NCBI RefSeq assembly: GCF_006345805.1
Contig: NC_043008.1
Span: forward strand, 52,142,001 to 52,206,000
Direction of reading: 5' to 3'
From: Octopus sinensis
Taxonomy: Eukaryota
DNA: 64,000 nucleotides
The position numbers and the translations under genes are program-made. The notes beneath the pieces were generated by a model. That model did not search any database. It was not told the origin of the DNA and was given only the letters and a program-made list of their open reading frames with translations. Shown here piece after piece: positions 1 to 64,000 of this stretch. Within the stretch, counting starts at the first letter, position 1. Each line of letters starts with the position of its first letter.

Positions 1-195
1 AGGCATAAGGCCTGAAATTTTGGGGGGACTAGTCAGTTACATCAACCCCAGAGTTTCACTGGTACTTAATTTATTGAATTCGGAAGGATGAGAAACAAAG
101 TTGATCTCAGTAGAATTTGAACCAAAAATGCGAAGACAGATGAAATGCCACTAAACATTTTCCCTAGCGGGCTAATGATTCTGCCAGCTTGCTAT
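1..195 (-). mobile_element. tRNA-derived SINE, family A (truncated by window edge)
   Basis: Minus strand reads GCTGGCAGAATCATTAGC...GGTTCAAATTC (B-box-like) followed by the shared CTTTG..CATCC..ATAAATTAAGTACCAG core; further copies at 18925, 21105, 26332 and 50985. Confidence 0.75.
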
Positions 196-223
196 CTTGA
201 ATAATAATGATAATAATAATAAT

Positions 224-644
224 GCTTGTCAGTTGTTTGACCTTAACCAGTTGAGCATGACCCTTAGTGGCTGACGATATGTGCATCTCTGATCACGAGC
301 AGAAGTAGTGGGGGAGCATCATAGCCATGTGTTGAGAGGGATTCTTTGGGGTTTGAATAATTCACCTCTGGAAACATGGGTGGTTCTTTCAACATCCTTA
401 AACAACCCTTATTCAGGGACCTTTTGAGTGGGATGAGCTACTCAACCTGAAGAAAATTCTAACTGGGCCCCACCTGCAAGGTCATGTGCTGTTTATCTTG
501 ATATGAGATCACCATGTCGCGCACATATGGTTGTGATGCATGTGCCTGGTGTACCCTTATCAGACGGGTAGTCAATATGGGTATATTGGGCTTCGTATAT
601 TTTACCCCAGTGTCACTTTGATGGCATGAACTGCTCTCTCACTC

Positions 645-645
<1 letters not shown>
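224..645 (+). repeat. Interspersed repeat with (AAT)n tail, probably a LINE 3' UTR or SINE
   Basis: Flanked on both sides by (AAT)n; its 3' ~300 bp recur in reverse at 46045-46335. Confidence 0.7.
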
Positions 646-695
<50 letters not shown>

Positions 696-916
696 CCTTT
701 CTACTATAAGTACAAGGTCTGATATTTAGTGGAGGGAGATAGTGGGTTACATTGACCCTAGTGCATAACTAGTACTATCTTTACAATGGATTCAGCTGAT
801 AGCTGGATCCATCTCACAGTAATAATAATCCTTTCTGCTATGGGTACAAAGCCTGAAATATCGGTGGAGGAATCTAGTCAATTACATAAACCCCAGTGCT
901 CAACTGATATATATAT

Positions 917-1212
917 ATATTGTCCTTTTCAAGCCTAGCCAGGCTCATGGGCCCGGTTTCACGGTTTCTGTGGCGTATGTGTTCCCCCCAGCTGGATGGG
1001 ATGCCAGTCCATCGCAGCATTACTCAAGAAACAGGAAGGGAGAGTGAGAGAAAGTTGTGGCAAACGAGTACAACAGGGGTTGCCACCACCCCCTGCCGGA
1101 GCCTCGTGGATCTTTAGGTGTTTTCGCTCAATAAACACACACAACGCCTGGTCTGGGAATCGAAACCGCGATCCTCCGACCCTAAGTTCGCTGCCCTAAC
1201 CACTAAGCCATT
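917..1212 (-). mobile_element. tRNA-derived SINE with Deu/Nin-like central domain
   Basis: Head TGGCTTAGTGGTTAG...GTTTCGATTCC (A and B boxes); core GCGATGGACTGGCATCCCATCCAG...CAGAAACCG resembles the Deu/Nin SINE domain. Confidence 0.65.
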
Positions 1213-1429
1213 GCAACTCCACACACACACACACACATACATATACATAATATTATATATATATATATAAAATAATTACAAAATGGGACAAGAACGCAAA
1301 ACATCCGGACAGCTAGGTGATACAAAAAGGGACAACAAAACATCCAGATAGATGATACAAAAAACACGGACGGGTCATTCGAAGCCTTTAGTCTTCAGTC
1401 AAGAACTGGATCATCCACGCAATTTCCGC

Positions 1430-1625
<196 letters not shown>

Positions 1626-1654
1626 TGTATATGGTGCTCAGTTTGTTTATTTGA

Positions 1655-3710
1655 CATTTCATCATCATCATCATCATTTCCTGTGCTTGCATGGGCTGGA
1701 CGGTTTGACATGGAGCTGGCCAGCTAGGGAGTGTCCAGACTCCTATTGTCTATTGTAGCATGGTTTCTATGGTCGAATGCTCTTCCAAGTGCCCACCACT
1801 TTAGAGAGTATACTGGGAGCTTTTTACATGCCACTGACATGTGTGTGTTTATGCAGCACCGGCATGGGTGCATTTCATGTGGCACCTGCACAGTACAAGC
1901 CTGTAAGTATGGAAGACTGCAATTTTACTTAGCTTGACCTATCTTTTCAAATACAGTAAATCACCACAACTTCTGGTCCCTTGTCATTTCCTCAATGAGG
2001 CCCAGCATCTTAAGGACCTTTCTCACTACCTCATCCCATGCCTTCCTGGGTCTACCCTTTCCACAGGTTCTCTCCATAATTAGGGTTCAGCACTTCTTTA
2101 TGCAGCTGTCCTCATCCATACACATCACATGACCAAACCAGTGCAGTCTTCTCTTCTGCACACAACATCTGATGCCTCTTATACCCAGTTTTCCTCTTAA
2201 ATCGTTTACACTTTGTTGTGCATGCACACTGATATTATCCATCCAGTGGAGCATGCTAACCTCATTTCTTTCAGGCCTTTTCAAGTCTTCTGTATTCAAA
2301 GCCCATGTCTCGTTGCTATGTAGCATAGCTGCACATATACAGGCATCATACAATCTACCTTTCTCTCTGAGGAAGAGGCACTTAGTTACCAATAAAAGTA
2401 AAAGCTTCCTGAACTTTGCCTATTTTTATTCTAGCAACTACACTTTCAGATCTTCCTCCACCACCTCTAACTTGGTCTCCTAGATGCTATCTACAACTTC
2501 TAATGATCCCTCTGAGCATTTGATGGGAGTCTATTGTCAGAGCATTTTCAGTGCTTATTGCATATGCATATTTGCCACACACAAAGACTCTTTTTATTGT
2601 TACCCTTCCTATGATACAGCTCTGCTTATGTGTCCAAAGCTTGCACTGGGTACAATGTATGGAGTTTCTATCAACACCCTTCTTACATATTGAGTGGAGC
2701 CATCTCCATGAAGGGACTTGTGATTGCTCTGTTTTCCTATTTACTAGGACTTTGATTTTGATAAATTTACTCTAAGGCCCTTAGATTCCAGGCCTTGCTT
2801 CCACACCTGAAATTTCTTCTCTAGATCAGGTAGTGATTCAGCCATAAGAACAAAGTCATTAGCATAGAGGAGCTCCCAGGGGCAGCTGGTCTTGAATTCT
2901 TCTGTTAAATAAACAAGAGGGGTTGAGAACTGAACCTTGGTGAACTCCTACATGTGCATGTACACTAAATTCATTGTTGTACTCATTGCCAACCTTTACC
3001 TAACTGGCAGCATCCCTGTACATGGTTTGCACAGCTCTCAGTAACCACTCATCTATCCCTAGCTTCTGTATTGATCACTAGATAAGGGAGCAGGGGACCC
3101 CGTCAAAGGCTTTCTCCATGTCTATGAAAGCCAAGTACAGAGGTTTATCTTTGGTCAAATAATTCTCCTACAGTTACTTAACCAGGAATATAGCATCAAT
3201 TATGCTCCTACCTGGCACAAATCCAAACTGCTTCTCATCTATACCAGCTCCCTTCCTAATTAATTGAGCAATGGTCCTTTCTGTGACTTTCATCACCTGG
3301 TCCAACAATTTGATGCCTCCGTAATTATTTTTGTCTGTTGCATCACTTTTATCTTTGTAGCAGCTGACTATAATGCTACTACACCAATAGTGAGGCATGA
3401 CCCCCTTGTGGATAACCTGCTTAACTATACAGGCGACTGCCAGATATTTTAAGCATCTCAGTAGTGATTTCTGATGGGTCAGAGACTTTTCCTATCTTCA
3501 TATCCTTAATGTCTTTATCTGCCAAGCTACTGTTGATTCAGATAGCCGGTCCCCCAGTTAGGTTTACATTTAGCAGACTCTCCTTCTCCCATACATTCTC
3601 TACATTTAGTAGTCTTTCAAAATAACATTTCCAAACCTCTTTCTTCACAGAATCATTAAATGCTAGTGAAACATCCTCCATGTGGATACATTTCTCTCAT
3701 ATGACATCAT
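1655..3710 (-). mobile_element. Degraded RTE-clade LINE (RT to 3' UTR, (GAT)n tail)
   Basis: ORF fragments NYGGIKLLDQVMKV..QFGFVPGRS and GRLYDACICAAMLHSNETW..RRLHWFGHV match the better-preserved copy at 56-58.8 kb. Confidence 0.85.
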
Positions 3711-3962
3711 GGTTTTATCTCACACATGGTCTTGCAATCTGAAAAACTTCAAGTCTCTGTTCTCATGTCACAGAACATTAGAAAACTTACAGAACATTGG
3801 CAAACTGTGGCTAATTTGAATATATAATTAGATATTTTGCATATTTAATCAGATATTGAATTGATTGTTGTGCTAAAAGATACCAGTTAGCACAAGTAAT
3901 CAGCTTATCAAGTTTGATGAGTGAGCTACTAACAGAAATAGAGATATTTACACATAAAAACA

Positions 3963-4130
3963 GATGTAGCTGCATGGTTAAGAAGGTTGCTTTCCAAATA
4001 TGAAGTCTTGGTTTCAGTTCCACTGTATGTCACCTCGGGCAAATTTCATGGGCCAACCAAAGCCTTGTAAGTGGATTTGGTAAAAGGTTACTGAAAGACG
4101 CTCATTGTATTACTACATATGTATGTGTGT
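3963..4130 (+). mobile_element. tRNA-derived SINE head, family B
   Basis: GTAGCTGCATGGTTAAGAAG..GTTTCAGTTCCACTG..GTGGATTTGGTA..CTGAAAGA, the most abundant SINE head in the window. Confidence 0.7.
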
Positions 4131-5659
4131 GTGTCTTTGTGTTGGTGTTTATACTCCACCACCACTTGACAGCCAGTGTTGGTTTATTTACATTCCTATA
4201 TCTTAGAAGTTAGACAATAGAAGGCAATAAAACAAGTTTCATGTAAGTATTGGAGTCGATTTGTTTAACTAAAACCTCACAAGGTGGTGCCCCAGCATGG
4301 CCATAGTTCAATGACAGAAACAAATGAAAGATACAAAATATTAAGTTGAACTGCCATTTATGCACATCAATTGGCTAAACTTTGTCATTTTTTGACCATC
4401 TCTACATTTGAAGGATAAAATTCTCACTGGAAAGGGTCTACTATGGAAAGACAAAACAAATAAAATATTTGCTTTGTTTATAAATTGAAAGCCATGTGGA
4501 AACCATGGAACCCAAAGTGTTTTTTAGCCAATTAATATGTTTGTTTGTTTTTTAAATGCATCTTAAAATCACAATAATTTCTACCAAATTGTATTTCACG
4601 GCAGATTTTGCTTTATGTTAAAGAAACTTTCACTCACAATAATTCCAGAATGATTCCTATTCACATAATTTCTTTACCAAATGAAATCTGTAAGCAAAAT
4701 CTTTGAAATGCAAAACGTTTTGTGTATGTCTAATGTATTTCAAATTTGGTTGTGTTCTACTTGATATTTAAAGAAATTTCTATCTATACTTACATATTTA
4801 TGCTAACAAGATTCCAGTCCTACCCCCACCAACTCATCAATTCTTTATCTGGCTTACACGATATTTCCATTGATTTTGAATTATCTATTTGTGAAACAGA
4901 TAATTCTATTTATTTGAATATGAAACAGAGAAAGAAAACTTGTTACAAAAATTTTTTTGGAAAATGTTTTAAAAAACGTCTATTGTCAGTAAATGTATAT
5001 ATTAATTCTTTAGAAGATAGTAAAGCAGTGAAGAACTGGATGAATGATTTTAAATTCAGTTTCCTAAAATTATTTCGACAACCACCATTCACTGATTTTC
5101 AGAAGAATAAAAGTAGAAATCCACATTTTTTTCAATGATACATATTTATTTGTCTTGTGTTTTTTTTGTTTTTTTTGAGAGAGAATCCAGAATTAAACGC
5201 TATGCTGATTGTTGTGTCCTCTTATACTGTTATCTTTTGTCTCACACTGCTTCTACTAATCTCTCTGTTCAGGTTATTGATATTTAAATTACTCAATTTT
5301 GCAGCTGTATACTTTTAAAAGCATTTCAATATTTCAGCACAATCGATTTATTGTGCAGACGGAAACAATGGAATTATCTGAGAAATGGTAACAAAAATGG
5401 AGGTGGTTTCCTGATTAACTCTTTTGTTCTTCTTGTTTATATCACTTGATCATTTGTCTACATCTTTATCATTGAAAGTTTAATGTTCACATGAAAATCG
5501 ATTGTCCTCTAAATCAATGCTTGTAGGTATTAGTTTTCTGTTGTGTTTTGTTCATTTTTTTTTATAAGAACTAGTATATTCTACACTGACTAACATCTTG
5601 GTTCTTGACAATCTTAGGCACTGTTTCTAACAACAATATTTCTAGGTATAAAGTCAGGT

Positions 5660-5990
5660 GAAGGCACATGGGTCAGTGGTTAGAGGGTTGGGCTCACAGT
5701 AATGAGGTAGTGAGTTTGATTCCCAGACCAGGTGTGTGTTGTGTTCATGAGCAAGACTATTTCATGTTGCTGTGATTCACTCAACTGTAGAAATGAGTTG
5801 TGACATCACTGGTGCCAAGCTGTATTGGTCTTTGCCTTTCCCTTGGATAACATTGGTGGCATGGAGAGGGGAGGCTGGTAAGCATGGGTGACTTCTGGTC
5901 TTCCATAAACAACCTTGCTTGGACTTGTGCCTCGGAGGGTAACTTTCTAGGGTCAATCTCATGGCCATTCATGACTGAAGGGGGTCCCAA
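5660..5990 (+). mobile_element. tRNA-derived SINE, family E
   Basis: GGCACATGGGTCAGTGGTTAG..GTTTGATTCCCAGACC head; related heads at 63425 (+) and 21770-22030 (-). Confidence 0.6.
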
Positions 5991-7364
5991 TCAGTATATT
6001 CTAGGTGAGGAGTTTTAAATAAAGCTTGAACTTATCATAATTGGAGAAGTCGTTCCTAAGATGGCGGGGAAAAACCTAAATCGAAGAAACTGATAGGAAT
6101 AAAGCAAAAATAGCAAGAAAGTCTCCCAATTTAGTAATTCAATTGAGTTTAAACTAAAATGTATCTATCTATTCTTAACGTATTCTGGAAGGTTTGAATA
6201 TGAGTATCTGATTGGCATTATCATTGAAGAAAAATGTCTTCCCTTTAGACAAAATGCTTTTGTTCAAATGGTAAATCATGCAGAACAGCAAGAATCCAAA
6301 CAATAATCTGTTTGTTCAATCACACTACTTCCTGGCAGATTTGAGCATAAATAGTCAAGCACTCTTGCTTTTTACTGTCAAGAACATCTTCCTTTTCAGG
6401 ATGTGTGTTCATAATACATGCAATTCACTGGTGTAAAGGGTCTCTGAGACACCACAGCATTTTGATCTCACTGTATGTCTCTTTCAGAGGACTGTGCCGT
6501 GTTCCACTGTCTGCTTTGGCATGATTTCCACCATTGGATGCCCTTCCTAATGCTAACCATTTTACAAAGTGTACTTGGTATTTTTCTCTTAGTACTGGCT
6601 CCAGTGAGATCACTGGGTAATTTACAAGACAAGACCACTCAACTGAGAGTGGCAAGGAAGTATTGAAGGAGGTGAAAGCATGATTGAGGGACAGGAGCAG
6701 GAGCTTGAAGTGAAGACACATGGTTTTACCAGCTAGAAAGGGAGAAAAGATGGTGAAAATGAGGTGTCAGAGTGTGTCCTCAAGTTACAGGAAGATGAAT
6801 ATAAGAGAAATGGAACATAAAAATGGACAGGTCAAGTGGTTAAATAAGATTGTGAGAATGTGACTGGGAAATGACATATGGACAGAGGTGAATGGTGGAC
6901 ATTGGTTGGAGTACAGGCAGTGGTGAAAATCAGTTTGATTGGGAAGATGTAGAGAGGGGAGTGAGTTAAGGAGGTAATAGGAAGCAGCACAGATGAAGTG
7001 AAGTGTGTCGGGAAGGATGCAAAAGAGATGCATAGTGATAGGAACGAGATCATAGGTAGATAGTGGTGGAAATAGTGAGTAACAGGCAGAGGAACTGCAA
7101 GATGCCATTGAATGAAAGGATGTACAGGAGAAAATGTGTACAAGAGAAACAAGAGAAAGTGAGTGTTCAGCAAAAAATAATGTGGCAAATGATAATATAG
7201 AGAATGAGAGAGACAAAAGGAGTGGTTCCAGGTAGGGTGATAACTGGTGGCACAAAAGTGGGGAATATACTGCTGTCTCATATCATTATACCATTGTGTC
7301 ATACTCAGAAGAATGATGGGGGGATGGGTGTTAGGAAGATGAGATGCAGAGAAGACAACCTTCA

Positions 7365-7610
7365 GGTACAGATTGGTTGCAGGGACACAGACCTCAAGTT
7401 GGGCCATTAATTCATCCAGTATTGTGGAGAGGAGAATGCCTAGTTCCTTTTTAAAGACATCTATATCTACATTGAGTACGCTTCTTAATTTTTGTGGTAG
7501 GTCTTTGAAGACCTGTGGGCCTTTGAACCCTAAGCTATTGCAGTATCTGGTCTTGAATTTATATGGATCGGGTGGTACCTTTAGTACAATAGAACAGTAC
7601 CTAATCTGAA
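7365..7610 (-). mobile_element. CR1/L2-type LINE ORF2 3' end relic
   Basis: Minus frame YCNSLGFKGPQVFKDLPQKLR..DVFKKELGILLSTILDE fits the CR1-group C-terminal GPxLFNxLP..FKxxLD pattern. Confidence 0.55.
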
Positions 7611-7624
7611 CTCTCTTTACTCTC

Positions 7625-7829
7625 TTTACTCTTTTACTTGTTTCAGTCATTTGACTGTGGCCATGCTGGAGCACCGCCTTTAGTCGAGCAAATCGACCCC
7701 GGGACTTATTCTTTGTAAGCCCAGTACTTATTCTATTGGTCTCTTTTGCCGAACCGCTTAGTGACAGGGACGTAAACACAGCAGCATCAGTTGTCAAGCA
7801 ATGCTAAGGGGGCAAACACAGACACACAA

Positions 7830-7862
<33 letters not shown>

Positions 7863-8026
7863 CATATATACGACAGGCTTCTTTCAGTTTCCGTCTACCA
7901 AATCCACTCACAAGGCATTGGTCGGCCCGGGGCTATAGCAGAAGACACTTGCCCAAGATGCCATGCAGTGGGACTGAACCCGGAACCATGTGGTTGGTTA
8001 GCAAGCTACTTACCACACAGCCACAC
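7625..8026 (-). mobile_element. Full-length composite SINE (family B head, internal microsatellite, body, (AAAGAGT)n tail)
   Basis: Same arrangement at 9445-9830 and 22045-22392; tail GACTGAAACAAGTAAAAGAGTAAAGAG. Confidence 0.8.
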
Positions 8027-8289
8027 CTGAACATTTGTATAACACTAAATGTCAAAATTAGGTGCTAGCCCTTCCAGAATTTTCCATACGTAGATTATTA
8101 CATATCTGTCACATCTTCCTTCAAGGTAGTAAAGTCATAGTTCTTCCAGCCTCCTGTTTGTAGCTCATCTGCTGCACTGTTACACTCTTTTTAGTGTAGT
8201 GAGGTTGGACTGTTTCAAGCTCTGCTGGCCATTATTCTTCAAGTGCTGACATCGGCATTTCTGGTTACAACATACACTTTTCCATATTT

Positions 8290-8450
8290 ACATGGCTGTG
8301 TGATTAAGAAGTTTATTTCCCAACCACGAGGCTTCAGGTTCGATTCCACTGCATGGTACACTGGACAAATGTCTTCTGCCACGGCCCAAGGCTGACCAAG
8401 TCCTTGTAAGTGGATTTGATCGAAAGAAACTGAAAGAAGCCCATCGTATG
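8290..8450 (+). mobile_element. SINE family B head
   Basis: CATGGCTGTGTGATTAAGAAG..CAGGTTCGATTCCACTGC. Confidence 0.75.
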
Positions 8451-8739
8451 CGTGTATGTGTGTGTGCACATGCATGTATGTATTATGTATGTATGCTCGT
8501 ATGTATGCCTGCATGCATATATGCATGCATGTATGTGTGTGTGTGGGGGCCTATGTGCATACATGTGTGCGAGCATGTGTGTGCATGTGTGTGTATGTGT
8601 GTGCATGCGTGTGTGAATGTGTCTGTTAGTGTCACATTATCTTGACATCATGTGGTTGTAAATGAATGTCATTCATTTCCAATATTCTGCAAAATCATGT
8701 CTGGCCACGAGGCAATATTTTGGTGTCAAGACAAGGAAA

Positions 8740-9041
8740 CAGAAACATACATACACTCACACATGCATACATAATGCATGCACACATGCATATATACACA
8801 CACATATACGTACACACATGCATACATGAACATACACACACTTACACACATGCATGCATACATACATACATATATACATACATACATACATACATACTTA
8901 CATACATACTTACATACATATATACATACATACATACATATATACATACATACATACATACATACATACATACATACTTACATACATACTTACATACATA
9001 CATACATACATATATACATACATACATACATACATACATAC

Positions 9042-9095
<54 letters not shown>

Positions 9096-9250
9096 TCATA
9101 CATGCAAACATACATACATACATACATACATACATGCATATATACATACATACGTACATACATACATACACACACATACATACATACATGCATGCATATA
9201 TACATACATACATACATACACACATACATACATACACACGTACATACATC
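8740..9250. repeat. (CATA)n compound microsatellite
   Basis: Direct inspection. Confidence 0.95.
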
Positions 9251-9444
9251 TGAGATTCTTATGTGAATAGATCCACACACTTTAGTGTTTGAATCAACTG
9301 TTCACGCAACACACCAGCTGAACCACATATTTACAAACACCAAGAACTTTCTGGGCTCAAAACGTCTTGTCACTTTGGTAGTGACCAGCTTCAACTCTCT
9401 CAAGATGAACTTCAATAAAACTCCAAAAAAATCACACTCATTTA

Positions 9445-10005
9445 CTTGTTTCATTCATTTGACTGTGGCCATGCTAAAGCACAGCCTTTAGTTGAGCAAA
9501 TCGACCCCAGGACTTATTCTTTGTAAGCCTAGTACTTATTCTATCGGTCCCTTTTGCCGAACTGCTAAGTGACGGGGATGTAAACACACCAGCATTGGTT
9601 GTCAAGCGATGTTGGGAGGGATAAACACAACACACAAACATACACACATACACATATATATATATACATACATATATACGACGGGCTTCTTTCAGTTTCC
9701 GTCTACCAAATCCACTCACAAGGCTTTGGTCGGCCCGAGGCTATAGTAGAAAACACTTGCCCAAGGTGCCACGCAGTGGGACTGAACCCGGAACCATGTG
9801 GTTTGTAAGCAAGCTACTTACCACACAGCCAACATACATACATGTAAAATAACAGGCTTCTTTCAGTTTCCATCAACCAAATCTACTTATAAGGTTTTGG
9901 TCAGCCAAGAGCTACAGGAGAAGACACTTGCTCAAGGTGTCAAATAGTGGGACTGAACATGAAACCATGCACTTTGGAAATAAACTTCTTAACTATACAG
10001 CCATG
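9445..10005 (-). mobile_element. Composite SINE (9445-9830) plus an adjacent SINE B head (9850-10005)
   Basis: Highly similar to 7625-8026. Confidence 0.8.
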
Positions 10006-11071
10006 TCTGAAATAATACAATGACAGGGCATTGGTGAAGAACTCTTTTTACCTATGAAGGACGGCTGCTTGAAAACATTCTCAAGTTAAATAAACACCAC
10101 AACTAACGGATTAGTAAGTTCAAACCTCACTGTGGTTAACTTTGCTTTCCATTCTTTGTGGGTGGGGGTTGATTAATCAAATAACAACCTAAATACTGGT
10201 AGTCCATTCTTCTTCTTCTTCTCCTCCTCCTCCTCCTCCTCCTTCTTCTTCTTCTTCTTCTCCTCTCCTTCTCCCTTCTCCATTTCTCCTCCTTCTCCCT
10301 TTCCCCACCATTTCCTCCTCCTTTTCCTGCCTCCTCTTTCCCTCTGTCACCTTCTCCTTCTCCTTCTCTTGGAATTATGGGTACTTTGTGCTATGAGAAG
10401 GATTGTTAGGGAACATTCACAATGGATTTTTTTTTTCTCTTGAAATGGAGAAATATTGAGCAAATGGGTTAGCAATTTATTATTCAAAGAAAAAAACCAA
10501 TATGCTACTTACTGGCGCTAACCAAAGAGGAACTAAAAATGCTGTACAGCATAGAACAGCAATAATAAAAAAAAAACAAAAAAAAACTTCAATAAAAGAC
10601 CAAAAACAACATAAACATCATTATTACAAGTCAGGCAAAGGCAAGAACCAATATCATTAAGCAAAAATAAAGAAATCATTATCAGAAGACAAGTAATTAT
10701 CAGGTTCAGAAAAAAAATTCTTTTAAAAAAACAGAATATAAGTATTTTTCTGTGTGAGTCAGTGACTTTTTCAAATGGAGGTTCACAACAATAACATTAT
10801 CTGCAGTAATAATAACTGTTATCAACTGTTATTGTTGTTGTTGTTGTTATTGTAGATGTTCCAGTTGTTTCCTAAAGACATTATACTTTCAATAACATTG
10901 GCTCTTTGAAGTGTCTGAAAATTATGTAAAATTCTCACTCTGTCTTTGGTTTTATCTGACTTTGATAATAACGGTTCTTCTTTTAATCTCCTCTTACTCC
11001 TGGGCTTCTTTCTGCCCCCCTGTTTACTTTTTTCTCCCACTCTCTCTTTACTTGTTAGTCTCGTTCTTATT

Positions 11072-11120
<49 letters not shown>

Positions 11121-11221
11121 TATACACACACACTGATACATACACACAAACATATATATATAAATATGTATATGTATATCTATATTCACATGCCTATATT
11201 TATTATGCATGTATGTGTGAA

Positions 11222-11274
<53 letters not shown>

Positions 11275-12298
11275 ATATATACACATACATATATATACAT
11301 ACATACATATATATATATACATATAATATATATGTATATACATACACACATACATATGTGTGTGTATATATCTTATAGCCCTTACAGCACTGAAAATTTT
11401 TGTAAACACCATTGCATTTAGCATTCAGACGTACATGAGTATGTATATACAAGTATACTTACACACGTGTGCGTATATTTATGCATACACATACACATAT
11501 ATATTTCATCATCATCATCATCATCATCCTCATCATCATTTTAACACTCACTTTTCCATGACCGTGTAGGTAAAGCGAGGTTTCATTGAAACAGATTTTC
11601 TCTGGTCTGATGTCCTTTCTTTCACCAACCCTCATTGGCCAGCCAGGTTTCTATGGAAGGTAACCAACAATTGACATCACTTGTATGACAGTGGTGTTTG
11701 TTTATGATCAATGACCTGTGTCTGCACTCATGCACTCACACATATGCTTGCACACACATGCATACCACTTCATTTAAATGTCAGGGTTTTTTCATGCCGG
11801 TATGGTTCACATGGGAGAAAACAGAGGCAGAATGTTTATGGCTGAATGTTCTTCCCAGCACCAACCTTTACTTGTTTATTCAAGTAAAGGATTTTCCTTT
11901 AATTTTCAGAAGAATTGCTTGACAGAAAATATCAGTGGACATCACTGTTTGTAGCCATAGCTTGGTATAAACATTCACAGATACACACATACACATACAT
12001 ATATACACATATCATTTAATGTACACAGTATAAAGAAACAAACAACTAATAATTTCTTGATTTGGTGACACAAATCTAAGCAGGTCTCCAAGGCAAGAAA
12101 CTATTAGCTGCTTGTAACTTCTTACTGCATACATTAAATGACACTGCCTAGTGTTTTTTTTATATTTTGATAAGCCTGGTACTTATTCTATCAGTTTCTT
12201 CTGGTGAAACCAGTAAGCTAAGGGGGTGTAAACAAACGAACACCAGTTGTGAAGCAGTGATGAGGACGAAACACAGAGACAAAGACACACGCATACAC

Positions 12299-12339
<41 letters not shown>

Positions 12340-12684
12340 CAATTGATTTCTTTCAGTTTCTGTCTACAAAATCTACTGACAAGGCTTTGGATGGTCTGAG
12401 GCTATAACAGAAGACACATGCCAAGTTACCACACAGTGGGAATGAACTGAGGACCATGTGCTTTGGAACCAAGTTTGTTACCACACAGCCACACCTGCAC
12501 CTACGTATGTGTGTGTGGTGTGGGGGGGATATGTGTGTATGGGTATATATATGTATGCATGTATATATGTGTATGTATATGTGTACATATCACATGTACA
12601 TCTAGCTATACATATACATGTATACATATACATGTATATATATACATCCATATATATACATGTATACACACATGGTGATGGGAG

Positions 12685-14625
12685 TGGTAATATGTCAGGT
12701 CAGAATCCTTGTGTCATGTTGCAGGATGACACCGCTAGCAGTGACTGCAACAGCTAGAAGGGTCAAACAAAGTGCAGCAGAGAGGGGCCAAATAAGGAAT
12801 GTGTGCGACCCTTCCAAGGGCAGAGTTTTTAGTGTCTGGGTTTGCACACGGTGAGAGACTGCAAGGAACCCAAACCTAGAGTAATTTGCTATTGATGCAG
12901 ACAAACAGGCCACATCTCTAATGAATGAGTTCAGGAAAACAGTCTAAGGGAGACTAATGTGCCTGTAGTCATCCTGTCAAAAGAAAAGAGGCGTGTATAC
13001 AGTTGTTGCCAGTAGTGGACATTGTGGTGGAGGGAAAGGTATCATGAGCCCTTGTGGACACAGGCTGCTCAACAACCCTAATGACTCCGGAGGTGGTAGA
13101 AGAATGGAGTGGAGTGAGTAGTGTAAAGGCTGTTGATGGTACGGAAGCTGAATGCAGAGGAAGTAGAGATGTGGAGATGGGGGCACGAGGAATGAGATTG
13201 AGGTTGCATGCAATTGTGATCGACCTCATGGTGGATGGAATCAATGTGGTGATGGGGATGGACGCCATTGTCCGTTTGGGAGGTGTCATGGTCAATGAAG
13301 CCAGTGTAACATCCGGTGATGCGGGGGTACTATGCACCATGGATCCATGACAGGAGAGTGGTGAGAGCTGCAAAGAAAAATATGCTGCACACACCATTAC
13401 AGACAAGGATTTTCAGGCTGTGTTCGACGGCTGGCAGTGGACAGTGGAATGGTACTGGAAGGGAGATCCTCTGATACTGAAAAATGCAATAGGTTGCTAT
13501 CAGCATACCCTGAAGGGGGATGCCAGAAGCGAGTTTGAGGGAGAGGTGGAATGGTGGATCAAGGAAGGCATTCTGATCCCTTGGAAGGAAGAAGTAGAGA
13601 GTGGAGTGCTACCACTGATGGCAGGGGTGCAGCCGACAAAGCATAAAGTCAGGCCAGTATTAGATTTCTGAGAACTGAATGCCCATGTATTGTGCCATAT
13701 GGACAGGGAAGCCACAGAGGTTTGCAGCAAAACCTTGAGAGAGTGGAGGCAGATGAAAGGGCATCCACAATCGTTGATTTGAAGTTGGCATACCTGCAGC
13801 TGCATGTGACTAAAAGATTGTGGAAATATCATCTGGTAAGGTACAAGGGTTGGACATACTGCCGGACAAGGTTGGGACTTGGGCTGAGTTCAGCACTGAA
13901 GATTATGGCAGGACAAGAGCATAGTATCAGCAAAGGAGGTCATAAGCCACCTGAAGAGTTTCGGGCTAACTGCCAAGGGAGGGAAGGAGGAGCTGCACTG
14001 AGACTCAAGCTACAGAGAGACAAGGCAGGTGCATTGGTGTTTCAGAGAGGGAATGAGATCCCGGAACTGGGCACCAGGATGAATTGGCAAGAACTGTTTT
14101 CTGTGTGTGGGAAGTTTCTGGGACACTACCTGATTGCAGCATGGCTCCGGACAGCATGCAGCTCCATCAAAAGTTGAGCTGAAGAAGTGAGGTGGAATGA
14201 CATCGTGGGTGAGAAGACAACTGCCATATATGTAAGAAGTCTTGGAGAGAGTGACTGGGTAGGACCCAGTAAGAGGAAACTGGTAAATGCCCAAATTGAA
14301 GAATGGGATCGTGTGGTGTGATGCTAGCAGCAAAGCAATGGGAGTTGTCCTGGAAATTGGAGGTGTCATGGTGGGGATGTGGCCTGGCTCAGGAAGAAGA
14401 TCAACTGCAACCGCATCAATGTGGCAGAGCTGGATGCTGTGTTGAAGGGGGTGAACCTGGCCCCGAGGTGGAGGCTGTCTACCATTGAAATCTGGACCAA
14501 TTTGGCCACTGTACTTAGATGGGTGGGATCAGTTGTCACCGGCAAGCAGAGGATGCAAACCAAAGGGGGCACAGAGATGCTGATAAGATGCTGTTTGGGA
14601 ATTGTGGGTGAGCTAGCTGCCTCTT
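12685..14625 (+). mobile_element. LTR retrotransposon gag-pol relic (zinc knuckle, aspartic protease, RT, RNase H)
   Basis: Decayed CCHC knuckle near 12870-12930; protease MDTGCSTT..VMGMD; RT VRPVLDF, IVDLKLAYLQL, TRLGLGLSSALKIM; RNase H WCDASS..INVAELDAV. Multiple stops and frameshifts. Confidence 0.8.
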
Positions 14626-15086
14626 TCTTTCCCTCTTTCTCTCTTTCTGTTTATTGTTTTCAACCATCACCATCACCAGTACCACCACCATTGCTATCAC
14701 AACTGCCATACACACACCATTCAGACTTCTGACACCACCACCATAAACACCTTTGACTTCGCTGCCTTCCCCTCCACCACCATCACCACTGTCTTTCACA
14801 TTTCTTACTATCACCGGCATGCTTTAATGCCTCAGCTACCACTACCACCACCATCATCACCATCGCTTCTGTTTGTATCACAACTGCAGCTCATTCTATT
14901 ACTATCACCCCATTACCATCTCAATGGTTATCTACTACCCCATCACTGTCTCTGTACCAACAATTACTCACACTCCAGCAAGAGGTGTAGAAGTGTCATT
15001 GAATAGTGAGAAAGTGGGGTCAAAGTGTGACATACTGACACACAGAAATTCATTTTGGCATTTATTATTATTATTATCATTATTAT

Positions 15087-15166
<80 letters not shown>

Positions 15167-15179
15167 ATATATATATATA

Positions 15180-15385
15180 TAGTAAATCCAAACAAGAAAG
15201 CACAAAAAAACACAACAACGCGAGGACGTGGAACAAATATAGTATTATTGGACGCTCAGGAAAGAAGGAAAGAAGGAAGGTTTAACGTTTCGAGCGGAGC
15301 TCTTCGTCGAAAACATAGGAGAAGGAAAGATCTAGAGAAGGGAAGACAGAGGCAAAAAAATTGCCAACGGTACACACGCGGTCAC
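15180..15385 (-). mobile_element. Non-coding repeat carrying a minimal hammerhead-like motif (15280-15314)
   Basis: Minus: GTTT TCGACGA A GAGC TCC GCTC GAAAC GTT AAAC; paralogs at 31087-31272 and 33545-33735; 3' end abuts (TA)n. Confidence 0.65.
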
Positions 15386-15414
15386 ATACATATATATATA
15401 TATATATCATCATC

Positions 15415-17415
15415 CTCATCATCATCATCGTTGTTTAATGTTTGCTTTCCATGCTGTCATGGGTTGGACGGTTTGACTGAGGACTGGTGAGCCAGAAGGC
15501 TGCACCAGGCTTCAATCTGATCTGGCAATGTTTCTACAGCTGGATGCCCTTCCTAACGCCAACCACTCCAAGAGTGTAGTGGGTGCTTTAACATTCCAGC
15601 AGCACAAGGGCCAGTCAGGTGGTACTTGCAACAACCATGCTCAAATAGTGTTTTTTAATTGCCACCCGCACAGGAGCCAGTCTGGTGGCACTGGCAACGA
15701 CCATGCTTGAATGTTGTTTTTCATGTGCCAGTAAGGTGGCGCTGGCAACGATCACACTCGAATGGTGCTTTTTATGTGCCACCAGCATGGGAGTCAGTCT
15801 GCAGCCCTGGCAATGATGACGCTCAGATAGTGCTTTTAACATTCCACTGGCACAAGTGCAAATCAGGCGGTACTGTCATTTGCCATGTCACCGATTTTGA
15901 TTTCACTTGCCTCAAGAGGTCTTCACAAGCAAAGCTTATTGTCCAATGAATAAAGGGTACTCATAAGTGGGCTGGGTATACACCAGTGGCATAGGCCACG
16001 GGTTATGGTCTCACTTGGAGTGTTGGGTCTTCTCAAGCACAGCATATCCACAAAGGCCTTGGTCGCTAGTCATTGCCATGGTGAAGCCCAATGTTCGAAG
16101 GTCGTGCTTCACCTCATCCCAGGTCTTCCTGGGTTTACCTCTTCTACAAGTTCCCTCAACTGTTAGGATGTGACATTTCTTCACACAGCTGTCCTCATCC
16201 ATTCACAACACATGAGCACACCAGTGCAGTCATCTCTCTTGCACACCACATCTGATGCTTCTTATATCCAACTTTTCTCTCAGGACACTTACACTCTGTC
16301 GTGTATGCACACTGACATTACACATCCATCGGATCATACTGGCTTCATTCTTTGCAAGCTTACACATGTCCTCAGCAGTCATGGCCCGTGTTTCACTGCC
16401 ATGAAGCATGGTTATTCCTACACATGCATCATACAGTCTACCTTTTACTCTGAGCGAGAGGCCCTTTGTCACCAGCAGAGGTAAGAGCTCTCTGAACTTT
16501 GCCCAGGCTATTCTTATTCTAGCAGCTACAGTTTCAGCACACCCTCCCTCCGCTACTGACTTGGTCACCTAGGTAATGGGAGCTAACAACTACCTGTAGT
16601 TTTTCTCCCTGGAATGAGACAGAAGCTGTTCTCTACACATTTTCAGTGTTTATTGCTCCTGAGCATCTACCACATACGAAAACTATCTTCCCAGCTAGCC
16701 TTCCTTTGATATTGCTGCACTTCTTATGTATCCATAGCTTGCACTGGGTACATCTTATGGAGTTTCTGCCTACACCTTTTCTACAGATCGAGCAGGGATT
16801 TGTGGTTTGTCTGCCTTCCTACTTATTAAGACTTTGGTTTTAGCTAGGTTGACTCTAAGGCCCTTCGATTCTAATCCTTGCTTCCACACCTGAAACTTTT
16901 ACTCTAGCGCTGATAGTGACTCAGCAATTAGAGCAAGGTCATCAGCATAGAGGAGCTCCCAGGGGCATCCTGTCTTGAATTCCTCTGTTATTGCTTGGAT
17001 GACTATGATGAATAAGAGGGGACTGAGGATTGATCCTTGGTAGACCCCTACCCCGACCCGGAATTCTTCACTGTACTCGTTGCCAACCCTCACCTTACTG
17101 ACAGCATCCCTGTGCATGGCGTGCACAACTCTCACTAACCATTCATCTATCCCTAGTTTCCTCATTGACCACCAGATAAGGGATCGGGGGACCCTGTGAA
17201 AGGCTTTCTCCATGTCAACGAAAGCCAGGTACAGAGGTGTATCTTTGGCTAGGTATGTCTCTTGCAGCTGTCTTACCAGAAATATACCATCAGTGGTGCT
17301 TTTCCCTGGCACACACCCAAACTGCATCTCATCTAAGCTGACACTCTCCCTAATTAGTTGGGCTATGACCCTCTCCGTGACCTTCATTACCTGATCCAAC
17401 AACTTGATACCTCTG

Positions 17416-17420
<5 letters not shown>
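15415..17420 (-). mobile_element. RTE-clade LINE, 5'-truncated
   Basis: NYRGIKLLDQ, QFGCVPGKST, FVDMEKAF, GVYQGSILSPLLF, LLYADDL; 3' UTR ending in (GAT)n. Confidence 0.9.
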
Positions 17421-17459
<39 letters not shown>

Positions 17460-18924
17460 CACACACAACACATACACACCAACACATGTGTCTGAGTACT
17501 GAGTGCATGGGTGAATGCATCTGTCTTTATATTTACAAAATCTAAAAAAAAAACATAAACAAAATAAAGCATTGCTGTTTAAGTTGCATCCCATAACATT
17601 TACATTCCATAACCATGCTGTGTGACGAAAAGAGATCAATAAAATTTATAAACTAAATGCCTGACCTGAATGAGCACTAAGATCGATATGATCAACCAAA
17701 ACTCTTGAAGGCAGTCTCACAGCATGGTCACAGTTCTGTGAGTGAAAGCAGTGAACAAATAAAAGCATATATCTAGTGTCTTCTTCCTATTTTTGTTGTT
17801 AGGTTTGCTTTTTTTTTTAAACACCGGAATTTATTTATTTATATAAAATTTTCCCTTATACAACCAAATTTTAAACTAAAAAAAAAAAATGAAATGAGTT
17901 TACTAAATAATTGCTTCTCTAATGACAGAAATTTTTCTGTGAAAAAATATCTGTAATGTCTAGGTCTAATTTTTCAAGCAAAATGTATTTGTTTAACGCT
18001 ATTGTTACTGAGGTATAGCATTACATAAGAGATGTATTCTATCTCAGAGACCTGAAACAACAAAGCAAAAACGAAACTAAAGATAATAAGTTTATAAATA
18101 AAGAATACAAAATATTGATTCACTTAATCTCTTTTATTATTGCTTTGCATTGATCTCTGGTTTTATGAGTTTAGAGATGATTAGAGTGATTGAGTAAATG
18201 CACATGTGTGTGTGTGTGTGTGTGTACATGCCTGTGTGTGTGTCATTTATTGTTATGCAAAAGAGACCAATATGCATTGTCTTAAAATACTGCAGAAACC
18301 AAAACGCATTGTCTTAAAAAAAAAAAAAGATCTTTGTACTCTTTAAACTTTAAAAACATAACAAAATAAAAAGAGATCCCAAAGCTGGTGTTTTTTTTTT
18401 ACAGATATGTTACATGATACAGAAAAATACACATTTTTTCATTCAGTTTTAAAAGTGATTTGCATATAGGATATATATATCAATATTTTTATTGTTGATA
18501 TTTTAAAATATTTTTTGATGCAGAGGCTATAGATGAAGTTGATGTTACAGAAAGAAAGATGACCAACAGAGAGAGATGGACAGAGTGGTGGTGGTGGGGG
18601 GGATGAATCGTCAGTCAAAGTAGCAGTGGTTACTAAAAGCACTTAAAAATACTCCACTCCATTAGCTTCTAACCTATCAGCCTCTCCCTCTTTCCCTATT
18701 CACCTCCATCTATTCAATTTCATACACCTCTTCCTACTTCAGCACTCCCTTTTCACCACCAACCCACCTTCATTATGATACTAACCTCTGCTACCTTGAC
18801 CACCGATTCAACACCCTGTCACCACTCTGTCCCACCCCCTTACTATCTTCTCATATCTTTCTACATATCTTAGTAATCCTCCTCCACTACTGATTTAGAC
18901 ACCTTCCTCCCCTCAAATAATTGG

Positions 18925-19152
18925 TTTCTTTACTACCCACAAGGGGCTAAACACAGAAGGGACAAACAGGGATAGACAAACGGATCAAGTCGATTATATT
19001 GACCCCCAGTGCGTATCTGGTACTTAATTTATCGACCCCGAAAGGATGAAAGGCAAAGTCAACCTCGGCGGAATTTGAACTCAGAACGTAACAGCAGACG
19101 AAATACAGCTATGCATTTTGCCCAGCATGCTAACATTTCTGCCAGCTCGCCG
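18925..19152 (-). mobile_element. SINE family A
   Basis: GAGCTGGCAGAAATGTTAGCATGCTGGGC..GAGTTCAAATTCCGCCGAGG (B box). Confidence 0.8.
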
Positions 19153-19261
19153 CCCTTCTCCCCTCAAATAATTGCCATCCCTTTTCTCACTATCTCAACT
19201 TTCAATAATTCTATAGCTATTATCCCTAAATATTGTTGTTATTTTGGGATGGTAATTTTTT

Positions 19262-19595
19262 TTTCTGTCAAATAATAAACACACTCACTATATATTTGTT
19301 CTTCACTCATTCTTAGTCTAACTCCTGTCCATTGTCTGGAAATCTTTCGTCACACATCTTTGGCCTCTTCAGCAACACTTTTCATCTTTGTGTGTGCTCT
19401 TGTTCTATCTGCTCTTTCATTCTGGAAGAGCAGAATGAAATAAGTGGAGCAAGATCACACATGAATACAAAAAGTATTGATGAAGAGGTCACAGATGTGT
19501 GAAGAAAGATTTCTGGACAATGGACTGGAGTTAGAATAAGAACAGTAATAAATGAATGAAGAACAAACATATAGTGAGTGTGCTTATTTGGCAAA
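19262..19595. repeat. ~335-bp fold-back palindrome with a decayed hammerhead in each arm
   Basis: Arms pair around CTGCTCTTTC-ATTCTG-GAAGAGCAG (~19420); hammerhead-like motifs at ~19333-19378 (-) and ~19474-19518 (+). Confidence 0.7.
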
Positions 19596-19654
19596 AAACA
19601 AAAAACAAAACAAAAAAATCCCCCCCCTGCCCATCCCGAAATACAACAATATCT

Positions 19655-20012
19655 GTTTCAACACATGATTTCACATCTGGAGTCTTTCAACACATGATTT
19701 CACATCTGGAGTCTTTCAACACATGACTTCACATCTGGAATCTTTCAACACATGATTTCTCATCTGGAGTCTTTCAACACATGGTTTCACATCTGGAGTC
19801 TTTCAACACATGATTTCACATCTGGAGTCTTTCAACACATGATTTCACATCTGGAGTCTTTCAACACATGACTTCACATCTGGAATCTTTCAACACATGG
19901 TTTCACATCTGGAGTCTTTCAACACATGATTTCACATCTGGAGTCTTTCAACACATGATTTCACATCTGGAGTCTTTCAACACATGACTTCACATCTGGA
20001 ATCTTTCAACAC
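19655..20012. repeat. 29-bp minisatellite, ~12 copies
   Basis: Unit AACACATGATTTCACATCTGGAGTCTTTC. Confidence 0.95.
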
Positions 20013-21104
20013 AAATTCATAAATGTATTATCCCTAATCTTTGACACCTACACACAAACCCAGCAACAACTGACCACCCTTCAGTTACTATCTATCTTAC
20101 CCCTCCCACTCATCTCCCAACTTTCAACCTCTACCACCACCTCCCCTAAAACCCTCATTATTTACCCCACCTCTTCCTGAACTAACTCTTTTATCTCCCC
20201 TCACCATTCCCTGTCTTAAGATGTCCCATAACCCCACTGACCTTCCTACTTGGTCCCTCTAATATTACTCAAATATTCATCATCTGAAAGTCTCCACTCT
20301 CTGCTTTCTCTCATTTTGCATGTATACATATATACATATTTTGTATTTCATACCCAAGCTGTTATAATTAATGTATCTAATTAATGTATCTAATTTGTTT
20401 TTTATTCAACATCTTTTTCTCCTCCATTTTTCTATAATTGTTTATGGCATATTTACACCTATAATGATATTTTTCAACTACTATTTCCATATTCTTATTA
20501 CTTGCTCTGGCTGTTTTTTTTTATGAAAATAATGAATCTTTATTAGAAATAATTCTTTCTCCCTTTTTAGACTTCTCAAAAAGTTTGAATTGTTCTCTTT
20601 CGAACTTACTTTTTCCCACATTTAATTTGTTTATCTGCATAATTACCTGTCTGTCTGTCCGTCCGTCCTCCGTCCGTCTGTATATATGTATGTAATTTTT
20701 TTTTTGCATGATGTTGAGAGGATCCATCGATCCCGTCGAAAACATGACAACTTCTCTCGAGCTGTTGCTATGATTAAATACACTCTATAAAAGTGAGGGT
20801 TTGAGAGAACGCTTCAGTCATATTAGTATTTAATTTTTAATTACGATAATATTGTATATTTTATAAGCCACAAAACTTTTGTAGTCATTAGGTAATTCCA
20901 GCGCATTGTCCCTTCCATTTTGTACTGGTGACAAATTCGATAATTTCCGACTCTATTCTACAGGGTTATCTTACACAATTTCTATCCCACCGTTGCTTTC
21001 CCATTTGTTTTGTTATACCAAAGAGAAACAACTCTGATCATCATTTGATTTATCTTCCCGAAGATTTATCTCCCTTGGTTAGTATATAACTATTTTTCTC
21101 TAGG

Positions 21105-21243
21105 CACTTATTTCATCGACCCCGAAAGGATGAAAAGCAAAGTCGACCTCGGCGGAATTTGAACTCAGAACATAACTGCAGACGAAATACTGCTAGGTAT
21201 TTATTTCGCTCGACGTGCTAACGATTCTGCCAGCTTGCCGCTA
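21105..21243 (-). mobile_element. SINE family A, 5' part
   Basis: GCAAGCTGGCAGAATCGTTAGCACG..GAGTTCAAATTCCGCCGAGGTCGACTTTGC. Confidence 0.8.
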
Positions 21244-21769
21244 TTTGAAATATGAAATAATGTCACTGCTGATATATTTATTGCAACAATACAAATGATA
21301 AATTTACTTTATTCAATTTTATTTGAAATTAAATATTTTTATTTTAAAAGTTTGCAGTCCTCATTTATTTTCTAAATTAAGCATTATAAAATTTGAATAG
21401 GTTGATGTTAGTAATTAGCGGCCAATATATCTAACATCGCCCGATACCACCTTGAAATAGGACAAGTTTACCTTCCTTATTATTCGTTTAACAACTCTGG
21501 TTGAGATCCACATGACAAACGAAGTCACTCGGAACACACAAATGCTGCTTATCAAATTGTCAAACATTGAATAGCCAATTGCAGTGGGGACAGAATCCGT
21601 AGCACACAGGTGCTCACACGCACGCGTGCACACGTTTTACACATGCCTATCTATAAACACATATATAGGAACGTTTGTATATATGTAGTGTTTGTATTTC
21701 TTATATACAAATAGAATACACGCACATACGAAACAAAGAAAAAAAGTCAGTGTGTGTGTGTGTGTAATA

Positions 21770-22392
21770 GCACCTGATCACGTGACCGACCAGACTATCA
21801 GATGTTATCTATCGCTGGTTACAATGCGTCTTTTCATCGTTTTAGCAATCGAATGACACCCCCAATAGGTGAGCAGTCCAATATTCTTGCACCCTCCCCA
21901 CCTGACTGAAAAGAGACAGGAGCAAAGCAAAATGAAGTGTTTCACTCAAGAATACAAAGGGACACCCGATCTAGGAATTGAACCCACAATCTAGTGACCA
22001 TGAGTGCAATAGTCTAACCTGTAGGTCACACATGTATACTCTTTACTCTTTTTTACTTGTTTCAGTCATTTGACTGCGGCCATGCTGGAGTACCGCCTTT
22101 AGTCGAGCAAATCGACCCCGGCACTTATTCTTTGTAAGCCCAGTACTTATTCTATTGGTCTCTTTTGCCGAACCGCTAAGTGACGGGGACGTAAACACAC
22201 CAGCATCGGTTGTCAAGCAATGCTAGGGAGACAAACACAGACACACAAACACATACACACACATACATATATATATACATATATACGACAGGCTTCTTTC
22301 AGTTTCCATCTACCAAATCCACTCACAAGGCATTGGTCGGCCCGGGGCTATGGTTTATAATATATATGTGAGTATACATACACATACACACA
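21770..22392 (-). mobile_element. SINE E relic (21770-22030) plus 5'-truncated composite SINE (22045-22392)
   Basis: Matches 7625-8026 and the family E heads. Confidence 0.7.
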
Positions 22393-22404
22393 AACACACA
22401 CACA

Positions 22405-22438
<34 letters not shown>

Positions 22439-23119
22439 TTCATACATACACACAGAGTACAGTACCATGTTTAACATTGTTACTCAATTTTTGGGATGTA
22501 CTTTGGCCACTGTACTCTTATATAATTAAACATATTTTGGCACTTGGCTTAACAATTTTTATGGTCACTGTTAACCCATCAACTACACCCCTCTACTTCC
22601 TCTCTGTTGTCATTAATATAAAGGTCATTAAGCATGCAATGTACGATTTTCTTAAGCACCAAGTTTCACAGTCGTTAACTCTAATGTTTTATCCTAACAT
22701 TGATGAGTCACATCATCACTTTTCAAAATGCAATTCATGGTGTTTGATTATATTGTGAGTTTTCTCTTGTAAATCAGTTTTTGTGAACCCATGGGTAAAT
22801 CAAAAATTTGTGTTGTTTATGAATATGAGTTCCATCATGGACCCAGTGCATCCCAGACAGCTTGAAACATCAGTGAAGGGTTTGGTAGAGATATGGGAAT
22901 GAGCTTTTAAGAGGGATGCGGACAATGAGAGAGACTTAGATACTTCCCAAACCTAAAGAAGTACATCAATGATAGTTTGAGAAGTTCTGGTTTGGTGACT
23001 TTACTCTTGAAAATCAACCCTGTGGTAGACCTGAGACCAATGTGGATAATGATAGGCTGGGAACTGTAGTGGAAATATGTTGTTAGATAGCCAAGAGATT
23101 GGGTATCTGAACTGAAAGA

Positions 23120-23855
23120 GCAGACATTGTGACGAAAGAACTTGGGCTCTCAAAGGTTTCTGCAAGGTGGGTCCCTTGCCTTTTGACTCCTAAACAGAAA
23201 TGCATCTGGTGCACTTTGTCCACAAGCTATCTGGAACTGTTTGAAGCCAATGAAGAGAATTTTCTTGCTCGTTTCATTACTATAGATGAAAGTTGGGTTC
23301 ATCACTACCAGCCTGAAACCAAAGAACAATCAAAGTAGTGGAAGCACACATCCTACCCCAAAGAAAGCCAGGGTCATTCCTTCAGCTGGCAAGATCATGG
23401 CATCCATTTTTTTGGATTCTAAAGGTGTTTTGCTGATCGATTACCTTGAAAAGGGTCACACTGTGACAGGGGTGTATTATTCTCAGCTACTGAAATGCCT
23501 CCCAGAAGCAATCAAAGAAAAAAGGCCAGGAATGCTCACCAGAGGAGTCCTTTTTCATTACAACAATGCTCCAACCCACACCTCAGTGGTTGCCATGGCA
23601 ACAATTCGTGATTATGGATATGAAATTGTTCCGCATCCATCTTGTTCACCAGACTCAGTCCCCTCTGATTTTCATCTATTCCCCAAAATGAAAAAAGCCC
23701 TGGCTGGTCAACATTTTGCCAGTGACAATGATGTCATAGACACAGTAGGAAGTTTCTTGGAGTCTCAAACAAAAGAGTTCTATGCTGGGATAATGGCGCT
23801 TCAGCACTGCTGGAGAAAGTGTTCAGCCATCGAGGGGGACTATGTTGAAAAATAA
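23120..23855 (+). mobile_element. Mariner (DD34D) transposase pseudogene, catalytic domain
   Basis: KVSARWVP, TIDESWVH, SAGKIMASIFLDSKG, HYNNAPTH (second Asp replaced by Asn), HPSCSPDSVPSDFHLF, EGDYVEK-stop; in-frame stop after EQSK plus a frameshift. Confidence 0.92.
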
Positions 23856-24107
23856 ATCATCAGAAGTCTTGTACCATGTTTTGCTTTTTTGAGGCTCTGG
23901 AAAATGTATTTAGTCACCTTCAAAATTACATCTAAACAACAATGTATCCTTGCCACTTTCAAAAGAAAAGATCAGATAAAATACCAGTCTGGTTGAAAAC
24001 TTGCAGACAATCTTTGCCACTTTCAAAAGAAAATGTCATTCAGATGAAATATCTGTTGGACAGAAAACTTGCTGACTTCTTTTGATATACATGTAAATAC
24101 AGTATTA

Positions 24108-24890
24108 TCAGTGGGATTTCTGCTGTTTCATCACTGACGACAGACATTTTATACCGGGTTTATATTTTGTAACCTTCAGAGATATGCATGTACTATTAGT
24201 TTCAGCTGTCAGGTTACTCCTATTACAAAGACCTAACAAAGTCCATCGCTGAGAACAAGGATTCACAGGCATATGTTGATGAAAACATGGATATTAGTGT
24301 TGTTGCAAAGTTTTTTAACTTGGAAAAATTTTCTGGAATGACATTTTAAGTCCTTAATAATTCATTTTCCGCACTCCTTTCTGGTATTCCTGTCTCTAAT
24401 TGCATTTTTTCAATATTTTCTAAGTCACATCTAAGATCAATAAATATTTGCTTCCAAATTGAGCTACTTTGAAATTCAATCAACTGCATTTCAAAATCAA
24501 CCATGTCTATCCTTGAAAACATTTGTAAGTTTACTTCTTCCAGTTTGATAATATCTGGGAACTTTATGAATTTTGCTGTCTCTTTCTTGAATTTAGCAAG
24601 ACTTGTAAAAACTCCTCAACAGTTGACTCGATAATGTTTACAAACAGCTTTTGAAGACATTTGTGCTCTGTTCTGACATCTTTTGAGAGATCACTGATGT
24701 ACTTCTTTAGGTTTGGGAAGTATCTAAATCTCTCATTGTCCACATCCCTCTTAAAAGCTTTGAGTTTCATTTCAAAAGCCTTTATGTAACCAAGCATAAC
24801 ATCAAGTGTCTTCCCAAAGCCCTGTAATTTAACATTCAAGTTATTCAAATGTTCACAAAAATCTGCAAACCACACCAGTTTCCAAATCTA
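24108..24890 (-). mobile_element. hAT (SPIN/Buster, GTF2IRD2-like) transposase C-terminal relic
   Basis: ADFCEHLNNLNVKLQG..IKAFEMKL..YFPNL, then the dimerisation-domain pattern SMFSSTYACESLFSAM..QQKSH-stop at 24108. Confidence 0.8.
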
Positions 24891-25229
24891 CATGATGTCA
24901 GAAAATTCTTGATATGAAACAATTCTTGATAAGAAACATGTTGGTCGGGTAGTAGGGGTGGTCTGCCCGGGTGGCACTTTCAAAGGGGCAGTACTTTTCA
25001 TCTTGTTGTAGGCTATTGCTGTTGGCAATAAGTGTTTTTTGTGAGGTCTGGGGGTGGCAAATGGAAGGGCTGCCCTGGGCAGCACACACTCTAGCTATGC
25101 TAGTGTTGAGGCCTATGTATAACAGTATAAATGCAGTAAGCTAGAAATATTTCCCAAACAAAATAACAGAATAAAGAAGAAAATATGGACAAATGGAGCA
25201 TAATATATTAATTGTAAACTTATGCCAGT

Positions 25230-25700
25230 CAACTTGATTCGTAAGGCATAGTTGATTCGTAAGGCATACGTGAAGAAGGTGTGTTGACTGTCGTGGGCAA
25301 TAAAGAATAAGAAACTTTATGCAAAAAGTTATCTGTGCTTTCTTCTGGGCTCAGTTCCTTTCCGGTCATTTCAATTCTGACTCCCAATTCTCCTTCTGCT
25401 CTGACATTTCTTCCTCTCGGCATTTTTCATTTTTTCTTCTCACCTGGGCCAGATGCTGGTCTGTTTGCTCATTTGACTCAGCCTCTCTCTGTCCTTTCAT
25501 TTAATTTCTGATGGGGGCCAGTCATTGCTGTGCCTGTTCGGCTTCTTCATTTTTCCCTTTGCTATTGTTTTCTGCATCTGTCTGGGGCATGTTGAATCTC
25601 TGCAACTTCAGGCAACTTCTGCTGGTGCAAATGCCCCATGAACTCACTTTTGAGGTGAGCTTCTTGATTTGGATGTTGGCATGTCTTCTCTCTCAAATAT
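25230..25700 (-). mobile_element. Possible Helitron RepHel N-terminal (charged repeat) fossil
   Basis: Stop-riddled frame QREAESNEQTDQHLAQVRRKNEKCREEE.. then NFLHKVSYSLLP..RMPYE; family assignment is recollection-level inference. Confidence 0.3.
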
Positions 25701-26129
25701 GCTGTAAACTTAAAAATATTGAATCGCAATGTTCTGAGTTATATATTAGATTTGATAGGTTATTTTTTGGAAAGATGACTCATCTCAAAGTGGCTGTAGA
25801 AAACTTAGTAACAGTAATAAATAGTTTATCCTTATCTAATACAAGCCAAAGTTAACAAATTCACCATTCAAAATAGTTTCAAAGTAGTAAAAACATTAAT
25901 AACAAGTTCTACTCTGGAATTTTTAAATGAATAGCATGAGACCTTTTGGTTTACTCTTCTCTTAAATCCTGGCCTTCCTTTAGTATTTCCGTTGTTTTAG
26001 ATCGATGTATAGAATTATATATATATGTAAGTATACTGTAAAGTGTTAATGTGTATGTATAATATATAATATAAGGGAGATAATCAGAGAAAGTCTTGAA
26101 AGTCAACATAAGATCGTAAATATAACAAG

Positions 26130-26330
26130 TAATCCAGAATCCTTGTCCAGTACCAGATTGATCCCAAAATCTAACCAGTTCATACCAGTCACAAGGCCAA
26201 ACATCCTTGAAAGTTTCATCTGAATCCATCCAGCGGTTCTTGTGATATCTTGTCCACACACAAACAAACAAACAAACAAACAAATAGAACTGAAAACAAC
26301 ACTTCTGCCTTTGCTAAGGCGGAGGTGATA
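26130..26330 (+). mobile_element. Non-autonomous element with (ACAA)n and a terminal stem-loop (Helentron/HINE-like)
   Basis: CCAAAATCTAACCAGTTC..(AAAC)n..CTTCTGCCTT-TGCT-AAGGCGGAGG hairpin at 26302-26325. Confidence 0.45.
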
Positions 26331-26331
26331 A

Positions 26332-26725
26332 TCCTTTCTACTATAGCTACAAGGCCTGAAAACTGGGGAAACAGGTCTTGTCATAATATATTTGTCCCAG
26401 TGTTCAACTGGTACTCATTTCATTGACCCTTAAAGGATAGAAAGGAAAGTGGACCTTGGCAGGATTTGAACTCAGAATATAAAGATAGGTTAAAAGTTAC
26501 TAAGCATTTTGTCAAGTATGCTAACAATTCTGCCAACTCACATCCTTAATAGTCCTTTCTGCCATGGGCTCAAGGCCTAAATTTGGTGGGGAGAGAACTA
26601 ATCGATTACATGGACCCCAGTGTTTTACTGGTACTTAATTTATCAACCTCAGTGGAATTTGAACTCAGAATGTAGCAGCAGATGAATTACCGCTAAGCAT
26701 TTTGTCCAGTGTGCTAACAATTTTG
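26332..26725 (-). mobile_element. Two tandem SINE family A copies
   Basis: Two GAGTTCAAAT(C/T)C B boxes and two CTTTCTACTAT/CTTTCTGCCAT 3' ends. Confidence 0.75.
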
Positions 26726-27183
26726 CCAGCTCACCAACTTTGCTTCCTTAATAATAGTGATAATAATAACAAAGTAAATTAAAACAAAACAAATAATTTC
26801 TTTAAAATCTTTTTTTTAATTCTTAGAATTCTTTTTCAGTTAAAAATAATGACAAGTTATTCAATATATTATTTAAAAATTATTCATTAAGTTGTATATT
26901 TCTCAAATATTCTTTATAATGACATCAGCACAAATATAGCACAATTGGAACTAAACCAAGCTACACATACTATTAAATTATAAATTACAAATAATTTTAT
27001 TACTAACAATAGTATTAAAAAAATACAAAATGATCAAATGGCAAAAAACTTAGAAAATGGTATAGTTGACATAGAATCAAATATAAGAATAATAACAAAA
27101 AAAAACCCACTCAGGAAATACCATACAATTTCAAAAACTGGCGAAATTTGAAGAAAAATCTCAAATTGCTAAACATGGAAATT

Positions 27184-27520
27184 TTATCTGCATATATATT
27201 TGATAGGCTGTGTATAAAGTTCCTCAATATTAGGATTATTAAGATTGTCAATAGTTTGAGGAGGTTGAGCAGGTCTTCTTGGCTCTGGCATTGCATATAA
27301 ATCACAATCGACAGCTACAACAGATGCTGCGTCTGATTTTGAATCTATATTTTCATATACATCTAGAGAATCTTGTTGTAGAGTGCAAAATTCCAATCTG
27401 GGTTCACTGATAGCAACTGAATTAGTAGCTCGTATAGAGACACGGTTATTAACTTCACCAACGACTTGAAGAGTTGAGTTGTTATCTTTGTTTACTTTCT
27501 TGTTACTGGACACCTTATTT
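27184..27520 (-). CDS. Terminal exon of a type I membrane receptor: cytoplasmic tail with three Tyr motifs
   Basis: Acceptor ttgtatattgtctattgcag|A at 27520 (phase 2, joins the TM exon as AG|A = Arg); NKVSSNKKV..DVYENI..DLYAMP..ELYTQPIKYICR-stop. Confidence 0.75.
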
Positions 27521-27619
27521 CTGCAATAGACAATATACAAATGACTGAAACAAGTAAAAGAGTAAAAGAATATATATATTTGAGAAAATGAATTCATTTT
27601 TCAAATATATAGGACTTTC

Positions 27620-29055
27620 TATTTCTTATTCTACTATATATTCTAATATATATATATATATAGTTAATTAAATATGTCCTTTGAAAACAAGGTGTATCAG
27701 ATGTCTAAAAGGTGTCTAAAATATTTAGAGATTCATGAGAGTGATTATATATTAGTAAAACAGTGGAATAGTTATATCTTAAAAATCATGATAAAGATAA
27801 GTATATAATATTAGCAATATTGTATTAATAAATAAATATAGTACAGCTATAATTATTAAAAAGTTTAAAAGTTCTAATAATTATTTTGTGAATATACTTC
27901 CTTTTAAGATGAAATCTAAAGTTGATATTCATCGTTGAGACGTATATAAACTCATCAATTTGATGTTAACAATTATTATGCCTCTATACCACTGATCATA
28001 TTAATCAAAGCTGTAAATTAAGCCAGAAGTCTCTCTAATATTACACCACTTGAAATCGATATAATACTATTAGCTAGAAAAACACTTATTAAGTTTAATG
28101 ATAAATTATGGTACTATGCTACAAATAATAATTTATTTGATATCACCGTGGGATCTCCTGATTCTTTACAAGTTACAAACTTGGTAAGCTTAGACCTATT
28201 ACATAAGACTAGAAAATATTTTTCTTCTCTCAAAGGGGGATTATACAGAGATGATACTTTCTTGATATATAATGGCCGCTCCAAAAGAAAAATAGGAAAA
28301 ATAAGAACTCCATAATTTCTTTAAAAATTTTGTTTTATCTATTTCCTTTGAAGAAAGCTATTGTAAAGCAAATTTTTTAGATGTAACTCTGTATCTCATT
28401 GCTTCAACTTATTCTTCTTTCCACAAACCTAATGAATACCTAAAATATATAACCATTCTTTCAAACCATCATAAATCATTACTAAAGAACTGTATAAACA
28501 GTATATCTATTAGAATCTCATATTTTTCCTATAATGAAGAAATATTCAATAATCATGCAAACTATTATAATCAAGGTTTAGTTGTAAGTAGATTTAAGCA
28601 ACATATCAAATATATAAAAGATATAAAACTTAAGAATTATATAGCACAAATGGAACTAAACCAACCTACGCATACTATTAAATTATAAATTACAAATAAC
28701 TTTATTACTAACAATAATATTTAAAAAATACAAAATGATCAAACCTCCATAAAACATGGCAAAAAACTTAGAAAATGTTATAGTTGACATAGAATCAAAT
28801 ATAAGAATAATAACAAAAAAAAAAAACACACAGGAAATACCATACAATTTCCAAAATTAATTTATAACTATAATAAATCATCTAGAAATTATTTGGTACA
28901 CATCCCCATTTTCAATAAATGTTAAAGAACTCGCAAAAAAAAAAAATTTTTCTAAACATCGTAAAAAATAGTTTTCCTAATATCATAATAATATCACCAT
29001 ATATTTAATAGATCAACAATTAAAATTTCTTTTTCCACATTGCTGAACATAGTGA
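27620..29055 (+). mobile_element. Penelope-like element RT relic
   Basis: FDVNNYYASI, ARKTLIKFNDKLW, FDITVGSPDS, GGLYRDD, NFLDVTL, HKPNEYLKYI..SNH, and a later IFNRSTIKISFS linker; many frameshifts. Confidence 0.8.
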
Positions 29056-29059
29056 AATT

Positions 29060-30130
29060 GTGAGAGAGAAAAAAGTAGAGATTTCAGAGAGAAAAGAAAT
29101 TGAGAAGTGTCTGGCCCTCATCTGGCCAGAAATAACTTACATGGCCAGGGATACCAAATATGTCACAATGGAGGGAAGGTTCTTGTCAGAGGAAAAGGCC
29201 AAGCAACACTCTGTGGCCTCATTGTCTTTGGACAATATCATCCTCCTACCCTCCTACCTTAGAAGGCAGGCTTCCAGGGTAAGGGTGGAGGAGTTAGCAC
29301 CAGAGGTAGATGTTGCCTGGTTAGTGGCAGTGATAGTGTTGGACCTGGAAGAGAAGGGGACAATCCCCCAGGTTGTGAGAATACCTGAAAGGAACTGGCT
29401 GGGGCAAGGCCTGGAAATGGTCATCCAGGCTACCCTAGTAGACCTAAATGCTATCACAGAAACCATAGTGGTGGGTGATAGGAAACTGAGAGTAATGGTG
29501 GAGGGAAGGAGGCCTAGGTGCTTCAAGTGTGGCCAGAAAGGCCACATTACAGCTGAGTGTCCTCCTTGTCCTGCAAAAGTTGCAATGACTATACCGATGA
29601 AGACCACACTTCCACCCATTGAAGGATCAAAGTTGGAAGGAATACATGAACCAAAGGAAAAGAGGAAATAACAGAGGAGGGAACAGCAGTGAAGAGGAAG
29701 AAAAACAGAAAGTGGCAGAAGAGGATGCATACCAGTGGTGAGGATCCCCAGCCTGGACCCATCCTACCCCCAACCTCTCCTACCCCAACCCACCCTTCCC
29801 CCGTAGACACAAGACCTTGACATACCCTGCTAAGCACTGACCCTGTACCTATAAAAAAACAAGCAGTGCACATAGAAAGCAAACCTCCCAATCACCATCT
29901 CATGTGTGTGTGGGGGGGAACCCCTTTGTGGTATATAGTAAAGAGAATAAGAACTTAGTGAAAAAGCTTAAAAATATAAACAAATTGATAAAGAGTGACA
30001 TTTCTGAGGATTACCCCCTCATATGGAAGGGTGCTCATTGACAGTGGGCACATTCAAGAACTCAAAGAGGTGTTTGGGAAGAAAGACTGTGATTTGGAGG
30101 AAGAAGTGGAAACAGCTGGACTAAAAGATA
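29060..30130 (+). mobile_element. Tx1/L1-like LINE ORF1 relic (CCHC knuckle)
   Basis: ORF 29060-29671 ends ..LRVMVEGRRPRCFKCGQKGHITAECP; it begins where the PLE relic is cut off. Confidence 0.7.
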
Positions 30131-30530
30131 TGGTATGGTCATATAATTTGTTTAAACGGTTCAAATGAAAACTGTTTCATCCAGAATACACTATAAAAGA
30201 GTGTGGGGTTCAAGTTGCCATCATTCCATCTTCCATTTTTTTGCATTTCATTTTCATCAGTTTTTTCTTCCCCCCAATTTTGTGTTTTGTTCGTCTTTGT
30301 GCTGTCCCCTCTGTGTAAGACCCTCGTGGTTAGTTAAAAATAACTCACATTTATGGATTATGCACAGAAGAAGAAATAGATCAGAGGAATTCTATCTTTA
30401 TACAGCCATCACAGGTTTTTACCACAGATTTTTACCATGGACTTATTCTACTTTTTAGAGTTTTAGCTCAAATTTATACCAACACAGATATATGAATACC
30501 AATAATTTTTTAAACAACATTTTCCTCATT

Positions 30531-30728
30531 TGAGCAGACCTAAGTACCCCAAATATATCTTTAACAGAAAATTTTCGAAAAATTTTATCCTATATTAGAT
30601 GTAAATTTAATAGTGTTCTTTTCCGGACTCTCTCACTCTGTGAAAGTTTCTAGTTCGAATCACACGTGTCTCGAGATGTGCTGAAGATTTTCTATTTTGG
30701 ATATACTTGGGGTACTTAGGTCTGCTCA
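30531..30728. repeat. Inverted repeat with ~30-50 bp arms (MITE-like)
   Basis: TGAGCAGACCTAAGTACCCCAAATATATC pairs with GATATACTTGGGGTACTTAGGTCTGCTCA. Confidence 0.75.
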
Positions 30729-31086
30729 GGACTTAGTGCTTGCTTTTTCCATGGGTATGAGTAAGTATTTCATTTATGTCTTACGTATTTATCGCTGAGG
30801 AGGAGAAAATTCTTATGAATTAACTCTGAAATTGGGACCAATACGGTAATAATGGAATTTTTTAGAAACTTCTAATGGCTTGTTTCGAGATACGTGTTAA
30901 TAGTGATTAATTATAATGGTTATTGACAATTTGTCTATTTTCAGCATATTTGGCATTAGAATTTTTTTCTTTTGTCCTTATTTTATAAGTTATTTATAAA
31001 TTTAACCTTAAAGGTGTTTTTTAATGATAAAATTTTTTTCAAAAAATTTTATCCCATGTTAGATGTATATAAAATGTGACCTCGTG

Positions 31087-31272
31087 TGTACCGTTGCCGA
31101 TTTTTTTTTTCTCTGTCTTCCCTTCTCTGGATCTTTCCTTCTCCTATGTTTCCAACGAAGAGCTCCGCTCGAAACGTTAAACCCTCCTTCTTTCCTGAGC
31201 GTCCAATAATACTATATTTGTTCCACGTCCTCGCGTTGTTGTGTTTTTTTGTGCTTTCTTGTTTGGATTAAC
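31087..31272 (+). mobile_element. Hammerhead-carrying non-coding repeat (motif 31148-31182, core decayed to CCAACGA)
   Basis: GTTT CCAACGA A GAGC TCC GCTC GAAAC GTT AAAC; ends at (TA)n. Confidence 0.65.
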
Positions 31273-31296
31273 TATATATATATATATATATATATA

Positions 31297-31545
31297 TCAT
31301 CATCATCATCATCATCATCGTTTAACGTCCGTTTTCCGCGCTAGCACGGGTTGGACGGTTTCGACCGGGGTCTGGGGAGCTCGGGACTGCCCCAGGCTCC
31401 AGTCTAGTTTGGCAGTGTTTCTAAGCTGGATGCCCTTCCTAACGCCAACCACTCCGCGAGTGTAGTGGGTGTTTTTTACGTGCCACCTGCACAGGTGCCA
31501 GAGGGGTCTGGCATTGGTCACGTTCGGATGGTGCTTTTTATGTGG
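31297..31545 (-). mobile_element. RTE 3' end fragment
   Basis: (CAT)n-CGTTTAACGTCC..GGATGCCCTTCCTAACGCCAACC. Confidence 0.85.
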
Positions 31546-31559
31546 GGGGGGGGGGGTGC

Positions 31560-32150
31560 AGAAATATAGGGAAGCACCAGTGGGGAGGGGTGGTTCAGAG
31601 AAATGATGACAGGTTCTAGGCAAGTAGAACGTAGGATATCGAGAGAGGGGTAATGCATGGTGAAATAGCGTATTGAAGAGGGGGGGGGTTCGAAGAGTAG
31701 ACACCTATAATGGTGGTGGGAGAAGCGACATCCGGTATAGATGGAGCAAAAATATAGATATCCAGTATTGGTGGTGGGGGTGGGTAGGGCGGGTGCACCG
31801 CGAAGATACGAATGTTGATTAATACGAGGAGAAATGATATGAAATGAATAAGATTAGATAAGATAGACAGATAGAGAAATTTGATAAAATTATGAATGGT
31901 CAAAGATAGACAGAGAAATTTGATAAAATTATGGTAAAGAGTTGAAAATAGCAATTCAAAACACCTATCTTGTTCGCAAACGGAAATTCACAGCTTGTAG
32001 ATGAGAGAGAGAGAGAGAGAGAGAGATAGTACATGTGAATTAGAGAGAAAAGGCTTCAAGATGGCGCGAAGATACGAATGTTGATTAATACGAGGAGAAA
32101 TGATATGAAATGAATAAGATTAGATAAGATAGACAGATAGAGAAATTGAT
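31560..32150. repeat. Unclassified GA-rich interspersed repeat
   Basis: 31680-31800 resembles 39030-39160; 31800-31890 is duplicated at 32065-32150. Confidence 0.55.
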
Positions 32151-32152
32151 AA

Positions 32153-32189
<37 letters not shown>

Positions 32190-32214
32190 ATATATATACA
32201 TACATATACATACA

Positions 32215-32844
32215 TCATCATCATCATCATCATCATCATCGTTTAACGTCCGCTTTCCATGCTAGCATGGGTTGGACGGTTCAACTGGGGTCTGGGAAGC
32301 CCGAAGGCTGCACCAGGCCAGTCAGATGTGGCAGTGTTTCTACAGCTGGATGCCCTTCCTAATGCCAACCACTCCGAGAGTGTAGTGGGTGATTTTATGT
32401 GCCACCGACACAGGTGCCAGACGAGGCTGCAGACGGCCACGCTCGGATGGTGTTTTTTATGTGCCACCGACACAGGTGCCAGACGAGGCTGGCAGACGGC
32501 CACGCTCGGATGGTGTTTTTTATGTGTCACCGACACAGGTGCCAGACGAGGCTGGCGGACGGCCACGCTCGGATGGTGTTTGTTACGTGCCCTCAGCACG
32601 GAGGCCAGTCAATTGCGGTACTGGCTACGGTCACGTTCGGATGGTTTTCTTATGTGCCACCGGCACTGGTACCACAAGGATACAAATTCCATTGATGTTC
32701 ATCTATTTTGATTTGGTTCGATTTGATTCGATACGATTCGATTCTCACTTGCCTCAACAGGTCTTCACAAGTGTCACAAGAAGGAAGGTATGCACAGGTG
32801 GACTGACTACGTCCCAGGTAGGGGCCACGGATTATGGCTTCATA

Positions 32845-32850
<6 letters not shown>
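32215..32850 (-). mobile_element. RTE 3' UTR with ~60-bp internal tandem repeats
   Basis: About three to four TTTTATGTGCCACCGACACAGGTGCCAGACGAGGCTGGCAGACGGCCACGCTCGGATGGTG units. Confidence 0.85.
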
Positions 32851-32886
<36 letters not shown>

Positions 32887-33055
32887 ACATATGGTATGAT
32901 TATAAATGGCAGATTTTAGTCATTTTTCCACAGACTGAAAAAATGATGAACAACCTTAATTGATTTTTGAACCTTATTGGGTTCTTATCAGAGATATCTA
33001 GATCATTCTGACAGCCTTCAGAGAAACAAGAAGCCGAACTGTTTCATGCACACAT

Positions 33056-33090
<35 letters not shown>

Positions 33091-33544
33091 GCGCGCGCAC
33101 ACACACACACACAGAGGAATGCACATATACTCCACAACCCCACACACACATACATGTATACACTCACACACAGACGCATGCACACACTACATAGAAAATA
33201 CACACACACACACACAACATATACATGCACGCACACACACATACTTTAAACTGCCAGTTAAATACCTTTCTACTGACCACAACTACACAAAAGACTGCCT
33301 CTCTTGCTACTAAATACTTCCTACAACATTAAGCAACACAAAGTTCACTCACACATACACATATAAACAGCCAAAACCACACACACACACACAACAAATA
33401 CACACACCTATGCACACACACAACACATACACACAGACTTGCAGGCATGCACACACCCACACATACCTCCTTCTCGTACACTCTCTTGTCTTAGAAAGAA
33501 TTTTTTCTTTACCCATTTCCTTCTGGTCATTTCAAAATGCAACC

Positions 33545-33735
33545 ACATGTAAATCGTTGGCAAATTTCTTCCTCCGTCTTCCCTTCTATTGGACTTTTCC
33601 CTGTTTCTGAAGAAGAGTGTCTGCTTGAAACTTAAACAATCTTTCTTTCCTTTCCTGAGTGTCTGCTAATACATTACATGTACCACGTCCTCGTGTTGTT
33701 GCATTCTTTGTCTTTGTTCTCTTTTGGAATCACTA
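33545..33735 (+). mobile_element. Hammerhead-carrying non-coding repeat (motif 33603-33637, intact CTGAAGA core)
   Basis: GTTT CTGAAGA A GAGT GTCT GCTT GAAAC TT AAAC; paralog of 31087 and 15180. Confidence 0.65.
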
Positions 33736-33844
33736 TATATATATATATATATATATATGTAGGTCCCGGGTTGATCCGGGGTTAACCACAGTAAGTAAGG
33801 TACTCAATACATAGCAGAGTAAAATTAATTTATTATATAGAAGG

Positions 33845-33895
33845 AGCTTCTACAGGACTAGTACTGTTTCATTCAAGAGAAATCTTCAGGAAGCT
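33845..33895 (-). ncRNA. Type I hammerhead ribozyme (left-arm copy)
   Basis: Exact reverse complement of 37497-37547. Confidence 0.7.
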
Positions 33896-34055
33896 ATTTA
33901 ACAAGAATTGTATTAGCATTTATACATTTAGGCAGGTTTAAAGGAGTGGTGGTGGGGGACTTTTTTGGGGGTAGGCATAGCGCAAAATATCATACTTGGG
34001 GGAGTGGTCAGGGAGTCAGTGGTAAGTTAGATGAAAGAATAGATAAATAAAAAAT

Positions 34056-34086
<31 letters not shown>

Positions 34087-34225
34087 ATAAAAAAATAAAA
34101 AAATAAAAAAATAAAAAAATAAAATGTGTGCACATACATACATAAACACATATACATACACACACACATACGTACACATGTGTGCCTATACATACCTACA
34201 CATACACACATACATACATATATAT

Positions 34226-34261
<36 letters not shown>

Positions 34262-34587
34262 CACAATCAAATACAGGCCCATTCCCTAATTTTAATTTTA
34301 TTATCTTCATTTATTACTTTTGTTATCTTTGATCGCTAGGGCTAAGGATCCTGGCGATGGCAGCATGTCCAATTGTCTGTCTACTAGAAGGCAAGTACTC
34401 GTTCCCGCACGCACACTCATTAGCACGTACATACACCCATTCGTACACTCATACACATACACGTACGCACGCGTTATATTCATACATACAAACATCTACA
34501 TACGTTCACGTATATACACATACGTACTCGTACCTACAGATTCATGTCTACACTTTAGGAGGCTAGTCTATATATATACACCAATAA

Positions 34588-34638
<51 letters not shown>

Positions 34639-34703
34639 TACACACACACACACACATATATATACTCCTACATACAGATACATACCCATATATATATACA
34701 TAT

Positions 34704-34740
<37 letters not shown>

Positions 34741-34993
34741 CATACATATATATATATATATAATATATATATATATATACATACATACACACACACATAT
34801 ATATACACACACATACATACACATATATATACATACACAAACATATATACACACATATATATATATACATATATACACACATACATACACACACCTACAT
34901 ACATATACACACAAACACATACATACGTAAACATACATACATACATCCATACATCCATACTTACATGCATTTATACGCATACATACACCCCCA

Positions 34994-35079
<86 letters not shown>

Positions 35080-35698
35080 TACATATACAAATATACGCCC
35101 ACACATACATACATACACGTATACGCATACACGCACATACACATATACATGCGTACCCATACACGTGCACACACGCACATGCATCCATATATATACACAC
35201 ACACACACATATATACACGTGTGCAAGCATACATACATACTCATACACGCACACATACTTACATATACATATATGCACACACTTACACACATATATACAT
35301 ACACATATACATGCATACATACATATATGCATACATACACATACACGCACATACACATATACACATGCGTACCCATACACGTGCACGCACGCACGCGCAT
35401 CCATATATATACACACACACACACATATATATACACGTGTGCAAGCATACATACATACTCATACACGCGCACATACTTACATATACATATATGCACACAC
35501 TTACACACATATATACATACACATATACATGCATACATACATATATGCATACATACACACACGCGCACTCATATATACATATATATACATATATATATAT
35601 ACATATATACACATATATATATACATATATATACACAAACATATATATACACATATACACATACACATACATGCACACCTACACACACATACACATAC

Positions 35699-35729
<31 letters not shown>

Positions 35730-35819
35730 CACATATATACACATATACACATACATATATACACACATACATACATATACATACACACACACATACATAT
35801 ATACACGGATACACATACC

Positions 35820-35862
<43 letters not shown>

Positions 35863-36022
35863 GTATACACATGCATATACTTATATCTCTACATACTCAC
35901 ATATAAACATATATATATATACACACACACATATATATACATGTACACACACATACACATATACATACATATATACACATACACACATACATATATATAT
36001 ATATATACACATACACATATAT

Positions 36023-36063
<41 letters not shown>

Positions 36064-36078
36064 CCCCCACATATATAC

Positions 36079-36115
<37 letters not shown>

Positions 36116-36762
36116 TACATATACACATATACATGTATACATACGCAATAATGATACACATATATACACATACACACACACAGACAGATGCATATACATA
36201 CATATATATATATATAAATTACATATCTATATAAATACATACATAATACACATATACACACACAAATATACATACATATACATACACATATATATACATA
36301 TATATATATATACATATATATACATACATATACATATATATACACACACATACATACACATGCACATACATATACAAATATACATACACATACATACACA
36401 CACACGCGCGCACATACATATACACACACACATGTACAAATACATACATACACACATACACACACACACATATATATACATACATGTACACATATACATA
36501 TATATATATATCAACAAGGGAGGGTGAAGTTAATTAGTTATTAATCAAATTCACCAAGAATTCAGTATGTAAAGGGACCATTATTATTTTGAGTAAACAA
36601 TGTTAGAGGGAAAAAAATTCTCTAAGTAGTGGAAGAGGCTAAAAACCTTTATTGGCTGCTATTTCTAGAAAGTTTAGTATGTGGCAAAGTATGTGGCAAA
36701 GTATGTGGCAAATGGGTATGTATCTGTATGTAGGAGTATATATATGTGTGTGTGTGTGTGTA

Positions 36763-36817
<55 letters not shown>

Positions 36818-37139
36818 TTATTGGTGTATATATATAGACTAGCCTCCTAAAGTGTAGACATGAATCTGTAGGTACGAGTACGTATGTGTATATACGTGAA
36901 CGTATGTAGATGTTTGTATGTATGAATATAACGCGTGCGTACGTGTATGTGTATGAGTGTACGAATGGGTGTATGTACGTGCTAATGAGTGTGCGTGCGG
37001 GAACGAGTACTTGCCTTCTAGTAGACAGACAATTGGACATGCTGCCATCGCCAGGATCCTTAGCCCTAGCGATCAAAGATAACAAAAGTAATAAATGAAG
37101 ATAATAAAATTAAAATTAGGGAATGGGCCTGTATTTGAT

Positions 37140-37188
<49 letters not shown>

Positions 37189-37496
37189 GTGTATGTGTAG
37201 GTATGTATAGGCACACATGTGTACGTATGTGTGTGTGTATGTATATGTGTTTATGTATGTATGTGCACACATTTTATTTTTTATTTTTTTTTTTTTTTAT
37301 TTTTTATTTTTTTATTTTTTATTTTTTTTTTTTTTTTATTTTTTATTTATCTATTCTTTCATCTAACTTACCACTGACTCCCTGACCACTCCCCAAGTAT
37401 GATATTTTGCGCTATGCCTACCCCCAAAAAAGTCCCCCACCACCACTCCTTTAAACCTGCCTAAATGTATAAATGCTAATACAATTCTTGTTAAAT

Positions 37497-37547
37497 AGCT
37501 TCCTGAAGATTTCTCTTGAATGAAACAGTACTAGTCCTGTAGAAGCT
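37497..37547 (+). ncRNA. Type I hammerhead ribozyme (right-arm copy)
   Basis: Stem I AGCUUC/GAAGCU; core CUGAAGA; stem II UUC-UCUU-GAA; GAAA; stem III ACAG/CUGU with palindromic ACUAGU in the loop; GUA cleavage after 37541. Confidence 0.72.
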
Positions 37548-37563
37548 CCTTCTATATAATAAA

Positions 37564-37604
<41 letters not shown>

Positions 37605-37607
<3 letters not shown>

Positions 37608-38325
37608 TCATCATCATCGTTTAACGTCCATTTTCCTTACTAGCATGGGTTGGATGGTTCAACTGGGGTCTAGGAAGCCAGGATGCTGCACCAGGCTCCA
37701 GTCTGATCTGGCAGTGTTTCTACAGCTAGATGCCCTTCCTAACACCAACCACTCCGTGAGTGTAGTGGGTGCTTTCTATGTGCCACTGGGATGGACGCTA
37801 GTCAAGGCAGGGCTGGCATCAGCCATGTTCAGATGGTATTTTTTACATGCCACCGGCATGGGTATCACAGCTGCAATTTCCATATGATTTTTATTTGATG
37901 TTGATGTACTTGACTCAGTAGGTCTCCTCAAGCACAACAGGTTGTGCTACGATCCAAGGTGAGCACAGCAGACCATTCTGCGAGCCATGAACTCACTTCA
38001 TTTGTCGGGTCTTCACAGTCACAGCATATCTCCAGAGGTCTCGGTCTTTTGCTATTGCCTCTGAAAGGCCCAATGTTTGAAGGTCATGCTTGACCACAAG
38101 ATCTCATGTCTTCCTGGGTCTGCCTCTACCCCGGATTCCTTCAACTGTTTGGGAGTGGCACTTCTTCACACATCTCTCCTTATCCATCCATAGTACATGA
38201 CCATACCAACACAAAGGTCTCTCTTGCATGCCACATCCGATGCTTCTTATGTCCAACATTTCTGTCAGGGCGCTTACACTCTGTCGTGTGTGCACACTGA
38301 TATTACACATTCAGGCATGTTAAAA
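37605..38325 (-). mobile_element. RTE 3' end (ORF2 C-terminus plus UTR)
   Basis: CWYGHVLWMDKERCVKKCHSQTVEGIRGRGRPRKT; (GAT)n tail. Confidence 0.85.
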
Positions 38326-38559
38326 TTGTTGCCCCTACTGGAGGTGTTAGCAGCATTGTAAGCATAAGCATTATGGTCATCGTATGATGTAGATTCATGT
38401 GGTGTAGCAAAAGTATGGATATTCCAATGTTAGGTTAGGAGGGAGTCAGCTGAAACTGGTTGCGTTTGTCCGAATAGAGGGGGATTGCAGGTAACCACCA
38501 GCGGGGAAGGGTTCAGACAGAGAGAGAGGAAACAAGCTTATTCCTATATATACACAAGC

Positions 38560-39580
38560 ACACCCACACACAGGAACAAGCACACATGGACAGCCGAATA
38601 GCTTTCTCCTTCACTTCATAAGGCCAAGGAAATTCCTGGGTGTTTGTTGGCATGTTTCTATACAGAATGAAAATGGAACAAAAGATAGCCAGTTAAGTAG
38701 GTGGGCAGATAACCTAGTTGCACTTGTCCCAGTAGAGAGACGGAGAGAGATAGAGAGACCACAAGTAATATAGGGAACAGCATGAGTGAGGAGGGGGAAT
38801 TGAGAGAAGAAATAACTGGTAGGGGTGGTGACAAAATCTTGACAGATCGAATGCAAGATAGCACCAGTGGGGAGGGGGGAATTGGGAGAAGAGATAACTG
38901 GAAGGGGTGGTGACAAATTTCTAGACAATGAAATGTAAGACAGTCAGTGAAGTGGGTGGGTGGATGAGCAGCTGGACAGGTTGCATTTGTCCTAGGAGAG
39001 AGAGAGAGGTGAAGGTAATATAAGAACAGCCCAGTGAAGAGGAGGGTGGAAGAATCGGCACAGGTAATGTTGGTGGGAGAAGGGATATCCGGTGTAGATC
39101 GTGGGAAAATAGAGATATCCGGTATTGGTGGTGGGGGTGGGAAAGGGCGGCCGCACTGCAAACTAGTGAGGTTTTGTTTGGGGACAGAAGGATGAAAATA
39201 TGGTAGTAAGAAAGAGATAGAATTAAAATTATATTTGAGGGGACATTTTCAATGGTTAGCTCATGAAAACAAGCTGTTAGTAAATAATACATTTAGGTGT
39301 TAATGGCGAATGAATACAGAAACAGTAAAAAAATTAGAAAGAATCTTAGCTTAGCTCCTTGACATCGTTTGGTGAAGGAATGGAATGAGACGACATGAGA
39401 CAGGAGTTTTTAAACAGATAAGCTGCAACCGGAAGCGAGTTTGGGGACAGAAGGACAAAAATATGGTAATAAGAGAGAGAGAGATAGAAACGAGGAGAAA
39501 TGAGCAAAGTTTTGTTTGGGGACAGAAGGATGAAAATATAGTAGTAAGAAAGAGATAGAATTAAAATTATATTTTGAGGG
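38560..39580. repeat. Unclassified repeat with internal duplications
   Basis: TTTGGGGACAGAAGGA..ATAGAATTAAAATTAT occurs three times (39175, 39440, 39515); shares sequence with 31680-31800. Confidence 0.55.
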
Positions 39581-39659
39581 GACATGTGTGTGTGTGTGTG
39601 TGTGTGTGAGAAATGAATTAAGGTAAGATCAATAAGAAATTATTCCAGTGAGAGACAAA

Positions 39660-41230
39660 TCATCATCATCATCATCATCATCATTTAACGTCCGCTTTCC
39701 ATGCTAGCATGGTTGGACGGTTCAACTGGGGTCTGGGGAGCCCGAAAGCTGCACCAGTCCAGTCAATCTGGCAGTGTTTCTCTACAGCTGGATGCCCTTC
39801 CTAACGCCAACCACTCCGAGAGTGTAGTGGGTGATTTTATGTGCCACCGACACAGGTGCCAGACGAGGCTGGCAACGGCCACGCTCGGATGGTGTTTTTT
39901 ATGTGCCACCGACACGGTGCCAGACGAGGCTGGCTGACGGCCACGCTCGGATGGTGTTTTTATGTGCCACCGACACAGGTGCCAGACGAGGCTGGCAGAC
40001 GGCCACGCTCGGATGGTGTTTTTTATGTGCCACCGACACGGTGCCAGACGAGGCTGGCAGACGGCCACGCTCGGATGGTGTTTTTTATGTGCCACCGACA
40101 CAGGTGCCAGACGAGGCTGGCAGACGGCCACGCTCGGATGGTGTTTTTATGTGCCACCGACACAGGTGCCAGACGAGGCTGGCAGACGGCCACGCTCGGA
40201 TGGTTTTTTTATGTGCCACCGACACAGGTGCCAGATGAGGCTGGCAACGGCCACGATCGGATGGTGCTTGTTACGTGCCCACACACGGAGGCCAGTCGAT
40301 GCGGTACTGGCTACGGCCACGTTCGGATGGTTTTCTTATATGCCACTTGCCACCGGCACTGGTACCACAAAGTACAATTCCATTGATGTTCATCTATTTT
40401 GATTTGTTTTGATTTGATTTGATTTGATTTGATTCTCACTTGCCTCAACAGTCTTCACAAGTGTCACAAGAAGGAAGGTATGCACAGGTGGACTGACTAC
40501 GTCCCAGGTAGGGGCCATGGGTTATGGCCTGACTAGTCTTGCCGGTCTTTCGGATGGTGTTTTTATGTGCACCGACACAAGTGCTAGATGAGGCTGGTGA
40601 ATGGCCACGATCGGATGGTGTTTGTCATGTGCCCACCGCACTGACTACGGCACTGATGGATTTCTTGTGTGCCACAGGCACTGGTACCACAAGATACAAA
40701 TTCCATTGATGTTCATCTATTTTGTCTATTTTGATTTGATTTGATTGATTTTCACTTGCCTCAACCGTCTTCACAAGTGTCACAAGAAGGAAGGAAGGTA
40801 TGCACAGGTGGACTGACTAGTCTTGCCGGGTCTTCGGAAGGTGTTTTTATGTGCCACCGACAGGTGCCAGATGAGGCTGGCGAACGGCCATGATCGGATG
40901 GTGTTTGTTACGTGCCCACAGCACGGAGGCCGGTCGATGCGGAACTGGCTACGGCCACGTTCGGATGGTTCTCATGTGTGCCACCGGCACTGGTACCACA
41001 AAGTGTGTGCCACCGGCACTGGATGGTTCTCATGTGTGCCACCGGCACTGGTACCACAAAGTGTGTGCCACCGGCACTGGTACCACAAAGATACAGATTC
41101 CATTGATGTTCATCTATTTTGATTTGTTTTGATTTGATTTTCACTTGCCTCAACAGGTCTTCACAAGTGTCACAAGAAGGAAGGTATGCACAGGTGGACT
41201 GACTACGTCCCAGGTAGGGGCCATGGGACA
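39660..41230 (-). mobile_element. RTE 3' UTR with an expanded 60-bp VNTR and three tandem partial duplications
   Basis: About seven 60-mers at 39835-40260; the CCATTGATGTTC..GGAAGGTATGCACAGG block recurs at ~40380, ~40700 and ~41100. Confidence 0.85.
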
Positions 41231-41689
41231 CAGTATAACGATAAGAGGTGCTAATAGTCTTGTGAAGACACATGTCTAGGTCGGTTTTTATAAAGTACCT
41301 GCAAGCAATCACCTTTTATAAGGTACCTGCAAGCAGACACCTTTTTATAAGGTGTCTGCAAGCAATCTTCGGGCTCTAAGCTCAAGATTATTTTTCTGCT
41401 TATATTCACTAATCCACTTCTTGCAGCAACGTTCTCATTTTTATTCTTGTGATTTACCATGCACCAGCACCCTAATTTTTAAATGAAACAGACTATGTGC
41501 CCAAAGCCCAAAAATTGCTTGAAGACACAAAGCATGTTTTCATAATGGGCCTTGTGTCTTCAAGCAACCTTTAGTAGCTCCCATCTTTATACTGTGTACA
41601 TTGAATGATGTATATAATTGGATGAAAACATTACTCCCCCTTAATCTCTTGATCTCTGCCACTTCTAGCCATATGCACGTGCATACACA

Positions 41690-42021
41690 CATTTGTATGT
41701 ATGAATGAGCACCTTGTTTCCCTGGGCATGGATTCACTGAAGCTCCGGCGTCTGGCAATGGACTTGGTAAAAACCCACAAAGTTATCAACCACCTCACCA
41801 ACAACAACACTGAACACCTTTTTGATCTCCATGTGTCCAACACACGTGGACATGCCTACAAAGTCAGAAAACAGCACAGCTCCCATGACTTTCGGAAACA
41901 TTTTTTCACGCTCAGAGTTGCTGAAGCATGGAACAAACTGCCTGCGTCAGTTGTTGACTGCCATGACACTGCATCCTTTAAGGCCCTCATGCTTTCCGAA
42001 ATCCGCCGAAACTACACCTGA
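41690..42021 (+). mobile_element. CR1 LINE ORF2 C-terminal fragment
   Basis: SLKLRRL..DL..NTRGHAYKV..RKHFFTLRVAEAWNKLPASVV, the classic CR1 3' motif. Confidence 0.85.
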
Positions 42022-42195
42022 TTGTCCCCCTTCCATACTCAAACACATATGTGTATGTCATGACTCATGCACTGTTCTTTTCCTGACGCTTGTACATTAC
42101 CTTATGTACTATACATACACTTTAGATGAGTTGTAGTGCACCTGAGCACTGTACACAATGTTTTATTATTATTTTTATTATATATATTAGCATAA

Positions 42196-42227
<32 letters not shown>

Positions 42228-42840
42228 GCATGCATGCATATGTATATATGTATGCATGTATGGATGTCTCCATTTAATAGGGTTAGGGTTATTCAGAATT
42301 AGCCTTCAAATTATGATAATGACGTCATAATCCAGAAATGTATCGATATATCGCTGAAAACATTTAGATTATCCTTTAATAAAATTAAAAATTAAAAATC
42401 AAAATCATTTAATTTATTCCTTCCTTCTTAATTACAGTAACTGTTAAAAAATAAATGTAAAACAAAATGGAGTGTTCATACATTGACGTGTACAAAGACG
42501 GGTACATGTATGATGGGTACCTCAGTTTTTCTACCAGATCCATTCATCAAGTTTTGGGCAACCCAGGGTTAAAACAGATGATACTTGCCCATGCTACACA
42601 GAGTAGAAGTGAACTCAAAAGCAAACTTCTTAAATGAATGGTCATGCCCGTATGTTTTACACACACACACACACACACACTGGTAATGTTCTATTTGCTA
42701 TCTATGAAGAAAACATACATACATACAGATAAATACAAGCATAACTATACACATACACACACATACACACACACATACTCACATGCAAACACAAAAAGGA
42801 AACAAAATGAGAGTAAAGAGTAATAAGATAAGAGTTTTAC

Positions 42841-42904
42841 CTGGCAATGAGTACGATGATGATGATGATCGAGATTAATATGATGACCGCAAGGAGGCCT
42901 ATAA
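42841..42904 (-). CDS. Transmembrane exon of the type I receptor
   Basis: ttattgttttcttccacag|TT ... GCC AG|gtaaaa; phase 1 to 2; encodes (V)IGLLAVIILISIIIIIVLIA(R). Confidence 0.8.
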
Positions 42905-44400
42905 CTGTGGAAGAAAACAATAAGATGCTCAGTCAAGCAATACTTTATGTATACTTAAGTGGCAGCTAATATACCTAATGTAATAAGGAAGAATAAATTT
43001 GTCATCATTCAAAATTACAAAAGTAATTTAGAAAATATTAATTAGCTGTGTTGATAATTGCTGTCAAAATCAAGAGAGACAATTCCAAGATGGAAATCAA
43101 TAAAAAATTGAATGGAGACATAGTACTAGATATGTTTTGGTCTTATTAAACCTCTTCAGTAAAATATACTGGTATTCATTCTTATCAAACCCCACACTCT
43201 CCCAGCTGCATAATTCCAATAGTTTGAATGTTGAAGGTGTCACTCCTCTTTTTAACAAGGTTTATCATTAATACTAAGGATTTTTCTTTTCATCGTGAGT
43301 GTAATTTTAACTCTTAACTTCCGGTACTATGATCTAACACCACAAGGAAACCTTGTTTATGTTTATTTGTAGGGCAGTTGAGACCTGTCTAATGTAAGGA
43401 GGAAAAGCTCTAATCCCTTCTATCATTCAGTTTTATTTAGTCACATAATTATTACAAGACTGGGCTTTTGTCTTTGAAAATTTTCACTATGATTTTAAGA
43501 GTTAATTAAATATTTTGGGGTGGGGAGTTAATGAGTTAAATTTGTTAACCTCATTTTACTCCCTGTCTTTCATTCAGCTGCAGTCTTTAAACCGCTAAAT
43601 ACCAGCTTAATAATGGCAAGTTTATTTTCAAAGTTAATTAAAACTACTGTAGAGTATTTGAATAGAAATATGGTAACAAAAAGGGTTGAACTCATACAAA
43701 AAATTCACTCCCAGTTATAAAATCATATTTGAGGAGAATTAACTGGCATCCATAACTAACAAACCATGACAGAACATGACCCCTATTTTCAATACATGAC
43801 ATTAAGTGGGTATCATTTAAGTGACACTCAGATAATAAATACAGAATTTCTCACTTCTAAATTCACTCAGAGGCACTTGATCTTTAGCCCCAGGATAGTG
43901 AAGACAACATTTATCCAAGGTAACATGTAGAGGGACTGAACTTGAAAACATGCAGTTGCAGAATGAAAAGATTATAAAGAAAAATAAGACGATGTATAAA
44001 GAAAAATAATTACCTATTTTCACGATGAGGTTTGATTTATTAGAATGTATTTTCTCATGTTTCCCTTCATTCTCTAAAAAGCAAAGAATAAATTTTAATT
44101 AAAAATTAACAAAAATATCTCTGAAATACACAAACATTATTATTGATCTGAGAAGTCCAATCCAGTTTTTTGTAGGGATTGTTAATCTCAGTCATCAATG
44201 CCATCAATTTGGAGGAATCATTCAGTCAGGAAGAAATTCTTGGACAGAAGAAATAGCTGATGACAACATCAAATGATGAACAGATAGCTAATATCATCAT
44301 CATCATCATCATTATTTTGATGTCCACATTATTGTTGAAGCAGATCTTCTAAGGCCAGATAACCTTTCTCTTATCAACACACACACATTAGTGTCTGTTC

Positions 44401-44444
<44 letters not shown>

Positions 44445-44519
44445 CAATACTTGTGTGTATGCGTGTGTATGTGTGCATGTATAATATTATTATATTGTTG
44501 ATTGGGAAGAACAAGCTGG

Positions 44520-45020
44520 TCTGTTTCAGGGGACTTTTGTGCTAGGAATTACCATGAATAATTTCCAGAAATCCCTGGCCTGGCAGTGTCACTGAGGAGC
44601 ATTGCCATTTCAAGGTATGTGCTGTTAGACAGGACTGTCTGAGTTGTGTGCAGATTGACAAAGCCATACTGTATGCACTCATGTGTAGTTTGAGTACTGC
44701 TGACTTGTGAAGAAATGTTGAGCAGCTGTTTATCATGTGTAGGAAAGATCTGATAATCAGCTGAGTCCATCACGAAGACAGCCTCACTACCTGCCTTAAA
44801 CAAAACAGAGCAAGCAATATTTCTCTGTCTAGAGGCTATGGCAAATAAGTTTGTGTGATGGATGAAGTTCAAAGGGCCAAGGAAAGATACCGTCCTCTTC
44901 AGTCAAGCCTTCATCAACTTTTTCAAGTTCCACTTGGAAAGGAAAGCAAGGGTAGAGAGGGGAGTGCCATCTCCCAGTGAATTTGTGAAAAGATGAGTGA
45001 CTGTGGAAATAATGGAAGTG
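44520..45020 (+). mobile_element. Tx1-like LINE ORF2 3' relic
   Basis: MNNFQKSLAWQC..QAIFLCL..FINFFKFHLERKARVER; similar segment at 45500-45600. Confidence 0.55.
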
Positions 45021-45024
45021 AGGC

Positions 45025-45175
45025 ACGGGCATGGCTGTGTGGTTAGGGAGCTTGCTTCCTAGCTACATGGTTCGGGTTCAGTCCCACTGCGTGGCACTTT
45101 GGGTAGGTGTCTTCCACTATAGCCCCGAGCCGACCGGAGCTTTGTGATTGAATTCGGTAGGTGGAAGTTACTGCC
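45025..45175 (+). mobile_element. SINE family B head
   Basis: GCATGGCTGTGTGGTTAGGGAG..GGGTTCAGTCCCACTGCGTGGC. Confidence 0.8.
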
Positions 45176-45259
45176 GTGTGTGTAGGTGTGCGTATAGCTG
45201 CTCAGTGCCTCTCCGAAAGAGAGAGAGAGAATGACCCTACTCTGAGCATGTGTCTGCAG

Positions 45260-45800
45260 ATTGAAGAACAACAGTTGGCCAAGAGCAATTTCCTTTATCC
45301 AGATTGAGACTGGGCACCTGGCACTTAGAAGGATGTCAGATGCTGACAGTCCTTTACCAGTTGGGCAATGTGATAGGTGGATGTTCCCCTTTAGCAATAT
45401 ATAGAGGATTAGTAGTGGGGAAATGCAACAATGTCATTGAGGAAGCCCTCGATGTTGATGAAAGCAAACTGGCTAGTTTGTTTTGAGGGACTTTCTGATC
45501 AGGGACTACTATGAATAATTTCCATAAGTCCTTGGTTTGGGAGTGCTACTGGGGTGGTTATGAGTTTGAGATAAACACTGCAGGCATGGACATGCTTTTC
45601 TGACGTGTGTGCAGAACAACTAAACTGTTCAGTACAGGGAGGTGCTGTCCTCAAGTAAATTTATTGAAAGGGGTGGGGAAGTTGTGAAAATGATGAGAGT
45701 GCTCAAAGAATTGGAGACAGCACTTTCCCTAGTTGTTCAGGGAGATCTTGGACAGTGGAGTTTCTTGCTTCTCCATAGAGGTCCTCCTGAATCAGGAAGC
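45260..45800 (+). mobile_element. Second Tx1-like ORF2 relic
   Basis: GGGACTTTC..ATGAATAATTTCCATAAGTCCTTGGTTTGGGAGTG aligns with 44530-44590. Confidence 0.5.
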
Positions 45801-46044
45801 ACACATCACTTTCAACTTTTAATTTTTCTTCTTTTCTTTAACTGTTGTGTATTATGTACACTTCACTTCTTTGTTTTATTGTATACTGTGCATACTTTCC
45901 TCCCCTTTTTTTTTTTAATCATTTCATTATATGTAAACCTCTATACTTTAACTCTGTTCTTGTATTGCCCCCTCATCCTTCACTCTGGTGGCGAAAAAAG
46001 GAAACCGTCGCCGCCGTCGTCGTCATCATCATCATTATTATCAT

Positions 46045-46335
46045 TATTAAGTGAGAGAGCAATGCATGCCACCAAAGTGATATTGGGGTACAAATATACA
46101 AAGCTCAGTACACCCATCTTGACTACTTTTTTGATAAGAGTACACCAGGCACATGCATCACAACCATATGTGCATAATATGGGGATCTCATATCAAGATT
46201 AACAGTGCATGACCTTGCGGGTGGAGCCCAGTTAGAATTTTCTTCAAGATGAGTAGCCCATTCCACTCAAAAGGTCTCTTAATATGGTTTACTTAAGGAT
46301 GATGAACAAAACATTCGTGTTTCCAGTTAAAATGC
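46045..46335 (-). repeat. Second, diverged copy of the 224-645 repeat
   Basis: Reverse complement of the 340-645 region; the tail runs into ATT/ATC repeats. Confidence 0.7.
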
Positions 46336-46374
46336 TGAAGGATTAAATTAAACAATTTCAGATACACCATATAC

Positions 46375-46474
46375 CTTTTGTTATTGGGATAAATTCTGGC
46401 ATCAAGTTATCTTGAGTTTTGCTTCCTCCATTTGTTTTGAATTTATACTCTGTGATATTGTTGATCAAACTTAT
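46375..46474 (-). CDS. Juxtamembrane ectodomain exon of the receptor
   Basis: ctatcatttcag|ATA ... AAA G|gtatat; phase 0 to 1; ISLINNITEYKFKTNGGSKTQDNLMPEFIPITK, with an NIT sequon; G|TT joins the TM exon as Val. Confidence 0.65.
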
Positions 46475-46649
46475 CTGAAATGATAGATTTGAAATTTCAT
46501 TAATATAACCCACCTGATTGAACACTGATTATGATTTGCTTCAGTTCATTGTCAAGGTGTTGATGCTGTTTGTCCTTGCATTCACTATTGGTGTCAACAT
46601 TCTGTAGGGAAGACACTTCAAATATTTTCCATCCCTCCAAATCAATCAA

Positions 46650-46855
46650 TCAATCATCGTTTAACGTCTGCTTTCCATGCTAGCATGGGTTGGATGGTTC
46701 AACTGGGGTCTAGGAAGCCAGAAGGCTGCACCAGGCCAGTCTGATCTAGCAGTGTTTCTACAGCTGGATGCCCTTCCTAACGCCAACCACTCCGTGAGTG
46801 TAGTGGGTGCTTTTTATGTGCCACCGACACAGGTGCCAGACGAGGCTGGTGAAAG
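46650..46855 (-). mobile_element. RTE 3' end fragment
   Basis: Same terminal motif as 31297. Confidence 0.85.
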
Positions 46856-47594
46856 GCCTAATCAATAAATCAATAAATTAATCAATCAATCAAACAACCA
46901 ATAATATTTATATTACAAAAGTTTAATAAATAGATTCCACTGATTGACTTTTCTCCTAACCAGATGTTACTGTCAATGGGTTATTAACATTTTTCTTTTT
47001 AATTAAAAGAGTGAATATGTGGATTTAGTACGGAGGCTCAGTAGAACAGTCAACAATTTACTTTGCTCTCATTGCTTTCAGCTGTAAGATGTATCATATG
47101 GGGTACCTATATGCACTGTAGTGGAATAGACCAGAAAGAAGTGAGCAACATTGGAGATAAATTTTTAGTTATTCACGTGGTAGAGTAACACTTTGTGAGG
47201 GAGGGGTTTAGTTGATTACACTGACACAAAGATCATCATCATGATCATCATAATCATCATCATCCCCACCACCACCACCACCACCAGAGATCAGGGATGG
47301 TAAGTAGATGGGGAGGATGAAGGGAATAAGGCGGGGAACAGAGAAGAGAAGGGTTAGTTATAAGGTTGAGAAAAAGGAGGATCAGAATTGAAAGGAGAAT
47401 GTGTTTAGTGGGGGACAGGTCTAGGGCTATCCATCATTATAAGTATGTTTTAGAAAAGAATGAGAAGTAAACTTGGTTCCACTGAGAGTGTGGACCCAAC
47501 CATTTTGAAGTATCAAATGCATTCTCATAAAACATGCAGCCTGCCTCCCTATCATCTTTAGATATTTTAAAATAGAATAAAAATATAATTTTAC

Positions 47595-47821
47595 TTCACT
47601 GATCCTCAGAGATTTATCAAAGAAATTGAATCTTAGGCTTGTGATTTCACTGTCTTCATATGTCTTCAGATTAAAATATCTAACATAGTAATCTCCATAT
47701 ATAGCTAGATGTTTCCAAAACAACTTTCTAGAGGAAGAAGATAACCCGTCTTGATTTATTTCTACGGTGAAATTTCGTTCATGTTCTTCAGGAGAAATAA
47801 CTTTCAACACCCAATCTTTGC
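47595..47821 (-). CDS. FN3-like ectodomain exon of the receptor
   Basis: tttatatttcag|GC ... GAA|gtaaaa; phase 1 to 0; KDWVLKVISPEEHERNFTVEINQDGLSSSSRKLFWKHLAIYGDYYVRY.. resembles the FN3 P.N.TV..S.S..L.W..Y.V.Y pattern; NFT sequon. Confidence 0.65.
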
Positions 47822-47855
47822 CTGAAATATAAATTCAGAAAATGTCTTTTAGTGT

Positions 47856-47891
<36 letters not shown>

Positions 47892-47984
47892 ATATGCACA
47901 CCTAAATACATATACATTTAAATCTGTAAGACCCTTAAGTGATGCATTTATATCGTTCACCTAAAGTACTCATAATTTGTTACA

Positions 47985-48975
47985 TCATCATTTGGATTTG
48001 TGGAAGTAATGATGTGGAAGTGTGGTAAGAAGTGGAGATGTGGCAGTATGGTAAGAAGTGCAGCATGGTAAGAAGTAATGATGTGGGAGAGTATTAAGTA
48101 ATAATGATGTGTCGTGTGTGGTAACAAGCAATGATGTGGTAATGAGGTGAGAAGTAATGAGGTAGCAGTGTAGTAAAAGTAATAATGTGGCAGTGTGGTA
48201 AGTAGTAATGATGTGGCAGTGTGATAAGAAGAAATGATGTAGGAGTGTGGTAAGAATTCACGATGTGGTTGTGTAGTAAGAAGTACAGATGTGGCAGATG
48301 GTAAGAAATAATGATGTAGCATTGTGTTAAGAATTCACGATGTGGTTGTGTAGTAAGAAGTACAGATGTTGCGGTGTGGTAAGAAGTAATGATGTAGCAT
48401 TGTGTTAAGAATTCACGATGTGGTAGTGAGGTAAGAATGATATGGAGGTGTGGTAAGAAGTAAGAAGTGCAGATGTGGCAGTGTAATAAAAGTAATGATG
48501 TGTGAATTGGTAATAAGTAATGATGTGACAGTTTGGTAATAATTAACGATGTGGTAGTTTGGTAACAAGTGATAATTTGGGAGTGCGGTAAGAAGTAATG
48601 ATGTGGCAGTGTGGCAAGAATTAATGGTGATACAGTGTGGTAAGAATACTGGTGTGACAGTGTGGTAAGAAGTAATGATGTAACAGTATTGTAAGAAGTA
48701 AAGATGTGGTAATGTGGTAGTGAAGTAAGTAGTAATAATTATGCGGCCGTCTGGTACGAAGTAATGATTTACTAGTTTTGCAAGAATTAATGATGTGTGA
48801 ATGTGCTAAGTAGTATTGATGTAGCAGTGTGGTATGAAGTACAGATCTGGTAGTGTGGTAAGAAGTAATGACATATTAATGTGCTAAGAAGTAATGATGT
48901 GGCTGTGTGGTAATAATTAATAATGTAGCAGTGTGGTAAGGAGTAATGATGTGGCAGTGTTGTAAGAAGTTTGCT
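47985..48975 (+). repeat. Degenerate ~26-bp minisatellite (GATGTGGCAGTGTGGTAAGAAGTAAT)n running into a SINE B head
   Basis: Tens of copies; the last unit continues as GAAGTTTGCTTGCCAAC..GGATTCATTCCCACTG. Confidence 0.85.
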
Positions 48976-49039
48976 TGCCAACTGCATGGTTTGGGATTCA
49001 TTCCCACTGTATGGCACCTTTGCCATGTGTCTTCTACTA

Positions 49040-49840
49040 TCAGGGTGGTCTGAAAAGTTCATAGGCTGTGTATGAAGGAGAGATGCTACAGTTGTGAAAT
49101 CTTGCATGCATTAATTTCAAATCTTCCTATTAATAAAGAAATAGTTTCTTTCCATCGAAACTGACATCTGACTGTTCAAAGAAGACTTCAAACGTAAGAA
49201 CTTGCCACTTCTCTTGCAAAGGGACAAAGTCTGGCATCGTGGTATTATCAAGTATTTGTAGTAAAAGTGATTAGACCCCAAGAACTGTCATACAGACATG
49301 ATTGCTACATTAATGGATAATGCTCCAGCTTTAATGAGAGTGCAAAAGTTAGCATCTGAGGGGAAGAGAGAGTCTTGAAGATGGCTCAATGTCTGAATGA
49401 TCTGCAATTGCCACCACTCAGGAAAACAATTATTGTGTTCACCACTTGGTGATGGATGATTGATGATTAACTATAAATTAAACTAGCAGTATCGCCCGGC
49501 GTTGCTCGGGTTTGTAAGGGAAATAACTATATAAGCATTTTTAGAGAGTTACTTCCCTTATATAACCCGAGCAAAAATCATTAAAAATGCGGAAAAATGA
49601 TGGTAAATTTTTTTTTAAATCGTAGACTCATTGTAGACGCACGCTAATACCCAGAAGGGCTCGATATGAATCACGACTATAAGATACCCGCTTTTGGTTA
49701 AACTGCACTGCAAAATGTGGGAGTAGTTAGGAATCTAAATCGGAGTAGACAGACACACACACACACAACTTTAGTTTTATATATAAAGATAGCGAATGTT
49801 ATTTGCAAAGCCAGTGAGAAAGTAGTGAGGAGATGACAAT
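49040..49840 (+). mobile_element. Mariner 5' end relic (TIR plus HTH region), interrupted by a Helitron
   Basis: TA-TCAGGGTGGTCTGAAAAGTT TIR-like start; HRGIIKYL..GRESLEDG..ATTQEN..VHHLVMDD..LTIN|IANV. Confidence 0.7.
49483..49789 (-). mobile_element. Non-autonomous Helitron, 307 bp
   Basis: Minus strand: host A|TCTTTATATATAAAA ... CCCGAGCAACGCCGGG hairpin ... CTAG|T host; no TSD. Confidence 0.88.
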
Positions 49841-50984
49841 GGACCAAGGTGTATGGCAATATGAGGTTGTTGAGAAGACTCATCCACCAAAACAAAACTG
49901 AATTCTGGAAGCACTCTGTGTTATTCTGCCCATACTCAACATTAATTCTTAAACTCCACCCCAATGAACCAAACTTCATCTCTTCATGCACTATACTTTC
50001 ACTCCCTATCACTCCTACCATCCAATTCTGCTCTGTCATCTATCTCATCTGTCTTCCCTCAGCCAGCTGTATCATTGCTATCCTGCTGGTCCCCTATATA
50101 CTTGTGTCTCACCACTCACTGCATCCCCGTTCTCCTCCCTTCATCTCTTTTGCACTCTCATGAACTGTTTGCTCACTATCCCAATCCAGTCCTCTCTTCT
50201 ACCCCATTTACATTCATCTCCTAATATCTAGAGGCACACACTGGCACGTTGCCACCATCTCTCTCAGTCTTTCTCTCTCTCTTTCCCACAGACTGGGGTA
50301 ACCCTCATCGTCTGGCACAAAGCCACCTCTCTCAATATCACTCTCCCTCCCAGTTGAGGGGTTTTTGGGATACAAATTCTTCAGTAACCTCACTGGTGTT
50401 GGTGCCATGGGGAAAAGCACTCAATACACTCTGTAAAATGGTTGGCATTAGGAAGTCATCTAGCAATAGAAACCCTGCCAAAACAGACAACTGGAGCTTG
50501 GTGCAGTCCTCTGGCTCACCAGCCCATGTCAAACTGTCCAACCCATGCCAGCATGGAAACAGACAATGTGTGTGTGTATGTGTACTCGCTCACACACACA
50601 CACACAGTGTTACCAAGTCTGCACTCTATGACATTACATTGTCATTTCATGCACACCCATAAATATCTTGAGACCAATAAAATATCCAAAGGCTCAGTTT
50701 GCAGAAAACCTGTAGAATTTGTTGGGATGGTTGATTGTTTCAATCTTTTGGATTACTTAAGCTGTACACCTCATTATCTCTCAAAACTACATTAGCTACT
50801 ATACCTTCAACTACCTCCTTAACTATTTTGATACCAACTCTCTCAATATCACGCCTAGTTCTATCATACAAAACTCCAGTTTTAAAGTGATTGAAATTAA
50901 AACCTTCCAATAAAATTCAATGTTAATTTATGTTTCAAAAATCATTTTAATAACCACAAAGTCATTTTAATATATTCTTCATTG

Positions 50985-51180
50985 AGCTGGCAGAAATGTT
51001 AGCATGCCAGGTGAAATGCTTAGTGGTATTTTGTCTGTCTTTATGTTCTGAGTTCAAATTCTACTGAGGTCAACTTTGCCTTTCATCAAAAAATTATGTA
51101 TCAGTTGCATACTGGGGTCGATCTAATCGACTGGCCCCCTCTCCAAAAATTTCGGGCCTTGTGCCTTGAGTAGAAAAGAA
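50985..51180 (+). mobile_element. SINE family A
   Basis: GAGCTGGCAGAAATGTTAGC..GAGTTCAAATTC..GTAGAAAAG. Confidence 0.8.
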
Positions 51181-51624
51181 TATATTCTTCATTATTTTCA
51201 AAATTAATTAAAACTATTTCAATTAAAATACAGTAACTAAAGAATTTATCTGTGAACTGCCATTCAAGACTGAGTGATAATATTTATTTCCAATGTAAAA
51301 TGGACACTAATATATAATTAATATGAAGACATTTTAATTGGTCTAATTAATAAATGTTGACATGGCTGTGTTGTTAAGAAGTGTGGTTTGGAATCAAGTG
51401 ACATTAGGTTCAATCCCCCCATGTGTCACCTTGGGCATATGTCTTTTGCTTTACCTTCAGGTTGACTAATGCCTTTGATTGAGCATTGTTGTACTTAAAT
51501 GCTTAAAGAGCAGTTCTTGAAATATCTTTGACTCCCTCATCTAACCTTAGCTCTGATGTTATTACTAGCTTAGGCTCAATTATTTGTATGTTGCTTAGCT
51601 AAGATGGCAGAACCTAACACTTAC

Positions 51625-51694
51625 TTCTAACAGTCTGTCTCAATACACTGGAGCCTTGTTTGCATATCCTGTTGCTAGCCCAGTACATCTGGTC
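51625..51694 (-). CDS. Upstream ectodomain exon of the receptor (candidate)
   Basis: tttctctatacctattttatatag|GAC ... AGA A|gtaagt; only phase 0 is open: DQMYWASNRICKQGSSVLRQTVR; A|GC joins the 47821 exon as Ser. Confidence 0.55.
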
Positions 51695-51786
51695 CTATAT
51701 AAAATAGGTATAGAGAAATTTCACCTGCTTTCAAATTCCATAACGTTTGTCACTAGCACTTGCAAGATCAATAGTTCTACCAACTT

Positions 51787-51820
<34 letters not shown>

Positions 51821-51869
51821 TATTGCATTTCTAAATCTCTCAGAGAGACTTATACAGTAGCAGCACAAT

Positions 51870-52202
51870 AAAGTGATGGTTTGTTTGTTGCCAACTTAAT
51901 GTGGCAGTCCCAGGAAAGGGAAGATTGTTACTGCTATTTAGCCCCAGGAAACTTCAAATGTGAATAAGCATTGACAGCTAGCAAGCCAAGCAACTCCAGA
52001 CTGATGAAGAGCAATGATTCTGAAACTAGTCTCTGAAAGTGGGCTTTGCTGGGTGGAGGTGCTTATCTCCCCTGTTTGAAAATTTAAGGACACACAATGC
52101 TTGTGTCACATAGCCAACTGGAAACGATGTTTCCTGCGCCTAAATAGCAGTAGCATTCTTCCCTTTCCTGGGTCTGCCATATTCAGTTGGCAACAAACTA
52201 CC

Positions 52203-52207
<5 letters not shown>
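51870..52207 (+). mobile_element. Fold-back element with ~80-bp inverted ends and a central hammerhead
   Basis: Arms 51870-51952 and 52129-52207; the right end abuts (TA)n. Confidence 0.8.
51997..52035 (+). ncRNA. Minimal type I hammerhead ribozyme
   Basis: Stem I CAGA/UCUG; CUGAUGA; stem II AGAG-CAAUGA-UUCU; GAAA; palindromic ACUAGU as stem/loop III; GUC cleavage after 52031. Confidence 0.78.
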
Positions 52208-52252
<45 letters not shown>

Positions 52253-52777
52253 AAATTGTTTTTATTGGTATCATTTTGGTTTTGATGTATATACACAATT
52301 TATTTTTCTATGTCCATATAGAGTTGGTTTCGTTTTTGTTTTGTTTCATTAGTATAGATATACATATGTATGTGAGTAAAGAAATAATGGGGTATATATG
52401 TAGATATAGCGTATTTATCTTATTTAATTTGTTGTTTTGGATCATTGTTAATATGTGGGGCATTTCGTTTGCATTGTATTACTTTGTTTTTGTTGTATGT
52501 ATGAATATATAAATGGCGGTGCCCCAGCATGGCCACAGCTCATAAGCTGAAACTAGAATCAATCAATCAATCATATGTAAATATTTTTTTTTGTTGACTG
52601 TTTTGAATTGATTTTGTTTTTCGCTTTGTTTCTATAAACGGAAAAATTGTTATCTCCCTTGCATTCTAATAGTCAAATTAAAAATACCTAGTTTTAAATT
52701 AGTATGTATGAAATAATGTTCTAACATAAATAGATACATGTGTGCATGAATTGTGTATGTATGTAAATTGTAAAAAG

Positions 52778-52808
<31 letters not shown>

Positions 52809-52999
52809 AATGTGTGTAGTGTGTGTGTATGAAAAAATAAGTTCAAAAAGAACAATTCAAACGTTTTGAAGGATCCCCCCCCCAAAAAAAGAAAAAAAGA
52901 CAATACAAATATGTAAAAAATAATAATAATAATTAGTATTACTATTATAAAAATTGTACATTGTCATTCTCATCAGTGAAGAATAATTTAAAACTAAAA

Positions 53000-55310
53000 T
53001 ACGTAAAATACGTAAAACAAACTAAATTTCGATAACTTAATCTATATTCATCAATTTATTTATTTATTTTATAAACACTTTGGTTTAATCTTATTCTACT
53101 TATGTTATATACACTACAAAATCTACTGTTAATTTATACTCATTATACTACTACAAATTATAACTACAAAAATTAGTAACATAAATCATGGTTAAATATA
53201 TACATACACAAATTAGCTAAACTTACTATATAAGTAATTTAACTTATGTCTACATTTAATTTTTCTCTCATCTTGCGAATTAAAAAAAATTTTATTATTA
53301 GATAGTAATATCTCCATAAATTCATTTGTACATAGTAAACAAAATCATTACCTATTCGATAAGATTTAGCTTTACAAACTATCTCCCAATTTAAAATATA
53401 CTTAATTCCTTTAGATTTCAATTTCCATATACATTTGCTAAGGACAGTAGAATTAATCAATGTTTTATTCTCAAATGAATGCATGTGTTGAGCCACCCTT
53501 AATTTAATTTATTAGAAGTTGACCCCACGTAAATCGCATTTAAATTATAACTATTTGTATTAATATTATCATCAATCAAAGTAACATCCAAATTACATTT
53601 ACTTTAAAATTTACATTTTGTCTTATCTCTACATGTATAATTAATTATACTCTGGTCTTTATTATTATTAGAATAATTATTTAGCATGTTACTGTAAAAC
53701 TTATTAAGCTTAAATCTATTAAAAGAAGAAATAATGTTACCAGCATTCTTTGTATTAGAATAACCAATTCCAAAATTATTACTAGAAAAGAATGTTATAT
53801 TTTTATTATCTATAATGAATACTTCAATTAGTTTTAATATCTCTTTAATAAAGTTTGTTTTAACTTGAGCCCTATAAAGAATAATTAACCAAATTTTGTT
53901 CTTATTATTAACATTATTTTTTATTTATTATATTATTATATTTATAATTATCATTAAACAAATTAAATTTATTCTTATCTTTTAGTCTATTATTATATTC
54001 ATTTTTTGTATTATCATAATACCTATTATTAAAACCATAGTTACCTAAATAAAACTTATCATAATTCTTAATATTAGGTTTATTATTATAAATATCATAG
54101 AAATTATTATATTATAAACTTTTATATTATGATTATATTTATAATTATTGAAGGATTTAATACTAATATTATATCCTGCCTCCTGCAAGGCTTCATTATA
54201 ATAAGATGTGTGTTTTTGGAAAATCTCAAAATTAGAAGAAAGCATCGATATTCTTTTACCTATATTATCTATCAACGATTTCTTAATTGAGGGTGGGTGA
54301 TTACTATTAGCATTAATATATCTAAGGTTTTCATTAATTTTATGGAATGTTCGGGTTTTACCTGTTATTAAATTAAAATTAGCATCTAACTAATTAAAAT
54401 TATAGTTCTCTTTATATATAGTAATACCTAATCTGTATCTTTAAAAAAAAACATATAGTTTCTTCTTATATAATTCTAGTGTTCTATTGGTGCAATTCTT
54501 AATAAAAGGTCATCCCTATATAATACACCCTCCAACTTTAATTTTTCTAATTGAAGTTCTGATAATAATTAAATACCTACTAAATCAGTTACCTGGGCAG
54601 GATCGGGGGCCCCCATAGGTATATCAAAATAGTCTCTAGTATCCTTCCTAGCCCACACTTTATTATTATATCTAATCAACGATTCCCTAGCCTCTTTAAC
54701 TACATTTTCATCATAAGTCATTCCAACCTTATTCTTTGCAAAAATTAGGGCCTTATTGAGTACAATCTCATTTATAGAAGAAAATAATTATCTATATCTA
54801 TTTGAATGAATTTATATCTATTTTTATTTTTAGTATTATTAAACCATTTTAAAGTATCATTAGTACTACTCCAAAGTTTTAGATAATTAAGTTCATTTAA
54901 TCTATTAATTTATTTATCTAAAATAATCTTAATTTACCTAGAGCTGATTTACATGGACAAACATGTCTAACTTTTGGGTCAGAATAAAAATTATCTTTAT
55001 GATTTTTTAAGTAATTCTAGGGTGCATAGGTATATAAGGTTCAGTTTTATTATCTAACTCATATTTCATCATGATTAATTTAGAGACATTATTTATATTA
55101 TAAAGAGTATTTTCAGGAACAATTTACATTATTTATCTATATATTTCTCTAATAGATTATCATATAATTTAACATCTAATTTATACAGGTTCTTAATTTT
55201 AACTGATTGTACTATAATTCCTTCCATATTTCACATTTCTTTTATTCCAATAGCTAGATTTCTTAAATATTCATTGTGCCTGTTATATTCCCCACTATTA
55301 TTATATAGAT
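53000..55310 (-). mobile_element. Penelope-like element relic (RT plus GIY-YIG endonuclease)
   Basis: DIPMGAPDPAQVTDLVG, GVLYRDD, NIGKRISMLSS..YYNEAL, IYVGST..STVLSKCIWKLK..NWEIV. Confidence 0.88.
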
Positions 55311-56019
55311 GAATAACTAAACTTGTGTATGTGTATATGCATCTGTGTATACGTACATATGTCTGTATGTATGCATACATAAATGATAGGTATATGTGTG
55401 CATGTATAAGTATATATAAATATGTGTATACATAAGCGTCTGTATTGTGCAAATAAATCAGTTATAGGACAGAATTATTTTAGATTTAAAGTTATGAATA
55501 TATAAAAATTTTAGTTAGATCATTTACTTATTTACGATCAAGCTCGCTCTTATATAGCATCTTTGTAAAGATTTTTAAAATTAAAAATATTTCATTTGAT
55601 ATTTTTTGTCAAATAGTTAAAAAGATATGTCAATCTGATGAAGCATCATTACATAGTTAAACGGATTTGATTATTCTTGTAAAACATCGTTTTATTAATG
55701 AAGTGGAAACAGCTGTAGTTTATGAGATGTGCCATTTGTTTTCTATAAAATATTGAAATTGAATTGAATTTATAATTGTCCAATTTATTTTGCTTTTCCA
55801 TTTCTGATTTATATATATATATATATTTCCTCCACCTCACTCTCTATTTATATCACATCGAAACTAACTATTACTTAACTTTTCCTCTCACACATTCTCC
55901 GGTGAAGGGATATTATTATTAATTAATATTCTAGAAACAGCTGTAAGACCTTCTATCTATAAATGGTCTAATATCTATGCAGCCTTGTTTTTTTTTATCT
56001 TATTACGCAAAAATTCATA

Positions 56020-56049
<30 letters not shown>

Positions 56050-56056
<7 letters not shown>

Positions 56057-58810
56057 TCATCATCATCATCATCGTTTAACGTCCGTTTTCCGCGCTAGCA
56101 TGGGTTGGACGGTTCGACCGGGGTCTGGGGAGCCAGGGGCTGCTCCAGGCTCCAGTCTGATCTGGCAGTGTTTCTACAGCTGGATGCCCTTCCTAACGCC
56201 AACCACTCTGCGAGTGTAGTGGGTGCTTTTTACGTGCCACCTGCACAGGTGCCAGAGGGGTCTGGCATCGGCCAAGATCGGTTGGTGCTTATTATGTGCC
56301 ACCGGCACAGAAGCCAGTCGAGGTGGTGCTGGCATCGGCCACGTTCGGATGGTGCTTATTATGTGCCACCGGCACAGAAGCCATTCGAGGCAGGGTTGGC
56401 ATCGGTCACGTTCGGATGGTGCTTTTTATGTGCCACCGGCACAGAAGCCAGTCGAGGCGGCACTGGCAACGGCCACGTTCAGATGGGGCTTTTTATGTGC
56501 CACCGGCACAGGTATCACAACTACTGTTTCCATTGATATTTGGTTCGATGTTCATGTACATGCACTTGACTCGACAGGTCTCCTCAAGCACAGCAAGATG
56601 TTCCGGGGTCCAAGGTACTTTGAATGGGCAGGGGGTATGCAGAACTGGTGCCGGAAGCATCCCGGGTCTTAGTAGTCACAGCACATCTCCAGAGATCCCG
56701 GTCCTTCGCCATTGCCTCACTGAGGCCCAACGCTCTGAGGTCATGCTTGACTACCTCATCCCATGTCTTCCTGGGTCTACCTCTCCCCCTGATTCCTTCA
56801 ACTGTTTGAGAGTGGCACTTCTTCACACATCTCTCCTCATCCATCCGCAGTACATGACCATACCATCGCAAGCGTCGCTCTTGCACACCGCATCTGATGC
56901 TTCTTATGCCTAGCATTTCTCTCAGGATGCTTACACTCTGTCGTGCATTCACACTGACATTACACATCCAGCGGATCATGCTAGCTTCATTTCTTTCAAG
57001 TCTACGCATGTCCTCTGCAGTCACGGATCATGTTTCACTGCCGTGAAGCATGGCAGTTCGCACACATGCATCATACAATCTACCTTTCACTCTGAGTGAG
57101 AGACCCTTTGTCGCCAGTAGGGGTAGGAGCTTTCTAAACTTTGCCCAGGCTATTCGTATTCTAGTGGTGACACTCTCTGAGCATCCACCCCCACTACTAA
57201 CTTGGTCACCCAGGTAGTGGAAACTATCAACTACTTCTAGTTTCTCCCCCTGGAGTGTGATGGAATCTGTTTTCTGAGTATTTGTGGTGTCTATTGTCCC
57301 TGTGCATCTGCCGCACATGAAAGCTATCTTATCAGTTTACATTCCCTTTGATGTTGCTGCACCTCTTATGCATCCATAGCTTACACTGGGTGCATCTTAT
57401 GGAGTTTCTACCTACACCTTTCCTACAACTCGAGCAGGGCCACCTGCCCGATGGGGTGTGTGATTCGCCGCCTTTCTGCATACTATAACTTTGGTCTTCG
57501 CTACATTTACTCTAAGGCCCTTTGATTCTAACCCTTGTTTCCACACCTAAAATTTATTTTTTAGTTCCGGTAGTGATTCTGCTATGAGGGCCAGGTCATC
57601 AGCATAGAGGAGCTCCCAGGGGCAACCTGTTTTGAATTCCTCTGTTATTGCCTGGAGGACTATGATGAATAAAAGGGGACTGAGGGCTGAGCCCTGGTGT
57701 ACACCTACTTCTACCTGGAATTCTTCACTATATTCGTTACCAATCCTAACCTTGCTGACAGCCTCTCTGTATAGAGCCTGTACAGCCCTTATTAGCCATT
57801 CGTCAATCTCCAGTTTACGCATCGACCACCAGATAAGGGATCGGGGAACCCTGTCAAAGGCTTTCTCCAAGTCCACAAAAGCTATGTAGAGGGGTTTATC
57901 TTTAGCTAGGTACTTCTCCTGCTGTTGTCGGACCAGGAATATAGCATCAGTGGTGCTTCTACCCGGCACAAAACCGAACTGCATCTCATCTAAGCAAATT
58001 CTCTCCCTAATGAGATGGGTTATGACCCTCTCTGTGGCTTTCATCACCTGATCCAACAGTTTAATACCCCTGTAGTTATTTCTATCTAGAGCATCACCCT
58101 TACCCTTGTAGCAGTTGACTATGGTGCTGCTATGCCAGTCATTGGGTATGACTCCATTATGAACTACCTGGTTAACAATACGGGTGACTAGGCCATAGCC
58201 CACATAACCAGCTGTTTTAAGCATCTCAGCAGTGATACCTGATGGGCCGGGGGCTTTACCTGGTTTCATATCCTTAATTGCCTTAACTACAAGGGAGCTG
58301 TCTATTTGGATAGCTGGTCCCTCTACTGGGTCAACATTTGGCAGGCTCTCCTCCTCCCATTCATTCTCCACATTCAGCAGTCTTTCATAATGGCTTCTCC
58401 AAGCCTCTTTCTTTTCACCAACATTAAAAGCAAGTGCCCCATCATCCATGCGGACACATTTCTCTCCTGTAACATCACTATTTTCTCTCACACACTGTCT
58501 AGCAATACGAAATACCTCAGTTCTTTGCTCCTTTACGTCGCTGGACATTGGCAAACTTCTTCTTTTCTGCTATATCTTTGGCTATGTATACCTGCCGCCC
58601 GGCCTCCCTTTTGGCTACTTGGTATGGTTCCCTGCTACCCCCATCCCTCCAGGCTCTCCAGGCCTGTTTCTTTGAACTAATGGCTTTGTCTACTGCACTA
58701 TTCCACCACCACGTAACTCTAGGTCTGGAAGGAACTTTGCACCATCCACAGATTTGGTCTGTGGCACTCAGCAAGCTGTCCCGTAGGAATTTCCAGCTGC
58801 CTTCTATGTC
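56050..58810 (-). mobile_element. Best-preserved RTE-clade LINE (5'-truncated; RT, PHD-like finger, C-terminus, 3' UTR)
   Basis: 335-aa ORF 57547-58554 with NYRGIKLL, QFGFVPGRST, FVDLEKAFDRV, GVHQGSALSPLLF, LLYADDL; only a few frameshifts. Confidence 0.95.
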
Positions 58811-58829
58811 CGATATATATATATATATG

Positions 58830-60311
58830 TACTGAACTTCAATTAGAAAATTTTAAGTTGGAGGGTGGTTTATATAGGGATGATCTTTTATTACTAAGAA
58901 TTGCGCCAATAGAACACTTGAATTATATAAGAAGAAACTATATAGTTTCTTTAAAAGATATGGATTAAGTATTACTATATATAAGGAGAACTATAATATT
59001 AATTATTTAGATGTTAATTTGAATTTAATAACGGGTAAAACCCAACCATATCACAAATTTAATGGAAACCTTAGATATATAAATGCTAATAGTAATCACC
59101 CACTCTCAATTAAAAATCGCTGATGAATAACATTGGTAAAAGAATATCATTACTCTGTTATCATTTAAAGATTTTCAATGAACATGCACCTTATTATAAT
59201 GAAGCCCTGCGAAAGGCAGGATATAATAATAATATCAAATTCTTTAATAATAATAGTTGTAATTATAATATAAAAGATTATAATAAACATAATGTTAAAA
59301 ATTATGATAAGTTTTACTTAGATAATTATGTTCTTAAAAATAGATATTACAATAATACAAATCATAAGAATAATAATCGAAGAAAAAATAAAAATTTGCT
59401 ATTGATCTCGTGCAGGATACCCAAACTGAACAACCCGAGGGAAGTACGGCAACTATTGTTGCAAAGAAGGTGAAAATAATGGCAACGAAAAAAGCGCACG
59501 AGCAATTGGCTGATAGGTGGGAGGAGAAACTCTGCACGGCAAATATGTGGCCCGCAGCAAACAAGCTGATGTTGACCAGAAGCAAACCCATCAGTGGCTA
59601 CGGAGCTCAGGGCTAAAAGCAGAGAGCGAAGGTTTCATCCTGGCTGCTCAAGATCAAAGCTATTAACCCGGAACTACCAGGCCAATGTGATGAAAAATGG
59701 AGCAGACCCAGAATGCCGATTCTGCAACGACATGATTGAAACAGTGGACCACCTAATCTCTGGATGTAAAGTCTTAGCACCAGTGGAGTATAAATTAAGA
59801 CATGACAGAGTTGGCCAATATCTACACTGGCTAATAAGTCGGCATTACAATATCAAAACTGCCGACAAGTGGTATAATCACCACCCTGAGGCTGTAACTG
59901 AAGGAGAAAATGTAACCATTCTGTGGGACTTTCCAGTACATACAGACCGAACCATCAAGGCCAATAAACCAGATATTGTTGTGAAAGACCAAAACAATTA
60001 ATTGTACATGTAGAGATAAAAATAAATGTAAATTTAATAATAAATGTAATTTGCATGATGTAGTTTATAAATGTATAGTTACTTTAATTGGTAATAATAT
60101 GAATGATTATAACTTAAACGCAATCTATATAGGGTCGACTTCAAATAAAATTAAATTAAGGGTGGCTCAACATATAAATTTCTTCAAGAATAGAATTTTA
60201 ATTAATTCTACTGGGCTTAGTAAATATATATGGGAACTTAAATCTAAACGTATTAAGTATAATTTAAATTGGGAGATAGTTTGTAAGGCAAAATCTTATA
60301 GTATAGGTAGT
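58830..60311 (+). mobile_element. Penelope-like element relic (RT C-terminal half plus GIY-YIG), interrupted and ending at the gap
   Basis: GGLYRDD, NYLDV, NANSNHP; CTCRDKNKC..YIGSTS..STGLSKYIWELK; closely similar to the 53-55 kb copy; starts at a (TA)n run. Confidence 0.88.
59395..59997 (+). mobile_element. R4/Dong-type (RLE) non-LTR retrotransposon fragment
   Basis: LHGKY..WLRSSGLKAESEGFILAAQDQ (frameshift) ..CRFC..ETVDHLISGC..RHDRV..ILWDFPVHTD..NKPDIVV: CCHC, RHD and PD-(D/E)xK start. Confidence 0.88.
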
Positions 60312-60411
60312 NNNNNNNNNNNNNNNNNNNNNNNNNNNNNNNNNNNNNNNNNNNNNNNNNNNNNNNNNNNNNNNNNNNNNNNNNNNNNNNNNNNNNNNNN
60401 NNNNNNNNNNN
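60312..60411. other. Assembly gap (100 N)
   Basis: Direct inspection. Confidence 1.
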
Positions 60412-61084
60412 TATATATATATATGTAGGAGAGTTCATGAAAAAAACAAAAGACGAAGACAGGTGGTGTACAAAACAAACAGATGTATTAGTATAATGCT
60501 CAGGAATAGAAAAAGTTTTTTATGTTTCGAAAGGGACACAGAAAAAAAAAACAAGGAGAGAAAAAATGTGTGTAGTGGCTACCGATCTATCATGGCGACT
60601 GCCAGACAGCAGGATCACACAGGAGAGCGAAGAAGTAGGGGAGATAACAAAGTAAAGATGACCCCCCCAACACGAAGGTGCATGTGTGTATAAGAGAGTA
60701 TGTATGTGCATGTGAAAGAGGGCTGGTGGTCTGGACATGTGCGTGTATGCATGTGTAGGTGTGAAAATGTGGGGATGGGAATTGGTCAGTGCTAGTGTGT
60801 GGGTGGTGTGTTGTGATGTGTAATGTTGTATGGTGTGATGTTGTTGGGAGGCGGGAGTGGGGAAAGCATGGGTGGGGTGTGGGTTTGGCTGGGGTTTGGG
60901 GTATGTGGGTGGGGGTAGAGGTGGGAGAGGGTGTAGGGGATAGGATGGGGGGATGGGAAGGATAGGAAAGGTGGAGTAGGAATGTGTAGGGGTGGGGTGG
61001 GCTTATGGGGGAGGTTTGACGATGAAGGGGGAAGGGGAAGGTGGGTATGTGAGGAGAGAGAAAGAGAAGGATATATATATCCTT

Positions 61085-61284
61085 TTCTTTTTACTTGTTT
61101 GTCATTTGACTGGCCATGCTGGAGCACCGTCCTTTAGTCAAACGAATCGACCCCAGGTCTTATTCTTTTGTAAGACTAGTACTTTTTCTATTAATATCTT
61201 CTGCCGAACCACTAAGTTACAGGGACATAAACACACCAACATCAGTTGTCAAGCAATTTTGGGGGAGACCAAGACAAACATACA

Positions 61285-61290
<6 letters not shown>
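61085..61290 (-). mobile_element. 3' half of the composite SINE
   Basis: Matches 7625-7830. Confidence 0.75.
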
Positions 61291-61314
<24 letters not shown>

Positions 61315-61319
<5 letters not shown>

Positions 61320-62902
61320 TCATCATCATCGTTTAACGTCCGTTCTCCATGCTAGCATGGGTTGGACGGTTCGACCAGGGTTCTGGGAAGCCAGAAGGCT
61401 GCACCAGGCTCCAGTCTAATCTGGCAATGTTTCTACAGCTGGATGCCCTTCCTAACGCCAACCACTCCGTGAGTGTAGTGGGTGCTTTTTACGTGCCACC
61501 TGCACAGGTGCCAGGCGGGGCTGGCAACGGCCACGGTCAGATTGGTGTATTTTATGTGCCACCGGCACGGAAGCCAGTCGAGGCGGTGCTGGCATCGGCC
61601 ACGAGTCGGATAGTGCTTTTTACGTACCACCAGACCAGGGATCCTGGCTGGTTCAATTCGATTTCGATTTCGATTTCGCTTGCCCCAACATGTCTTCACA
61701 AGCAAAGGGGGTTGGCATGGGTGCCTGTCGTACGGTCGCATTGGAGTATTTTACGTGCCACGGCCGCGAGTCGGATAGTGCTTTTTACGTACCACCAGAC
61801 CAGGGATCCTGGCTGGTTCAATTCGGTTTCGATTTCGATTGCCCCAACATGTCTTCACAAGCAAAGGGGGGTTGGCATGGGTGCCTGTCGTACGGTCGCA
61901 TTGGAGTATTTTACGTGCCACGGCCACGAGTCGGATAGTGCTTTTTACGTACCACCAGGCCAGGGATCCTGGCTGGTTCAATTCGGTTTCGATTTCGATT
62001 GCCCCAACATGTCTTCGCAAGCATGGGGGGTTGGCATGGGTGTCTGTCGTCGGGTGAGGTTCTATATCGACTTCGCTTGCCTCAACCGGTCTTTGCGTCC
62101 AAGGGGGGAAAGGCATTCATAAGTGGGCTGGGCTCACTTGTCCTGCCTGGTCTTCTCACGTACAGAATATTTCCAAAGGTCTCGGTCGCTGGTCATTTCC
62201 TCAGTGAGGCCTAAAGTTCGAAGGTCGTGCTTCACCACCTCGTCCCAGGTTTTCCTGGGTTTACCTCTTCCACGGGTTCCCTCAACTGCTAGGGATTGGC
62301 ACTTTCTCACACACCCATCTTTATACATTCTCGCCACATGACCATACCAGCGCAATCGTCTCTCTTGCACACCACAACTGATGCTTCTTAGGTACAACAT
62401 TTCTCTCAAGGTGCTAACGCTCTGTCGAGTATGTACACTGACATTACACATCCATCGGAGCATACTGGCTTCATTCCTCACGAGCTTACGCATGTCCTCA
62501 GCAGTCACGGCCCATGTTTCGCTGCCATGTAGCATGGCTGTTCGTACACACGCATCATACAGTCTGCCTTTTACTCTGAGCGAGAGGCCTTTAGTCACCA
62601 GCAGAGGTAAGAGCTCCCTAAACTTTGCCCAGGCTATTCTTATTCTAGCAGTTACACTTTCAGCGCACCCACCCCCACTACTGACTTGGTCACCTAGATA
62701 ACGGAAGCTATCAACTACTTCTAGTTTTTCCCCCTGGAAAGTGACGGAAGTTGTTTTCTGCAGATTTTCGGAGGTTAATGCTCCCGAGCATCTGCCACAT
62801 ACAAAAACTATCTTCCCAGTTAGCCTACCTTTGACATTGCTGCACCTCTTATGTGTCCATAGCTTACACTGGGTACATCTTATAGAGTTTCTACCTACAC
62901 CT

Positions 62903-62905
<3 letters not shown>
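61315..62905 (-). mobile_element. RTE-clade LINE 3' portion with a duplicated ~155-bp UTR block
   Basis: ORF 62134-62598 GRLYDACVRTAMLHGSETW..RLRWYGHV..EKTRQDK; PHD-like Cys/His pattern at 62760-62900. Confidence 0.9.
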
Positions 62906-62947
<42 letters not shown>

Positions 62948-62964
62948 TATACATACATACATAT

Positions 62965-63062
62965 ACATATATGTACAAGGAAACACAAATAACAAGCGGT
63001 GTTCCACAGGGCACTGTCTTGGGGCCACTGCTGTTCATAGTGGCCCTTTCAGACATGCCCTC
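62965..63062 (+). mobile_element. Short CR1-type RT fragment
   Basis: [24 protein letters not shown]. Confidence 0.7.
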
Positions 63063-63138
63063 AGTTGTTAAGCAATGCTGGGGGAGACCAAGACAGACAT
63101 ACAAACATATATATATACATATATATACATACATACAT

Positions 63139-63196
<58 letters not shown>

Positions 63197-63204
63197 TATA
63201 TATA

Positions 63205-63720
63205 TGAATGAAGGGCTTCATTCAGTTTCCCTCAATCAAATCCACTCACAAAGCATTGGTCAGCCCAAGGCTATAGAAGAAGACACTTGCTCAATGTGCC
63301 ACGCAGTTGGACTGAACCCAGATCCATGTGGTTGGTAAGCAAGATACTTACCACACAGCCACTCCTGCGCCTATATGTGAAATATGCATGTGTGTGTGTG
63401 TGCATGTATGAAAGATATATAAATGTGAAGGCACATGGCTTAGTGGTTAGGGTGTTGAAATCATGATTGTGAGATCGTGGGTTCAATTCCCAGATGAGGA
63501 TTTATGTTGTATTCTTGAGCAAAGCATTTCATTTCACATTGCTCTGTGATCATTTCGTCATCTGACATGTGGCACATGGTGCACATGTACAGGTAATGTC
63601 GATTTGATGGGAGGAATGAACTTATGCGTACACAAACATTTAATCATTATAAAGAAATCATCTGTGTGGTTGTTTGGCAAGAATTTACCAAACCCTCATA
63701 AGTCATCTAATGAAGGAGAG
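63205..63720. mobile_element. SINE B head (63205-63365, -) and SINE E (63425-63720, +)
   Basis: A/B boxes GGCACATGGCTTAGTGGTTAG..GGTTCAATTCCCAG. Confidence 0.7.
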
Positions 63721-63794
63721 TCTACGATGATATATCTATCTATCTATCTCCCCTCTCTCTCTATATATATATGTATATATATATATGTATATAT

Positions 63795-64000
63795 ATATCA
63801 TCATCATCATCGTTAAGCGTCCGCTTTCCATGCTAGCATGGGTTGGCTGGTTCAACGGGGGTCTGGGAAGCCAGAAGGCAGCACCAGGCCCAGTCTGATC
63901 TGGCAATGTTTCTACGGCTGGATGCCCTTCCTAACGCCAACCACTCCGTGAGTGTAGTGGGTGCTTTTTACGTGCCACCGACACAGGTGCCAGACGAGGC
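63795..64000 (-). mobile_element. RTE 3' end, cut by the window edge
   Basis: Same terminal motif and 60-bp unit. Confidence 0.85.

What the first reader, a model, noticed from the sequence alone, without database searches (positions are those of the whole stretch)
27184..51694. Hidden single-pass FN3-like receptor gene spanning at least 24.5 kb
Seen: five minus-strand exons with canonical AG/GT ends join in frame through four junctions (A|GC Ser, phase 0, G|TT Val, AG|A Arg). The product reads ectodomain with N-glycosylation sequons, PITK-VIGLLAVIILISIIIIIVLIA-RNK (hydrophobic span, then a basic stop-transfer), and a ~110-aa tail. Three of the exons are absent from the ORF track. No signal-peptide exon was found, so the 5' end is upstream, in the gap, or outside the window. 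The FN3 call is pattern recognition only, and I do not recognise an ortholog.
Basis: partly seen in the sequence, partly recalled or inferred. Interest (0 to 1): 0.72.

Follow-up and report, generated by a model that had tools for sequence, protein, structure and literature searches.

The report
Octopus receptor gene, 3' half

Summary
The five minus-strand pieces do join in frame as described.

- Exon A (51694-51625) has no support.
- The exon C acceptor lies 39 nt further downstream, at 46474.
- A 60-nt mini-exon (44073-44014) between C and the transmembrane exon was missed.

The corrected exons C-C'-TM-tail are identical to the last 186 aa of Octopus sinensis RefSeq XP_036363872.1. Exons B to tail align end to end with O. 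bimaculoides LOC106873224 residues 322-585 at 73% identity. They also align with an Argonauta hians protein.

The full gene has 12 coding exons. It spans about 109 kb in the gapless O. vulgaris locus. In this assembly three exons fall in the N gap at 60312-60411, and the signal-peptide exon lies about 105 kb beyond the window.

The family is restricted to octopods and has no Pfam domain. The membrane-proximal domain models as a PLAT/LH2-like beta-sandwich, not FN3.

The ectodomain exons diverge faster than the introns between O. sinensis and O. vulgaris, while the tyrosine-motif tail is unchanged. This is an annotated but unstudied gene of moderate interest.

The parts
47595..47821 (-). Exon B (family coding exon 8, 227 nt, phase 1 to 0). 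It encodes most of the membrane-proximal beta-sandwich domain (KDWVLKVISPEEHERNFTVE...SLRISE) and carries one N-F-T sequon.
   Evidence: Splice sites tttcag|GC...GAA|gtaaaa. Family HMM E = 1.7e-38. At least 15 open paralogous copies in the genome. dN/dS of 0.2-0.4 against paralogs. 73% identity to the O. bimaculoides ortholog across exons B to E. Intact in O. vulgaris. Not found in any retrieved O. sinensis protein.
46375..46474 (-). Exon C, corrected (coding exon 9, 100 nt, phase 0 to 1): ISLINNITEYKFKTNGGSKTQDNLMPEFIPITK. It completes the domain.
   Evidence: Acceptor catttcag|ATAAGT. Identical to XP_036363872.1. All family members start this exon at I/V-S/N-L. HMM E = 6.4e-12.
44014..44073 (-). 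Mini-exon C' (coding exon 10, 60 nt, phase 1 to 1): (E)NEGKHEKIHSNKSNLIVKI. It is the extracellular stalk just before the membrane.
   Evidence: tttttag|AGAATG...AAATAG|gtaatt. Present in P0001, P0030 and P0007.
42841..42904 (-). Exon D (coding exon 11, 64 nt, phase 1 to 2): the transmembrane helix VIGLLAVIILISIIIIIVLIA.
   Evidence: Identical in XP_036363872.1. HMM E = 0.004. One synonymous difference from O. vulgaris.
27184..27520 (-). Exon E (last coding exon, 337 nt including the TAA stop). It encodes the 112-aa cytoplasmic tail, which has a basic stop-transfer (RNK), ISEPRLEFC and three tyrosine motifs: DVYENI, DLYAMP and EELYTQPIK.
   Evidence: 0 of 337 nt differ from O. vulgaris. All motifs are conserved in O. 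bimaculoides and Argonauta hians. Single copy in the genome.
51625..51694 (-). It is an open 70-nt AG...GT segment that is not supported as an exon.
   Evidence: No HMM hit and no DNA similarity to the family's exon 7. Absent from all 55 family proteins. Intronic in the mirror paralog, where it is 70/70 identical like the surrounding intron. Thousands of equally valid chance candidates exist.
60312..60411 (.). Scaffold gap (100 N). By comparison with O. vulgaris, it hides about 22 kb that carries three coding exons (aa 184-216, aa 212-290, and exon 7 at aa 284-322).
   Evidence: O. vulgaris L033 61.7-83.7 kb has no counterpart in the O. sinensis scaffold. Collinearity resumes at window 60001.
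46323..60311 (.). A tract nearly identical to the inverted paralog LOC115217841 (C12:51.786-51.799 Mb). It covers exon A-like, exon B and exon C, and ends about 50 nt after exon C.
   Evidence: 13.5 kb at 0.75% substitutions, against 1.1-1.75% to the O. vulgaris ortholog. This points to recent gene conversion or duplication.

Best explanation
Window 27184-47821 (minus strand) carries coding exons 8-12 of a 12-exon gene for a type I membrane glycoprotein of about 580 aa. The gene belongs to an Octopoda-restricted, tandemly expanded and uncharacterised family. Named members include O. sinensis LOC115217841 and LOC115218043, and O. bimaculoides LOC106873224.

Shown:
- The exon structure and the orthology.
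- The family's restriction to octopods at HMMER sensitivity.
- A single transmembrane helix.

Modelled (AlphaFold models of paralogs):
- A signal peptide followed by four beta-sandwich domains.
- The last domain (exon 7 + B + C) has a PLAT/LH2-like fold next to the membrane.

Inferred mechanism: the protein is a kinase-less surface receptor. A fast-diversifying ectodomain binds an external ligand. An invariant cytoplasmic tail is phosphorylated on three conserved tyrosines by cytosolic kinases, and these tyrosines then recruit SH2 adaptors. YENI is a pYxN motif of the Grb2 type. YAMP and YTQP are pYxxP motifs of the Crk/Nck/Abl type.

The gene's 5' exons lie in the scaffold gap and up to about 105 kb beyond the window.
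For: - RefSeq identity. The corrected exons C-C'-D-E are identical to the last 186 aa of XP_036363872.1.
- Orthologs. Exons B to E align with O. bimaculoides P0007 residues 322-585 at 73% identity, E = 1e-131. O. vulgaris P0035, the adjacent upstream gene model, aligns with P0007 residues 1-322.
- O. vulgaris locus. L033 plus L025 is gapless and holds all 12 exons in order with an intact frame.
- 5' exons in O. sinensis. The signal-peptide exon and the aa114-184 exon are about 94% identical to P0035 and sit upstream at ext 169481 and ext 125166 (ext = window coordinates continued past 64000; add 52,142,000 for C12).
- Argonauta. P0038 aligns collinearly at E = 2e-30, including the tail motifs.
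- Family breadth. A profile search gives 30 hits; those traced to a source are all Octopus or Argonauta. No Pfam domain and no PDB sequence match were found.
- Structure. The P0011 model shows a signal peptide, an all-beta ectodomain and a transmembrane helix, with pLDDT 72. The P0002 domain model hits PLAT/LH2 domains with probability 1.0.
- Tail motifs. A YxN motif occurs in 17 of the 19 tails scanned.
- Evolutionary rates. Ectodomain pN is 5.8% against an intron rate of 0.95% (p = 7e-16), while the tail shows 0 changes in 337 nt.
Against: - No transcript evidence could be examined.
- The O. vulgaris annotation splits the locus into two models. The upstream one skips exon B and runs out of frame into exon C.
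- O. sinensis RefSeq attaches the window's last four exons to the upstream paralog, not to exon B.
- Three exons are missing from this assembly, so the gene's integrity in O. sinensis is not proven.
- The conservation of the tail between the two close species is not significant on its own (P about 0.08).
- The PLAT-like call rests on a model with pLDDT 75 and on Foldseek E-values of only about 1e-3.
- The SH2-docking reading comes from motif consensus alone.
Confidence: 0.82

Rival explanations
1. The window's exons C-C'-TM-tail act as a shared 3' cassette. Upstream paralogous ectodomain units (LOC115218043, the window gene's own 5' exons, and perhaps others) would each splice onto them. This would be a variable/constant arrangement like clustered protocadherins or UGT1A.
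For: RefSeq isoform X1 of LOC115218043 joins that paralog's exon B (C12:52,353,343) to window exon C across 165 kb, jumping the window gene's own 5' exons and exon B. The O. vulgaris model P0035 also splices exon 7 straight to exon C. The near-identical paralogous tract ends just after exon C.
Against: LOC115218043 has its own exon C, TM and tail, used by isoform X2. The X1 model may simply be an annotation chimera forced by the scaffold gap that removes the true exons 5-7. The O. bimaculoides ortholog is an ordinary collinear protein. The P0035 junction is out of frame. No transcript data were examined.
Confidence: 0.12
2. In O. sinensis this locus is a decaying partial duplicate (pseudogene). 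Exons 5-7 are truly lost, exon B is unused, and the open frames persist only because the copy is young and is kept similar to its paralog by gene conversion.
For: Three exons are absent from the assembly, and the 5' region appears twice and scrambled. No retrieved protein uses the window's exon B. Exons B-C' show 7 nonsynonymous and 1 synonymous changes against O. vulgaris (the second synonymous change lies in the transmembrane exon).
Against: The missing segment abuts a 100-N scaffold gap. The inter-gap contig is a redundant copy of the 5' region, which is typical of a mis-scaffold. The frame is intact through all 12 exons in O. vulgaris and in the O. bimaculoides ortholog after about 34 My (divergence time from PMC10700109). 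The nonsynonymous rate exceeds the intron rate, which relaxed constraint cannot produce. The tail is unchanged.
Confidence: 0.08
3. One reading: a five-exon, FN3-like cytokine-receptor-type gene that includes exon A and joins exon C directly to the transmembrane exon.
For: The splice sites and frame are formally valid. Skipping the 60-nt mini-exon keeps the frame, so an isoform without it cannot be excluded.
Against: No fn3 signal by Pfam or Foldseek. Exon A and the long exon C are absent from every family protein. Exon A is indistinguishable from intron in the paralog comparison.
Confidence: 0.03

Closest known systems
O. bimaculoides LOC106873224 isoform X2 (P0007, 585 aa); O. vulgaris CAI9731345.1 + CAI9731344.1; O. 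sinensis XP_036363872.1 (C-terminal 186 aa)
   Same: These are orthologous or identical sequence. They share the exon order, the exon phases, the transmembrane helix and the tail motifs.
   Different: All are automatic 'uncharacterized protein' predictions. The O. vulgaris models split the gene. The O. sinensis model grafts the window's 3' exons onto a paralog's 5' half.
PLAT/LH2 domain (Pfam PF01477: C-terminal domain of pancreatic lipase, N-terminal domain of lipoxygenase, Rab6IP1)
   Same: The predicted fold of the membrane-proximal domain (exon 7 + B + C) is similar. About 117 columns align at rmsd of about 4.7 A with Foldseek probability 1.0, and 37 of the first 39 ranks are PLAT/LH2 domains.
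   Different: There is no sequence-level match to PF01477. The E-values are only about 1e-3. Here the domain is extracellular and next to the membrane in a receptor, not attached to an enzyme.
Fibronectin type III receptors (cytokine-receptor class)
   Same: A beta-sandwich ectodomain, one transmembrane helix and a kinase-less tail with tyrosines.
   Different: No fn3 Pfam match, no FN3 structure among the top Foldseek hits, and a domain that is larger (about 115-145 aa with 9-12 strands).
Clustered, fast-evolving non-kinase immunoreceptor families (vertebrate LILR/PirB/KIR)
   Same: Tandem gene clusters, gene conversion between paralogs, a hyper-divergent ectodomain with a conserved tyrosine-motif tail, and many splice isoforms. 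The best whole-chain Foldseek hit was PirB/LILRB3 (E = 2e-4).
   Different: That structural hit has a TM-score of 0.13, which reflects only a generic string of beta-sandwiches. There is no Ig domain by sequence. The tail has no canonical ITIM, ITSM or ITAM. No expression or immune data exist.

Membership tests
Octopod LOC115217841/LOC106873224-like receptor family | Significant sequence similarity across the ectodomain, the transmembrane helix and the tail | tested here: met
   HMM E = 1.7e-38 (B), 6.4e-12 (C) and 1.3e-10 (tail). 73% identity to P0007 over 264 columns.
Octopod LOC115217841/LOC106873224-like receptor family | Conserved exon plan and phases (exon 7 ends in phase 1; B is 1 to 0; C is 0 to 1; mini-exon is 1 to 1; then TM and tail) | tested here: met
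   The boundaries reproduce RefSeq XP_036363872.1 exactly.
Octopod LOC115217841/LOC106873224-like receptor family | N-terminal signal peptide and upstream beta-sandwich domains | tested here: inconclusive
   Not in the window. The signal-peptide exon (94.7% identical to P0035 aa 1-19) and the exons for aa17-184 lie upstream at C12:52.267-52.311 Mb. Three exons are lost in the scaffold gap.
Fibronectin type III (PF00041) | Match to the fn3 profile | tested here: not met
Fibronectin type III (PF00041) | Seven-strand beta-sandwich of about 90-100 aa that resembles solved FN3 modules | tested here: not met
   The domain model has 9 strands over about 115 aa. No FN3 structure appears in the top 50 Foldseek PDB hits.
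PLAT/LH2 (PF01477) | Match to the PLAT profile | tested here: not met
   No PF01477 hit.
PLAT/LH2 (PF01477) | Beta-sandwich fold that superposes on solved PLAT domains | tested here: met
   37 of the first 39 Foldseek ranks are PLAT/LH2 domains of lipases, lipoxygenases and Rab6IP1. Probability is 1.0, TM-score normalised to the query is about 0.42 on a 173-aa query, and rmsd is 4.5-6.4 A. The model has moderate confidence (pLDDT 75).
ITIM/ITAM immunoreceptors | (S/I/V/L)xYxx(I/V/L) or paired YxxL/I(x6-8)YxxL/I in the tail | tested here: not met
   The tail tyrosines read LDVYENID, CDLYAMPE, EELYTQPI and PIKYICR. None fits ITIM or ITAM.

The most novel reading that the evidence does not exclude
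The family may be an octopod-specific, rapidly diversifying recognition-receptor system (immune, or self/non-self, or contact chemosensory). Its N-terminal ectodomain exons would be driven apart by positive selection and exon-limited gene conversion. One conserved phosphotyrosine tail would carry the signal. Several variable 5' units might share the window's constant 3' exons.
Probability: 0.18. Interest if true: 0.75.

Novelty: already known. Interest (0 to 1): 0.38.

Why it matters
As an annotation matter it is minor. It corrects a reader model and exposes three imperfect public gene models:
- a chimeric RefSeq isoform in O. sinensis;
- a split gene in O. vulgaris;
- a scaffold gap that swallows three exons.

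Biologically, the family is an orphan. It occurs only in octopods, has no Pfam domain and turned up in no paper I could find, yet it has at least 15 loci in clusters. Cephalopods have no described diversified surface-receptor repertoire apart from protocadherins and GPCR or chemotactile receptors.

Between two species that split about 2.5 My ago, one ectodomain exon differs by 10% while its flanking introns differ by about 0.8%, and the signalling tail is unchanged. A family with that pattern is a reasonable candidate for a lineage-specific recognition system. It can be tested directly with existing RNA-seq data.

Tried and rejected
- Exon A as a decayed copy of the family's exon 7. By eye the peptides looked similar. 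However, the family HMM gives no hit there at domain E <= 10, and blastn of exon A +/-200 nt against the real exon 7 +/-200 nt finds nothing aligned. Rejected.
- Tail exon identity as proof of purifying selection. The 97-98% BLAST identity includes indels. The substitution-only divergence near exon E is 0.76%, which gives P(0 changes in 337 nt) of about 0.08. It is not significant alone, so I rely on the O. bimaculoides and Argonauta conservation instead.
- Whole-chain Foldseek of the 536-aa paralog model. It returned only low TM-score matches to unrelated multi-domain beta proteins and was uninformative. The single-domain model was needed.
- Gene conversion from one extant donor as the full explanation of the divergent D1 exon. 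The nearest paralogous exon in the genome is only 92% identical, so a single donor does not explain it.
- Literature. Four searches, including six LOC identifiers, found no paper on the family.
- The first protein search missed the RefSeq and O. bimaculoides full-length proteins. The tool only considers candidates of 0.55-1.75 times the query length. They surfaced later.

Full report
**Origin of the window.** The window is G000:C12:52,142,001-52,206,000 of a 2.719-Gb assembly in 13,516 scaffolds. Those figures match Octopus sinensis GCA_006345805.1 as tabulated in PMC10700109. The 79,792,878-bp contig also carries O. sinensis RefSeq proteins of the family.

**Check of the observation.** All have AG/GT boundaries with pyrimidine-rich acceptors. 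They join in frame through the four stated junctions into 278 codons that end at a TAA.

**What the exons belong to.**
- A six-frame search of the whole genome showed that exon B has at least 15 open paralogous copies. They lie in clusters on C12, C9 and C26 and on small scaffolds, and an exon C-like piece usually follows 1-2 kb downstream.
- Protein searches returned only Octopus proteins, all labelled 'uncharacterized' and none with a Pfam domain.
- A profile built from 24 members was scored against 1.84 billion representative proteins and found 30 hits. Those I traced to a source are from O. sinensis, O. vulgaris, O. bimaculoides and Argonauta hians.
- Pfam scans of all 24 members show only transmembrane-segment noise. 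A profile search of PDB sequences found nothing.
- The family is therefore restricted to octopods at HMMER sensitivity and is an orphan at the sequence level.

1. O. vulgaris CAI9731344.1 (P0001) and O. sinensis XP_036363872.1 (P0030) both contain 'ENEGKHEKIHSNKSNLIVKI' (V for the first E in O. vulgaris) between PITK and VIGLLAV. This is a 60-nt phase 1-1 mini-exon at 44073-44014 with good splice sites.
2. All family proteins begin exon C at 'ISLINN...', which is the acceptor at 46474.
3. Exon A is unsupported.
   - The near-identical mirror paralog LOC115217841 (P0011) is encoded at C12:51.76-51.83 Mb on the plus strand.
   - Its RefSeq model joins a true exon 7 ('...ILTGEEYGCANIDKTNSPEYSCKLLN') to exon B across a 14-kb intron that contains the exon-A-like sequence.
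   - Exon A has no HMM or DNA similarity to exon 7.
   - It is 70/70 identical between the two copies, just like the surrounding intron.
   - 2315 other AG...GT open segments in the 16 kb upstream of exon B end in the required phase.

With these corrections, the translation of exons C-C'-D-E is identical to the last 186 residues of XP_036363872.1.

**The whole gene.**
- Exons B to E (261 aa) align end to end with O. bimaculoides LOC106873224 isoform X2 (P0007) residues 322-585. Identity is 73% and E = 1e-131.
- In O. vulgaris the locus is collinear with the window. It carries two adjacent models. CAI9731345.1 (P0035, 330 aa) runs from the signal peptide to exon 7, then splices out of frame into exon C. 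CAI9731344.1 (P0001) starts at a methionine inside exon C.
- P0035 aligns with P0007 residues 1-322.
- On the gapless O. vulgaris sequence all exons lie in order: signal peptide, aa17-83, aa84-112, aa114-184, aa184-216, aa212-290, exon 7, B, C, C', TM and tail. Together they span about 109 kb, and the frame through B-E is intact.
- In O. sinensis the stretch equivalent to O. vulgaris L033 61.7-83.7 kb, which holds three exons, is missing. It falls at the 100-N gap at window 60312-60411.
- The 59-kb contig between that gap and the next one is a redundant, partly scrambled second copy of the 5' region.
- The signal-peptide exon is at C12:52,311,425-52,311,481.

**A likely chimeric RefSeq model.** XP_036363872.1 takes its first 393 residues from the paralog LOC115218043 at C12:52.353-52.375 Mb. 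It then jumps 165 kb to the window's exon C, passing over the window gene's own 5' exons and exon B. The simplest reading is an annotation chimera caused by the gap. A real variable/constant splicing arrangement is kept as a rival explanation.

**Fold.**
- AlphaFold2 on the mirror paralog, using the family alignment, gives a signal peptide, an all-beta ectodomain that divides into about four sandwich domains, and a transmembrane helix (mean pLDDT 72).
- The last domain is built from exon 7 + B + C. The window gene without exon 7 would therefore lack its first strands.
- A separate model of P0002 (exon 7 to TM, pLDDT 75) was searched against the PDB.
- Ranks 1-39 are PLAT/LH2 domains, except for an otoferlin C2 domain. 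They come from pancreatic lipases, lipoprotein lipase, lipoxygenases and Rab6IP1, with probability 1.0, about 117 aligned columns and rmsd of about 4.7 A.
- No FN3 module appears. No PLAT Pfam match exists either, so I call the domain PLAT-like in fold only.

**Tail.**
- The 112-aa tail carries ISEPRLEFC, DVYENI, DLYAMP and EELYTQPIK.
- All of these are conserved in O. bimaculoides. An Argonauta hians protein also has them and repeats the LYTQPIK unit.
- A YxN motif is present in 17 of the 19 family tails I scanned.
- From established SH2 specificities, pYxN suits Grb2-type domains and pYxxP suits Crk/Nck/Abl-type domains. This is inference and was not tested.
- There is no ITIM or ITAM.

**Evolutionary dynamics.**
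- Exon B evolves under purifying selection among old paralogs (dN/dS 0.2-0.4).
- Window 46323-60311 differs by only 0.75% in substitutions from the inverted paralog about 390 kb away. That is less than the 1.1-1.75% to the O. vulgaris ortholog, which implies recent gene conversion. The tract stops just after exon C.
- Between O. sinensis and O. vulgaris (split about 2.5 My ago per PMC10700109), intron substitutions average 0.95%. The ectodomain exons show 38 nonsynonymous and about 4 synonymous differences. That gives pN of 5.8%, six times the intron rate (p = 7e-16). For the conservative subset aa114-184 + B + C, p = 0.012.
- The N-terminal domain exon, which lies outside the window, differs at 20 of 201 nt. 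The 1.4 kb of flanking sequence differs at 11 positions. The nearest paralogous exon is only 92% identical.
- The tail exon has no change.
- Relaxed constraint cannot exceed the neutral rate. Positive selection, mosaic exon-limited conversion, or both must be acting.

**Verdict.** The finding is a real gene, but only its 3' half lies in the window. The gene is not FN3-like. Most of it already exists in public predictions, and the ortholog is annotated in O. bimaculoides. Its family is uncharacterised and has evolutionary features that merit follow-up with transcript data, which I could not access.

Noticed in passing
window 33824-34685 and 36720-37568: Inverted-repeat arms of about 860 nt (91-100% complementary) bracket about 2 kb of TA/CA microsatellite inside the TM-to-tail intron. 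The whole stretch 33761-37572 is absent from the collinear O. vulgaris locus. It is either a species-specific foldback insertion or a long-read assembly artefact.
   Followed up: partly
window 28022-29671 (+): Retroelement debris in the same intron. One ORF carries a CCHC zinc knuckle (Pfam zf-CCHC, E = 4.9e-5). An adjacent ORF contains a YRDD motif but has no Pfam hit.
   Followed up: partly
G000:C12:52,353,343-52,375,260 joined to window 46474-27184: RefSeq XP_036363872.1 (LOC115218043 isoform X1) joins a paralog's first 393 residues to the window's last four exons across a 165-kb intron. It is either a chimeric model caused by the scaffold gap or evidence of shared 3' exons.
   Followed up: partly
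G000:C12:52,223,692-52,223,892 (outside the window; exon for aa17-83): This exon differs at 20 of 201 nt (16 amino acids, no purely synonymous codon change) from its O. vulgaris ortholog. The 1.4 kb of flanking intron differs at 11 positions. The closest paralogous exon is 92% identical.
   Followed up: yes
window 60412-64000 and G000:C12:52,202,412-52,261,650: The contig between the two 100-N gaps is a second, partly reordered copy of the gene's 5' region, 97-98% identical to O. vulgaris L033 3-36 kb and 45-54 kb. It is likely a haplotig or a mis-scaffold.
   Followed up: partly
window 48094-48738 (-): A 214-aa open frame is made of a degenerate tandem repeat (...LPHHYFLPH...TSLLLTT...) in the intron upstream of exon B. 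It has no Pfam match. It is probably a minisatellite, not a gene.
   Followed up: partly
window 31.3-32.7 kb, 37.5-41.1 kb, 46.5-46.9 kb: Repeated SINE-like units carry a His-codon (CAT/CAC) run followed by 'RLTSAFHASMGW...'. There are also arrays of a unit of about 60 nt ('RCQTRLADGHARMVF'). Both recur many times in the paralogous locus as well.
   Followed up: no
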